DNA of 64,000 nucleotides from Thalia democratica. Its lineage: Eukaryota. This document shows, one piece after another, positions 1 to 64,000 of the stretch. How positions within the stretch are numbered: the first letter of the stretch is position 1; every line of letters starts with the position of its first letter. A program made the translations under genes and the position numbers. The notes beneath the pieces are model-generated. The model did not search any database. It was not told where the DNA came from and saw only the letters and a list, made by a program, of their open reading frames with translations. The stretch covers positions 15,314,001 to 15,378,000 of the forward strand of contig OZ241827.1 in assembly GCA_965202585.1 (NCBI GenBank), read 5' to 3'.

Positions 1-303
1 ATTTTATTTATTTAAAAATACACTTAAGCATGTTTACAGCATTTTTTCAATGTTTTTATATATTTAAAAATTTTTTTACCTTGAGTTTAATTTTGTACTT
101 AAAATTTACCAACTTACTACTTATTTTTTGAAAACCTGGAATAAAATTACATAAAACCTTTCTCACCCTGATAGTGCACAGATTTGCCATACTACTCACA
201 AAATAGTTCAGACTACATTATTTTTTTTTAAATGTCAGACAGATTCTGACTTTAATAATTTTTCACTTACAAAACTCAAGCAAGTTGAAATATTTTTCCT
301 CTA

Positions 304-678
304 TAGAGTTGCCAAAAAACCTTAAAACCTGGAATTTGTCAATTTAGACTAAAAACCTGGAAAAATCTTGAAATTTATAATTTTTGAAAATAAATTCTGG
401 AGTTTTAAAAAACTTTAACATGTAAAGTAGTAAAATTTCAATTTGACACAAAAAATCTATCCTATGGATAATTTTTTTTTTGCTATCATCAAATTTTTTT
501 TTTAATAAAAAACACATGTAAAGTAGCTTAACAGTATCTTTTCAACCTTTATATACTATTTAAAACAGATCTTACCTTAATTAACTTCTCAAAATATATC
601 CAACAATGTGTACATTTAAAAAACTGGAGGAAATTTAGAAAACTTGGAGAAAATTTGTCAAAACATTTGGCAACCCTG
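304..678. mobile_element. MITE-like non-autonomous element, CAGGGTTGCC-terminus family
   Basis: Degenerate left TIR tagagttgccaaaaaacc at 304 and right TIR ttggcaaccctg ending at 678. TA on both flanks. The internal AAACCTGGAA(A/T) motifs are shared with other copies. Confidence 0.65.
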
Positions 679-2141
679 TAAGTATCTAGTTTGGTTTTTA
701 TGACTTGAGATAAAAAAAAATTCAAGTTCTGTTATTTTAGTACCTTAAGGTATTCAAGCTTAATTTTTAGTTTAAAAAAAAAATTGGCTCATTGTTGTTT
801 AATTTATCTTTAAACTTTACTAAAAATTTGATGTAACTCATGTTATGTTTTGGTCACTGATACTGAAAATGTGGGTACAAAATTCATTTTACAAAAATTT
901 TAACAGTTCAAAAGCAAAGTATAATTATTCTAACATGTTAAAACTGACTTATATTTCACACTTTAAGCTTTCATATATGAGTCAATTTTTACAAGTTTCT
1001 TGACTCCTCTATTAGTACCTACTGCTTCAGTTAAAAATTAAAAAAATTTTAATTAAAGCATAATTATCATTGGGTCTTATTTTCAAAGCGTAAGTTGTAT
1101 ACTAAAAATTATTTTTAAAAGCATACTTTTTTTATAAACTTATGAAACATAGTTATTTAAAGAAAAGTTAGAAAAATAATCATTGCTAAATGTTTTCAAT
1201 TTTTGAAGCTTACTAAAAGCTTATCTTATTTAATTGTTAACTAGTTCAACCTCAAATTTTCAAGAAATGTTCCTTGCATTATAAGAAAAATCTTATTGTA
1301 ACAATTTCAAAAAAAAAACATATATACAAAACCAAGTAATACTTGTTATGCTTAAAATTCCATAAAGAATTTTTACAATCAAATTAATATTAGCTGAGTT
1401 AAAAAAAAGTTAATTAAAAACTTTAAAGGAAGATGAATTTTTGATGAAATAGTTATATTTTTTATATGGTCCTCAAATAGGGAACCCATTGATCTCTCTA
1501 ACTTAGTACACTTATATTTCATAATTGATTTACATTGATAAAAAGGTCAGTTATCCTAGCTATTTCTTTAAATAATGATCAACCTCTCAAGTTGTATGTA
1601 GTACCTAAACGGTTTTAATAAGCTTAAGAAGTTTTTCTTAAGTAAATATTTTTATGACTTCTACTGTTTCATTAAGTCAGTTACTCAAATTAATTATATA
1701 ATTTAAGTCTAAAGCAGTCTTATATTTATATTTTTTAGATATAATTTTAATCATGTAATGTAGATAATTTCTCTAAATTTCAAGATAATAATTTCTTAAT
1801 AGGTTATCTTTAAAATTTAACTTTTTTATTGATTACATTTAAGTATTACTAAAGAACCAATTCAAGTTTAAAAATTACATTATAAAAACATAAATACCTC
1901 AAAACAATAAATCCTTTAAGTATTTGAAATTAATATACTAGATTTTAGCTGATTGCACTAATAACATCAAGCAAACAAAAAATTGAATACAAACACCATT
2001 TCATTATATTTTTGATCACTTATATTCAACTATAGTCTTTCATCAAAAGCTTAAATAAGTAAAATTTCTATTTTCCCTATTTTTTTACTTCAGAAAATAT
2101 GTCATAAACATCTAAAATTCAGGATACATTTTAGTAAAGTA

Positions 2142-2470
2142 CAGGGTTGCCAAAAAACCTATAATCCTGGAATTTAAATCTTAGACTGAAAAAACTGGAA
2201 AAACTTGAATTTGAGAAATTTTGAAAGAAACCTGAAATTTTAAAGTATTTTTACATCTTAAGTAATCAAGTTTTTCAAGCTTCTTAAAATATAACTTAAC
2301 TATAAGTAATTTTCTTTAAAAGTAGTTCATGAATAATCTCATTTAGATAGCTTAACTGTATCTTTTCAATTTAGTTATACTGTTTAGGACAGTTTTTTTT
2401 AACTTAAGCTTAATTTTATACAAAATATAGATCAAAAAAGTTAAAAAACATAAAATCTTTAGCAACCCTG
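2142..2470. mobile_element. MITE-like element, CAGGGTTGCC family
   Basis: cagggttgccaaaaaacc at 2142 and agcaaccctg ending at 2470. Interior resembles the 304-678 copy. Confidence 0.7.
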
Positions 2471-2830
2471 AAGTATTATCTTGTAAGTTTCAAATTAACT
2501 CCCCTATTCATAGTTTTAATGTTAAAAAGAATAGAAACAGATGCTATCAATTCCAGAAAACTTAAAATATGACTAATGGTAAGAATTGATATTTCATATA
2601 AGTTTAATTATATATGTTTTTCCTTTTTTTGTCCCTTGATCTCATGATTTACTTAAACATATTTCAAAGTTTAGGGGCATAGGGTGGGTCAAATATTATT
2701 TTGCAAAAATTAACATAGGCTTCTACAATCATAGCCTCAAGTACAAACTACAAGCAAGTTTTTATAGAATTAAAAAATTTTATATAACTTTTGAGATAGT
2801 GTATTTTTTGTAAATAGTTTCCCATGGGAG

Positions 2831-3324
2831 CCGATCATTTCTAACCTGCTATCATTTCTAACCCGTTCACTTCTAACCCGATCATTTCTAACCCGATCAT
2901 TTCTAACCCGATCACTTCTAACCCGATCACTTCTAACCCGATCACTTCTAACCCGATCACTTCTAACCCGATCACTTCTAACCCGATCATTTCTAACCCG
3001 ATCACTTCTAACCCGATCACTTATAACCCGATCACTTCTAACCCGATCATTTCTTACTCGATCACTTCTAACCCGATCACTTCTAACCCGATCATTTCTT
3101 ACTCGATCACTTCTAACCCGATCACTTCTAACCCGATCACTTCTAACCCGATCATTTCTAACCCGATCACTTCTAACCTGATCACTTCTAACCCGATCAC
3201 TTCTAACCCGATCACTTCTAACCCGATCACTTCTAACCCGATTTACCCCAATCATTTCTAACCCGATCATTTCTAACCCGATCACTTCTAACCCAGTCAC
3301 TTCTAACCTGATCATTTCTAACCC
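2831..3324 (-). repeat. 15-bp tandem array (tctaacccgatca[c/t]t)n, ~33 units; left arm
   Basis: Directly visible periodicity. It accounts for the VRSDR-repeat ORF. Confidence 0.97.
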
Positions 3325-5296
3325 ATTCTACTTGTTTATTTTATTTCTTAATTGTAATCTAGATTTCTTTCAAAACTGACTAGTCTTTATAAAATTATTT
3401 AAGTTTTTTTTTTACTTTTTTTTAAGCATTATGATTTTAATGTGTTACGTAAAAAACTTTGTTAATATAAACCTTAACTTTAGTATTAACTAAACATAAG
3501 TTTAATTTATTTTTATTACCTTGTTTTTTTATATTTCATCCTACACATAATTTTAGTTTTTTTCATTATTTCATATATTTTTGTTCTTTAAATCTTCTTT
3601 AACAGACGTATTTTGTTAATAATATACGAATTCACTAAATCGTTTACTTTACAATATTTTAAACTATTCTTTGTAGAACTTTAAGGTAAGCATTTACAAC
3701 TATATTTAAGATGGATCTTATAATAATTCCCGTGACTATAATAATTTTATAATAAGCAAATTTTAAAAAGCAAACCTTTAAAATTGTAATATTCAGATAC
3801 AAAAATCGTTATATTACGGTCTAAAAACTACAATGTAAGTCTGTTTTAAGTGTTGTATTATTTCTGACTAATGTATTAGCGCTTTGTATTAGGTTATTTT
3901 TAAGTTTAATTTTAATAAATATTACAAATTGTTATACAACTTGCATAGGCCAATTAAGATAAAAGAATTCAAAAAATCACTAATAGAAATTAAATACTTT
4001 TGTTATATTAAGTGAAAAATCATGATTTTTAGGTATAACCTAGATATTAAAACAGTAATGTCGTATAACAAACTGCAAAAGTATGTTACGTCAATTGACC
4101 GTCTTGATTTCACATCATTAATAAATTCCTACTTAGTCCTAGAGCAAAAAAAGTCACTAACAATTAAACAGACATGTTTATTTGTATAACAAGTCTGAGG
4201 TTAACTAAATCTTGCCCAGGTAATCTTCTTTAAAACCTTCACTTAAATCTATATAATATAAAAAATGTTTTAATTACGACTTAAATTAATACTTTCGTAG
4301 ACAATAATTTTTTTGAAATTTACTTTATTATGATCAGTTGAAATAACGTAAATATAAAAGAATTAAGTACTGAAAAACATTTTGAAACAGAGTAATAAAT
4401 TAATTATAGTTAAATTAATTATAACTAGGAGCAGAAGTTTATAAAAACTACATCAAGTTTTTTGTTTCCTTTAGTCAACTATTTTTTCAGACGATTTTTA
4501 CAAGCAACATATTTACTTTTTATTAAATACAGTAAAGCCAGCTTGAAGTCTATTGACTTCTTGGTGTTTTTTTGCACCCCTTAATTTCTAAAAACGATTT
4601 TTGCACCTCTAATTTTCTAGAAACCTATGTTAGAGTTTCACAATACAAACAAATTTTATTATTTTATTATAAATTAAAAAAAAAAATAAATTAATCAAGT
4701 AACTTATACTCATATTTCTTATCTAATTATCGCTGAACAATCTTAAGTTCTTGTGTTTTTGGAAACCTGTGAAACAATAAATTTTAAGAGATATAAAAAA
4801 AATTTTTAAAGAAGTTTTTATTATTAATTGTGTGCAACTATTTTTGGTTTTATTGGAACTCACTGATCGATGAAAGAATTGATGTTAAACTTGCTTATTA
4901 TGAAGTCAAAACAAAATTTATTGAAAACCTTCTTCTTCAAATCATAAATTAGTCGATTAGTATTATACTTAAGTGTTAAACTCTTTTGCTGTTAATCTAT
5001 AAATATTAGATAGGACTATAGTTTATGTTTTTAAGGTAGATAAATTTGCGTCTCTTTGTTAAGTGTCATTCAGTTTAAGTGGCCCAGACTTTGATGCCTG
5101 GGTCTAGCGTAGGATAATAAACTTCCAATAGCAATGAATATCAAAAACTAAATTTTAACAAAAGCTATCTTAACATTAAGTTTTAGTTTAAACAAAACTA
5201 ACAAAATTTCATTAAAAAAAAAAACTTTGTTGAGATTAATTTGTTTTTAAAACAAATCGTTATTTTAAAACAATAATAAACAAATGTATTAATACA

Positions 5297-5818
5297 GATC
5301 GGGTTAGTAGTTGTCGGGTTAGATCGGGTTAGAAAAGATCGGGTTAGATATGATCAGGTTAGAAATGATCGGGTTAGATATGATCGGGTTAGAAATGATC
5401 GGGTTAGAAATGATTGGGGTAAATCGGGTTAGAAGTGATCGGGTTAGAAATGATCTTGTTTGAAATGATCGGGTTAGAAGTGATCTGGTTAGAAGTGATC
5501 GGGTTAGAAGTGATCAGGTTAGAAGTGATCGGGTTAGAAATGATCGGGTTAGAAGTGATCGGGTAAGAAGTGATCGGGTTAGAAGTGATCGGGTTAGAAG
5601 TGATCGGGTTAGAAAAGATCGGGTTAGAAATGATCGGGTTAGAAATGATCGGGTTAGAAGTGATCGGGTTAGATGTGATCGGGTTAGAAGTGATCGGGTT
5701 AGAAATGATCGGGTTAGAATTGATCGGGTTAGAAGTGATCGGGTTAGAAATGATCGGGTTAGAAGTGATCGGGTTAGAAATGATCGGGTTAGAAATGATA
5801 GCGAGTTAGAAATGATAG
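5297..5818 (+). repeat. 15-bp tandem array (tgatcgggttagaa[a/g])n, ~34 units; right arm
   Basis: Reverse complement of the 2831-3324 array. Confidence 0.97.
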
Positions 5819-5981
5819 TAAACCGTTTCCCATACAAACATATGGACTGCAAATTTTTTGGAAGTTTAAAATGTTTGAAATTTTATAAGTCAATTAAAAT
5901 CTTCTTCATTTTTTGAGCTAGAGACCTCAAACTTTCAGAAAATGTTCTCTTTATAGATTAAGAACATTAAAGACTTTTACT

Positions 5982-6110
5982 CAGGGTTGCCAAGAAACCT
6001 GGAAAGACATGGAATTTGAAAATTTAGGCTAAATATCGTAGAAAAACCTGAAATTTTAACATGTCATGTAGTAAAATTTGACTCATTAAATCTATCATAG
6101 TATAATAAAG
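5982..6110. mobile_element. Partial MITE (left end only), CAGGGTTGCC family
   Basis: cagggttgccaagaaacctggaa followed by family-type internal motifs. No right TIR seen. Confidence 0.5.
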
Positions 6111-8585
6111 TATTAAAACACTTAATCATAAACTAAACCGAGATTTCAAAATTACTATCTTAAATATGATTACATATTTAGCTAAAGCTTAACTATATAC
6201 CCTAACGGTAGAAAGGTTTGGGGAGATCTGAAGGACCACATAAAAGCATAAAAGTTTATGCAATATTTTATGATTTATAACATTTTTTAACTACATTAAA
6301 GTAAATATCATGTTTTGCTTAAGTCAAGTCAGTTATACAATGTAGTATTTACGCTAAAAATATAATACTATTTTTCAAAACAAGCATGAGTCATGGGTAG
6401 AAGCTGTTTTTTAACAAAAGAAGGTTAAAGTTTAAATATTTATGAGGCTAAGTTTCTGATACAAATAATAGTTCGTTTTGAAATAAATTAAGAGTGGTAT
6501 ATTTAAGATTGCCTGTTAGTTTTTTATTGAAATTAAAATTTCGGCTGAAGCTTATACTTTACAATATTGTTTATCAAACGATATAAACGCTCAAAAAACT
6601 TGGTCTAAAGACCTGGTGTAAGTCGTACACAACATGCTTATACAAACTATTACGATCTATGTACAAAAGTTATGTCTTATCTTCAACAAATAACACACAC
6701 GAAAAAATAAATGGGTAAAACGAAAGTTTTAAATAGTATATGTATTTAGTAAATTGTAAACAAAATGTACACAAACAATTTTTTAACAACATTAAATTCA
6801 AAAGAGTTAAAAAAAACAGTCGTGCCCAACGGTTGTATTTATTGTCTGATTACAGTTAAGTATGGGGCCTGACTGGAGTCTTGATGCAGATGTACAGTCA
6901 ACTGAGTTAAACTTATTCTTAACTGTTTTATAACATATATTTAAACTTTTAGTAAAGTTAATATCATTACCTATTAGTATATGAACTTGTTTATTTCAAT
7001 TAAATGTATTCTATACTCGCTTACTTGCACACTTTTTAATCATTTTTAGTGGAGTTTTAAATCATAATTTTATAGAGCATTAGTTGGGCTTAATCTTGGT
7101 CTAAAGATTAAAATGGTACAATCAAAACTTTATGATAACTTGAGCTGGTCTCTCAGCTCACAAAATTCAGATTTCGGCATTGTAAGATAATTTTCGCTGA
7201 TTTTTTTTTGATTTAAATTGTTAAATTTTAGAAGAATAGAAGTAAAATAATTCTAAACAATTTATGCTATATATTGATGTTATTATATATCAATTTCATC
7301 TGTTTTACGATTGAGTGGTTAAAATGGTTAAACCTTAATTGCGTAAAAACAAAAAATTTTAATTTAACTCATTTTGTGTTTATTTAAAATATTCTTTTGT
7401 TAATTAGATTTGTGTTTAATTATTAGATTAGTTTTTGTATTATAGTTGTTTTTTTAAATCTTTTACCGCTACGAACAGGTTTTTTCCTGACAAAAACTGG
7501 AATCAAATTTAAAAATAAAATTCAAGTTGTTTATTTATTTAAAAAAAGGTCTGTAGTTTAAACTTAAAAATTTATTTTATTTTATTCAAGTTTTATAAAT
7601 TTTAGCGTTTCATTCTTTGAAGTGGTTGCATTCTTATCTTCTGACAAATATAATTAATTTTCTATTTAAAACAGTTCTAGCACAAGTTTGATTAAACTTA
7701 GGTTTAGCTAAACTTATTTTATACCTAATTATAATTTTTTGTTGTCATATAGTTTTATTCAAATACATGTTTCATAAAAACAATAGATTTTATTTTTTTG
7801 ACGATAAAGTTTTGATACAGTAAAAATGTCAAACGTAGTTGAAATGTCACTAGTAGTTACAGTTTTCTATCTTTGTTTTTAATTATCTTTGTTGTCTCTG
7901 ATAACACCTGTAAAAAGTTTATAAGTTGTTAGTTTTAAATAAGTTTTTTAAAACTAGTTATAAATAGTTAAGAAAAAATAGTGCGTACCTCTCAAAGTGC
8001 GTACCTTACCTTCTCGATGTCTTTACTTATTAAAAAGCACATTGTAGAAATTTGGACCTGGTAGTAATTATATATAGAACGTTACAAAAAATAGGAAAAA
8101 GTTCCTGCAAACAATGCTAAAAAGCGTGTGCCCCGATTCGTGTGTAAAACCCAAACACGAATAGCTTTTTACTCAGATTTTAATTTATTAAGAACATTTT
8201 ATAGTCATTTTTAAGATTTAATGTTTAACAAAGTAAATGATCAGCTAGGATGAATAGTTAGGATATATTAATTAATTTTTTTTTTTGGTTATCTTAATAG
8301 TTTTACAATAAAAAATTGTATACTAATATTGAAAAAGTAAAGAATTCATAGTATTTTAGTAAGAGTAGATGAAATTTTCCATAGTTATTGTTTTTAGTTT
8401 TACATAAAATGTTTTAAAAATAATGCAAACTTAGTTTGTATTGTACTGCATGCATTTTAAAATTAAAGTTGTTATTTAATACTATTTGTGCAGTCACTCT
8501 GAATATTTATTATTGTAGACAGTTTTGATCTTTCTGTAATTTGCTAACTTATTTTATGGATACTTATCTCGTCTTTTGGTATTTA

Positions 8586-9005
8586 CAGGACTACCACAAG
8601 CTCAGGAAAGTCAGGAAATTTGACAAAATAAAAAAAATCTTTGTTTATATTTAAAAAAATCCTTATTTCTAAAGCCTTCAAATGGTAAAAAAATAAATAA
8701 AAACCCTTTAAAGTCATACTTAAATTGACAGTTTTTCTAAAAATTTAAAAAATTGCTTGACTTCCTATGCCTTCATGTAATAAAAATTACTAAAATGCTC
8801 TATATTTAATTGCAAAACTTTTCAATTATTATACGTTAACAACTGTTTTTTAAAAAGGTATAAAATAAGATTGAAAGCTCTATATAGTTTCAAGTTTTTG
8901 GTTACATATTTTAATATAAGTCGAAATAAGAGTTTGATCAGAAAAGTCTGGAAAAATTTGATAAAAGTAAAGAAATTTTCCACATTTTGATCTGCAGCAA
9001 CCCTG
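8586..9005. mobile_element. Degenerate MITE, CAGGGTTGCC family
   Basis: caggactacc at 8586 and gcagcaaccctg ending at 9005. Confidence 0.5.
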
Positions 9006-9410
9006 CATTTAACACTATTTTAGATCTTACAACCAAGTTAAAACTTTAATTTCATACTTTTAAATAACTATTTGTTAAGATTTAAAAAAAAAATTTAGTC
9101 TTCAAACAATTCATTTTTACTACTAATTTAAGCTATTTTATTTATAAAAATTGCCAACAAAATCTAGTTTTTATTTCAGTTTTTGAAATCCAATTTTGTA
9201 CAAACAATCAATAACTTTTTATTTTTGTTTTACTAAAAAATAACTATAGCTTGTATTTACACATACCTAGTTTCTAAAGTAATTGAAGCAGAATAGAAAA
9301 ATAATGAGTTTAAAAAAATCATAAATGTATAGAACATTGAAATATAGAACAATTAAACATAAATAATAAATTTAACTAAATTAAATTTAACTAGCAGAAA
9401 AATTTTATAA

Positions 9411-9987
9411 CTGGGTTGCCAAAAAACTTTTAAAACCATAAAACTTGGTAAATTTAAAAAAAAACTGGAAATTTGAACAAAAATCACAATCAATCCTGGA
9501 AAACCTAGAAAATTTTCATTCTAGTAACTTTTTTTTTATGGATGTTTATCTCGTATTTTGGCATTTACAAGGCTGCCAAAAGCTCAAAAAAGTCAGTAAA
9601 TTTAACAAAATTAAAAAAAATTCTCATTTTAAACTTACAAAATTCCTTATTTTCCAAAGCCTTTAGTCATCTAAATCTTTTATCTTAAGCAGCTTTTACA
9701 TCTTAAATTGTAATATTTACATTGAAACTAGATATCTTTCATAAAGACAAAAACTTTTTGTAGTCTTCAAAAATTTATTTTATATTTAACCCATTTATAG
9801 AATTTTTAATATATCATTTCAATGATTTTGTACTATTTAACACAGTTTTTCACCTTGGACTTGATTTTAAACTTAAAACAACTAAAAAATAAAAAAATAA
9901 ATAATAAAGGAAAACGTGTAATTTTAAAAATCTGGAATAAGTTCTTAAATCCTGGAAAGAATTTTTCAAAAATACTTAACAACCCTG
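9411..9987. mobile_element. MITE, CAGGGTTGCC family, containing a copy of the 8553-8690 segment
   Basis: ctgggttgccaaaaaac at 9411 and caaccctg ending at 9987. Positions ~9535-9665 align by eye with ~8553-8690. Confidence 0.55.
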
Positions 9988-11689
9988 AGACATAAAAAGT
10001 TATATTTACCAGAAAAACTTATTCACCTTTTTTCATAAAAATGGTTTGTTTTGTTATTAATAAGACTGTTAGTTGCCAAAAAAACAAAAAAAAAATCAAC
10101 TTTTTTTTCTTTTAAAGTAATTAATACTTTTTTCGAAAATAGAATGAAAAAAAATGGGCATCAAAATATTGCATGTATGAACCTAAAAATTGTTATATGC
10201 GTTATTACAGATTTTTTGCCCTCTATTACCTTTAATAAACCAAGGAAATTTTCAAATGAATAGCAGCTTTTTTAAATAAGATTAATACAAATTTGTTTAT
10301 AAATTTTAAAAGTATTCTAACCTTTTTTAAATTAATACTAAACTAATTTTTTAATTTATTTATTTACAAAGGCTACAATGTTTCTCCCCTAAGGGATCTT
10401 CAGGCCTGTAAGGTAAGATAAACATAAGACGATGGACAACTTAAGAAAGTACAATATTGCAAAAAATTATAATTGAATTTAAATTAAAAAAAAAAAAACC
10501 AAAATTGTCGAGACCTGTTGTGCCCAAGGAATAATCCTTGCATATATTAATACTAAACTAAAGATTTAAAAAACCTACAAAAATTTCAGTATAATATTTC
10601 TTAAGGTGTTTTTTAGCAGTTGATGTAGGACTTAGATTTGACAAAATTTGAGGTTTTTAAATTTATTTTTAGTTCAACAGCAAAAGTTTGCTACATTTAA
10701 GCTTACACAATTTTTAATATACCTAAAGCAGTATATAACCAAATCCAGTTTTTAAAAGAGAAAGCTCAGCTGTATACAATTAAGTAAAATTGTCTCTTGG
10801 TTTATTTTTAGTCACTAAAATGGTCAACTGCCGCTTGCAAGCTCACTACTTTTTATTCTTAATAATTGATTTTTACTATACAGCTTAGAAAATTGACATA
10901 ATAAATGTTTTTGAAATAGATGTGTTGGATAAAAGTTGAATGGGTTTGTTCTGTAAAAAAAATTGTGTCATTAAAATTTCGTTAAACTGTGGTTGATTCA
11001 GGCTTATTAGCTAATTTTTTTCAAAAGTCAGGCTAATTTTGTTTTTAGTCCTTGAATAATTTTTTTTATAAAAAATAATTTCTCCACAAAAATTATACTA
11101 TTTTTGCCTAAAGTTAGGTTTTTTTACTTCAACCATTTTTATAAGTTAATGGTATAAATTTGAAACCTTAATTCTTTTTATTTTTTGTTGGTACCGTTTG
11201 TTTATATCATTTAAATCAATTCTGGCTATTTTATATACTCCTAAACTAATTTTTTAACTTCAAAAATATTTACTTCTAACAATTTAATAAACCTAACACT
11301 AAAAAATTAGCAAAGCTTATTTAGATACATATATTAAAGAATAAAGAAGCATAAATTTAATCATGTAAAAAGTGTACATAAAGTATGCTAGCAAATAGTT
11401 AGTGACTTTGACTAGAAAAGTAATAAATTTTAACTTAATTTGCATTTACTTAAAAGAAAAAATTATAAGTTAATTAAGATCTTAATGTCGAAGAGCTTGA
11501 TTGATTTTAGTTTGTAAAAACAACTTAAATCACTTTGAGGTTTTTTTGTTTTATTTATTAATTTTCTTATTAAAATATAATTTTAATTTTACTTAAAACA
11601 TCACACCTTTGATGCTCTGTTAACAAGTGTGCAACAAAATTTGTACTATTAAATAATAAATATATTTTTAGGTTAGATTGTTTTATACA

Positions 11690-12763
11690 ATGGAAAAAAA
11701 TAATTATTTACAAGGGCCAAAAACCAACTCGGGCGTACCACGAAATCGACAAGCACGAATTCAACTTAGAAGTCCGCCGAGAGTAGAGCGAAATCTGCAT
11801 GGACCGTCAACATTAGGTTACAATCTCCGTTCAAGTGCAAGAAACCGTAGACAAAATGCAAACGACTCTACACAAAATGCAAACGATTCTACACAAAATG
11901 TAAATGATAGAAGCCAAAATACAAACAACCATAGAACAGATGCAAGCAAAAGTAGACAAGATGCAAACAACCCTAGACCAGATGCAAGAAACCGTAGACA
12001 AAATGCAAGCAACCCTAGACCGTATGAAAGAAATCGTAGGCATAATGTAAATAACCCAAGACCAGATGAAAACGTCCTTACACAAACCGAAAACGACCGT
12101 ACACGAAATGCAAACAACCGTAGACTAGATGCAAGCAACCTAATACTATATGCAAACAACCCAAGACCAGATGCAAGAAACCTTAGACAAAATGCAAGCA
12201 ACCTTAGACCGTATGAAAGAAACCGCATGCATAATGTAAATAACCCAAGACCAGATGACAACGACCAAAGAACACAAAGAACACAATTTATTGTAAACGA
12301 GGCTAGACGACTTGCAAACGACCTCACCACATTTTATAGAAACTACCAACATGGGCAAGATGCAGACGACCTCAGACGAGCAGCAGACAACTACAGTCGA
12401 ATTGCAAACAACCCTAGACAACCTGAAAACGATCTCATACAACATGCAAATGACCTCAGGCAAAGTTTAAACTACCATGGACAAACCTTACTACGCTTAC
12501 CTATTCGTCGCCAAGTCTTTAGACGTCGTCACAACCCATATACGAGAGGTCTGACACCCGAACGAATTGGTAGGTTTCAACATTTTGATGCAGACGAGTC
12601 TATGGTCGGTGAACGTTGCATTATTTGCATGGATGATTTGGAAGTTGGAACAAAAATGGTTCGCCTGGACTGTCATGTTGATCATTGTTTGTGCAAAACT
12701 TGTACAGATGGTTGGTTTAAAGACCACAAAACATGTCCGACTTGTAGACATACTTTCAATTAA
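11690..12763 (+). CDS. Intronless 357-aa protein: N/R/Q-rich heptad repeats plus C-terminal RING finger (putative E3 ubiquitin ligase)
   Basis: ATG at 11690 (the ORF track starts at an upstream TTG). C-terminal CIIC-x14-CHVDH-CLC-KT-C-x10-CPTC with W in TDGW. AATAAA near 12801. An acceptor-like tttttag at ~11671 suggests a 5'UTR intron or a trans-splice site. Confidence 0.88.
   Translation: MEKNNYLQGPKTNSGVPRNRQARIQLRSPPRVERNLHGPSTLGYNLRSSARNRRQNANDSTQNANDSTQNVNDRSQNTNNHRTDASKSRQDANNPRPDARNRRQNASNPRPYERNRRHNVNNPRPDENVLTQTENDRTRNANNRRLDASNLILYANNPRPDARNLRQNASNLRPYERNRMHNVNNPRPDDNDQRTQRTQFIVNEARRLANDLTTFYRNYQHGQDADDLRRAADNYSRIANNPRQPENDLIQHANDLRQSLNYHGQTLLRLPIRRQVFRRRHNPYTRGLTPERIGRFQHFDADESMVGERCIICMDDLEVGTKMVRLDCHVDHCLCKTCTDGWFKDHKTCPTCRHTFN
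11834..12464 (+). repeat. 21-bp (7-aa) degenerate coding tandem array, ~29-30 units, with a higher-order 189-bp duplication
   Basis: Units such as aatgcaaacgactctacacaa and gatgcaagaaaccgtagacaa. Positions ~11981-12073 match ~12170-12262. Confidence 0.9.
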
Positions 12764-13199
12764 AGCAGTTAGTATTTATAGTTTTTGTCAAAGTTTGAAC
12801 AATAAAATACGTGTTTTAGTTGCAGTTGTTTTAAATTATTGTAAATATGTTTCAAATTATTTTAGCTTAAAATATCAACCAACTAAATTAGCTTGTTTTT
12901 ATCTGAATTTAAAAAGATGAATGAAACGTTTCTTATTTAAAATCTAATGCGATTCTAGGCTTCTAATGAGATTTAGCTTTGTATACTTTCTATTGACCCA
13001 CTTGAATATTAAAAAAAACATGTATTAACGTTTAAAGTCATATTGTATTTTTAAATTCCATAAACTTAATGTTATTAACTAAAGTTTAAAGAGTACAGAA
13101 AAGCCGGAGTGCAAAAAAAATTAACTAACTACTGATTTAGACAAAGCTAAACTAAAATTAAATTTCAAATACAAAAAAGCTATAAAATAGCCTTAAAAT

Positions 13200-15000
13200 A
13201 GTTGCTATATAAACAAAAACCAAAACACACTAATTGCAAAGCTTTCGTCCTTTATTTAGAACATTTTTAGTGCAAAAATACGGCTGTAAAAATAAAATAT
13301 AAACATAAAATTAAAAAAAGATATATAAAAAAAAAATTATTGATAAAATGACATCTATTTATTAACAGTAAACAAAACACTTTTTTTTTAATTTCTAAAC
13401 AAAAAAACACATTTACTTTATGCTTATAATATTAAAAAGAGTTAGGTTTTATAAAATTACATATGTACATTAATATATAAGTATATGTTAAGATCTACTA
13501 AGTAACACAAAAAAAAATAAAAAAGATGCATCTAACAAAATGTACTTTAACTATTTTACCCCTATAAATCACTGTATTGTGTTTTAGATAAATTATTATT
13601 TTATTTGAGTTTATTTATTCAAAAATTTTCTTTATAGTTAAGATTCTTAAAATCTGGTTCTTCCAAAAAAGCTACTTTCTACGCGCCATCAAAACCAACT
13701 TTCTGTAGATCGTTCTTGTGTTTAAAATAGTAGTGTCTATATAACGCATTTTTATCTGTTATATCTTTTGGGTTAAAATTTGATTCTGATCTATTCCAAC
13801 TAAATCTGTGTGCTGTCCATCTTGTACTGAAGCTATTTTTAGTTTGTCCTACATAGTTGCTATTACATTTTATGCATATAGCTACGTAAATTCCATAACT
13901 CTTGCAGTTCAGATTTGGTTTCAATTTTATTGTTTTACCCTGAATTTTTTAAATTTCGTTACCAAAAACCATGTTTTTATGTTTGCCATGATTTCCACAT
14001 AGTGCGCATTATTGCTTAATTTAGCCTTTGTTTGTTTTTGTTTTGCAATCTGACTATAATTGTTTAGAAGTGTACTTAGACTCGCTGGTTTTGTAAAAGA
14101 TATTTTACCTAAAGGGAAAAGTTTTGTTTCCTCTTAAGTGAAATTTAGGAGCTTCTTAAATTGAGTAGACCAATAGACATTTTTGTTTTTAGTTATGTTT
14201 TTTTGTTCAATTGGAACGTTCTCAATCTTATTTTTGCAATAAATTTTCTTAAATTGGTCTACTAGTAATTTGGGATTAAAATTGGTTGCTAGACATTAAG
14301 TTTTAAGTTTTTTAAACTCTCATAATAATCTTCTTTTCTTTCATTTATTCTTTTCATTCTTTTTTCTTCACCTGTAATAATACCTTTAAAGATTTTCACT
14401 GAGTGAAAAGATTTTATGTTCAAAAAGGTAAAATTTACAGCGGTAGCTTTTGTAAAATTTCTGGTATAGAAAAAAACTTTTTTCGTTTGCTTCAGTAAGA
14501 ATGTGCTCAATATCTAGAAAAGGCAACTTATCTACCTCATTTTCTGCCGACATTATTGTCGATGTCAAATCTAGATCGTACTCCTTAAATGTTTTCTTCA
14601 GATCTTTAATTATTACTTTTGATACTAAAATACTCTAAGATATTAATAATATATCATCAATGTGACGTCTTATAAATAGTAATTTATTTAATATAGTAGA
14701 TTTCGTCATTATGTAATGTAATGAAATATTAGCTATGACAATGGAGTTGTTATCACCTGTGATTATACCCTTCTTTTGTTTTAAATATTTTTCCTGGAAA
14801 ACTATGAAGTTATTACGTAAAGCTATTTCTGATAGACTTACTAAGTGTTTGATCATCGGTGTCTCAATATCCGAGCACAATTCTAGAGCTTCCACAAGAG
14901 CTTTGTTGACTAAAATTTCAATTTTTTTATTTTTCAAAATATTAAAAAATAATCTGTAACATCGGCTTAAGTTTATTTATAATTTACAATGTCTTCATTT
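13200..15000 (-). mobile_element. Decayed, 5'-truncated Penelope-like retroelement (RT + GIY-YIG endonuclease)
   Basis: Frameshifted fragments: DVTDYFNI-like RT motif near 14960, KQKKGIITGDNNSIVIAN, RRHIDD (YxDD site mutated) and LPFLD. GIY-YIG fragment CKSYGIYVAICIKCNSNYVGQT...RWTAH at 13679-13924. Confidence 0.88.
13234..13275 (-). ncRNA. Remnant minimal type I hammerhead ribozyme (core mutated)
   Basis: Minus strand TTGCA-CTAAAAA-T-GTTCT-aaataa-AGGAC-GAAA-GCTT-TGCAA. Stem I is TTGCA/TGCAA, stem II is GTTCT/AGGAC, GAAA is intact, stem III is the palindrome AAGCTT. The CUGANGA box carries two G>A changes. It lies at the 3' end of the Penelope-like element. Confidence 0.7.
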
Positions 15001-15141
15001 TACATGTACCAGAGAAAAAAGAAACATTTACAATAGTGTAATCAAAAATTAAACCTTATTAAGACTTTTTATGAAATCAAGCTAATTTTTTTGTCTGTAA
15101 TATTTTCTTTTAAAGGAAGTATAAATAATATTGGTTATAGT

Positions 15142-15169
15142 TATATATATATATATATATATATATATA
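15142..15169. repeat. (TA)n microsatellite, ~14 units
   Basis: Directly visible. Confidence 0.95.
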
Positions 15170-16914
15170 CAAATACTCTTTATAGCATGGATTGCCTTCG
15201 TTTCCAAGTCTTGGGCCGCACTTTCTAGAAAAAAAAAATCTTTTGCGGACAGCATTTTCAAAATGGCTGTAGTTTGTAATACAAAAACAAAGTTTTTAAA
15301 CAAAAATCTGTAATAAAAGAGCATTAAGGAATCTATATACAAATTTACAGACAAATCTATCATGTGGAATATAACTATTTTTCTAGGTTTTTACAAGCGA
15401 TATTTCTGTTAAAAAAATTGATATAATATATGAACCGAATCGAAATCACAGATTACTGTAATAAACGGGTAAGATGCCTAACGAAAAATATATAAAAAAC
15501 ATTTAATGCGAAACTTGAACTTGTCTCTTAGCAACAAGCATGTCAATGCGCGGCTGGATTTTGGATAGACTGAGACAGGCAGATAAGGTTGGAGTTAGCA
15601 TAAGGTTTCTTTGCTTTGTTTTAATGTTTGTTACATGCGAAAAGCCAAACTCGCAAAGATAAATGGTGGTGAATGGTAAAAGAAATTTTAAGACGGGGTA
15701 ATCCGAAGTTGCACATACCCAAAAAATTTTATTTAGTTTTATTGTGTAAACATTTAGAATTTGTTTTGATTGCTCCTACATTGTTTACTTTAGTTATAAT
15801 ATCAGTATTTTCGTGACTTCACTAAAAATATAAATTCAAAAAACCTGCAAAAATTTGCGCAACCAGGATTTCTAATAATAATGAATACCCATTAAACGTC
15901 CTACCGCAAGATACACACTAAGCAGATTAATGAATGCTATAATTATATATGTTTTCCATTTTATGTGTTCCATTTTTTTGAAGTTTTATGATTTATGTTT
16001 TTTTTTCTTTCAAATGTCTTTTTCAAATTTTAAAAGGCTTCGCGGAACCCCATTTCAGAAGCACTGTTCTACATGTTATGTATAAAACACTTGTTATTTT
16101 ATTTTTTAAGTTGTATAACTTAACTGTGGGTAGACTCGCATAAGTTTTTGTTTTGCCAAGTTTATTTGCAAGTTTTTTAATCAAAAGAAAATGTGGTTCT
16201 AAAGTGTAAATCTATCAAAGTTGTTGAAAATATCAACGAAAATTTTTACGTGAATTTAGAAGCGATTTATAAACATTAAAAAACCGAAGAAAAACTTGTA
16301 AAAAAACTTGTAAAAAAAGTAAGTTTCAGAAGAATAGTTATTATTTTTAATTACTTGCTAAACTGTTGCGACAAAAATAGTTAATTTCATAACAAATTAA
16401 GGCATTCATATTTAAAGCTAAAAAGAATCTCAAAAACATTTCATTAAAAAAATTAACTGCATATATAGACAGGTTTAAACTCAGGATTGTTGCAATGTAC
16501 GAATGATTATTAAAAATATGAAATAATTAAAAAAGATGGAATGACAAAATATTTGCAAGAGGTCGTGGACTACTATTTGTATATTTGTTTACTAACAGTT
16601 ATAGAAATTGGTATAAAAATTACGAAACTGTTTGTTTAAATTGAAGAATTTTTAAAGAACGCGAGTAGTATTTTAGCTTTGTTAAAATAATATTGTTCGG
16701 AAAAAAAAATGTTGTGCTAAGTATATTTAAAGTTTGTTGATAAGCTAAATTTGATTTCAAGTTCGATAGACTTCAGTTCTAAAAATTGTACCGAGAAAAA
16801 TATTGAAAAACAACACATTCTGTTTTATGATTAAAACACAATTAAAATATCATACAAAAAAAAATTCGGTATTCAAAATAAAACGTGGAAAATATTTAAA
16901 GCAAATAATGATTG

Positions 16915-17092
16915 CTAATTATTATTTTCCAACGAAATTCTCCCAAGACTTTCCATGAGGTCCCTGTCAACACTGTTCAAAGCTTCGGACTTCTCCGACT
17001 GGAAATTTTCTTCTTCAACATTTTCATTCACGCTTGTTTCGATCAAACAAATCGGTTTCAATTCGATCTTGACCAAGTCTGAAGTTCCAAAC
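16915..17092 (-). other. Possible orphan terminal coding exon (FGTSDLVKIELKP...SLGRISLENNN*)
   Basis: GC-richer than its flanks, with an open frame using host-like codons (GTC AAG ATC, TTC CAG, GAC CTC), an AG before 17092 and TAG at 16915-16917. No recognisable domain. Confidence 0.35.
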
Positions 17093-17654
17093 CTTGAATT
17101 GTTTACACGACAAATTTACAAGCGTAACGATTTAATAAAACTCTGAAATTATATTTTTCAATTATTTGGAACTGAAATATGTATTTATATTTTTTATTTT
17201 TTAGATTAGTTGTTAAAGAATAACACATGAACAAATATTTTAAAAACTAATTAAATTAAAAACTTCAGCATAAATTCTAAAACAACAAAATGCTCGTTTA
17301 AAAAAAAAACTATGACGATTTTAGCAGTTTTAGTTTGATTAGAATTTTGTACAGCAAGAAGAAGTATCAACAAATATTAACAGTAAGAATATTTTAGTTT
17401 TAAGTGACTCAAATCTTCCCTTGCTTGTGTGTTGTTCTTCGTGATTTTTTGTCTTTATCGATCGTTTTAAATTAAAAATTTTTTTTTATTTAACAAAAAA
17501 TCTACAAATTTATTAATATTCGTTATATTGCTTAAATTACTTTCAAATTCTTCTTCAGTAGGCAATTAGAACTGATTAATTCAAAATTAAAAGTTTAAAA
17601 AAGTTTTTTGATTATACATTTCTAAACAACTTAACAAGTTAAGGTTATACGCAC

Positions 17655-18532
17655 TATCTTTCGCACGTTGCTTGTGGTTGTTCTGATGGACCAGGTTGGC
17701 TACGGCGCGAAGAGTGTGGGTCAACACCCCTTTTGTTAATCCCTCTGTCTATGTTACGTTGGCTACAGCGAGTTTCGGGGTTGTTGACCTTGTCTAAAGT
17801 ATGATGTATGTTCTCTTTAGAGAACATACTATCCTTTTTGGGGGGCTTGGATCTATTACTCATTGTGCTATACCAAGAGTTAGGTGTGGCCCACTAGTTT
17901 ATTTTAAAATTAATTAAATTTGGTTTGTAAATTTCAGAGATTATTAAGAGCACCAAAAACTGCTTGCTACTTAGTTAATTATCAACAACAAAGCTTATAT
18001 ATTCAATTTTATGTAACCATATTACAGATAATTTCAATATAATTAACTATTAACACCAAAGTTTATTTATTTAAATTTATGTAAAATCAAATTACAGATA
18101 ATTTCAATATAACTAAGTATTAACACCAAAGTTTATTTATTTAAATTTATGCAAAACCAAAAGTACAATTAACTTCAATTTAATTTTATCAACAGCAGAG
18201 TTTATTTATTCAAATTTATGCAAACCAAAAGCACAATTAACTTCAATTTAATTTTATCAACAGCAGAGTTTATTTATTCAAATTTATGCAAACCAAAGTA
18301 AAATTAACTTCAATTTAACTTTATTAGAAATATCAATTTAAGAGACAGAACTAAAAATAAGAGATTAATAACAATACTCACAATTTAGCACATAGAAAAG
18401 TTTAGCTTGAGCTGCCACAAATCTAATAACTCAATCTAAGGCGGCAATTTTAGAGAGTTAACAAATTAATAAAAAACCCCTAATTAGAGAAAACTCTTTT
18501 GCTGAATTTAATTTATAGCCAGAGGCGTTACA
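17655..18532 (-). repeat. 3' LTR (878 bp)
   Basis: Direct repeat of 22859-23807. Contains a ~69-bp minisatellite with one unit fewer than the 5' LTR. Confidence 0.93.
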
Positions 18533-18544
18533 TTTTCCCCTCTT
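18533..18544 (-). promoter_or_regulatory. Polypurine tract AAGAGGGGAAAA
   Basis: Purine run directly abutting the 3' LTR start (TGTAAC) on the minus strand. Confidence 0.8.
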
Positions 18545-19059
18545 ATTAAATATTTTTAGAATTTTAACTTGGGTTTTTTAGATAAACATTAGTTTTAAGG
18601 TGTTAAACGTTTGTTAAACTGAAAAAAACTTTAAATATAGTCAAGGTGAAAACCATTATACACTAGAGCACTCAACTTAGAGATATATAAGCATGCAACA
18701 TAAGTTTATAACTTTCTTTTTGTAATTTACATGTAATAATCAGAAATAATATTTTAAGAGATACTTATGATCATCAACTTTATGTGCTAGAAGGTACTTG
18801 CATATAACAACATTTATGAGCTAATTCAAAATCTGGATTTAAACACTCTACTAGCTATTTTTAAAGTAAAATTAAAACTATAAGTATTTAAATGTAGTAA
18901 ATGCTTAAGACACTTTTTAAGTGTGGTAAAAATGCTTTTTTTAACAAAATAAAAAAGAAATTCTAAAGAAATTGTAAAGAAATGACTTTTTTAAATATAA
19001 ATTTACAAATTCCTAATTACAATCATGAGTCAAAAATTTTTTTAAAATTCAATGTTTAC

Positions 19060-19540
19060 CGTTCATGATGACGGTTCCTTACTCTTACACTGGAGGTTGA
19101 GGCTCGGCCTCTTCTTACTCGCCTTCTCCTCCTCTTCTCTGGTTGCTCCAGCTGCGGCCGCTCTTCTTGTAGTGGTTCTCCCGGAACTCTGGCGGGAAGT
19201 TTGGCTCCACTGACGTCCTTCTCCGCGAATTAATCGCTGGCGACCTGGCGTTGTTCACCATCGTCATCACTGATAACGGATTCGAGGGTCTGCTTGACAT
19301 CATCAGCAGACGGGTTGGCATTGCCCCCATGGCATCCGAAGGTGTGCTGCCATGTATGCATTTCCAGACGAATCGACATCGTCACTACAATTCTGCTTTA
19401 CGTAGTGGCAGCCTGTTCTTATTAGAATGGTTCATTCTGAGGTCTCTGGGGTGTGGCAGTTCGACTTACCCCACCAAACTAGATGAGTGAAAGTTATTGA
19501 GCCATGATTTTTACAATTTGCTTGGCAAGCTTTCCCAGTG
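19060..19540 (-). other. GC-rich exon-like island inside the LTR element (degraded ORF with acidic stretch and RRRRRVRR basic tract)
   Basis: Acceptor tcctgtttag before 19540 and donor G/gtaaac after 19060. Frame MSIRLEMH...ESVISDDDGEQ..SD*FAEKD...EKRRRRRVRRGRAS...HHER has an in-frame TAA at 19230-19232. Confidence 0.4.
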
Positions 19541-19849
19541 CTAAACAGGAGACAACCAAAACTCAATGCAATATAGAAAATTTTAGATTTTTATATAAAA
19601 TATCACACAGTACCTATTTTAGCTAAGATAATTACAAAAAAAAATACATGTCTATAAGATACCAATTTTTAATGGTTGTACAAATAAATATAAAATCAAA
19701 AACCCCATTAATTTTAAAATTAAAAAAATTCTTAAAGTTAAGTCATTTAACAGTAATATAAAAAATGCAAGCAGCTTCTAGGTATTGTACAAAATAATCA
19801 GTGAAAATCAACTGTTGCTTATTTGAATAAGCCCTTAAGTAGTATTCAT

Positions 19850-21379
19850 CTAAAAAGTACCAAATATCTTTTTATGCTTGTACAAAAAAACACCAGGTCT
19901 CCTGGCTTTGACCATGGCAGGCTTGTAATTATCCAATATTATCTCGAGCTTGTAGTTGTGTTTTGGCTTTGCGTGGTAGGTTGGCTTCCTGGTAATTTCA
20001 GGGAAGTCCATTAATAGTCTTTTGCATTTTTCTTCTAACGGAGTCGTATTCTTACCACCCAGATTGATGTGGTTGACTGAAGCGACTATAGGGGTGGGCA
20101 ACTCAGCAGGTGCGAACAGTCTAGCTGATTCGTTTGACCCCATCTTGCATAGTTGAGAGGTAGATGGCAGGATCGCTAGTTCGTTCTTTCTTAACAGGTC
20201 CATGCCAATAATGCCAAAGTGGCGTGATTCTTGAGTAACCCAGAACGAGTGGTTAATGGGTTCTAAATTCCCCAATTGAAGTTCGACATCCGCGCTACCA
20301 ATAGGGTGGGTTGTTTTGTTACCAAACCCTTGGATGGTTCTACTTTGTTTAGGAAAATATTTGTCTATACCGTTAGTCAATTCCTTCGGCAGGATTGAAA
20401 TTTCGGATCCGCTGTCAACCAAAAAAATGACATTTGTGTTTGAATCCGCTACAAATAGTAGGCCCTGAGGGAGGTTCTTCGGTTTGGGTGCAGGGAATTT
20501 ATTTAGTTGAAATGTCCATTTTTTTACACTTTTATCTTTGTTGTGATTGGTAGTGTCGAGAGATTTTTGTTGTGACTCTGGCTGCGGTTGCGCTGACCGT
20601 TGGGACTGCCCGTTGTGGTGCTGGCTAAGGTAGCTCGGATCGTTGGCGCTGGTCGTGGAGGTGCTGGCTTCAGTGGCGCTGACCGTTGACGCTGGCCCTG
20701 GTGATGCTGGCTGTGTTTGCGCAGACCGTTGGGACTGCCCATTGTGGTGCTGGCTAAGGTGGCTCAGATCGTTGGCGCTGGTCGTGGAGGTGCTGGCTTC
20801 AGTGGCGCTGACCGTTGACGCTGGCCCTGGTGATGCTGGCTGTGTTTGCGCAGATCGTTGGGACTGCCCATTGTGGTGCTGGCTAAGGTGGCTCAGATCG
20901 TTGGCGCTGATCGTGGAGGTGCTGGCTTCGGTGGCGCTGACCATTGACGCTGGCCCTGGTGATGCTGGCTGTGTTTGCGCAGACCGTTGGGACTGCCCAT
21001 TGTGGTGCTGGCTAAAGTGGCTCAGATCGTTGGCGCTGGTCGTGGAGGTGCTGGCTTTGGCGGCGCTGACCGTTGACGCTGGCCCTGTTGATGCTGGCTG
21101 CGGTTGCTCAGAACTTTGGTTCTCATCAGGTGTTTCTGCTGCACTACGTGAGGCTGTTTGCTTTATATGAAAAGTCATCTTCGGTTTGTTTGAAGGTGTG
21201 GACACTTCATTTCCTGGATGACTTATAGTGCAGTTTGAGGCATTTCTGGTTGGTCTCGGTTGAGATGGGGGTTGCTGTCGAGGGGCGGTTTTATTTACCA
21301 ATTGGACAGCTTTTGTGTGAGATAGTGTAGCCCCAATCACTCTCCCTCTCACTGCAGAGAGTTTGGGATCTCGTTTTTT
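19850..21379 (-). CDS. Truncated pol in the -1 frame: repeat-rich spacer + retropepsin, broken at the start of RT
   Basis: No ATG start (the ORF track used GTG). Contains IFLVDSGSEISILP and the pre-RT linker ...YKPAMVKARR, then switches abruptly into AT-rich sequence at ~19895. Confidence 0.85.
   Translation of the reverse strand, partial: KKRDPKLSAVRGRVIGATLSHTKAVQLVNKTAPRQQPPSQPRPTRNASNCTISHPGNEVSTPSNKPKMTFHIKQTASRSAAETPDENQSSEQPQPASTGPASTVSAAKASTSTTSANDLSHFSQHHNGQSQRSAQTQPASPGPASMVSATEASTSTISANDLSHLSQHHNGQSQRSAQTQPASPGPASTVSATEASTSTTSANDLSHLSQHHNGQSQRSAQTQPASPGPASTVSATEASTSTTSANDPSYLSQHHNGQSQRSAQPQPESQQKSLDTTNHNKDKSVKKWTFQLNKFPAPKPKNLPQGLLFVADSNTNVIFLVDSGSEISILPKELTNGIDKYFPKQSRTIQGFGNKTTHPIGSADVELQLGNLEPINHSFWVTQESRHFGIIGMDLLRKNELAILPSTSQLCKMGSNESARLFAPAELPTPIVASVNHINLGGKNTTPLEEKCKRLLMDFPEITRKPTYHAKPKHNYKLEIILDNYKPAMVKARRPGVFLYKHKKIFGTF
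20585..21107 (-). repeat. 129-bp (43-aa) coding tandem repeat x4
   Basis: ASTVSATEASTSTTSANDLSHLSQHHNGQSQRSAQTQPASPGP repeated. Period 129 (ccgtt at 20597 and 20726). Confidence 0.95.
21332..21379 (-). promoter_or_regulatory. -1 programmed ribosomal frameshift signal (A AAA AAC + hairpin)
   Basis: Slippery heptamer in the Gag frame at 21379-21373, a 5-nt spacer, then stem CCCAA-ACTCTC / GAGAGT-(GA)-TTGGG. The -1 frame is open into the protease. Confidence 0.8.
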
Positions 21380-23067
21380 GCATGAGGCTGAGATATGGTT
21401 TGATGGCGCATACTACATCTCCTGTCAAAACAGGTACGGGTATTTACACCAAATCTCTGATGGTTTCTGCATATAATTTCATTGTTGTTAATGGCTGTCC
21501 ATTGCTGCTGTGCTTGGGCTGGTCTGTTTTGATTTGAGCGCGGGGCATTGCTATAGTTTATATTCCTAGCTCGTCCCATTGCCTCTTGCTCATTTGTGTC
21601 AAGCATTACTTTCCAAGCAATTTGAAAGTCTTTGTCTTTCAGGTGAAGCTTCTCCCGTAAACGATTTTTTAAACGAGGAGGTGCTAAGTGTATTGTGAGA
21701 AATTTTGTTAATACACCTTCATTTCTGAACTCAGCTAACCAATGATTAATCTCATCACTTAGTTCCCTACTTGACATGGAGTGCCTGTCAGTTCTTGCCA
21801 GTAGCACGTTGCTTACTCGCGCTTGCCCACTCATTAGGAACTCTTTCAACGTGTCGTAGTTCCTATCTTCTGGTTTATATCTGTGGTAGTAGCTCTCTCT
21901 CTCTTTCCAGGTCACTAATGTTTCAAGCAGCCTGTAAAGATCTTGATCCGATCGAATGTCATAATCGTTGGCGATCTTCTCAAAGTGTTTTAGCTTTCTT
22001 TTTAACTGCTCTGTATCGCGCTTTAAGTATCCGATTTGACTGACAAGATCGCCCTTTTTCTGCATTAGTTTATACAGCTGGCTTGTTGTTGTGCGGGGCG
22101 TACTGCCACCTATGTCTACTGTGACGTCATACCTACTATCTTCTGGCTGGGGTTGGCAGTTGTACGACGGACTGCGAACACATGGTTGGAAGTTTTCTTT
22201 CACACCTGACCCTCCTTGCTCTACTGAAGGTCCTCTATAGTTCGGAGGAGAGCGACTGGTCACCTGGCTCCTTGGTAGGTCTTGAGCCTTTGAGGTGTGT
22301 GAAACCTGGTGGGGAACCTGGATTTGAGGATCCATGTATGTATTCTGTCTACCCTGAGTTGAGATGTCGTGATTTGTCCTTGTGGATGGATTTGGACTTC
22401 TCAATTCATGTAATTCTTCTTGTAATTTTCGAAATTCCTCTTGAAGTTTAGCCTGTCGAATTTGTTCCTTCAAATCTTTGATCCCCTGTACTAACTCCTC
22501 GGCACTCAGTTCTTGAGGTGGCACTTGAATAGGGGGTCTCCTGTTATTTTGGAGGGAATAGTCCATGTTTAAGTTGTTAGGTTGGAGTTGTTGTTGGAGT
22601 GGCAAAGGTGAGGTTCTTGCTGGAGGAATGGAGCTGTTGCTAGGTGTAGAATTTTGTTGGGGTGGGTAGCTTTGTCTTGGCAGACCACTTGGATTAGGCT
22701 GGTCTCTAGGTTGTTGATAACTGCCCATTGCTGCCTGGGGTTCTTCCTCCTTTTGGTTATTTCCTGACTGATCCCCCCCTACGTTCATGTCAATCTCGGC
22801 ACTGATTTCTATACCCTGTGTATCAATTAAAGCGTGTTCACTCACGTCGTGGTCACCATATCTTTCGCACGTTGCTTGTGGTTGGTCTGATGGACCAGGT
22901 TGGCTACGGCGCGAAGAGTGTGGGTCAACACCCCTTTTGTTAATCCCTCTGTCTATGTTACGTTGGCTACAGCGAGTTTCGGGGTTGTTGACCTTGTCTA
23001 AAGTATGATGTATGTTCTCTTTAGAGAACATACTATCCTTTTTGGGGGGCTTGGATCTATTACTCAT
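21349..23067 (-). CDS. Gag-like protein, 572 aa
   Basis: Q/P/S-rich N-terminus, two coiled-coil segments, capsid-like helical region (YDTLKEFLM) and terminal CRNHQRFGVNTRTCFDRRC knuckle. Confidence 0.88.
   Translation of the reverse strand: MSNRSKPPKKDSMFSKENIHHTLDKVNNPETRCSQRNIDRGINKRGVDPHSSRRSQPGPSDQPQATCERYGDHDVSEHALIDTQGIEISAEIDMNVGGDQSGNNQKEEEPQAAMGSYQQPRDQPNPSGLPRQSYPPQQNSTPSNSSIPPARTSPLPLQQQLQPNNLNMDYSLQNNRRPPIQVPPQELSAEELVQGIKDLKEQIRQAKLQEEFRKLQEELHELRSPNPSTRTNHDISTQGRQNTYMDPQIQVPHQVSHTSKAQDLPRSQVTSRSPPNYRGPSVEQGGSGVKENFQPCVRSPSYNCQPQPEDSRYDVTVDIGGSTPRTTTSQLYKLMQKKGDLVSQIGYLKRDTEQLKRKLKHFEKIANDYDIRSDQDLYRLLETLVTWKERESYYHRYKPEDRNYDTLKEFLMSGQARVSNVLLARTDRHSMSSRELSDEINHWLAEFRNEGVLTKFLTIHLAPPRLKNRLREKLHLKDKDFQIAWKVMLDTNEQEAMGRARNINYSNAPRSNQNRPAQAQQQWTAINNNEIICRNHQRFGVNTRTCFDRRCSMRHQTISQPHAKNEIPNSLQ
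22841..22858 (-). promoter_or_regulatory. Primer-binding site, tRNA-Trp-like
   Basis: TGGTGACCACGACGTGAG immediately after the 5' LTR. It matches TGGTGACCCCGACGTGAT, the complement of the vertebrate tRNA-Trp 3' end as I recall it, at 16/18. Confidence 0.85.
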
Positions 23068-23807
23068 TGTGCTATACCAAGAGTTAGGTGTGGCCCACTA
23101 GTTTATTTTAAAATTAATTAAATTTGATTTGTAAATTTCAGAGATTATTAAGAGCACCAAGAGCAGCTTGCTACTTAATTAATTATCAACAACAAAGCTT
23201 ATTTATTCAATTTTATGTAAAACCAAATTACAGATAATTTCAATATAATTAACTATTAACACCAAAGTTTATTTATTTAAATTTATGCAAAACCAAATTA
23301 CAGATAATTTCAATATAATTAAGTATTAACACAAAAGTTTATTTATTTAAATTTATGCAAAACCAAAAGTACAATTAACTTCAATTTAATTTTATCAACA
23401 GCAGAGTTTATTTATTCAAATTTATGCAAACCAAAAGTACAATTAACTTCAATTTAATTTTATCAACAGCAGAGTTTATTTATTCAAATTTATGCAAACC
23501 AAAAGTACAATTAACTTCAATTTAATTTTATCAACAGCAGAGTTTATTTATTCAAATTTATGCAAACCACAGTAAAATTGACTTCAATTTAACTTATTTA
23601 GAAATTTCAATTTAAGAGACAGAACTAAAAAATAAGAGATTAATAACAATACTCACAATTTAGCACATAGGAAGTTCAGCTTGAGCTGCCACAAATCTAA
23701 TAATTCAATCTAAGGCGGCAATTTAGAAAGTTAACAAATTAATAAAAAAAACCCTAATTAGAGAAAACTCTTTTGCTGAATTTTGGTTTATAGCCAGAGG
23801 CGTTACA
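22859..23807 (-). repeat. 5' LTR (949 bp)
   Basis: Starts TGTAACGCC at 23807 and ends ...GAAAGATA at 22859. AATAAA at 23107-23102. ~69-bp minisatellite in U3. Confidence 0.93.
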
Positions 23808-26410
23808 CCATAAAATAAAGTCATAATTAATATTCAACAACTGTTGACTATGTTTAATTTAAAATATTACAATGTTTTTAATATATAAACTATCTTTGAA
23901 ATATAACTTTAGTATTTGAAAAAAAATTATGATTAACCAACACTTGTTATAATGTTATAGCTTTTACACTGACACCTATATTCGTAGTTAGTTAATAAAT
24001 TTAAAGTAGCTTGGAGGAATTGAGTTTATAATTAATGTTAAATTTTTATATTACAGATTTAAATTTGTTTTAAATAAACATCACTAGTCTAGTTGATTCT
24101 AAATTATTATACAGCTTGAAATTACTGTTTAGTATATAGTATTTAAATTAAATAAAACACATATGTAACTGTTTAACATAATTCAAATTTTATTATTTAT
24201 AGATTTTTTTAAATTTTAAAATGGCTTTAAGCATTGAAATGCTATTTGATGCTGTTTCTTGTGAGAATGTGGTGAATTTCGAGTTATAAAAAACTTTACT
24301 ACCACAAAAACGAGAACGGCTAAAGCTATATAATTTTTAAATTTAATTTAAAGTAGAAATGAGTAACTGTATTAATTATTAATTAGGTTAAAAAAAAACG
24401 CTTTAAAATTTTTAGTATAAAGAAATATTTAAACTTAATTGATCGCTGGTTGTTTGATAATATATTAGGTCATGAAATTGTAAAGTTTTGAAGGTTTTAT
24501 AGTTTCACTTCAAAAGAACTTTTAAATAGAACGAAAAGTTTGAGTCGCTTATTGACATAAATACATTTAGTTTATTCCAAAATATAAATTACTCAATAAT
24601 ATTTACAAAAACAATTAATTAACTTTATATATTTCAAATGTTTATTAGTTATTTTTGTATATTTAATATTAGATAATTACTTTTTTAAATAGTTTATGAG
24701 TTGGGGAGTGTTATTTTTAATTTAAAACTAAAAGTATAAAACTTTATCGACAATATGTTATATAAATGCATACATATTTTTATTTTAAATTAGTAGCAGA
24801 AAAAATGTTTAAAATTTCAAAGAATAAATATCATACAAAACTTTATGAAACATTATGTTCTAACGAAGTATTTTTAGACTTATTTCTATATTATACCAGC
24901 TAAAATGAATTAATTTCTGTTAAATACAACAAATTTTAATTTTGTATAAAAATGTATGCGTTAAACCAAAAAATCTAAAATGTTTTATAAAAGTTTTATA
25001 AATTTATTAAGCTGATATTTACTTATTCAGTTTTGAAACTACGAAAAGTTTAAGTTTTTATTTTTACGTTAAGTTTGTTATAAAGTTTTTAAAATAAGTT
25101 TTACAGCCCCTTTTTTTTATTTATATACGTTAAGATATCTATTCTAAAAACATTGTTGAAGTATTAAAAAAAGTAGTAATGTAGTAAAAACAAAACTTTA
25201 CAACCTTTACAGTCAATAAGTAATTTTTACAACTACACTATGTGGCATAAAATATTTTCATAATATTTTATTTTTAATGCGTAAGTTTTAGCATACTTTT
25301 ATAAATTTATTTTAGCAGTTTACAAAGTGTTTTAAAGAAATACTTAATTATTTTTTATAAATAAGTATTTTTTAAATGTGTTATAAAAGTAAATACAAAA
25401 AGTTTGTAAGTTTTCTTAAACTTTACCGAAGCTTATTCTTAGATTGCATATATACAAAAAAACAAACTACTAGACTAAAATACTTTGGAATATTGCTTAA
25501 AAAAGTTTAAAAGTTAAAAAGTTGTACTGTAGTACACATATTTTTATGAAGTTCTAAAATCAAACCCGTTTAATATGAAAATAATTGGTTCGAAAATAAA
25601 AATTAAACCTATAGAACTGAATTATTTTTATCACCAGCTTAGAATTTTAGCTTTTAATTTTTTTATGTTTGTTTATGTCAAATAAACAAACTTTTGTCTA
25701 ATAAGTATTTGATAATAAAATGTTTACTCATCAACAAACATAATTACCAAAACTAGTTAATTTATAATAAGAAACAATTTTAATTTTTAATTTTGGATTT
25801 AAGTAGTTAAATTTTAATCTTTGAATAAACAGCTTTTTTACTTACTATTAAAAACAAGTTTTGTTTAAAAATAACATTTATAATAAAAACAAACTTGTTC
25901 TAACAAGATTAACGTTTAATAATTGTTTTAAGCATGGTTTTAAATTAACAGTTTATTTGTTTGTTTTAAGTTGAATAAAAATTTGAAAGCTTAAAAAATA
26001 CTTGCTTGCTATCATTAAGTTCTATTTTTGGTTGTTTTAGTATTTTAGTAAATTTTGAAAAACATTAAACTAATGAAATCTTTATTTTATTTAAGTAAAA
26101 GTTTTTAACAGTGTTATACTGTACAACCAATTAACATTGTGACTTCTAAAAATATATCATTGTTAGAAACAAACGTAAAACCAAATGTTATCTAATAAAA
26201 ACTTAATATACATTGACAAGTAATAATTATTAAAAAACTGTTATTAAATAAGTTCACAAACAAAACATTAAATATTAGAGAATTAGAAGAATTCAATCTA
26301 ATCTAAGAACTATATTGATTATTTTAACAATAGAACCTGTTTAATGTACATCTTGAAAAAACAAACCTTAAAAAACTTAAACATGAAAGTCAGAAAAAAT
26401 ACAAACAGAA

Positions 26411-26623
26411 TCAAATATCTATAGTGAACTTATTTCCATTCCAGTTTACTTGTCCACAATTGTGGTCCCTCTCCCTAGAATCAGCGTACTCTTTACTTGA
26501 TATGTTCATGTCGTTGTAGTACTCACCTATTCCTCTGTAGTCTTTATGAAACTTCTCGTTTTTGGTGTAGTCGTCTTTTTGCGACAAATCACAGTTTATC
26601 CACTTTTGCAAGCCGTTTGACAT
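26411..26623 (-). CDS. 70-aa orphan microprotein, copy A
   Basis: ATG-to-TGA ORF, GC-richer than its flanks, intact in all three units, with an upstream TATA box. Confidence 0.7.
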   Translation of the reverse strand: MSNGLQKWINCDLSQKDDYTKNEKFHKDYRGIGEYYNDMNISSKEYADSRERDHNCGQVNWNGNKFTIDI

Positions 26624-26674
26624 GCTTGTACAATTGATGTGTGAAAATATGCCAAGTTTACTTTTCGTTTTTGG

Positions 26675-26682
26675 CTTTTATA
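26675..26682 (-). promoter_or_regulatory. TATA box TATAAAAG of microprotein gene A
   Basis: Consensus TATA about 31 nt upstream of a CA initiator-like site. Conserved in B and C. Confidence 0.6.
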
Positions 26683-29600
26683 CCTTTTATCATGAAATTT
26701 TTCCTGCTAATATTAAACAATAACATGTTTTTTATTCAAAACTGAAATCAATACCAATTATGCTCAATGAGCACTTCTTATAAAAAATTGTTTGTATTTT
26801 TTAGTTAAAAGGAAGTTTAACCTGTTGATCAAAGAAACTTGAGCCTATATGAACTTTGTGAAACCTTACTTATTGTTTTTTATGCTTAGTTTTGTGACTT
26901 TTGTACAAATGTATGCAAAGTATATTTTTCAATATATTTTTTATATATATATTGTTGATATATGTTTTTTTGTTCTTGTTTTTTGTATTTACAGTAATAT
27001 GTGAGGTAATTGCAATTGAAAAAAACAAGTTCATTCATAAAGTTCAAACAAGGTTTGACGCTTTGATCATATAAAAACTTAAAATTTAGACCCTTTTTTT
27101 AAATAAATTGTTTTTTTTTGATTTTAAATTTTTTGCCGTTACGTTTTTTTGTTATCAATAAAAAAAATTAATAGTTGTAAAAATGTGTTAACAATTTTTT
27201 GTTTAACTTGATGATTAAACCAACTTGTTGTCATATGAACTTTGTAAAACACAGAAAATTCTTTTTGATGTAGTTTTGTTTTCGTGTTTGATGTTTAAAA
27301 GGTTCAAAGTTTTGTTTCAGTCATTGATTTATACTTGTTTGAAATGTTTTCCTATTAATAATAATATGTTTGTTAATTAAAATTACAAAAGTACCTATAG
27401 TCGTATAAACCTTGGTTGTATTACAAACTAAAACCTTGTTTTGATATAATTTTTTGTGGCTAATATGTAAGAAAATGCAATGTTATTTTTTTTTTTATAC
27501 TTTTATGTTGTCATTTTTTAGTTGTTGAAGTTATATGTTAAGAAATGTTTTTGTTGTTGTGATACTTAAATGTTTTTAATATTAGGTTCAAAGAAAGTAA
27601 GATCTGATGGTCAAAGCAGCTTGTTGTCGAATGAACTTTGTATAACATGAGTAGTTGTTTTGTTTTCTTACAAATTGCTAAATGTGTTTTCTTTTTATAT
27701 CCTGTTTTGCAACTTATTGTTTATAATTGTTGTTATATAATACTATTTATTCAAAAGTACATTTCAAACATTGAATGAGTTCTCAAACATAAACTTGCTT
27801 TAAAATAACTTTTGATGTAGGATAATGTTTGAATAAAATTACAATAACCAATAAAAACTTATTTTTTGTTGTAAAGTTTAAACGTAAGATCAAAGTCACA
27901 AATTTTTGACTTCTTTTATCCACTAAATGATACTTTTCTAAAAATATAAAAAAAACTTTTATACAAATCATTGAATTAAATAATTTGTTACTTTTATCTT
28001 CTGTGAAGTTTACGAAAAAAATATTATTTTCTTTTGTAAAAAACTATTTAAGTAAATAAAAAGATTGGTAAATTTAAATTAGTAAACATCATAAGCGAAA
28101 TTTTTGGAATGTTTTTATTTTAATCAAATTATTTTTTTATAAAACTTTTACTAGGTAGAATAATACATCAGAACTTTATTCTGTTTTGTTGTTAGTTTTT
28201 GTTCTTAGTAAATTTTCTATTATAAACTAAAACAACTACTTTGAACTCACTAAAAGATATTTTATTGCTGCTTGAAATTCAACATAAATAAAGCTAATGA
28301 TAAGCATACTTTAAACATCTTAATTACAATTTTCTCGTGTTTTTCTATAAAAACTAATAAAAAATCTCATGTAAAACTAACTAACAATTTCATTGATTTA
28401 AAATTCATTTAACATTAAAAGTAATCAATTTTTTTTTTCAGCAAACTGATATTTAAACAGACATATGTATAAATATTCAATAATTTCGTAACTTCAATTT
28501 GAGTTCTATTTTGTGTTCAAATTGCGAATCTATCGGTAAGTAAAATAATAAAAAACATGTCAGTTTTGAACGAAATTTGAGTCAAAATGTGCACATAAAA
28601 ATAAATAAATGTAACATTGTTTGTTATAATAAAAACTATTTTTTCGAAAGTAAAGAGATAATAGTTTGTAAAAAAGTTTGTTTTGTTTATATTATAAATA
28701 CTTACGTTTATATGCACTTTTAAAAGCTATTCCCGTGTTAAGCAATAAACAGTTATATAACGTTTGGTTTAACATAATTCGTAAGTTTTTAGAAATATTA
28801 AAATATTAAACACGTAACAAAAGTTTTTTTATTTCAAAACGGTGCTGATTTAAAAAACCATTTATGTAATAAATGACTAATGCTGTTTACAATATCAGGT
28901 TGTTTTAAATATGGTACAATAAATTACTATTTGATGTTTTATACTTGTTTAAACAGCCTTATACAATTATATAAGAGTCAAAACTAACCATTTAAAGTAC
29001 TTCGTTAATTAAATTTGTTAACTGTACTGAAAAAAATAAAGCTATTTGTTTCACCATCTAAAATTATTAAATTATGAGAAATGAATATAAAAGACTAAAA
29101 AAGATAGTTTAAGAAACTGTTCTAATAACTTCAAATAAAATATTTATAACAGCTTTTGATTGTTTTACTTGATTTACTTTTTCGAGAAATTAAAACAACC
29201 CAAAGCGTCTAAAGTTCAAAACTCTGGTTTGGTTACATGTTGCTCTTCTGTTTACAATTAAATACTTGGTAGTTATTTAAACCCTCAGCAATAACTATTT
29301 ACTTCATTTTAATTTAAGAATGTAAATTAATTTATAGTCTTTTGTAGGTTCACTATTAAATTTATTAGATACTTGTACTTTCAATTGCAAACTAGACAGA
29401 CATAAAAAACACTTGTTTTAATTACTTTTTATTTATAAAGCTACACTGTTTGTATAATTTGTGGTTGTAGTTACTTCCAACAACACATCCTAATTTTAAG
29501 AATATAAAAATCATCTCTAATAATTTTAAAATAAATTCATAGCCAAACGCATAATCATAGTAATTTATAAACTCATGTTTTTAAAATTTAGTCAGTACAG

Positions 29601-30491
29601 CAAACTAAAATATAGATTTTCTGCTGTCCGAATTTAAAGACTTGTTTAAGTAAATGCAAAATCAAACAACTAATAAAACAAAGATATGTTTGCATATGTC
29701 ACAAGAAACGTTTACAGCAACACTTTAAAAAAACTATTTATAAGTAGTAAATCAAATTACAAATAAATGCGCTTCATACATCATTAAACAATAACAAGAA
29801 AAATAGTATACATAGATCAACTTGGATGATAAATTTGTCAAATAGTTTTTTATAAAATAACTTTTGGAACAAAAAACTCAAAACACAACAATAACTGTTA
29901 CAAATGACGCTGGCAAAATACTTTATAAAAAAATGTTTTATTTGCAATAGTCATTAGAAAAATATAAATTGCCTACTCACTCAGTTGGCTATAAAAATAA
30001 ACGTCCACTAACTTTTAATTAAAGCATTGCAGCTGTATGCAATAAAAAAACACAACAAGTTATAAGTTGAGGTGTAGTAAATTTTATCTAAGGTAATTAA
30101 CTTGCATAAACCACATAAACAAAAAAACTTGGTTGCATGAACCAATGAAAAAAATAATGCCTGCTATATCAATTGACTATAAATTGAACTGCAAACATCA
30201 AAGTTAATGCTTTAACTAAAATCTCAAAAAAATTGCAGATGAAACTGATTTTAGTAAAAATTTCTGAAAATGTCACAAAAAATAAATTATTGGAATAATT
30301 ACTTTCCTAACGGGACCCAAGCCCAATGCACAGATAATATAAAAAATAAAAAGCCTACGTAGGCAATTGATTGCAAAGTGCACTGCGAAGTATCAAAATT
30401 GTACAAAACCTCATACAAGTTGCAGGCGCAGATGATTGTAGTAAATACTTCCTGATTAATTCAGCACCAAAAAATTACATGATTGAAACAT

Positions 30492-33267
30492 TCACTTTCC
30501 AAGCGGAACTCCGGCACCAATGTTGACCATCACCACGTACCTGATCTTGATCTTGCCCACTTCGTAGATGGCGTACTCGTCGAAGTTTACCAGGTAGTTG
30601 TCAACTTTGTTCATGTCCTTCATGGGACCGACTTCCATGTCTATGCCGTCCAATTTGACGCACCTACCCTAGTTTTGGTACCTGACAAATGTGTGAATGT
30701 CATTTAGTATTTTTATTTAATTAATTTAAGTTTACCTATAAAAACTCTGGGTTTTACTTAAAAAATAAAGACTAAATGTGCTAAAAATTAACAGTTATTA
30801 ATTAAAAGTTTATGATATTAAGCTACAAACTAGAGTTTTGTTACCTCTCACTGTTATTATGGATGTAATCATAACTTTAAAGTTCCTTACATTATTTAGT
30901 CTTACAATTTGTAGACTTAAATGACTTTAAAACGTAAAACAATGTTTCTCTTAAATATTGAAGTAAAATTTTTTGCACCTGCCAACAGTGTGAACGATTT
31001 TACTTTGGGGGGTTTTTCTCTCCGGCCAATACCATCTTTCCTGGACCATCTTGACATCAGTGTTACTTACATCAACTTCGCACAAGAGCAGGATACCCGG
31101 CCACATCTATCATAAATAACTAAAGAGTTATACTCGGCTCAAATAAATTTCAAAGGCTATATACTAAAAATAAACTCACAAATTCTATGTTGTTTAAGCT
31201 TTTCGTACCAATGATATACAACAAAAAGAACACAGGAGCAAATTACCTTTTTTTTATACAGAGCTAAAATTATTTAAATTATTTCGTTAGTAATGACACT
31301 TTAATGATTTTTTAATTGACATACAATATCTTAGCAATGCAAGTAAATTAAGTAGATGAGCTAATTAGATTTCAAGATTAAATAAAACCACCTTTTCTAT
31401 GGCACTACCTAGTGCCGCGTTGCAGTACTTGGACGCCTTCGAAGCGCAAGGTGTGAAGTATACAGCTTGTCCGTGAAGCTGCCCCCTAGTGGTCGGAATG
31501 CTGAACCCTCTGCGGAGTATGCCCGGCACGCAAGTCGAGTTGGTACCGTGCCAAAGAAGAAGAGGTTTCGGGTCTGGTGCTAATTTCAGGTTTGGAACAA
31601 CATTCTTATCATGAAAAGAAAGATTTTGATCAAAATTTTTAGATGAATTACGATCTTCAAGCAGAGATTTTGGAGCTGTATCCTGATTTGCAGCTGGAAC
31701 TGATTTCCATGCGGAGGCTGGTTTCTGAACAGCGGATTTTTTCTGTTGCAGTGCCAGTTTCTCAACTGAAGCTGACTTAAGACTTACAGCCGGGTTTCGA
31801 GCTGGATCTGGTTTCTGATCTTGAGCTAGATCCTGATCATCAAAAGAGAACACCTTGTCCACATTCAATTCAAACTTATGGTTTGGTGCGTGTGTAGTCC
31901 ACACTGCAGTTTCGATTATCTTGAACACTTCAGTTCCCTCTTCAATATGACGCAAGCGTGATGGGAAATCGTTGTTGACACCTTCTATAAAATCCAGACG
32001 GTTCAACTCGCTACTGAGCTTTATGTAGTTGTTTATGGGAATGGTGTATTTATTGAACGTCCAGCAGGGTATTAGAGTGTAAAATGCGGAACTCAAGCGT
32101 GGTAACTTGCTTTTTCGGATATCCCTCAAACACTTCATTACGTCAAAAAGAGTTTTTCTGGCCTCGTTAACCTGCTCGATAGGCATTCCAGACCACAAAC
32201 GCCTGAACTCCGCGGGGGCTGAACTGAAGCTTTTCGATCAGTTTCCGCTGCACAATTTTAATAACTCTTTGACCTGAGAACTCATTTGAGTCGAAGTCAA
32301 AGTATTTTGAATGGCGAGCATTGAATGCCAACGAGTGGCTGTAAAAGCGATTTACTCCACTCGTAAATCTCTGCCAACCGTGTTTTAGTCCCTCATTTGG
32401 CCAGTCTACGTTCACAGCCAGCTTAAACTTTTTCTCGAAATGCTCTATGGCAGCATTGATGGTGCTGTACTTACACACGGTGACTTCTGTGGTCGTGTGC
32501 TGGCTTCTGTGGTAGACAAAGAAACTACAGGATTTACAAGGTTAGTGGTACAGATGACCTAGCAAACAAATCTTCTTGGCAAGCAGCTGCAATACGATCA
32601 TTTCATTCTCGTCAAGAAAATGTGCTGAGGAAAATGTCGTTATGGTCAGACAGACGCTCATACTGACACCATCCACACTCAATACGACCAGATCTTTGTT
32701 GGAATTCCAAACCTTGTCGTTGCTCAAACTTAATATTCTATTTTGGTGGGTCTGATTCAGTTTTAGAGAGGTTTGATTTAAAATTCTGTTTTGGTTATCT
32801 TGACTTACATTTCTCCGTGAGTTAGATTGTGATTTGTCTCTCCATAAATCGGTTTCTCTCACACTTTTTGACTTGTATTGAATCCCTCTCCTCCATAAAT
32901 CGGTTTTTGAGTTGTATCGACTCCCTCTTGTCCATGGATCGGTTTCAATCACACTTTTTGAGTTGTATTGATTTCCTCTTCTCCATGAATAAGTTTGACT
33001 CTGATTACTGTTTGAATTTTTCTTATTGAATCTCCTCCAGACACTGGTCTGATTTCCACTTCTATTTCGGATTGTTTGACCCCAACTTCTAAGTTGACTA
33101 GGAGAATCAGCTTCTTTCAATCCTTGGGTGTGTTGAGTTGAACTTCTGCAAGGACTACTTTGATTTCCACTTCTACTTGGGCTTGGAGATTTAGATTTAA
33201 TTAAACCTGGATTCGTTTTAGTCTGATTTCTTTTTTCTAAACACACCTCAATGTTTTTACCACTCAT
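30492..33267 (-). pseudogene. PARP2/3-like ADP-ribosyltransferase pseudogene, copy A (exons 33267-31392, 31106-30979, 30681-30492)
   Basis: LSSAFYTLIP helical domain, LLWHGTN, AVYF, ILLLCEV and FDEYAIY motifs. Lesions: TAA at ~32542, +1 insertion at ~32285, TGA at 32238-32240, TAG at 30669-30671. Confidence 0.9.
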
Positions 33268-34196
33268 GACTGCCACTTGCAGTTGAAAACGTTTTGGTTT
33301 TTTTTTTATTGAGCTGCATAAAAAGTTTTTTAATTATAATACTAGCGGTTGTGTACACTAAAAAGAGTTAAAACATTGTTTTATAATATGTTATGTCGTA
33401 AGTTATATTTTTTTTACAAAGTCACTACCAGTGTTGCTAGTCTTTGAATCAAAATATATAAAAAAACTGGCTTGAATTTTCAGAAACACTTTTTAAACCT
33501 TTTTAGCTATTTCTTATCAGACATGGAAGCAATATTTGATGGAAGGAGTATTTAAGCTAAATTCTACTCAAAATTTTATGTAAAATATAGCTTATTTTAG
33601 ATAAATCATAGCTAAGGCATTTTACTTCAGAAACTAGATAGCTTTTACAAAAAAAAAAATCTCTATTGAATTCAAACTTAGGTTAAACATTGTGATCAAA
33701 GGTAAAGGATTAGGTAGAATATAGTGTGTTTTTTACATTAAAATAAATTCTACTATTAATAAATTCATATGTGTGACCTAATGGTGTACGGCAAAACTTC
33801 CAACGTTTTTGAATATGTAAGTTATTTACTTGTGACCACTAGCTTGTTAAAGTCTCGTTACTATCTGGTTACTGTTAGGGTCCTAATGAGAGCTTAATAA
33901 CTTAATAACTTTTGTTTTACAATTTAACAAACAAAACATTAACAGTCAGGAATTTAGAAAAAATGCCATTGTAATCAAATATCCAAATTGAACACACTTA
34001 GTAAGTTATAAAACATGTTATATTAAACATAAAATAACAAGGAAATTAGAAACATATGCTTTTGTAACCAAATATTTATATTAAACTAATTTTTTAAAAA
34101 CTAACTGAAGTTTTACAGTACAACTTCTTTAATGTACATCTTGATAAAATAAACTTTACAAAGTTAAAAAAGAAGGCAGAAAATTTACAAACACAA

Positions 34197-34409
34197 TCAA
34201 ATATCCATAGTGAACTTATTTCCATTCCAGTTTACTTGTCCACAACTGTGGTCCCTCTCCCTAGAATCAGCGTACTCTTTACTTGATGTGTTCATGTCGT
34301 TGTAGTACTCACCTATCTCTCTGTAGTCTTTATGAAACTTCTCGTTTTTGGTGTAGTCGTCATTTTGCGACAAATCACAGTTTATCCACTTCTGCAAGCC
34401 GTTTGACAT
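34197..34409 (-). CDS. 70-aa orphan microprotein, copy B
   Basis: Same features as copy A. Intact. Confidence 0.7.
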   Translation of the reverse strand: MSNGLQKWINCDLSQNDDYTKNEKFHKDYREIGEYYNDMNTSSKEYADSRERDHSCGQVNWNGNKFTMDI

Positions 34410-34460
34410 GCTTGTACAATTGATGTGTGAAAATATGCGAAGTTTACTTTTCGTTCTTTG

Positions 34461-34468
34461 CTTTTATA
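34461..34468 (-). promoter_or_regulatory. TATA box of microprotein gene B
   Basis: cttttata on the plus strand, same spacing as in A. Confidence 0.6.
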
Positions 34469-37400
34469 CATTTTATCATCAAGTGTTTCCTTTTAATAAT
34501 AAACAATAACATGTTTTTTATTCAAAACTGAAATCAATACCACTTATGCTCAATGAGCAGTGCCCATAAAAACTTGTTTGTTTTTTTAAAGTTTAAAGGA
34601 AGTTTAACCTGTTGATCAAAGCAAATTGTGCCTGTATGAACTTTGTAAAACCTTGCTATTTGTTTTGATTTTTCTTTTTATGACTTTTGTACAAGTGTAT
34701 GCAAAGTATAGTTTTCAATATATTGTTTATATATATATATTGTTGATATATATTTTTTTGTTTTTGTGTTTTTTATTTACAGTAATATGTAAGGTAATTG
34801 CAATTAAAAAAAACAAGTTCATTCATAAAGTTCAAACAAGGTTTGACTCTTTGATCATATAACTATGTAAAATACATATAACTAGTTTTTGCTGAGCTGC
34901 TTTATTTTGTATTTAAATTTTTTATCGTTACGTGTTTTTAATAAGTAACATAAATAATAATTAATAAGTAAGAGTTGTAAATGTGTGTTAATAAAATTTT
35001 TGTAAAATCTGATGATCAAAGCAACTTTTGGTCATGTGAAATTTGTAAAATGATATTTTTTTGTGATGTTTTTTTTCGTGTTCGATGTTTTAAAAGGCTT
35101 AAAGTTTTGTTTTTCGTTTTTGTTTCACAGTTATTTGACATGTGTTTCCTATCATTGTAATAATAATATATGTTAATATAATATAATGTAATAATATATG
35201 TAATAAACTTAACATTAATATAATAATATGTTTGTTAATTGAAATTAATAAAGTACCTATAGTAACTTGTTGTCGTATCAACCTTGGTTGTTTTACAAAC
35301 TAAAACCTAGTTTTGATATAATTTTTTGTGGCTGATATATAAGAAAATGCAATTTTTTATATTTGTTTTTATTGTTTTCATTTTTTAGTAATTGAAGTCA
35401 TATGTGTAAAAATATTTTAGTTATAGTGATAGCTGCATGTTTTCAATATTAAGTTCAAAGAAAGTAAGATCTGATGATCAAAGCAGCTTGTTGTCGAATG
35501 AACTTTGTATAACATAAATAGTTGTTTTGTTGCAAATTGCTAAAAGTGTTTTGTTTTTATATCCTGTTTTGCAACATCTTGTTATTATATAATATTATTT
35601 ATTCAAAAAGTGCATTTAAACATTGAATGAGAACTCAAATATAAACTCGCTTTAAAGTAATTTTTGATGAACGAAAATGTTTGAACAAATTTACAATAAC
35701 CAAAAAAAAATTATTTGTTGTAAAATTTAAACGTAAGATCAAAGTCACTAGTTTTTGACATCTTTTATCCACTAAATGATACTATTCTAAAAATGTTTAA
35801 AAAAACTTTTATACAAAGTCATTGAATTAAATTTTTGTTACTTTTATCTTCTGTGGAGTTTACAAAAAAAAATTTATTTTCTTTTGTAAAAAACTATTTA
35901 AGCAAATAAAAAGATTGGTAAAGTTAAATTAGTAAACATCATAAGTGAAATTTTTGAAACGTTTTTATTTTAATCAAATTATTTTTGTATAAAACTTTAC
36001 TAGGTAGAATAATACACCAGAACTTTATTCTGTTTTGTTGTTAGTTTTTGTTATTTTTGTTCTTAGTAAATTTTCTAATATAAACTAAAACAAATATGAA
36101 CTACTTTGAACTCACTAAAATATATTTTATTGATTTATTAAATTTTATCTTTAAATTCAACAAAATACAGTTAATGATAATCTTACTTTAAACATCTTAA
36201 TTACAAGTTTATCTTGTTTTTCAATACAAAACTAATAAAGAATCTCATGCAAAACTAACAAACAATTTCATTGATCTATAAATCTTATAACATTAAAAGT
36301 AAAAAAATTTAATTTTTCAGCAAACTGATATTTAAACAGACATATATATAAATATTCAACAATTTCGTAACTTCAATTTGAGTTCTATTTTGTGTTCAAA
36401 TTGCGAATCTATCGGTAAGTAAAATAATACTAAAAATGTCAGTTTTGAACGAAATTTGAGTCAAAATGTGCACATAAAAATAAATAAATGTAACATTGTT
36501 TGTTATAATAAAAACTATTTTTTCGAAAGTAAAGAGATAATAGTTTGTAAAAAAGTTTGTTTTGTTTATATTATACATACTTACTTTTGTATGCACTTTT
36601 AAAAGCTATTCCGGTGTTAAGTAATAAATAATTATATAAAATTTGATTTAACATAATTCGTAAGTTTTTAGAAATATAAAAAAATTAAATACGTAACAAA
36701 AGTTTTTTATTTCAAAACGGTGCTGATTAAAAAAACCATGAATGTAATAAATGACTAATGCTGTTTATAATATTAGGTTGTTTTAAATATGGTACAATAA
36801 ATTACTATTTGATGTTTTATACTTGTTTAAACAGCCTTATATAATTATATAAGAGTCAAAACTAACCATTTAAAGTACTTCGTTAATAAAATTTGTTAAC
36901 TGTTCTGATAAAGATAAAGTTATTTGTTTCACCAACTAAAATTGATAAATTAATAGCAATTAATATATACAATTAAAAAGATAGTTTACGAAACTGTTTT
37001 AATAACTTCAAATAAAATCTATACAACAGCTTTTGTTGGTTTCACTTGATTTACTTTTTTGAGAAATTAAAACAACTTAAAGCGTCCAATTTTTGTTTTA
37101 ATTGGAATTATTTTTTTTTATATGCTAAAACGTTTAATATGAAATTGATATTTTTTTACGTAATTTTTTTAAATCTTTATATAATCTGATAACTAAATAA
37201 TTAATGTCTATTAACATTTTTTAATTTATAGAAATAACTTTTGAAGATTTTTAAAAACAGTTTAAGCTAAATATTTTATTTTAATGTTGAACAGACATGT
37301 AATTAACTTTTTGATTGTATAACTACCAATACAAAACTAATCATTAAGCTACACTCTTTGTATAATTTGTGGTTGTAGTCACTTCCAACAACACATCCTA

Positions 37401-38408
37401 ATTTTAAGAATATAAAAATCATCTCTAATAATTTTAAAATAAATTCATAGCCAAACACATAATCATAGTAATTTATAAACTCATGTTTTTAAAATTTAGT
37501 TAGTACAGCAAACTAAAATATAGATTTTCTGCTGTCCGAATTTAAAGACTTGTTTAAGTAAACGCAAAATCAAACAACTGATAAAACAAAGATATGTTTG
37601 CATATGTCACAACAAACGTTTACAGCAACACTTTAAAAAAACTATTTATAAGTAGTAAATCAAATTACAAATGAATGCGCTTCATACATCATAAAACAAT
37701 AACAAGAAAAATAGTATACATAGATCAACTTGGATGATAAATTTGTCAAATAGTTTTTTATAAAATAACTTTTGGAACAAAAAACTCAAAACACAACAAT
37801 AACTGTTACAAATGACGCTGGCAAAATACTTTATAAAAAAATGTTTTATTTGCAATAGTCATTAGAAAAATATAAAAAAATTGCCTACTCAGTCAATTGG
37901 CTATAAAAATAATTGTCACGTCCACTTGCTTTTAATTAAAGCATTGCAGCTGTATGCAATAAAAAAACACAACAAGTTATAAGTTGAGGTGTAGTAAATT
38001 TTATCTAAGGTAATTAACTTGCATAAACCACATAAACAGAAAAACTTGCTTGCATTAACCAATGAAAAAAATAATGCCTGCTATATCAATTGACTATAAA
38101 TTGAACTGCAAACATCAAAGTTAATGCTTTAACTAAAATCTCAAAAAAATTGCAGGTGAAACTGATTGTAGTAAAAATTTCTGAAAATGTCACAAAAAAT
38201 AAATTATTGGAATAATTACTTTCCTAACGGGACCCAAGCCCAATGCACAGATAATATAAAAAATAAAAAGCCTACGTAGCCAATTGATTGCAAAGTGCAC
38301 TGCGAAGTATCAAAATTGTACAGAACCTCATACAAGTTGCAGGCGCAGATGATTGTAGTAAATACTTCCTGATTAATTCAGCACCAAAAAAATACATGAT
38401 TGAAACAT

Positions 38409-41188
38409 TCACTTTCCCAGCGGAACTCCGGCACCAATGCTGACCATCACTACATACCTGATCTTCATCTTGCCCACATCGTAGATGGAGTACTCGTCAA
38501 AGTTGACCAAGTACTTGGCAACTTTGTTCATGTCCTTCATGGGACCGACTTCCATGTCTATGCCGTCCAATTTGACGCACCTACCCAAGTTTTGGTACCT
38601 GACAAATGTGTGAATGTCATTTAGTATTTTTATTTAATTAATTTAAGTTTACCTATAAAAACTCTGGGTTTTACTTAAAAAATAAAGACTAAATGTGCTA
38701 AAAATTAACAGTTATTAATTAAAAGTTTATGATATTATGCTACAAACTAGAGTTTTGTTACCTCTCACTGTTATTATGGATGTAATCATAACTTTAAAGT
38801 TCCTTACATTATTTAGTTTTACAATTTGTAGACTTAAATGACTTTAAAACGTAAAACAATGTTTCTCTTAAATATTGAAGTAAAATTTTTTGCACCTGCC
38901 AACAGTGTGAACGATTTTACTTTGGAGGGTTTTTCTCTCCGGCCAATACCATCTTTCCTGGACCATCTTGACATCAGTGTTACTTACATCAACTTCGCAC
39001 AAGAGCAGGATACCCGGCCACATCTATCATAAATAACTAAAGAGTTATACTCGGCTCAAATAAATTTCAAAGGCTATATACTAAAAATAAACTCACAAAT
39101 TCTATGTTGTTTAAGCTTTTCGTACCAATGATATACAACAAAAAGAACACAGGCGCAAATTACTTTTTTTTTATACAGAGCTAAAATTATTTAAATGATT
39201 TCGTTAGTAATGACACTTTAATGATTTTTTAATTGGCATACAATATCTTAGCAATGCAAGTAAATTAAGTAGATGAGCTAATTAGATTTCAAGATTAAAT
39301 AAAACCACCTTTTCTATGGCACTACCTAGTGCCGCGTTGCAGTACTTGGACGCCTTCGAAGCGCAAGGTGTGAAGTAGACCGCTGGTCCGTGAAGCTGCC
39401 CCTAGTGGTCGGAATACTGAACCCTCTGCGGAGTATGCCCGGCACGCAAGTCGAGTTGGTACCGTGCCAAAGAAGAAGAGGTTTCGGGTCTGGTGCTAAT
39501 TTCAGGTTTGGAACAACATTCTTATCATGAAAAGAAAGTTTTTGATCAAAATTTTTGGATAAATTACGATCTTCAAGCAGAGATTTTGGAGCTGTATCGT
39601 GATGTGCAGCTGGATCTGATTTCCATGCGGAGGCTGGTTTCTGAACAGCGGATTTCTTCAGTTGCAGTGCCAGTTTCTCAACTGAAGCTGGCTTAAGACT
39701 TACAGCAGGGTTTCGAGCTGGATCTGGTTTCTGATCTTGAGCTAGATCCTGATCATCAAAAGAGAAAACCTTGTCCACATTCAACTCAAACTTATGCTTT
39801 GATGCGTGTGTAGTCCTCACTGCAGTTTCGATCATCTTGAACACTTTAGTACCCTCTTCAATGAAACGCAAGCGTTTTGGGAAATCGTTGTTGACACCTT
39901 CTATAAAGTCCAGACGGTTCAACTCGCTACCGAGCTTTGTGTAGTTGTTTATGGGAATGGTGTATTTGTTGAACGTCCAGCAGGGTATTAGAGTGTAAAA
40001 TGCGGAACTCAAGCTTGGTAACTTGCTTTTTCGGCCATCCCTCAAACACTTCATTACGTCAAAAAGAGTTTTTCTGGCCTCGTTAACCTGCTCGATAGGC
40101 ATTCCAGACCACAAACGCCTGAACTCCGCGGGCGCTGATTCAAATTTTCTTGGTGGGTTTCCATTGCACAATTGTAACAGCTCTTTGACCTGAGAACTCG
40201 CTGAGTCGAAGTCAAAGCAATTTGAATGCCGAGCATTGAACGTCAATGAGTGGTTGTAAAAGCGATTTACCCCACTCGTAAATCTCTGCCAACCGTGTTT
40301 TAGTCCCTCATTTGGCCAGTCTACGTTCACAGCCAGCTTAAACTTTCTCTCGAAATGCTCTGTGGCAGCATTGATGGTGCTGTACTTACACACGGTGACT
40401 TCTGTGGTCGTGTGCTGGCTTCTGTGGTAGACAAAGAAACTACACGTTTTACAAGGTTGGTGGTACAGGTGACCTAGCAAACAATTCTTCTTGGCAAGCA
40501 GCTGCAATACGACAATTTCATACTCGTCAAGAAAATGTGCTGAGGAAAATGTCGTTTTGGTCAGACAGACACTCATACTGACACCATCCACACTCAATAC
40601 AACCAGATCTTTGTTTGAATTCCAAACCTTGTATTTGCTTAAACTTAATATCCTATTTTGATTGGCCTGATTCAGTTTTGGAGAGGTTTGATTTAAAATT
40701 CTGTTTTGGTTATTTTGACTCTTATTACTCCGTGAGTTAGATTGTGATTTGTCTCTCCATAAATCGGTTTCTCTCACAATTTTTGAGTTGTGTTGAGTCC
40801 CTCTTCTCCATAAATCGGCTTCACTCACACTTTTTGAGTTGTATCGATTTCCTCTTCTCCATGAATTAGTTTGACTCACACTTTTTGAGTTGTATCGATT
40901 TCCTCTTCTCCATGATTTAGTTTGACTCTGATTACTGTTTGATTTTTTCTGATTGAAGCTCCTCCAGATACTGGTCTGATTTCCACTTCTATTTGGGATT
41001 GTTTGACCCCAACTTCTAAGTTGACTAGGAGAATCAGCTTCTTTTAAATCTGGGGTGTGTTGAGTAGAACTTCTGCAAGGACTACTTTGATTTCCAAGTC
41101 TACTTCGGCTGGGAGATTTAGATTCCATTAAAACTGGATTCGTTTTAGTCTGATTTTCTAACGACACATTAATGCTTTTACAATTCAT
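38409..41188 (-). pseudogene. PARP2/3-like gene, copy B (exons 41188-39309, 39023-38896, 38598-38409); single 1-bp frameshift, possibly an assembly error
   Basis: Open through the WGR-like, helical and LLWHGT regions. A C4 run at 39399-39402 (C5 in copy A) shifts the frame before AVYF. Exons 2 and 3 are intact with GT-AG borders and matching phases (0, 2). Confidence 0.85.
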
Positions 41189-42830
41189 GACTGCCACTTG
41201 CAGTTGAAAACGTTTTTGAATTTTTTTTTAATTGACCTGCACAAAAAAACTTTTTAAATTATTAAATTTTTATACTAGCGTTTGTGTACACTAAAAAGAG
41301 TTAAAACATTGCTTTATAATATGTTATGTCATAAGTTGTAATTTTTTTTACAAAGTCACTACCAGGGTTGCTAGTCTTTGGATCAAAATAAATAAAAAAC
41401 TAAATGAATTTTCAGAAACCCTTTTAAAACCTATTCAACTATTTATTATTAAGACATGGAAGCAATATTCGATGGAAGGAGTTTTTAAACTAAACTATAC
41501 TCAAAATTTTATGTAAAATATAGTTTTTTTATAGATTAATCATAGATAAGGCTTTTTACTTCTGAAACTACATAGCTTTAAAAAAAAAAAAAAAAACTCT
41601 ATTGAATCTAAACTTAGATAAAACATTGTGATTAAAGGTAAAAGATTAGGTAGAATATAGTGTGTTTTTTACATTAAAATAAATTCTTCTATTAATAAAT
41701 TCATATGTGTGACCTAATGGTGTACAGCAAAACTTCCAACGTTTTTGAATATGTAAGTTATTTACTTGTGGCCACTAGCTTGTTAAAGTCTGGTTGCTAT
41801 CTGGTTACTGTTAGGGTCTAAATGAGATCATCTAAACCTCTCTGAGTTGAACATCGCAATATTGAAAACATATAGTCAATACATATACAAAACATAGGTC
41901 TCAAAACTTTTGTAAAGTTTAGACTTCCTATAAAATTTTAAACCTAAAGTTTAACAATGTTTGTTCTTAATGATTTTACAAAAGCAAACACTATGACCAT
42001 AAAAATATCAATTATTATAATAATTTAAGTGATAAAATATAAATCTTAAAAACATTTTGTGTATAGTACTTCAAATCATACTGAGGTTCAATAAAAAAAA
42101 CAATTAAGAAAAGTACTTTAGTGTGTATGATATTCTTTAAATTATAAAATTTGTTAAATTATAAAAATCAAAATTATGTTATTTTAGAATTGATAAAATT
42201 TTTAAGACTTCTGATAGTATTAAGTATTCAATTAAGTACTTATAACTAGCACCATTAAATTATTGAGCTTTAAATATTTCCATTTACACAAATACAATTT
42301 TTTGATTACACATAAAAAGCATGCAAACATTGAACACGTTATTTCATTTTTATATTCGTTTTCATATTTATCTATAGTTTTATTTTCAAACTCGTATAAT
42401 ACCAGGGATTAAAAGTGTATTTTTGTAACTAACAACATTTAAAGTTTCAAAGATACAATTATAACTGGTGGAAACTAAGTAGAATAAGTGTTTTTTGATA
42501 AAAACTTTAAAAACTTTGACTTACATTCATAATTTAATAACTTTAGTTTTACAATTTCACAAACAAAACATTAACAGTCAGAAATTTAGAAAAATATGCC
42601 ATTGTAATCTGATATCCAATTTAAACACATTTAAATAAATTATAAAACATGTTATATTAAACATAAAATAACCAGAAAATTAGAAATGTATGCTTTTGTA
42701 ACCAAGTATTTATATTAAACTTATTTTTTAAGAACTAACTGAAGTTTTACAGTACAACCTGTTTAATGTACATCTTGATAAAATAAACTTTACAAAGTAA
42801 AAAAAGAAGGCAGAAAATTTACAAACACAA

Positions 42831-43043
42831 TCAAATATCCATAGTGAACTTATTTCCATTCCAATTTACTTGTCCACAATTGTGGCCCCTCTCCCTAGAA
42901 TAAGCGTACTCTTTACTTGATATGTTCATGTCGTTGTAGTACTCACCTATCTCTCTATAGTCCTTCTGAAATTTCTCGTTGTTGGTGTAGTCGTCATTTT
43001 GCGACAAATCGCAGTCTCTCCACTTCTGCAGGCCGTTTGACAT
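42831..43043 (-). CDS. 70-aa orphan microprotein, copy C
   Basis: Intact. Versus B I count 6 synonymous and 8 non-synonymous changes. Confidence 0.7.
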   Translation of the reverse strand: MSNGLQKWRDCDLSQNDDYTNNEKFQKDYREIGEYYNDMNISSKEYAYSRERGHNCGQVNWNGNKFTMDI

Positions 43044-43093
43044 GCTTGTACAATTGATGTGTGAAAATATGCAAGTTTACTTTTCGTTTTTGG

Positions 43094-43101
43094 CTTTTAT
43101 A
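43094..43101 (-). promoter_or_regulatory. TATA box of microprotein gene C
   Basis: cttttata conserved at the equivalent position. Confidence 0.6.
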
Positions 43102-46100
43102 CCTTTTATAATCAAGTGTTTCCTGCTAATAATAAACAATAACATGTTTTTTATTCAAAACTGAAATCAATACCACTTGTGCTCAATGAGCACTTCTCAT
43201 AAAAACTTGTGTGTTCTTTTTAGTTCAAAGAAAGTTTAACTGTTGATCAAAGCAAATTGAGCCTATATGAACATTTTAAAGCCTTGTTTATTGTTTTTGA
43301 TGTTTAGTTTTGTGACTATTGTACAAGTGTATGCAAAGTATGTTTTTCAATATATTGTTTTTATATATACTGATGATAGATGTTTTTTTGTTTTTGTTTT
43401 TTTTATTTACAGTAATATGTAAGGTAATTGCAATTAAAAAAAAACAAGTTCATTCATAAAGTTGAAACAAGGTTTGACTCTTTGATCGTATAACTATGTA
43501 AAATAAAAATTACTAGTTTTTTGCTGAGCTGCTTTATTTTGAATTTAAATTTTTTATCGTTACGTGTTTTTAATCAGTAACAAAATATTTTAAGAGTTGT
43601 AAATGTGTGTCAATAAAATTTTTGTATATTTTGATGATCAAAGCAACTTTTGGTCTTGTGAAAATTGTAAAACAGTGATATTTTTTCGTGATGTTTTTTT
43701 TCGTGTTCGATATTTTAAAAGGCTCAAAGTTTTGTTTTCCGTCTTTGTTTTATAGTTATTTGACATGTGTTTCCTTTTGTTGTAATAATAACATATGATA
43801 TTATAATATAATGTAATAACAAGTATATGTAATAAACATAACATTATTATAATAATATGTTTGTTAATTGTTATTACAAAAAACCATAGTAACTTATTGT
43901 CGTATGAACCTTGATTGTTTTACAAACTAAAACCTTGTTTTGATGTAATTTTTTGTGGCTAATATATAAAAGAATGCAAAATTGAAGTTTTATTTTTTCT
44001 TTTAATATTTTATGATGTCATTTTTTAGTAGTTGAAGTTAGATGTTAAGAAATGTTTTGTTGTTGTGATACTTAAATGTTTTTGATACTAACTTCAAAGG
44101 AAGTTTGATCTGATGATCAAAGCAGCTTGTTGTCGAATGAACTTTCTATAACATACATACTTACAAATTACTAAAAGTGTTTTGTTTTTATATCCTGTTT
44201 GCATTAATTTAAATTATAATACTATTTATTCAGAAAGTACATTTTAAACATTGAATAAGTGTTCAAATATAAACTCGTTAAAAAATAATTTTTTATGTAG
44301 GATAATGTTTGAATAAATTAACAATAACGAAAAAAATTTTTTTGTCGTAAAGTTTCAACGTTAAATCAAAGTCTATAAGTTTATGACTTCTTTTATCCAC
44401 TAAATGATACTATTCTAAAAACGTTTAAAAAAACTTTTAAACTAAGTCATATATTTCAAAGCTTATATTTTTTGTTACTTTTATCTTCTGTGGAATTTAC
44501 AAAAAAAAAACTTTGTTGTTCTCTTGTAAAAAATTATTTAAGCAAATAAAAAGATTGGTAAACTTAAATAAGTAAACATCATAAGTGAAATGTTTGAAAT
44601 GTTTTTATTTTAACCAAATTATTTTTTATAAAATTTTTACTAGGTTGAAATACATCAGAACTTTATTGTTTTTGTTCTTAATTGTTGTTAATTTTGTTCT
44701 TAGTATAATTTATTACATACTAAAACAAAAAAGTATTACATTGAACTTGCTAAAAGATATTTTATTGCTGCTTAAAATTCAAAATAAATAAAGTTAATGA
44801 TAATCTTACTTTAAACAACTTTATTACACGTTTATCGTGATTTTCAATACAAAACTAATAGAAAATCTCATGCGAAACTAATGAACAATTTCATTGATTT
44901 ATAAATCATATAACATTAAAAGTAAACAAACACAATTTTTAAGCAAACTGATATTTAAACAGACATATATATAAATATACAATAACTACGTAACTTTAAG
45001 TTGATATCTATTTGGTGTTTAAATTTCGAATCTATTGGTCAAGTTAAATAATATAAGGACAAGAAATCTCAGTTTGAACAAAACTTCGAGTCAAAGTGTG
45101 CACATAAAATAAATAAATGTAACATTGTTTGTTATTTAAAAAACTCTTTTTTCGAAAGTAAAGAGATAATAGTTTGTAAAAAAGTTTGTTTTGTTTATAC
45201 TATACATACTTACATTTATATGCACTTTTAAAAGCTTTTCCCGTGTTAAGTAATAATTATTTATATAACATTTGATTTAACTTAATTCGTAAATTTTTAA
45301 AATTATAAAAAAATTTAATACATAACAAAAGTATTTTTATTTCAAAACGGTGCTGATTAAAAAAACCATGTATGTAATAAATGACTAATGCGGTTTACAA
45401 TATTAGGTTGTTTTAAATATAATACAATAAATTACTTTTTGATGTTTTATACTTGTTTAAAAAGCCTTATATAATTATATAAGAGTCAAAACTAACCACT
45501 AAAGTACTTTGTTAATTAAATTTGTTAACTGTTCTGATAAAGTTATTTGTTTCACCAATTAAAATTGTTAAATTAATATAAATAAACATATACGATTAAA
45601 AAAGATAGTTTAAGAAACTTTTTTAATAACTTCAAAAAAATCAAAAAAATATTTATAACAGCTTTTGATGGTTTCACTTGATTTACTTTTTCGAGAAATT
45701 AAAACAACCTAAAGCGTCTAAAGTTAAGAGCTCTGGTTTGGTTACATGTTGCTCTTCTATTTACAATTAAAAACTTAGTAGTTATTTAAACCCTCAGCAA
45801 CAACTATTTACTTCATTTTAATTTAGGAATGTAAATTAATTTTAAGTCTTTTGAAGGTTCACTATTAAATTTATAAGATATTTGTACTTTAAATTACAAA
45901 CTAGACAGACATAAAAAACACTTTTGTTATAAATCCTTTTTATTTATAAAGCTACACTGTTTGTATAATTTGTGGTTGTAGTTACTTCCAACAACACATC
46001 GTAATTTTTAGAATATAAAAATCATCTCTAATAATTTTAAAATAAATTCATAACCAAACACATAATCATAGTAATTTATAAACTCAAGTTTTTTAAAATT

Positions 46101-47010
46101 TAGTTAGTACAGCAAACTAAAATATAGATTTTCTGCTGTCCGAATTTAAAGACTTGTTTAAGTAAATGCAAAATCAAACAACTAATAAAACAAAGATGTG
46201 TTTGCATATGTCACAAGAAACGTTTACAGCAACACTTTATACAAACTATTTATAAGTGATAAATCAAATTACAAATAACTGCGCTTCATACATCATAAAA
46301 CAATAACAAGAAAAATAGTATACATAGATCAACTTGGATGATAAATTTGTCAAATAGTTTTTTATAAAATAACTTTTGGAACAAAAAACTCAAAACACAA
46401 CAATAACTGTTACAAATGACGCTGGCAAAATACTTTATAAAAAAATGTTTTATTTGCAATAGTCATTAGAAAAATATAAATTGCCTACTCAGTCAATTGG
46501 CTATAAAAATAATTGTCACGTCCACTAACTTTTAATTAAAGCATTGCAGCTGTATGCAATATAAAATACAACAAGTTATAAGTTGAGGTGTAGTAAATTT
46601 TATCTAAGGTAATTAACTTGCAAAAAAAACCATATAAACAAAAAAACTTGCTTGCATAAACCAATGAAAAAAATAATGCCTGCTATATCAATTGACTATA
46701 AATTGAACTGCAAACATCAAAGTTAATGCTTTAACTAAAATCTCAAAAAAACTGCAGGTGAAACTGATTGTAGTAAAAATTTCTGAAAATGTCACAAAAA
46801 ATAAATTATTGGAATAATTACTTTCCTAACGGGACCCAAGCCCAATGCACAGATAATATAAAAAATAAAAAGCCTACGTAGGCAATTGATTGCAAAGTGC
46901 ACTGCGAAGTATCAAAATTGTACAGAACCTCATACAAGTTGCAGGCGCAGATGATTGTAGTAAATACTTCCTGATTAATTCAGCACCAAAAAATTACATG
47001 ATTGAAACAT

Positions 47011-49775
47011 TCACTTTCCAAGCGGAACTCCGGCACCAATGTTGACCATCACCACGTACCTGATCTTGATCTTGCCCACATCGTAGATGGCGTACTCGTC
47101 GAAGTTTACCAGGTACTTGGCAACTTTGTTCATGTCCTTCATGGGACCGACTTCCATGTCTATGCCGTCCAATTTGACGCACCTACCCAAGTTTTGGTAC
47201 CTGACAAATGTGTGAATGTCATTTAGTATTTTTATTTAATTAATTTAAGTTTACCTATAAAAACTCTGGGTTTTACTTAAAAAATAAAGACTAAATGTGC
47301 TAAAAATTAACAGTTATTAATTAAAAGTTTATGATATTATGCTACAAACTAGAGTTTTGTTACCTCTCACTGTTATTATGGATGTAATCATAACTTTAAA
47401 GTTCCTTACATTATTTAGTCTTACAATTTGTAGACTTAAATGACTTTAAAACGTAAAACAATGTTTCTCTTAAATATTGAAGTAAAATTTTTTGCACCTG
47501 CCAACAGTGTGAACGATTTTACTTTGGGGGGTTTTTCTCTCCGGCCAATACCATCTTTCCTGGACCATCTTGACATCAGTGTTACTTACATCAACTTCGC
47601 ACAAGAGCAGGATACCCGGCCACATCTATCATAAATAACTAAAGAGTTATACTCGGCTCAAATAAATTTCAAAGGCTATATACTAAAAATAAACTCACAA
47701 ATTCTATGTTGTTTAAGCTTTTCGTACCAATGATATACAACAAAAAGAACACAGGAGCAAATTACCTTTTTTTTATACAGAGCTAAAATTATTTAAATGA
47801 TTTCGTTAGTAATGACACTTTAATGATTTTTTAATTGGCATACAATATCTTAGCAATGCAAGTAAATTAAGTAGATGAGCTAATTAGATTTCAAGATTAA
47901 ATAAAACCACCTTTTCTATGGCACTACCTAGTGCCGCGTTGCAGTACTTGGACGCCTTCGAAGCGCAAGGTGTGAAGTAGACCGCTGGTCCGTGAAGCTG
48001 CCCCTAGTAGTCGGAATACTGAACCCTCTGCGGAGTATGCCCGGCACGCAAGTCGAGTTGGTACCGTGCCAAAGAAGAAGAGGTTTCGGGTCTGGTGCTA
48101 ATTTCAGGTTTGGAACAACATTCTTATCATGAAAAGAAAGTTTTTGATCAAAATTTTTGGATAAATTACGATCTTCAAGCAGAGATTTTGAAGCTATATC
48201 CTGATGTGCAGCTGAATCTGATTTCCATGCGGAGGCTGGTTTCTGATCAGCGGATTTTTCAGTTGCAGTGCCAGTTTCTCAACTGAAGCTGGCTTAAGAC
48301 TTACAGCAGGGTTTCGAGCTGGATCTGGTTTCTGATCTTGAGCTAGATCCTGATCATCAAAAGAGAAAACCTTGTCCACATTCAACTCAAACTTATGCTT
48401 TGATGCGTGTGTAGTCCTCACTGCAGTTTCGATCATCTTGAACACTTCAGTTCCCTCTTCAATATAACGCAAGCGTTTTGGAAATCGTTGTTGACACCTT
48501 CTATAAAGTCCAGACGGTTCAACTCGCCACCGAGCTTTGTGTAGTTGTTTATGGGAATGGTGTATTTGTTGAACGTCCAGCAGGGTATTAGAATGTAAAA
48601 TGCGGAACTCAAGCGTGGTAACTTGCTTTTTCGGATATCCCTCAAACACTTCATTACGTCAAAAAGAGTTTTTCTGGCCTCGTTAACCTGCTCGATAGGC
48701 ATTCCAGACCACAAACGCCTGAACTCCGCGGGCGCTGATTCAAATTTGCTTGGTGGGTTTCCATTGCACAATTGTAACAGCTCTTTGACTTGGGAACTCG
48801 CCGAGTCGAAGTCAAAGTTTTTTGAATAGCGAGCATTGAATGTCAACGAGTGGTTGTAAAAGTGATTTACGCCACTCGTAAATCTCTGCCAACCGTGTTT
48901 TAGTCCCTCCTTTTGCCAGTTTACATTCACAGCCTGCTTAAACTTTTTCTCGAAATGCTCTATGGCAGCATTGATGGTGCTGTACTTACACACGGTGGCT
49001 TCTGTGGTCGTGTGCTGGCTTCTGTGGTAGACAAAGAAACTACACGTTTTACAAGGTTGGTGGTACAGGTGACCTAGCAAACAATTCTTCTTGACAAGCA
49101 GCTGCAAAACGGTCATTTGATTCTCTACAAGAAAACCTGCTAAGGAAAATGTCGTCTTGGTCAGACAGACGCTCATACTGACACCATCTACACTCAATAC
49201 AACCATATCTTTGTTTGAATTCCAAACCTTGTCGTTGCTTAAACTTAATATCCTATTTTGATTGGCCTGATTTAGTTTTGGAGAGGTTTGATTTAAAGTT
49301 CTGTTTTGATTATTTTGACTCTTATTTCTCCATGAGTTAGATTGTGATTTGTTTCTCCATAAATCGGTTTCTCTCACACTTTTTGAGTTGTAATGAATCC
49401 CTCTCCTCCATAAATCGGTTTTTGAGTTGTATCGACTCCCTCTTTTCCATGGATCGGTTTCACTCTTTTTTTTGAGTTGTATTGATTTCCTCTTCTCAGT
49501 GAATAAGTTTGACTCTGATTACTGTTTGACTTTTTCTTATTGAAGCTCCTCCAGACACTGGTCTGATTTCCACTTCTATTTCGGATTGTTTGACCCCAAC
49601 TTCTAAGTTGACTAGGAGAATCAGCTTCTTTCAATCCTTGGGTGTGTTGAGTTGAACTTCTGCAAGGACTACTTTGATTTCCACTTCTAATTGGGCTGTG
49701 AGATTTAGATTCCATTAAACCTGAATTTGTTTTAGTCTGATTTTCTAACCACTCATCAATGCTTTTACTATTCAT
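47011..49775 (-). pseudogene. PARP2/3-like gene, copy C (exons 49775-47911, 47625-47498, 47200-47011); four 1-bp deletions
   Basis: Deletions in homopolymer runs at ~49466-49473, ~48480, ~48257 and 48001-48004 (the last is shared with B). No nonsense substitutions noticed. Exon 3 is intact with FDEYAIY. Confidence 0.85.
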
Positions 49776-52700
49776 GACTGACACTTGCAGTTGAAAACGT
49801 TTTTGAATTTTTTTTTTTAATCGAGCTTCATAAAAAAACTTTTTAAATTATTAAATTATTATACTAGCGTTTGTGTACACTAAAACGAGTTAAAACATTG
49901 TTTTATAATATAATATATAATAAGTTAAAATTTGTTTTACAAAGTCCCTACCAGGGTTGCTAGTCTTTGAATCAAAATCAATAAAAAAACTGGCTGGAAT
50001 TTTTAGAAACCCTTTTAAAACCTATTTAGCTATTTCTTAATAAGACATGGAAGCAATAATTGATGGAAGTAGTTTTTAAACTAAATTCTACTCAAAATTT
50101 TATGTAAAATATAGTTTTTTATAGATTAATCATAGCTAAGGCATTTTACTTCAGAAACTACATAGCTTTCACAAAAAAACTCTATTGAATTCAAACGTAG
50201 ATGAAACAACATTGTGATTAAAGGTAAAGGATTAGGTAGAATATAGTATGTTTATTACATTAAAATAAATTAGACTATTAATAAATTCATATGTGTGACC
50301 TAATAATGTAGGGCAAAACTTCCACCGTTTTTGAATATGTAAGTTATTTACTTGTGGCCACTAGCTTGTTAAAGTCTGGTTACTACTGGGTTACTGTTAG
50401 GGTCCTAATGAGAGCATTTAAACCTCTCTGAGTTGAACATCGCAATATTGAAAACCTTTAGTCATTACATATACAAGAATAGGTCTCAAAACTTTTGTAA
50501 AAATAAGACTTCCTATGAAAATCAAGACTTTAAGTTTAACAATGTTCTTAATGATTTTACAAAAGCAAACACTATGACCATAAAAATATCAATTATTATA
50601 ATAATTCAGGTCATAAGTATAAATCTTAAAAACATTTTATATATATTACTTCGAATCATACAGAGTTAGGTTCAATAAAAAAATAATTAAGAAAAGGGCT
50701 TTAATGTGTATGATATTCTTTAAATTATAAAACTTAAAGTTATGTTATTTTAAAATCAATAAAATTTTTAAGACTTCTGATAGAATTAATATTTAATTAA
50801 GTACTTATAACTAGCACCATTAAATTGAATAGCTTTAAATATTTCTATTTACACAAATACAATTTTTTGATTACACATAAAAAGCATGTGAGCATTGAAC
50901 ACGTTATTTCATTTTTATATTCTTTTTCATATTTATCTCCAATTTTATTTTCAAACTCGTATAATACCAGGGATTAAAAGTGTATTTTTGTAACTAACAA
51001 CATTTAAAGTTTCAAAGATGTTAATTTAACTTATGTTACTTAATTCATGTTAATTAAAAATGTATTTCCTATAAATATCTTCTTGAAGCAATGTTTAATA
51101 CATACAACGGTGCCTTTATTTCTATTTACTGTACGTTAAGATCACAGTTACCAGAATTTATGAAATTAAAAACTCTGAAAACTGAATAAACTGAGTAGTA
51201 TGTTTTAACTTAAAGTATGTTGATCTAGTAAATGTGTGGCGACTTTTTCATAAAACCTTTTATAAAGTTTTCAGTGGAAAGCAGGGCTACCATTATTAGA
51301 GTTTTTGTAAATCTTGCAGTTTTAAACAATTTGATTATTTACATTTATTTTTAATGTTGTGAATTTTTTCTTAACATATTAAGTGTAAATAATAAAAGTC
51401 GCTCTAATTTCATCTCTACTGCCGACCCCAAACCAAATTAATTAAGTTAAATTTAAAAAAATATTGCCAATAAAACCGTTTCACAGCTCCAAAAGGTGCT
51501 TAAAAATTTAAAGTATAAAGAAGTACTTATACTGATCGCTTGATACTTTGATACTATTTTAGGTAACTAAAGTGTGAAGTTTTTTAGATTTTTGTTTTTC
51601 ATAATAAAAAAACAAATTTATAAAAGCAAAATTAAAAAAATTTTTTAGTCGTTTATTGATATTGAAAAACTTAGCTTGTTCTAATATATAAATTATTTAA
51701 ATATAGTTACAAATTAGATTAATGAATTTTAAACATTTTATTTGTCTATTAGTCATTTGTTTATAGTTTTGATAAGAGACAAATTGTTTTAAAATATGAT
51801 TTTGAAATTGCTAATTAACTTGCGTTTAATACAAAAACTTTTATTTGTTTTGTATCAATTTGTGTTAAAAAAAAGACATCTAAACATATTTATAATATTT
51901 ATGGAACTCATCAACTTGATATTTAAGTTCAAAGTTTTGAAACAACTAAAGAAGATAAACTTGCTATAAACTTCTTAAAACAATTTTGTTTTTTTTAATT
52001 CAAGCATGGTTTTATTCAAATTTATCTATTGCGGGACAGATTTGCACGTTTGCATTTCACCAATTGCGGGCTACACTTTATGCAGAATAAAAACGATCCT
52101 TGTCTAGCATGAACATTTGAATGCGGATATATATGTGTTGTAAATTATTCTAAATTAAAAAAAAATTAAAAAGCTTTGGATAAAATTAAAACAAGTTGGT
52201 GTCTTAATAACAGCTATGGCCTACTAAATAAATCAGTTATTAAAGTTTCCTAACTTTTACAAATTTACACTAGAAAATATTATAAACAGCACAAACTCGC
52301 TTCTCAGCAAAATTTTAATACTAGATAGAAATATTTTTTCTTTATAATTTTTTCATTTTTATTTTTAATTTAGCTTTACTTTTTACTAAAATCAGTACGC
52401 TATAAACAATAAGATTTTAAACAATAACAACCAATTTTAAAATTATTGAAACAAAAGTTCTTATTTTAGTTTAAATCAAATATACTTACTTTCCTTATTG
52501 AAATAGAAGATTAACAAGTTGTGAACTTGTTCACTTCCTTTACTTTAATAACTCTTTGTAGTGGTGTTTATGGTTTTTTACAATTTAAAAATCGACCATA
52601 TTTTCCTAACAAACAGCATCAAGTAGATGACTAAATGTAGAAGAAATGTGATTTCTATTATTTTATTATAATTTATGAAAAATATTAATGAAACAATTAA

Positions 52701-54360
52701 AATTGTTCATGACATAATTCCTTTATACTGATGAACTACTTTTGTGCAACTTAGAATTTTATAAAAGGTGTCAGTGTAGATATTTTTATTCTATAACATT
52801 TTTGTTTTATTCGAAAATAATGGGTTTATTTTGAAATAGTCATTGTTTTACTCTTTAATATATTTGATATTTGATTGAGATTAAATTTAATATAATTAAT
52901 ATTACTAATAACTGTTATTTGAAAGTAAAACTACAGTGGTAATTAGTGTGGTTTGATGGTAGCCTTCAAAAAATTAGATGAATGTTGCAAGATAGAGACC
53001 CAGTGGTCCACACAAATACAAAAAATTATATATACTAACTTTAAGACTGTTCTAAATTTACTGCATTGAATTTTCATTTTAATGTTTGCCAAAATTTGTT
53101 AACATAAAAAACAGAAACTTACAAAATGGAATAAAAGTTTACAAAGTATTGATATATTGAAAAGAGCTATTGTTTTTTAATTTTTATCTATAGAGATAAA
53201 TTTTGAGCTGTATGGCTTGCCTAGTTATATAATATTCAAACTGTTTTTTTTTTATATTAAAATGCCAGAAAAAACACTAGTGCTATAAAATTATTGAAAT
53301 TCAATGTTGGTTATATATTTTTTGTAAATTTCACCACCTTAATTTTTAGTGCAATATGATAAGAGCAAAACTATTATCTGACATAGTTATTTAAATAAAT
53401 ATTTAACTTTTGAGAATTTTTAAAATCGATTTTTTTATTAATGAAGAAAGTTTTCAAACTACTGTAAACATTTTATTGACTGTTGTTGTATTCTTAAATG
53501 TGGTATAATATAATTAAATATATTAGTTTCTTTCCTTTTCTTGGTGGTAATTGAATGTTTTTTAATTTTTTTTTTGGGTCTTTAGAGAGGGACTGTAAAC
53601 TGAAAGGTTACAGAATTAAAATTATGTTGCAAATTAAGTATTTTTTTTATTGTCAATAAATATAATTTCAAAAAGTACTTAATATCGATTTTTTTGAGAA
53701 TATAAGTGTCAATTTGTTTATGAGAATTACATTTTTAAAATGAATCAAAATACTGAGCTCAAAGTGTTGTCAAAAACTTTAAAAATTGAATTTAAATTTT
53801 CAGTTATATAAGGGTAAAAAGATTAAGTTGTACTAATCAGTCCATTTTACATACTTGTAAAAGATTTTATAAACAACTTTTTATGAACTATAACCATTTT
53901 TTGTTGGAAACTGGCAAAGTAAAAGTAAACAATACTAAATAAAATTTGAAATTGTATATATTGTTATCCACCACTTTTTTGTGCAAAGCATATTTTCATC
54001 TAATAGTGCCTTCTTTTACAGCTACTTTTAAGTTTCCGTTGAAAAGTATTTAATGTTTTGAATATATTAGTTAAAAACACCCATGGCAAAATTTAAGATG
54101 TTTTGAAAAACTTTCACCTTGGCTTTCCTAAAAATCACCCTAATGCAAAATGTATGAGGTCCAAAAAATAAATCCTAAAAATTTCACTTTTTTCACAATT
54201 CGATCTTGTTTTATATATTTTATACTAAGCTAAAGATGCTTTTTACTGATTTAAAAAATTAAAAATAGTTTTAAAGATATAGCTGATCACAGTTTGATAC
54301 AAAAATAGGTTCCTTATGGGAGGCACACACTAAAACATGCAAAAATAGACTATGTCATCT

Positions 54361-54632
54361 ATATTCTTCTACGTTTTTTAAGATAAATACCTCAAACTTT
54401 TAGGAAATGCTCCTTGCAATATTTAGAAAATTCTGTTGGAAATAGTTTTAAAAAAATTTAGAAATTAAATTTTTTTATAAAAAAAAACAAAATAAAACAG
54501 TTTTGTTTTGTTTTTTGTTGTAGTTTTTTTACTTTTTTTCTAATTTTTTTTCTAACTGAATTTTCTAAGTATTGCTAGAAACATTTTCTAAAAGTTTGAG
54601 GTTGATAGCTTAAAAAACCTAGGAGGAGATAT
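54361..54632. repeat. ~270-bp imperfect palindrome (MITE-like hairpin) upstream of Max
   Basis: 54361-54433 is the approximate reverse complement of 54558-54632. An outer IR pair lies at 54186-54201 / 54677-54692. Related fragments near 1246 and 5925. Confidence 0.65.
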
Positions 54633-54789
54633 ATTTTTAGTGAGTTCTAGATATTTGCTGTTTTAGTTTAGACTAAATTGTGAAAAAGGTGATTACCTAT
54701 GCCCTTGAAAATCAAAGTAAACAGACCCTTGCCTTATATTTTTGCTTTGAAATTATATAAATGTATTTTTAGAAATAAAGTAAATAAAA

Positions 54790-57700
54790 ATGAGTGAAGA
54801 CTACAACATGGACGTACAAGAAGACAGTGATGTAAGAATTGTTTTTGTTTTTTAAGAAAACTAGATTTTAAAGTTGGCTGAAGTGGTGTGAGAAAATTTT
54901 ATCATTATATTATACCAAATGGTTATAAATTAAGATGGAAAAATTGTTAAGTTTTAAATATACAATTAACTATTTTATTGAGATTTTTAGTAACAGTTGT
55001 TGCAGATGTTTTATGTGTTTAAATAGTTCTTCAAATTAAATTACATTGGTTTTAGTACTAGTTTATAATTCATAACTTTTTAGTTTAAGTCATTAAATAT
55101 AGACTTTATAATAATAATTGGTTCTATAAGCCTTATAATGTATTTTGTTTAGTTTGGTATAATGCATGTGAAGTGTGTTTTTAAATATAATATTTTTGAT
55201 AAATTATTAGTATTTCATGCTATAAAATTTAATTTGAACCAAAATAACATGATCAAATCTATTTGAGTTCCACTACAAAAATACTTTCAGCTTTAATTCA
55301 CTGTTAAGTATCTATTATAACAAACATTTTTTAAAAATAGTAGAGTGTTTAGCTTTATTATCCTCACCAAGTTTTCAACATATTTTTGTTGTAGTAGTTG
55401 TTCAAGACCCTTAGTTTTTTAAATCTTATTAAAAGTAGACTATCTTTAAAACTCCACTACTAAATATATAAAAACAACTATAATAAAATGTTGTTTTAAA
55501 ATTCTTAATTTCAAATAATACTTTATTATATAAAACTAACATTTTTTTTGTTTAACCTTTATTTATGATCAAGTTGTTAAAATATTTTTGTTTTAAACTT
55601 TTAAAGCTTATATTATTAGTGTTCATATTTAGTTTTTGACATGATCAAATAATATACGTATTTTTGTTGTACATTTTAAAAGAACATATTGTTAGTATAT
55701 ATATTTGAATTTGGCTTGTTATGATCAAATAATAAACATATTTTTGTTGTAAACTTTTAAAGCTCATATTATTAGTATTCATATTTAGTTTTCGACATGA
55801 TCAAATAATAAACATATTTTTGTTATAAATTAAAAAAAAAAGTTATTAGTATAAATGTTTAGTTTTTCACTTGTTATGATCAAATAATTAACATCTTTTG
55901 TTGTACAATTTGTCAGGAGCGTGAAATCAGAAGGCAAGAGGAAGAAATGGTGAATTTTTTATTTGTCTTGAAATTAATTAAGAGATGAAAAAATAACAAA
56001 CATACATATTTAAATAGTGTTCTGTTGTGGTAACCATTTTTTTTTATATAAAAATTATAGTTTAAAATAAGTTGTTTAGTTGAAATTAGATATGATTGAC
56101 TTGCTTTTATTTGTTATTTTAAATGCACATAAATCTTTTCTAATATCTAAAATTAGTTTATTGTAACAAAAAAATCTACAAATGGCAATATTTTTACATA
56201 TCAAATATTTTCAATTTTATTTTTTGTACCTTCTGTATAGGATGCTGAGAAAACAAGAAAACTTATAGAAGAAGAATTGATTAGAGTAAATTTATACTGA
56301 ATATTTTTCCCTTTTGAGCTAAGTTGCTATGCTTACAGAACAAAAATCTTATATATGTATGTATATCACAAATATACATCTGAAGTTTATTTAATTAGTT
56401 AATAAAAAAAATACATTGTTACTTTTTTATATTGTTGTAACCACAATACTTCCAAGTATTTACGTAACTTGACAAAACAATCACATCATTGTGTATAGTT
56501 CACAACTTCATAAATTTTTAGATTTTAGTTGGAATAAATATTTTTACAAACTATCAAACTTTATTTAATAAAGCTATGCTATGTTATGCACTGAACAAAA
56601 AGTCACTTTGCCCTTGTAGATTATGTAAAGTTTGATTCTTTATACATGTAATTTATGTATACATTATGTACTTAAACCAATCTAAAACAATATAAAATGA
56701 TTATCCATCTGAAGTTTTTACATGTTCAAAAAAGTCATAAAACTCCAAAAAAATTGTTGAGTTAATTAATAACCTAATTTTTTTATAAGTTAGTAATTAG
56801 TTTAAAATATTGTTTAATGTAACGTTTAAAATAAGTAACATGCCACAAATTTGTGATAAACTTTTTGTATTCAAAATATTTAACTTTATTATTTTCTACA
56901 TAATATTTGATAATACAATGAGAACCTTGTTTTTATTCGAAAAAAAAATGCATTTACTAGTCTGAACAAATGAGTATAAAATAAAAGATAGTAAGTGACT
57001 AATATGTTATACTTTTCCTAAGTTTAATACAGTTACGTAAAGGCTAAAAATAATCATAAAATTTGCAAAACCATTTTAATTTTTATTATTTATTGTTAAG
57101 ATAAGAAATTCTCATTTACAGTTTATTAATTACACAACTTGACATTGTGTCCAAGTCTTATGGAAAATTTATAAACTTATGAAAACAAAACATAAAATTC
57201 TGTTATAAATGCCTGAATTTAAAATAAAATTATTCTCACTAAATGTTTGCAGTCAACTAAGAGATCGCACCACAATGCATTGGAGCAAAGGAGGATAGAA
57301 AATATCAAATAAAAAAATTATAACTGTACTCGTTATTATAACTATATTAACGAAACGTTTGATATAATTAAACAATTACATTATTTATACAGTCCACTAA
57401 GAGATCGCACCACAATGCATTGGAGCGTAGGAGGAGAGACCACATCAAGGATTCCTTCAACAGCTTGAGAGATTCAGTGCCCACTTTGAATGGGGAGAAG
57501 GTAAGTTATTTATTGTTTTTAGTGACAGTTAAGACTTAAAAACTAACATCAACTTCAAAAAAAGTTTTTTTTTTCAACTATTATTAATACACTGAAAACT
57601 TGACTTGACATTAAAAATTGAAAACATAAGATGTATAATATTGTATAACAACTACCAAAGTTCAAAAAAACTTACGTTATATAAACAATGATTTTTTTTT

Positions 57701-60558
57701 AATAAAAAATTTTGCATGTGTAATATTTAAAATGTTTTGCTGAATATTCAAAAAAGTTTTAAAAACTCCTGCTCTGAAATTAAATAATTAATAGAATTTA
57801 AAAATCGATGAATTTTAATTGAAATTAAAAATTACAAGTTTGTATTTTCTACATTTGTGTATGAATATGACTTTTTTTTTAATTTACTCTATATCAAGTT
57901 TTAAATCAACAAATTCTTCTAAAAAAATAACGTTTTAGGTCAACCTATAAAAGTTATTTTTTGTATTAAAAGCTCTGAGCTCCATATGATCTTAAAAGGC
58001 TATCTTGTTGAGATATATGAAAATTAAATAAAAAAACAAATTCTTTATTTAAAAAAAGTTCAAGATTTTCTTAAAAGTAGCTAGTTATATACATTAAATA
58101 TTTTACAGGCCTTGCAAAGTTTTTAATTTTAATCAATTCATTTTGTCAAAAGCTTAAACTTTAACTTGAAAAAATCACTTGATATTTAAATGCTGATTAT
58201 TTAAGATAACATTCGATAAAAAATATTTTACAGGCATCGCGAGCGCAAATATTGAACAAGGCAACCGAGTACATCAATCAGATGACGAAGAAGAACACTG
58301 CCTTCAAAACCGACATTGACAACTTGAACAAGGAGAACCAGGAGCTCGAAATGAAAAGTTGGTTGTTGTTGATATTATCAATAAATCAGTTTGCATGTTA
58401 ATCAATGTTAATGTAAAATCAGTTTCTAACTGTAATAACAAAACTCCCGCTGGACAATTGCATTACTTCAGAATGTTTACTAAATAGTTTTTGAAATGCC
58501 AACAGTTATTGCTTAATGGTCAAATAATAAATAGTAGTGGGTATAATTTATAATGGTAGTTAAACAAATAATGAAAGCAGAATTATTTTTAAATAAGCTA
58601 CTATTTTTTATAAATTTTTTGTTATCAACAACTTCGCTAAAAGCAAGTTTTAATATGGCTATTTAGTAAACTATGACTAAAAATGATTTAAATACATAGG
58701 TGCCAAAAAATCTGAAAAAGCTTGAAATTTTACAATAAATGCAAAAACAAACCTTGGAAACCTAAAATTTAAGAAATTAAAAAAAAGATAAAAATAAATT
58801 GAATATAAATCAATAAATACCAGGAACTTAATCAAATTTTACTGTAAAATAATGGAAATCTGATTTGAAACGAAAAATATACCATATACAATAATTTTTT
58901 CATATCATATATACTATTTTATTTGTTAAAACACGTTTATAGTAGTACAACAAAATTATTGTAAAAAATACAATATTGCTTTTACTGTCTTAAAAATGAA
59001 CAAATAACACACTTTCAATTATTTAGCAAAGTTAATAATAACTTATAAATACTAATAATTTTTGTTATACTTGTAAAAAATTATTATTTACTGTCTGAAC
59101 AGAGAAGTTCTCATTTTCTTGGACACTGGAAAAAAATAAAAAACAGTTTAAAATATATAGTAGTATTTCAGTTTCTAAGTACTATTTAAGACAATTTTTC
59201 ACCATAGATTTAGATCTATATTAAATATGAATCAATAAAAAAATCTTCTATATAAAACCTGGAAGGAATTCAGAATACCTTGGTAAAAATTTCAAAAAAC
59301 TTTGGCAACCCTGTAAATTAGCACCACAGTTTAATCACCACTAAATTGGAGGTTTTTAAAATAATATATGTATTAATTAATTGATTAGTACAAATTAAAA
59401 AAATGTAACGGCTATAAGTTGCCTCACACACCTAGTTTATTGAAGGGACACAAGTTTAAAACGCAAATATCAAAAAAAATTGTGTAATAATTTTCGTACT
59501 TTTGGCACTTATAATTTGTATTTGGATGATTTTAATAAATTTTTTTTTTAACTTTTTTAATTAAACATGTCTATTGTATTTTTAAACTAATATTGGAGAC
59601 ATTTATTGGATTCGGATGATTTATTCTATTAATAAAAGGTTTTGCAATTTTATCTAAAACACTTGATAGTTCCAGCAGTTAGACAACAATTTTTTACCAT
59701 TTTACTAAATATAACTTTTGTATATATTAACCAGCCAGAGAATTTTCTACATTAATTTTTTTTTGACATTATTCAAGAATGTTTAATTTTTTCAACTTCA
59801 TTTTGAAATCATTTGTTGGACTTAGATGATTTAGTACCTGAAAAGGTTTTGGCACATTTTATTAAAAATATTATTTTGTATTGTTCACACAGTCAAGGCG
59901 TTTCAGGAAATGAAGAGACAGAGACAACAACGGTTAATGCTACAACAAAAATGTTTGTGAAAATAAGTTTTTATATAAATTTGTCAGTTTTATTCGGGTT
60001 GAGGTTGTTATAGTAAATAGTTAATATGCAAAAATGGTAAGTTTTAATATACGGGCCTGCAGTTTTTCTGTTTGTTCTAATTATTTTATCAGAATATTAA
60101 TGAGTAAAATTTGTTACGCCTCAATTAAATTTATTTTAAAGTAAGTTTTACAAGGTCTATTTATCACATAGGTACACATAGTTTAAAATGGACTAAAGTA
60201 AAAATTAATAGTTGAAATTTTCAAAAAATAAAAACAATATATGTTATGCTTTTTAAAATATGCTAATCAGCTTTCTCTTTACCTATCACAAGCCGCTAAA
60301 ATGTTTATAAACCAAAAAAAAATAATAAAAATGAAAAAAATAAATATTTTTTCAACAGTCTCAATCCTCGAAGCTGCGAGGAAGAACAATCTGATAGCCA
60401 AGCAGCAGAAGGAAAAACAAATGCAGCAGCAGCAACAGAAACAAGCTGAACAACAAGCTGCAAACTACAACGTTCCTGCGACACAGCAACAGCAGAACGG
60501 ATTCGTTCCCGCGAAAAACGGACAGGAGAACAAGACGCCACCCCATTCTAGTTCTTGA
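54790..60558 (+). CDS. max: Max bHLH-leucine-zipper protein, ~183 aa (exons 54790-54831, 55917-55949, 56241-56285, 57393-57500, 58234-58357, 60359-60558)
   Basis: [31 protein letters not shown]|[14 protein letters not shown] matches the Max bHLH. Acidic N-terminus [14 protein letters not shown]. All junctions are GT-AG and in phase. Inclusion of the two microexons is less certain. Confidence 0.92.
55565..55916 (+). repeat. Intronic minisatellite, 76-80-bp units x4.5
   Basis: atgatcaa recurs at 55565, 55641, 55721, 55797 and 55875, with alternating long and short units. Confidence 0.85.
57253..57312 (+). other. Partial duplicate of the Max basic-region exon, ending in a stop
   Basis: tttgcag|TCAACTAAGAGATCGCACCACAATGCATTGGAG is nearly identical to the exon at 57393. 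Encodes [25 protein letters not shown] overlaps the stop. Confidence 0.75.
58695..59313. mobile_element. MITE, CAGGGTTGCC family, in Max intron 5
   Basis: Degenerate left end cataggtgccaaaaaatctg and right end tttggcaaccctg|ta. Confidence 0.55.
59893..59960 (+). other. Candidate alternative terminal exon of Max
   Basis: cacacag|TC AAG GCG TTT... is in the same phase as exon 6 (caacag|TC TCA ATC CTC). Encodes [24 protein letters not shown]-richer than the intron. Confidence 0.6.
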
Positions 60559-63500
60559 ATGTTTGATCAGTTGATTGGCTTGTATCATAGTGTTATTGTT
60601 GCTTTCAAAAGATGCCACTCATATTTGGTATATTTTCAAAAGTTTGAAATTTTTTACTAGATATGTGTTGTAAAATAATATGTAATAATATATTGAGTTG
60701 TGCTTTTTAAGTTTTAAGGCTTATAGTTATTGATTTGAAAAGATACAACTCTTTAGATTTTTGCTTTATAACTTCTTAGATCTACATCTTGTCCTTATGA
60801 ATTCAGACCCTTCCTCTAAAACTTTATTGATTGATTTTATTGTTTTTTTTTGCTTTGGCAAGCTGCAACTTTGAAAAGCATACTTGGGTTTTGTTTCTTT
60901 GAACTGATAATATTTTTGTTAATATATAAAATGTATAAGTGATATTAATGTACAGTATAGTTGTGCTTATTTATCTAAAAGTTGGCCTGTTGATAACTTA
61001 GTTTAGCTTTTAACGATTTTAAAACATTTTACATTATATTTTCAAAAAAAAAATTATTGTTTTACTGTAATTAAGTTTATTTACTAAGTAGTAAAATGGT
61101 AGTTCTTCAGAAAACATAAAAACAGTTCAGACCAATTTTAATTAAAAACTTGGCAAGGAATATTGTAAAAGTTTATAGTTCTGTAAAGTTTTTGGGCTCT
61201 AATAAAGCTTGTTTAAAAATAAAACAAACATAATTTTAAGAAAAAGTTATGCGATAACAATTAGATTTTTAAATTTGTCATAAAAATAAAAACTACTAAA
61301 CTGATCCTTTCTCTTGTGCAAATTAATAAAATCGACTATACATGGTTTTTTCACATTTAACTTCTACAACTGAAATAATTTATATTTTAATTATACTTCT
61401 GAGCATTTCGTTTATCCATTTAATATGAAAGTTTTAAAGGAATTTGTATGTTTTTTTTTTGATTAGAATCCTGTCTTTCGATAAAAACAATAAAATTTGC
61501 TCAGCTGTCTCTATTTAACCAGTTTTTAGTTTACCCACATGACTTTAGTTTTATATAAAATTCTTAAGAGTTGTTAATAGATTTCAAAATTTTATTGCTT
61601 TTAAAAGTTGGTACAAAACAAATTTATACTTTTAACATTTTTGCTTTTGTAAAATTTTTCTTTTTGTTTGTAAAACTACTTCGATTGTGACAGTTTTTAA
61701 AAAAACGTTTTAGCTATAGCTTTGTAATATTTGAGCATATTTTAGACTTTGTGTTTGTATTGTTTTTGTTTCGCTAAAATGAGTATGTTTAACTTATTCA
61801 TTTTAGTACTATTTTTAAAACTATCGAATATAAATGGCTTTTATTTCCTTTTTTCCTTCTTTTTTTTTAAACGACTAACTTAATTTATTTTTGTATATAC
61901 TTTTAAGATAAAGTGAACAGCCTATCATAAGTTTAAAGGTATATATCTGGCTGTTAAGATTATATTTTCAAGTTCAGATAGTTTTTCTAAATCATACTGA
62001 AATGTTGTGTTAATAAACTTGTGTAAGTTGAATTTCAACTGAGTTTTTGTAACTAATTTCTTATATATGGGTTAATTAAAGTTTGCATTTGTTATTAAAT
62101 AAATTTTGAAGTGTTTAAGAACTTTTTGTAAACATCCTGAAAAACTTAATTAAGTAACAATAACTATGTACCTCAGCATTTTTACGTAATGTTTATAACA
62201 TTCATGGTTTTAATTTTAACATTAAAATTTAAATTTATAACATTTCTAATTTTGTTTGAGAAAAAAATACCAAAAATATATACTTCAAATCATTTATAAG
62301 TATGTGTAAATTTGGAATGACAGAATATAATTGATAATAATTTCCGGAAATCTAAATAATATGTACATTAATTATTTCTGTCATTCTTTATTAATAGTTT
62401 AGTTTAGTGAATAAAAACTATAACCTGGTCTTGTAGCAAATCATTTTAGCGATAGTTCCGCATTTAAATTATATTAAACCGTATTGGAGTGTTATTGTTA
62501 GTACTTAAGTATGTTTTGAATAATTTCATACTAATCCGGTTCAAGTTATTATTGTTTTAAAGCAGATTAAATTCCGTTGTTAAAGCATACATAAAATTAC
62601 TAGCTACTTTTACTAGATTTTCTCATTTTCTTAACAACTATTATACAATGAATTGATCATACAGCGTTTCCTCATTATAATGCTTATACAGTCACATGTT
62701 TTTATAATTTTAAGCCTCTTTGTTATTAAACCACTATATACGTTGGTTTTATATATTTTATGCAAATTAATCTTGATTAATCAGTCTGAGTTTTTTGAAT
62801 ATTACGTACAAGCTGTTGTTTATTTTTCGGACACGTTTTTGGCAAGACCACATTTTAAAAAAATATATAATTGCTAACGACTTTAAAACTGTACTAAATA
62901 ACGTATTACAATATTTTTGGCAGTTATTTTCAACCAAGAAAAACAGTCTAAAGGTAGACTTCAAAAAATTAACAGTTTTTATTTCAAGTACGTATAAAAC
63001 TAAACTAATTAAAAATAAGTGTTAAAATACACTTTTGTAATGTATACTGAACGTTTAAATTTGATTGCAACCAAGTAAGCTGCTTTTAAAATCTAAAGAT
63101 TTTAGACATTATTCCTTTAAAAAAGTATATTAGTTTTGTTACTATTTGAGAAAAGCTTTTTATAAATATATTTAGAACCTAGGTATAAACTTGATCGGTT
63201 TTGATTTGTTAGTCGTGAATGTAACAATAGTAAATTGAAGTTAATTCTTATATTTTTTTTTAAGTACTGCTGTACAAAACTTTTAATTAAATCGTAATTT
63301 TAATTTGAAAAATTTTATGTGTTAAGCTTTATTTTAAATTAAATTTGTAGTAAAATCTCACTTAAATAGAAAATTATATCTAATAACTTTAGAAAAGATG
63401 TTCGGCTGTAAAGCTACTTGAATTTTTATTCATAAGAGCATTTACATTAGGTCAATATAAAAAAAATTTAAATCAAACTTTTATAATCATGAAAAAGAAA

Positions 63501-64000
63501 AATAATCCTTAACGAAAGGTAAAAAAATGAGTTATAATCAAAATAGGCATACCCAATTAAGACGTCTATATCATTTGGTATGTCCCTAAAAATCTCATAC
63601 AAAAACAAATGCTTATAGTTTTGAAAGATGTTTGAAAAGTTCATTTACAAGGTGTTTAGTGTCACAAACTATAATTTACTTTTAAGGATCTTTTTGATTC
63701 AAAAAATAGTTAAAAACTAGAAGGTAATAGTTTTTGTTTTAAATAATTTCTACGTTTATTAAAAGGCCAGAAAAAACCGATGTATCCAATGTTGACTTCA
63801 GCATTTTTTTGTTTTTAAACATGATCAGTAAAACTAACTTGAGGATAGTCTGTTTAAAATGTTTTTTAAAGCAAGTAACTTAAAAATAAGTTTTGTTTAT
63901 AATGAGAATGTTTGGCAAAGCAAGTATTTTTTAGTGGTAGAGAATAATAACTGAATTGGGATCAGGATCATGTTTCTATGTATTGTGTCACACATCTTTT

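What the first reader, a model, noticed from the sequence alone, without database searches (positions are those of the whole stretch)
26250..51020. Amplified two-gene cassette: divergent PARP2/3-like ADP-ribosyltransferase plus a co-oriented 70-aa orphan gene, three tandem copies
Seen: each ~8-kb unit carries a 3-exon PARP (degenerate WGR, helical domain, H-Y-E catalytic residues) and, ~3.9 kb downstream on the same strand, an intact TATA-driven microprotein gene. Known: animal PARP1/2/3 are usually single-copy repair enzymes, while expanded fast-evolving PARPs are typically antiviral or stress effectors. Inference: this is a lineage-specific effector-plus-partner module (regulator, reader or antidote) undergoing birth-and-death evolution. 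Passive co-duplication of neighbours is the null model.
Basis: partly seen in the sequence, partly recalled or inferred. Interest (0 to 1): 0.78.

Follow-up and report, generated by a model that had tools for sequence, protein, structure and literature searches.

The report
Triplicated PARP plus small-protein gene segment
An 8-kb stretch carrying a very divergent PARP-type enzyme gene and an unrelated 70-residue protein gene was copied three times in a row; the PARP copies are decaying while the small gene is kept, and nothing shows that the two work together.

Summary
Three head-to-tail units (periods 7.9 and 8.6 kb, minus strand) each carry a three-coding-exon PARP gene and, 3.9-4.0 kb downstream, an intact 70-aa ORF.

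The PARP belongs to a small unnamed family known only from Tara Oceans metagenomes and metatranscriptomes. A 56%-identical relative has a WGR-like fold without the W-G-R signature, a helical domain and an H-Y-E catalytic domain. In this assembly, copy A has three stops and a frameshift, and copy C has four frameshifts. Copy B has a single 1-base loss in a G-run. Contigs of four public runs show only the frame-keeping version there, so B may be alive.

The small ORF is a real gene. It has two distant intact homologues (80% and 41-46% identity), dN/dS of 0.07-0.23, coding-like GC content, and a TATA box conserved in sequence and position. It has no Pfam, PDB or WWE similarity and no confident fold.

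The effector-plus-partner idea is unsupported. A PARP relative has no such ORF within 4.6 kb downstream, a homologue of the small gene sits next to a Sushi-domain exon, and the copies are a gene-conversion mosaic. Passive co-duplication with birth-and-death decay fits best. No RNA data were available.

First-stage notes of this scan on this same window (s1-311292, s1-311463) had already flagged the ORF and the WGR-like domain.

The parts
26250..33950 (-). Repeat unit A (PARP copy A plus small gene A)
   Evidence: Three-way alignment of the units; repeat families D2-D20.
34000..41900 (-). Repeat unit B
   Evidence: Read-derived contigs of runs X1/X2 match B-specific stretches (35070-37074) with 0 differences (table 8).
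42640..50500 (-). Repeat unit C (about 0.7 kb longer than A and B)
30492..33313 (-). PARP copy A, dead. The leader starts after the acceptor AG at 33314. ATG 33267; exon 1 to 31392; exon 2 31106-30979; exon 3 30681-30492. Lesions: TAA at 32544-32542, one extra base at about 32287, a TGA in 'GN*S' about 55 nt further on, and TAG in exon 3 at about 30672.
38409..41236 (-). PARP copy B, the best copy. ATG 41188; exon 1 to 39309; exon 2 39023-38896; exon 3 38598-38409. Its only lesion in the assembly is one base fewer in the G-run at 39400-39403 than in copy A and the relatives.
   Evidence: In one search table 4, every contig of the four runs at 39398 has one more C.
47011..49825 (-). PARP copy C, dead. 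ATG 49775; exon 1 to 47911; exon 2 47625-47498; exon 3 47200-47011. It has 1-base losses near 49468, 48482, 48258 and 48005, the last shared with B.
40754..40913 (-). 51-nt (17-aa) tandem repeat encoding the basic SWRRGNRYNSKSV motif in the PARP N-terminus
   Evidence: Relatives P0006 and P0011 carry longer 'SWRRK' repeats.
26411..26623 (-). Small-protein gene A (70 aa, intact). TATA box about 59 nt upstream of the ATG; ATTAAA 66 nt after the stop.
34197..34409 (-). Small-protein gene B (70 aa, intact)
42831..43043 (-). Small-protein gene C (70 aa, intact)
37534..39529 (-). Homogenised (gene-conversion) tract in B coordinates. It is 94-100% (mostly 98-100%) identical between all copies and spans the end of exon 1, both introns, exons 2-3 and about 0.9 kb of 3' flank.
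   Evidence: 0-16 variable sites per 400 columns here, against 36-74 in the flanks.

Best explanation
An ancestral segment of about 8 kb held two independent, co-oriented genes and was tandemly triplicated. Its copies have since exchanged sequence by gene conversion or unequal crossing-over.

Gene 1 is a lineage-restricted, highly divergent member of the PARP1/2/3 clade. It has a basic W-R-R repeat N-terminus, a WGR-like fold without the W-G-R signature, a helical domain and an H-Y-E ADP-ribosyltransferase domain. It follows birth-and-death dynamics. Copies A and C are pseudogenes. Copy B has one doubtful single-base lesion and may still encode the enzyme.

Gene 2 is a self-contained small gene for a 70-residue hydrophilic protein of unknown fold, with a TATA box, a short leader and an ATTAAA signal. 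It is kept by purifying selection in all three units.

Shown: the repeat, the gene models, the lesions, the selection signals and the homologues. Inferred: that the two genes were merely neighbours when the segment duplicated, and that the small gene has its own promoter.
For: - **Repeat and mosaic pattern:**
- **Lesions:**
- **Copy B's lesion is contradicted by public data:** in each of the four runs the only contig there carries the frame-keeping extra C (table 4).
- **PARP family and architecture:**. PARP1 4dqy_C gives Z 24.0 over model residues 51-518, and PARP2 7aeo_A gives Z 23.8 over 50-519.
- **Long-term constraint on the PARP:** dN/dS is 0.31 against L001 (0.18 in the WGR-like and helical domains), relaxed to 0.55-0.65 within the array.
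- **Small gene:** intact homologues P0007 (80%) and P0009 (46%; 41% in the alignment). dN/dS is 0.07-0.23, with an excess of synonymous changes (P=0.003 for A-C, 3e-8 for C-L007). ORF GC is 0.38-0.41 against 0.22-0.25 in the flanks.
- **Promoter:** similarity to L007 is confined to the ORF, 57 nt upstream including the TATA box, and about 30 nt downstream.
- **No linkage elsewhere:**
Against: - Linkage could be tested on only a few short contigs. The one genomic contig of the closest PARP relative (L001) ends 2.2 kb after the stop, short of where the small gene would lie.
- No RNA data exist, so co-expression is open.
- All three small genes keep the same distance and orientation to a PARP. 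Passive duplication predicts this, and so does a functional pair.
- Depth figures from contigs cannot give copy numbers.
Confidence: 0.68

Rival explanations
1. The PARP is a fast-evolving effector and the 70-aa protein is its regulator, reader or antidote. The pair is amplified as one functional module.
For: The order, orientation and spacing (3.87-4.0 kb) are the same in all three units. dS of the small gene against L007 (0.7-1.0) is similar to dS of the PARP against L001 (0.74), so both genes may also coexist in a second genome or locus. The small gene is preserved.
Against: At least two of the three PARP partners are dead while every small gene is constrained. There is no such ORF within 4.6 kb downstream of the PARP relative in L009, or anywhere in L001-L018. 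The homologue in L008 lies 300 nt after a Sushi-domain exon. There is no WWE, macro or other ADP-ribose-related similarity. Identical spacing is what segmental duplication produces anyway.
Confidence: 0.1
2. The amplification was selected for dosage of the small gene, and the PARP is a hitch-hiker that is being lost.
For: All three small genes are intact and constrained, while the PARPs decay. Summed contig depth over the small gene is about 6 times (X1/X2) and about 19 times (X3) that of single-copy B-specific contigs, and in X3 it exceeds the depth over most of the PARP (tables 2 and 8). Partial extra copies of the ORF ends lie next to the homologues in L007 and L008.
Against: The tool states that contig depth is not a copy number. 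No expression data exist. Within-array PARP dN/dS is still below 1 (P=0.002-0.03), and copy B may be intact.
Confidence: 0.15
3. The 70-aa ORF is a chance open frame, or the triplication is an assembly artefact.
For: The ORF is short, has no known domain and gives a low-confidence fold (pLDDT 44.7). No read-level check of the unit junctions was possible.
Against: The frame is open in five sequences down to 41-46% identity, with conserved start and end, and dN/dS is far below 1. The units differ by 7-15% outside the homogenised tract, with copy-specific indels, which false duplication does not produce. B-specific contigs occur with 0 differences in independent run contigs.
Confidence: 0.04

Closest known systems
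PARP2 / PARP1 / PARP3 (DNA-dependent PARPs with WGR, helical and ART domains)
   Same: The best sequence match of the family's catalytic domain in the PDB is PARP2 (E 1.5e-17), then PARP1 (3e-12) and PARP3 (3e-5). The H-Y-E residues are kept. A model of relative P0002 aligns to WGR-HD-ART chains of PARP1 and PARP2 over residues about 50-519.
   Different: Identity to canonical PARPs is only about 20-28%. Pfam WGR is not detected, PARP_reg is below threshold, and the W-G-R signature is replaced. The N-terminus is made of basic W-R-R repeats. The window copies and P0001 carry an extra low-complexity insert of roughly 90 residues before the His strand. The gene is multi-copy with pseudogenes, whereas PARP1/2/3 are usually single-copy (the last point is established knowledge, not tested here).
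Rapidly evolving, duplicated antiviral PARPs of vertebrates (PARP4, 9, 13, 14, 15; Daugherty et al. 2014, PMC4038475)
   Same: Lineage-specific duplication and loss of PARP genes.
   Different: Those are macro-, WWE- or zinc-finger-type PARPs, not the WGR-HD clade. No positive selection was shown here: dN/dS is below 1 in almost every partition, and the single value above 1 rests on 6 substitutions. No immune context is known.
Other PARP-like expansions noted by this scan in the same genome (double-ART and minimal H-Y-E families; s1-311184, s1-274496 and others)
   Same: Same genome, tandem arrays with intact and decaying copies, unnamed in public databases.
   Different: Those families are described as intron-free and lacking WGR and HD domains. 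This one has introns and WGR-like plus HD domains. I did not compare the sequences.
Two-gene effector/immunity or toxin/antidote modules
   Same: Two co-oriented genes are amplified together.
   Different: The genes are 3.9 kb apart with separate promoter signals. Linkage is not conserved where it could be tested. The presumed effector copies die while the 'partner' is kept.

Membership tests
PARP1/2/3 clade (WGR-HD-ART) | PARP catalytic (ART) domain, Pfam PF00644 | tested here: met
   Copy A gives 8.8e-15 and copy B 8.3e-07 on truncated ORFs. Relatives P0002 and P0006 match the full-length profile, 1e-24 to 2e-26.
PARP1/2/3 clade (WGR-HD-ART) | H-Y-E catalytic triad | tested here: met
   LLLWHGT, GQAVYFT and FDEYAIY in the column-aligned read-through (x at the breaks) of all three copies, aligned to the PARP2 triad through P0002. 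In A and B/C it lies behind lesions.
PARP1/2/3 clade (WGR-HD-ART) | Helical regulatory domain (PF02877) | tested here: inconclusive
   Pfam scores are 15-25 bits, below the 26.8 cut-off. The P0002 model aligns to the HD plus ART of PARP1/2 from residue about 197, Z 22-23.
PARP1/2/3 clade (WGR-HD-ART) | WGR domain (PF05406) with W-G-R signature | tested here: inconclusive
   There is no Pfam WGR hit and the signature is absent. Chains that include a WGR domain align about 100-120 more residues (model 50-196) than CAT-only chains. This was tested on a 56%-identical relative, not on the window protein.
PARP1/2/3 clade (WGR-HD-ART) | Uninterrupted reading frame (working gene) | tested here: inconclusive
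   A and C are clearly broken. B has one 1-base lesion in the assembly, and public contigs do not show it.
PARP1/2/3 clade (WGR-HD-ART) | DNA-break-stimulated poly- or mono-ADP-ribosylation | not testable with these tools
   This needs an enzyme assay.
Functional two-gene module (effector plus partner) | Linkage conserved at other loci or in other genomes | tested here: not met
   No homologue of the small gene was found in L001-L018, including 4.6 kb downstream of the PARP in L009. The L008 homologue lies beside a Sushi-domain exon. The sample is small and the contigs are short.
Functional two-gene module (effector plus partner) | Co-expression | not testable with these tools
   No RNA run holds the stretch.
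Functional two-gene module (effector plus partner) | Partner carries an ADP-ribose-related domain (WWE, macro, PBZ) | tested here: not met
   No Pfam hit at E<=0.1 apart from a chance MobC_2 match. PDB profile search: best E 1.7. hhalign against WWE domains: probability 0.2%.
Tandem segmental duplication with birth-and-death and gene conversion | Head-to-tail units, diverged copies with pseudogenes, mosaic similarity | tested here: met
   The nearest-pair pattern switches along the unit (BC, AC, AB), with a tract of about 2 kb that is almost invariant.

The most novel reading that the evidence does not exclude
The 70-residue protein is a dedicated regulator or antidote of this tunicate-specific PARP family. 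It is kept because it also acts on intact paralogues, including copy B if its frame is really open. The array would then be a eukaryotic enzyme-plus-modulator cassette amplified as a unit.
Probability: 0.07. Interest if true: 0.65.

Novelty: new member of a known kind. Interest (0 to 1): 0.3.

Why it matters
The region adds a documented case of birth-and-death evolution in the PARP1/2/3 clade, which is normally single-copy. The case comes from a planktonic tunicate lineage whose genome already shows several other PARP-like expansions. It also defines two unnamed families for annotation. One is a divergent WGR-like/HD/ART PARP with basic W-R-R repeats, expressed in Tara Oceans metatranscriptomes. 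The other is a conserved 70-residue protein with its own promoter signals. The region does not, on present evidence, reveal a new kind of two-gene system.

Tried and rejected
- **WWE-like half domain in the small protein:** rejected. There is no Pfam hit, and hhalign against five WWE domains gives probability 0.2%.
- **Bacterial hit P0008 (1120 aa):** it matches only residues 31-49 of the small protein, seven times. I take this as a repeat or compositional match, not homology.
- **Structure of the small protein:** pLDDT 44.7, not used for fold search.
- **Metagenome scans:** two scans, one with the small-protein alignment and one with the PARP-family alignment, returned nothing confirmed.
- **Other database look-ups:** the word-based protein search found only P0007. 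The cluster look-up showed only singletons.
- **Rfam:** no RNA family in the window.
- **Further repeat remnants:** no degraded units outside 26.2-50.5 kb.
- **Small ORF as an alternative last PARP exon, or as part of an operon:** rejected. The only AG before its ATG lacks a pyrimidine tract and is absent in L007, and 3.9 kb is far beyond tunicate operon spacing (the latter from general knowledge).
- **Sushi exon in L008 spliced to the ORF:** rejected. The phases do not match (my reading).
- **Depth as copy number:** not used as evidence, following the tool's own warning.
- **Papers:** searches found nothing on tunicate PARP expansions.
Full report

Yes. The repeat finder returns many three-copy families between 26.2 and 50.5 kb, with start-to-start spacings of about 7.8-7.9 and 8.6 kb. 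A three-way alignment shows 85-100% identity over about 7.7 kb per unit. All coding features are on the minus strand. The units run A 33950->26250, B 41900->34000 and C 50500->42640. No further remnants of the unit exist elsewhere in the window. The window has about 23% G+C; the exons and the small ORF stand out as islands of 35-42% G+C.

**2. The PARP gene.**

*Gene model.*
- Six-frame reading and the alignment give three coding exons. In copy A these are ATG 33267 to 31392, 31106-30979 and 30681-30492, with equivalent positions in B and C.
- The exon joins are supported by colinearity with relatives whose coding sequence is uninterrupted. For example, 'GSAIEK|MWPGILLLCEV' matches 'GSGIRMERPGVLLLCEV', and 'VGR|YQNLGRCVKLDG' matches 'VGRYQTSGQVVVDG'.
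- A pyrimidine-rich acceptor lies 46-48 nt upstream of each ATG.
- In two relatives, metatranscriptome contigs begin exactly at the homologous acceptor of the genomic contigs. This fits spliced-leader addition or an upstream non-coding exon. Earlier notes of this scan call the genome a planktonic tunicate with Ciona-type trans-splicing; I did not verify the species.

*Domains.*
- Pfam finds the PARP catalytic domain and a sub-threshold regulatory domain.
- The best PDB sequence match of relative P0002 is PARP2, then PARP1, then PARP3.
- An AlphaFold model of P0002 (pLDDT 72.7) aligns to PARP1 and PARP2 chains that include the WGR domain over residues about 50-519. That is 397-415 aligned residues, against about 295 for catalytic fragments. 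The N-terminal domain is therefore WGR-like in fold, although Pfam WGR and the W-G-R signature are missing.
- The N-terminus is a basic 17-aa tandem repeat, SWRRGNRYNSKSV.
- The window copies and P0001 carry an extra low-complexity insert before the His strand.

*Family.* The family has only eight unnamed clusters at 38-82% identity to P0002, all from Tara Oceans or related marine assemblies. Several occur both in metagenome scaffolds and in metatranscriptomes with intact 516-667-aa frames. The next relatives are canonical PARPs at about 25% identity.

**3. State of the three PARP copies.**

Relative to the frame shared with the relatives:
- Copy A has a TAA at 32544-32542, one extra base near 32287, a further stop shortly after, and a TAG in exon 3.
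- Copy C has four 1-base losses.
- Copy B has a single 1-base loss in a G-run at 39400-39403, shared with C.

I read broken copies only column by column, with x at the breaks.

When contigs of four public runs were laid on 34100-40099, the only contig covering place 39398 in each run carried one more C, which keeps the frame (table 4). No rows appeared at the neighbouring A-specific sites. This suggests, by inference only, that the contig is not simply copy A laid on B. So B's lesion is either an assembly error or a minority allele, and B may be functional. A's three stops are substitutions, not homopolymer-length differences.

**4. Selection and exchange.**

- Against the outside genomic relative L001 (74% nucleotide identity), copy B shows dS 0.74 and dN/dS 0.31, with 0.18 in the WGR-like and helical domains.
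- Within the array, dN/dS is 0.55-0.65. This is relaxed but still below 1.
- The pattern of which two copies agree switches along the unit.
- A tract of about 2 kb (B 39529-37534) is almost invariant among all three copies, introns included. This is a gene-conversion mosaic, not exon-specific constraint.

**5. The 70-aa gene.**

- *Homologues.* The ORF is open in all three units. An exhaustive HMMER search of 1.8 billion representatives found two real homologues. P0007 has 70 aa and 80% identity. P0009 has 75 aa and 46% identity (41% in the MAFFT alignment). Both share the start MSNGLQKW..CDL, the core GEYYND..S..EY and the C-terminal end. Both are singletons on short marine contigs.
- *Selection.* dN/dS is 0.19-0.23 between C and the other two copies, and 0.07-0.13 against L007. 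The excess of synonymous changes is significant.
- *Composition.* ORF G+C is 0.38-0.41, against 0.22-0.25 in the flanks.
- *Promoter and end signals.* Similarity to L007 covers only the ORF, 57 nt upstream and about 30 nt downstream. A TATAAAAG motif keeps its distance to the ATG, 57 nt in L007 and 59 nt in the window. ATTAAA follows the stop by 64-66 nt.
- *What it is.* This looks like a self-contained small gene. The protein has no signal-like N-terminus, no Pfam, PDB or WWE similarity and no confident predicted fold. Its biochemical role is unknown. My best guess is a small soluble, partly disordered cytosolic protein.

**6. Are the two genes a module?**

The available tests say no, but weakly.
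- No homologue of the small gene occurs in any of the 18 fetched loci of PARP relatives. That includes 4.6 kb downstream of the intronless relative in L009. L001, the closest relative, ends 2.2 kb after the stop and is uninformative.
- The distant homologue in L008 lies about 300 nt downstream of a Sushi-domain exon, with a partial extra copy of its own 5' end in between.
- At least two PARP copies are dead while all small genes are constrained.
- Equal spacing in the three units is what segmental duplication produces.
- No RNA run was available, so co-expression is untested.

**7. Verdict.**

The triplication is real and holds a divergent PARP1/2/3-clade gene and an unrelated, conserved small gene. 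The PARP copies show ordinary birth-and-death decay with gene conversion, and one copy is possibly alive. Passive co-duplication is the best-supported explanation (about 0.68). A dosage-driven amplification of the small gene is a variant I cannot exclude (0.15). The effector-partner module remains a low-probability reading (about 0.1). Each gene is a new, unnamed member of a known kind of thing. Interest is modest.

Noticed in passing
window 2831-3324 and 5322-5816: Two 15-nt minisatellite arrays of about 33 copies each, reverse complements of one another and 2 kb apart, with opposite GC skew. They may be the arms of a foldback-type element. The long 'ORFs' on them are repeat artefacts.
   Followed up: partly
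window 17975-23592: GC-rich (47%) retroelement remnant on the minus strand with gag-like and aspartic-protease ORFs (21349-23067, 19850-21352). Inside the second ORF is a 129-nt (43-aa) tandem expansion at 20578-21119. The remnant is flanked by 68-nt tandem arrays at 17975-18326 and 23183-23592 rather than plain LTRs. Observed only.
   Followed up: no
window 11678-12763 (+): A 361-aa ORF with a C-terminal RING-H2-like motif (CIICMD...CHVDHCLCKTC...CPTCR) behind a long 21/42/189-nt tandem-repeat region.
   Followed up: no
window 13679-13924 (-) and 14635-14937 (-): A GIY-YIG-like ORF fragment and a reverse-transcriptase-like fragment, suggesting a decayed Penelope-like element.
   Followed up: no
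L003-L006 and L009-L013 (relatives): Relatives P0004 and P0011 have uninterrupted coding sequences in metagenome scaffolds, while the window gene and L001 have introns in the catalytic domain. L001 has an extra interruption of about 105 nt at 1888-1993. This means intron gain or loss, or retro-copies, within one small family.
   Followed up: partly
L001 3932-4993 vs window 38151-37415 / 30234-29507: About 0.8-1 kb of non-coding sequence, starting roughly 260 nt downstream of the PARP stop, is as conserved (74%) as the coding exons between the window and L001. It also shows raised contig depth in the runs. It could be a long 3' UTR or an embedded repeat; this is unresolved.
   Followed up: partly
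L007 479-559 and L008 383-424: Partial extra copies of the small gene's 3' end (L007) and 5' end (L008) lie beside the intact homologues, so the small gene seems prone to local duplication.
   Followed up: partly

What the first reader, a model, noticed from the sequence alone, without database searches (positions are those of the whole stretch)
34197..34468. 70-aa microprotein stays intact in all three copies while its PARP neighbour decays; possible WWE-like half domain
Seen: no stops or indels in A, B or C. TATAAAAG is conserved ~31 nt before an initiator-like CA. B vs C shows 6 synonymous and 8 non-synonymous changes, more synonymous than neutrality would usually give (small sample). The upstream frame is broken in C, so the ATG is the likely start. 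Inference, by eye only: W...IGEYY...VNWNGNKFTIDI recalls the WWE pattern W..IE.aY...i.G..Y.iDl. WWE domains bind ADP-ribose and accompany PARPs and RING ligases. However, the spacer is longer and the last WWE strand is missing.
Basis: partly seen in the sequence, partly recalled or inferred. Interest (0 to 1): 0.7.

Follow-up and report, generated by a model that had tools for sequence, protein, structure and literature searches.

The report
Conserved orphan 70-residue protein gene

Summary
The 70-codon ORF (minus strand, 34197-34409) is real. It recurs intact at 26411-26623 and 42831-43043, in three ~8-kb tandem units that each carry a broken PARP-like gene. Genome-wide there are 11 copies at three loci, and all are open.

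Coding selection is clear at family level:
- 29 of 47 variable sites are third codon positions (p=6e-5).
- Omega is 0.22 (test against omega=1: p~1e-7).
- The only indel is in frame, and GC3 is 0.56 in 21-28% GC flanks.
- Two marine-metagenome homologues (80% and 41% identity, 70 and 75 aa) keep the start, the stop and an invariant N-terminal 13-mer, while their flanks are unalignable.

It is a separate single-exon gene with its own TATA box, 3.9 kb beyond the PARP stop.

The WWE idea fails: no Pfam match, hhalign probability 2.7%, and a helical though low-confidence model. No other relative or fold match was found, and the protein is absent from public protein sets.

The three window copies on their own look relaxed (N:S 12:5, omega~0.46, not distinguishable from neutral). 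The finding's own copy has changed two residues of the otherwise invariant motif.

Expression is unproven and function is unknown. It is best read as an undescribed lineage-restricted small protein, co-amplified with the PARP gene by segmental duplication.

The parts
34197..34409 (-). 70-codon ORF plus stop: copy U2, the finding's own copy. Carries derived changes R9I, D10N, N21K and Q26H.
26411..26623 (-). Copy U1 of the ORF. It is intact and shares R9I, D10N, N21K and Q26H with U2.
42831..43043 (-). Copy U3 of the ORF. It is intact and keeps the ancestral MSNGLQKWRDCDL N-terminus.
34461..34468 (-). TATAAAAG box 51 nt before the ATG. Matching boxes lie at 26675-26682 and 43094-43101. A TATAAAAG also lies 49 nt before the ATG in the 80%-identical metagenome contig, whose other flanks do not align.
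34410..34437 (-). Inferred 5' UTR, running from an initiator-like CA about 31 nt after the TATA box to the ATG. The start site is inferred and not observed.
   Evidence: inference
34410..34584 (-). Upstream block of 175 nt that is as conserved as the ORF across 11 copies (94%, almost no gaps). Probably the promoter. It contains a near-palindrome, TGCTCATTGAGCA, at 34547-34559.
34128..34133 (-). ATTAAA, a candidate poly(A) signal 63 nt after the stop, present in all three window copies. Untested.
34160..34196 (-). Post-stop stretch with a GU-rich run and an invariant TTTTCTG. The TTTTCTG aligns in all 8 sequences compared, including the 41%-identical homologue. Weak evidence for a 3' UTR element.
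30492..33276 (-). Neighbour: PARP-like gene copy A. The large exon 33276-31365 is broken by a stop and a frameshift. Two small catalytic exons lie within 30951-31106 and 30492-30653, and the latter ends in the gene's stop. So the small ORF of unit 1 lies 3.9 kb beyond the PARP stop.
39326..41197 (-). Neighbour: large exon of PARP-like copy B. It gives a 623-aa open frame, but a 1-nt frameshift precedes the catalytic Tyr.
47883..49784 (-). Neighbour: large exon of PARP-like copy C, with at least four frame changes.

Best explanation
This is a complete, single-exon, protein-coding gene of an undescribed, lineage-restricted family. It has its own TATA/initiator-type promoter, a short leader, 70 codons and a conserved stop.

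The product is a small (8.4 kDa), acidic (pI ~5), very hydrophilic but aromatic-rich soluble protein with no signal peptide or membrane segment.

My inferred mechanism, at no more than about 30% confidence, is as follows. The protein folds into a compact three-helix-plus-hairpin module built on its conserved aromatic and hydrophobic positions. It then acts by binding a partner through the invariant N-terminal helix MSNGLQKWRDCDL, which holds the only invariant cysteine.

Its link to the PARP gene is historical and not mechanistic. One ancestral PARP-plus-small-gene segment of about 8 kb was copied repeatedly, within and between two loci 52 Mb apart on the same chromosome and onto an unplaced contig. 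Selection then kept the small gene while most PARP copies broke.

Within this window's array, constraint on the small gene appears relaxed. The finding's own copy may be a redundant or drifting paralogue. The best-conserved copies lie at C2:67.03-67.13 Mb.
For: Shown:
- There are 11 copies in the genome, all with open frames.
- Variable sites by codon position are 10/8/29, p=6e-5. Summed pN/pS is 0.16 in the ORF frame against 0.96-2.1 in four of the other five frames. The antisense frame that shares wobble positions gives 0.24.
- The codon model gives omega 0.22, LRT 28.8, p~1e-7. Using genomic copies only it gives omega 0.34, p~0.002.
- The ORF evolves at 0.22 substitutions per site over the tree, against 0.74 upstream and 1.76 downstream.
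- The flanks carry 8-10 frameshifting gap runs per 213 nt. The ORF has none, only one in-frame 6-nt insertion.
- GC is 0.40 and GC3 0.56, against 0.21-0.28 in the flanks.
- P0001 (70 aa, 80% identity) lies on a metagenome contig where only the ORF, about 25 nt of leader and the TATA box align. pS against it is ~0.5 and pN 0.05-0.09.
- P0003 (75 aa, 41% identity, Tara Oceans contig) has the same start and end. Its first 13 residues are identical despite at least 8 synonymous differences, and in-frame stops lie just upstream of its ATG. It hits the 11 loci reciprocally at E 5e-10.
- The PARP reading frame ends at 30492, 3.9 kb before ORF copy U1.
- More distant PARP paralogues on C5 and C6 have no such neighbour.

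Inferred:
- The fold. Both AF2 runs give the same helix-helix-helix-hairpin layout, and aromatic and hydrophobic positions are the ones kept in the 41% homologue.
- The binding role of the N-terminus.
Against: No transcript or peptide has been shown. The only RNA-library hit is one low-depth contig from a marine metatranscriptome. It covers the last 27 nt of the ORF and about 270 nt downstream at ~94% identity, with a further 167 nt of that contig too diverged to lay on the stretch, and it could be DNA carry-over.

The structure models are low confidence (pLDDT 49 and 53), so the fold and the binding mechanism are guesses.

The three window copies alone do not differ from neutral expectation (N:S 12:5, p=0.13). 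They differ from the other copies (8:16, Fisher p=0.03).

Copies U1 and U2 have changed R9 and D10 of the invariant motif. Every contig laid over these codons from three DNA runs of related organisms reads R-D (table 3).

Two copies (L003, L004) have lost the stop codon.

Flank rates are inflated by AT-rich, poorly alignable sequence.
Confidence: 0.75

Rival explanations
1. The finding's own copy, and perhaps all three window copies, is a redundant duplicate now drifting neutrally. It is still open only because 213 nt is a small target. The family's function is carried by the copies at C2:67.03-67.13 Mb.
For: Substitutions on window branches are N:S 12:5 (omega ~0.46), not different from neutral (p=0.13). 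They are different from the other copies' 8:16 (omega ~0.10, Fisher p=0.03).

U1 and U2 changed R9I and D10N inside a motif that is invariant even in the 41% homologue.

All three adjacent PARP copies are broken.

All contigs laid over codons 9-10 from three DNA runs of related organisms read R-D.
Against: No window copy has a stop or indel, while nearby flanks do have indels. The promoter block and TATA box are equally well kept in the window copies. The counts are small and the p-values are nominal. Gene conversion may blur the branch assignment, since the flank tree and the CDS tree disagree.
Confidence: 0.3
2. The small protein is a trans-acting partner of this PARP subfamily, acting as an accessory factor, regulator or ADP-ribosylation substrate. 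That role would explain why the pair is always copied together and why the small gene survives wherever any PARP copy is still active.
For: In all three loci the small gene lies about 3.9-5 kb downstream of a PARP copy on the same strand. The protein has an invariant Cys and many Asp, Glu, Ser and Tyr residues, which are the known acceptor types for ADP-ribose (background knowledge). Three PARP copies with an intact large exon survive in the second cluster, where the small gene is most constrained.
Against: The adjacency is fully explained by copying one ancestral segment, because all copies are recent paralogues. PARP paralogues on C5 and C6 have no such neighbour. The Tara homologue sits 300 nt behind a Sushi-domain exon, not a PARP, although only 566 nt upstream are known. 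There is no similarity to any known PARP-binding module.
Confidence: 0.1
3. It is a degenerate WWE-like half domain that binds ADP-ribose or poly(ADP-ribose).
For: There is a by-eye resemblance of W...GEYY...V.W.G.KF..DI to the WWE pattern. The only stretch hhalign aligns is that C-terminal motif. A PARP gene is the neighbour.
Against: PF02825 does not match any family member, even at E<=10. The same model finds four other loci in the genome but none of these 11. The hhalign probability is 2.7%. No WWE chain appears among PDB sequence hits or in the Foldseek PDB and Atlas searches, though the model used there is weak. The predicted secondary structure is mostly helical. The last strands, which carry the binding residues, are absent.
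Confidence: 0.03
4. It is not an independent gene. It could be an exon or upstream ORF of a PARP transcript, or a conserved non-coding or gene-converted block that happens to be open.
For: It lies 0.9-1.6 kb upstream of the next PARP copy in the window array. The 175 nt upstream are as conserved as the ORF. No transcript data are available.
Against: The third-position bias, the omega values and the in-frame indel are specific to this frame. The start and stop are conserved in two distant homologues, with in-frame stops directly upstream of the ATG. The PARP frame ends 3.9 kb upstream. The distance to the next PARP downstream varies from 0.9 kb to 14 kb, and copy U1 is followed by a retrotransposon instead. 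There is no Rfam match.
Confidence: 0.04

Closest known systems
WWE domain (Pfam PF02825), the iso-ADP-ribose-binding module of RNF146, PARP11, PARP14 and others
   Same: It has similar length and aromatic-rich content. It shares a short C-terminal motif (hydrophobic-x-hydrophobic-x-G-x-x-aromatic-x-hydrophobic-D) and has a PARP gene as genomic neighbour.
   Different: There is no HMM or profile-profile match. The predicted structure is helical and not beta-rich. The spacing is longer, the final strands with the binding residues are missing, and it is a stand-alone protein, not a domain of a ligase or PARP.
Taxonomically restricted (orphan) small protein genes, such as the other microprotein families noted by this scan in the same genome
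   Same: It has a short single-exon ORF, no detectable relatives outside a narrow lineage, tandem amplification and purifying selection detectable only by comparing copies. It is also absent from public protein sets.
   Different: This family has its own sequence signature (invariant MSNGLQKWRDCDL and GEYYND). It is aromatic-rich and probably folded, not proline-rich or disordered, and it is always co-duplicated with a PARP paralogue.
Small accessory factors of PARP enzymes, such as HPF1 for PARP1/2 (a functional analogy only)
   Same: It would be a separate polypeptide acting with a PARP1/2-like enzyme. The neighbour's catalytic domain is closest to PARP1/2.
   Different: There is no sequence or fold similarity and it is about five times smaller. 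The link rests on gene neighbourhood alone, which segmental duplication already explains.

Membership tests
WWE domain (PF02825) | Match to the family profile at or above its curated cut-off (21.1 bits) | tested here: not met
   No WWE row even at E<=10 for any of 10 family members. The genome-wide PF02825 search hits four other loci and none of the 11 ORF loci.
WWE domain (PF02825) | Profile-profile similarity to bona fide WWE sequences | tested here: not met
   hhalign of family alignment A4 against this genome's WWE exons (A5) gives probability 2.7% over 30 columns. A5 is shallow (4 partial sequences), so sensitivity is limited.
WWE domain (PF02825) | Beta-rich half-barrel fold (six strands and one helix) | tested here: inconclusive
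   Two AF2 models predict three helices plus one hairpin, but at pLDDT 49 and 53. Foldseek against PDB and the Atlas search give no WWE and no significant hit.
WWE domain (PF02825) | C-terminal strands carrying the Gln and Arg residues that bind iso-ADP-ribose | tested here: not met
   The protein ends at ...FTMDI, directly after the motif that would be the fourth strand. The stop is conserved in 9 of 11 copies and in both outside homologues.
WWE domain (PF02825) | ADP-ribose or poly(ADP-ribose) binding | not testable with these tools
   Needs a binding assay.
Exon of the neighbouring PARP gene | Reading-frame continuity or splice sites joining it to PARP exons | tested here: not met
   The PARP catalytic exons end in a stop at 30492. 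The ORF has its own ATG, preceded by an in-frame TAA inside the TATA box, and its own stop.
Protein-coding gene under purifying selection | Excess of synonymous over non-synonymous change in the proposed frame only | tested here: met
   Omega 0.22, p~1e-7. Frame controls. 29 of 47 variable sites are at codon position 3.
Protein-coding gene under purifying selection | Transcription and translation | tested here: inconclusive
   Only one low-depth contig from a marine metatranscriptome touches the ORF's 3' end. The other three runs behave as DNA.

The most novel reading that the evidence does not exclude
The 70-residue protein founds a new small fold or motif family of pelagic tunicates that works in trans with the co-amplified PARP1/2-like enzymes. 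It could, for example, be a dedicated accessory factor or a cysteine or acidic-residue acceptor. On this reading the PARP-plus-small-gene cassette is a two-component ADP-ribosylation module, and the small component is the indispensable one.
Probability: 0.07. Interest if true: 0.7.

Novelty: new member of a known kind. Interest (0 to 1): 0.35.

Why it matters
It adds a well-supported and apparently unannotated protein family to a poorly studied animal lineage. The family has 11 genomic copies and two marine-metagenome homologues.

It also shows how a gene far below usual ORF-calling thresholds can be validated from paralogue comparison alone. The invariant 13-residue N-terminus gives a concrete handle for experiments.

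It corrects a tempting functional label. The PARP neighbourhood is a by-product of segmental duplication, and there is no evidence for a WWE-type ADP-ribose reader.

The contrast between tightly constrained copies in one cluster and relaxed copies in this window is a small natural experiment on the fate of co-duplicated genes.

Tried and rejected
- WWE homology: rejected on sequence grounds by the Pfam scans, the genome-wide PF02825 search and hhalign against the genome's own WWE exons.
- A weak Pfam MobC_2 hit (E 0.029, 14.5 bits against a cut-off of 27.5; 2 of 10 members) is taken as chance.
- The PDB sequence search found only a chance cGAS/DncV-like hit at E 0.79.
- ESM Atlas feature searches with two family members found nothing usable.
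- Foldseek PDB and Atlas shape searches with the low-confidence model gave no significant match.
- The word-index protein search found only P0001, and for P0003 only itself.
- The exhaustive representative search found P0001 and P0003, plus two repeat-driven false hits: P0002, a bacterial repeat protein, and P0004, a repeat translation.
- JGI metagenome and IMG/VR scans found no relatives.
- A full-text search for the N-terminal motif found no paper.
- RNA evidence: the single run search returned one RNA library and three DNA-like runs. The laid contigs do not show a transcript.
- A bacterial-type promoter and terminator scan is uninformative for a eukaryote.
- There is no Rfam family in 33000-35500.
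- An apparently missing ORF copy on contig C367 turned out to reflect a different duplication breakpoint and not a decayed copy.
It was rerun from stored files.

Full report
**What is there**

On the minus strand, 34409 to 34197, lies an ATG-to-TGA frame of 70 codons. A 20-mer from it recurs at two more places in the window. A self-comparison shows three tandem units, 26304-34094, 34095-42728 and 42729-51019, that are 84-94% identical. Each unit holds one copy of the small ORF (26411-26623, 34197-34409, 42831-43043). About 5 kb further along the plus strand, each also holds the large exon of a PARP-like gene on the same minus strand.

- There are no stops or indels in the three ORF copies.
- TATAAAAG lies 50-51 nt before the ATG, with a CA about 31 nt after the first T of the box.
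- There is a 1-nt deletion in the leader of the 42k copy.
- There are exactly 6 synonymous and 8 non-synonymous differences between the 34k and 42k copies.

In the 34k copy the frame upstream of the ATG is closed by a TAA inside the TATA box. The ORF is therefore complete.

**The PARP neighbour**

The 623-aa frame of copy B matches the Pfam PARP catalytic domain, and weakly the PARP regulatory domain. The catalytic part of an intact paralogue is closest to PARP1/2 chains in the PDB.

The gene has two further small exons, which carry the LLLCEVDV and DEYAIYE motifs. The second of these ends in the stop codon at 30492 in unit 1. The small ORF therefore lies 3.9 kb beyond the end of the PARP coding sequence and is not part of it.

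All three PARP copies in the window are damaged:
- Copy A has an in-frame stop and a frameshift.
- Copy B has a 1-nt frameshift after TTRG, just before the catalytic tyrosine.
- Copy C has at least four frame changes.

**Genome-wide picture**

The window is C2:15314001-15378000 of an 802-Mb assembly. A six-frame search finds 11 copies of the small ORF, and none contains a stop:
- three copies in the window;
- seven copies at C2:67.03-67.13 Mb, in a 33.6-kb repeat that holds two copies each;
- one copy on the unplaced contig C367.

Three copies carry an in-frame 6-nt insertion, and two have lost the stop through a TGA-to-CGA change. PARP paralogues accompany the ORF at all three loci, with the ORF about 4-5 kb downstream. 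Three of these paralogues keep an intact 653-aa large exon. More distant PARP paralogues on C5 and C6 have no such neighbour.

One PARP unit on C367 lacks the ORF. This is because that duplication used a different breakpoint, not because a copy decayed.

**Is it coding?**

Several lines of evidence say yes.

- Across the 11 loci, conservation peaks from about -175 to +225 relative to the ATG. It reaches 94-95% identity with almost no gaps there, against 77-91% further upstream and 60-80% from about 300 nt beyond the stop.
- Among eight distinct genomic haplotypes plus one outside sequence, variable sites fall 10/8/29 on codon positions 1/2/3 (p=6e-5).
- Summed pN/pS is 0.16 in the ORF frame. 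It is 0.96-2.1 in four other frames, and 0.24 in the antisense frame that shares wobble positions. That antisense frame is not open.
- A Goldman-Yang codon model gives omega 0.22 and kappa 2.3. Fixing omega at 1 costs 14.4 log-likelihood units (p~1e-7). With genomic copies only, omega is 0.34 (p~0.002).
- Tree length is 0.22 substitutions per site in the ORF, against 0.74 upstream and 1.76 downstream.
- The flanks carry 8-10 distinct frameshifting gap runs per 213 nt, while the ORF has none. About 7% of random substitutions would disable it. Even allowing generously for poor alignment of AT-rich flanks, 11 open copies are not expected by chance.
- GC is 0.40 in the ORF (GC3 0.56) against 0.21-0.28 around it.

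**Outside relatives**

The word-index search found one protein, P0001. It has 70 aa and 80% identity, and it lies on a 563-bp ENA metagenome contig. On that contig only four things align to the window: the ORF, about 25 nt of leader, a TATAAAAG 49 nt before the ATG, and a short post-stop stretch. The rest does not align. pS against the genomic copies is about 0.5 and pN 0.05-0.09.

The exhaustive representative search with a family profile added P0003. It has 75 aa and E 7e-10, and it comes from a Tara Oceans contig. P0003 is 41% identical and has the same start and end. Its first 13 residues, MSNGLQKWRDCDL, are identical even though the codons differ at eight or more synonymous sites. GEYYND and most aromatic and hydrophobic positions are also kept. 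It hits the 11 loci reciprocally at E 5e-10.

On the Tara contig the ATG is preceded by in-frame stops and, 24 nt upstream, by a pyrimidine tract ending in CAG. This could be a cis- or trans-splice acceptor, which is my inference. A Sushi-domain exon lies 300 nt upstream on that contig, and there is no PARP.

No relatives were found in JGI metagenomes or IMG/VR. None of seven genomic protein versions exists in the 15-billion-protein collection. The gene therefore appears to be unannotated.

**What the protein is not**

- The Pfam scans of all members gave no WWE match, only a chance-level MobC_2 row.
- The WWE model finds four genuine WWE exons elsewhere in this genome but none of the 11 loci.
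- Two AlphaFold runs agree on helix 4-15, helix 23-35, helix 39-53 and a hairpin at 58-69, but at pLDDT 49 and 53.
- Fold searches with the model, PDB sequence searches and Atlas feature searches gave nothing significant.
- The protein stops before the part of a WWE domain that binds iso-ADP-ribose.

**What it most likely is**

It is a small, acidic (pI ~5), hydrophilic (GRAVY -1.5) but aromatic-rich (13%) soluble protein. The 41% homologue keeps the hydrophobic and aromatic positions and lets the polar ones vary, which suggests a folded module. The fully invariant polar N-terminus, with the only invariant cysteine, looks like the functional surface. I infer a binding role but cannot show it.

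The PARP linkage is best explained by repeated copying of one ancestral segment of about 8 kb.

**A caveat on the finding's own copy**

Parsimony mapping on the codon tree puts 12 non-synonymous and 5 synonymous changes on the window branches (omega ~0.46, not different from neutral, p=0.13). The other genomic branches carry 8 and 16 (omega ~0.10, p=4e-8). The difference is nominally significant (Fisher p=0.03).

The 26k and 34k copies share R9I, D10N, N21K and Q26H, and two of these fall inside the invariant motif. In three DNA runs of related organisms, every contig laid over these codons reads R-D (table 3). So the window array, whose PARP copies are all broken, may be relaxing as a whole.

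**Expression**

This remains open. My single run search returned one RNA library (a marine metatranscriptome) and three runs that cover the whole 5.9-kb stretch like DNA. One 463-nt, depth-4 contig of the RNA library matches 33925-34223. That is the last 27 nt of the ORF plus about 270 nt downstream, at ~94% identity. The remaining 167 nt of the contig run further downstream but are too diverged to lay on the stretch. This is suggestive at best.

Earlier scan notes call the genome a salp (a pelagic tunicate). I did not test that. The marine origin of the homologues and of the RNA contig is consistent with it.

**Verdict**

The coding-gene reading is supported, and the WWE reading is not. This is an undescribed, lineage-restricted small protein family of unknown function. 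That is a common kind of thing, here unusually well supported by sequence evolution.

Noticed in passing
window 17655-23531: An LTR retrotransposon lies directly downstream of ORF copy U1. Its direct repeats, 17655-18324 and 22859-23531, are 97% identical, and gag- and pol-like frames lie at 19850-23067. It occupies the place where a further PARP unit might have been expected.
   Followed up: no
G000:C367:7000-26000 (L014, L006): This unplaced 59-kb contig carries a variant of the array: two broken PARP copies and only one small ORF. The junction joins a unit truncated at the equivalent of window 35845 to sequence like window 51987-50949. It may be an alternative haplotype or a separate duplicate.
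   Followed up: partly
L003 and L004 (G000:C2:67065952-67066161 and 67099523-67099732): Two identical copies have lost the stop codon (TGA to CGA). Their open frame is 116 codons against 88 in most other copies, which implies about 28 extra codons past the former stop.
   Followed up: no
L012:480-563 and L019:373-413: Both metagenome contigs carry a degenerate partial second copy next to the intact gene. One has an internally deleted copy downstream, and the other has an N-terminal remnant (MDANGLQTWRDLL) 190 nt upstream. The small gene therefore seems prone to local tandem duplication in other organisms too.
   Followed up: no
window 34160-34196, and the same place in U1, U3, L005, L009, L012 and L019: A post-stop stretch with a GU-rich run and an invariant TTTTCTG aligns in all eight sequences compared, including the 41%-identical homologue. 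It may be a 3' UTR element, or a chance alignment in T-rich DNA.
   Followed up: partly
window 34547-34559 (also 26761-26773 and 43180-43192): A near-palindrome, TGCTCATTGAGCA, lies about 140 nt upstream of the ATG in all three window copies. It is a candidate transcription-factor site. It is not seen on the metagenome contig.
   Followed up: no
window 2831-3324 and 5297-5816: Two arrays of short tandem repeats in inverted orientation are 84-93% identical. They give long artificial open frames of RVRSD-type repeats.
   Followed up: no
window 11678-12763: An open frame of 361 aa ends in a RING-H2 finger (Pfam zf-RING_2, E 7e-9). It is preceded by an internally repetitive Asn, Arg and Pro-rich region.
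   Followed up: no
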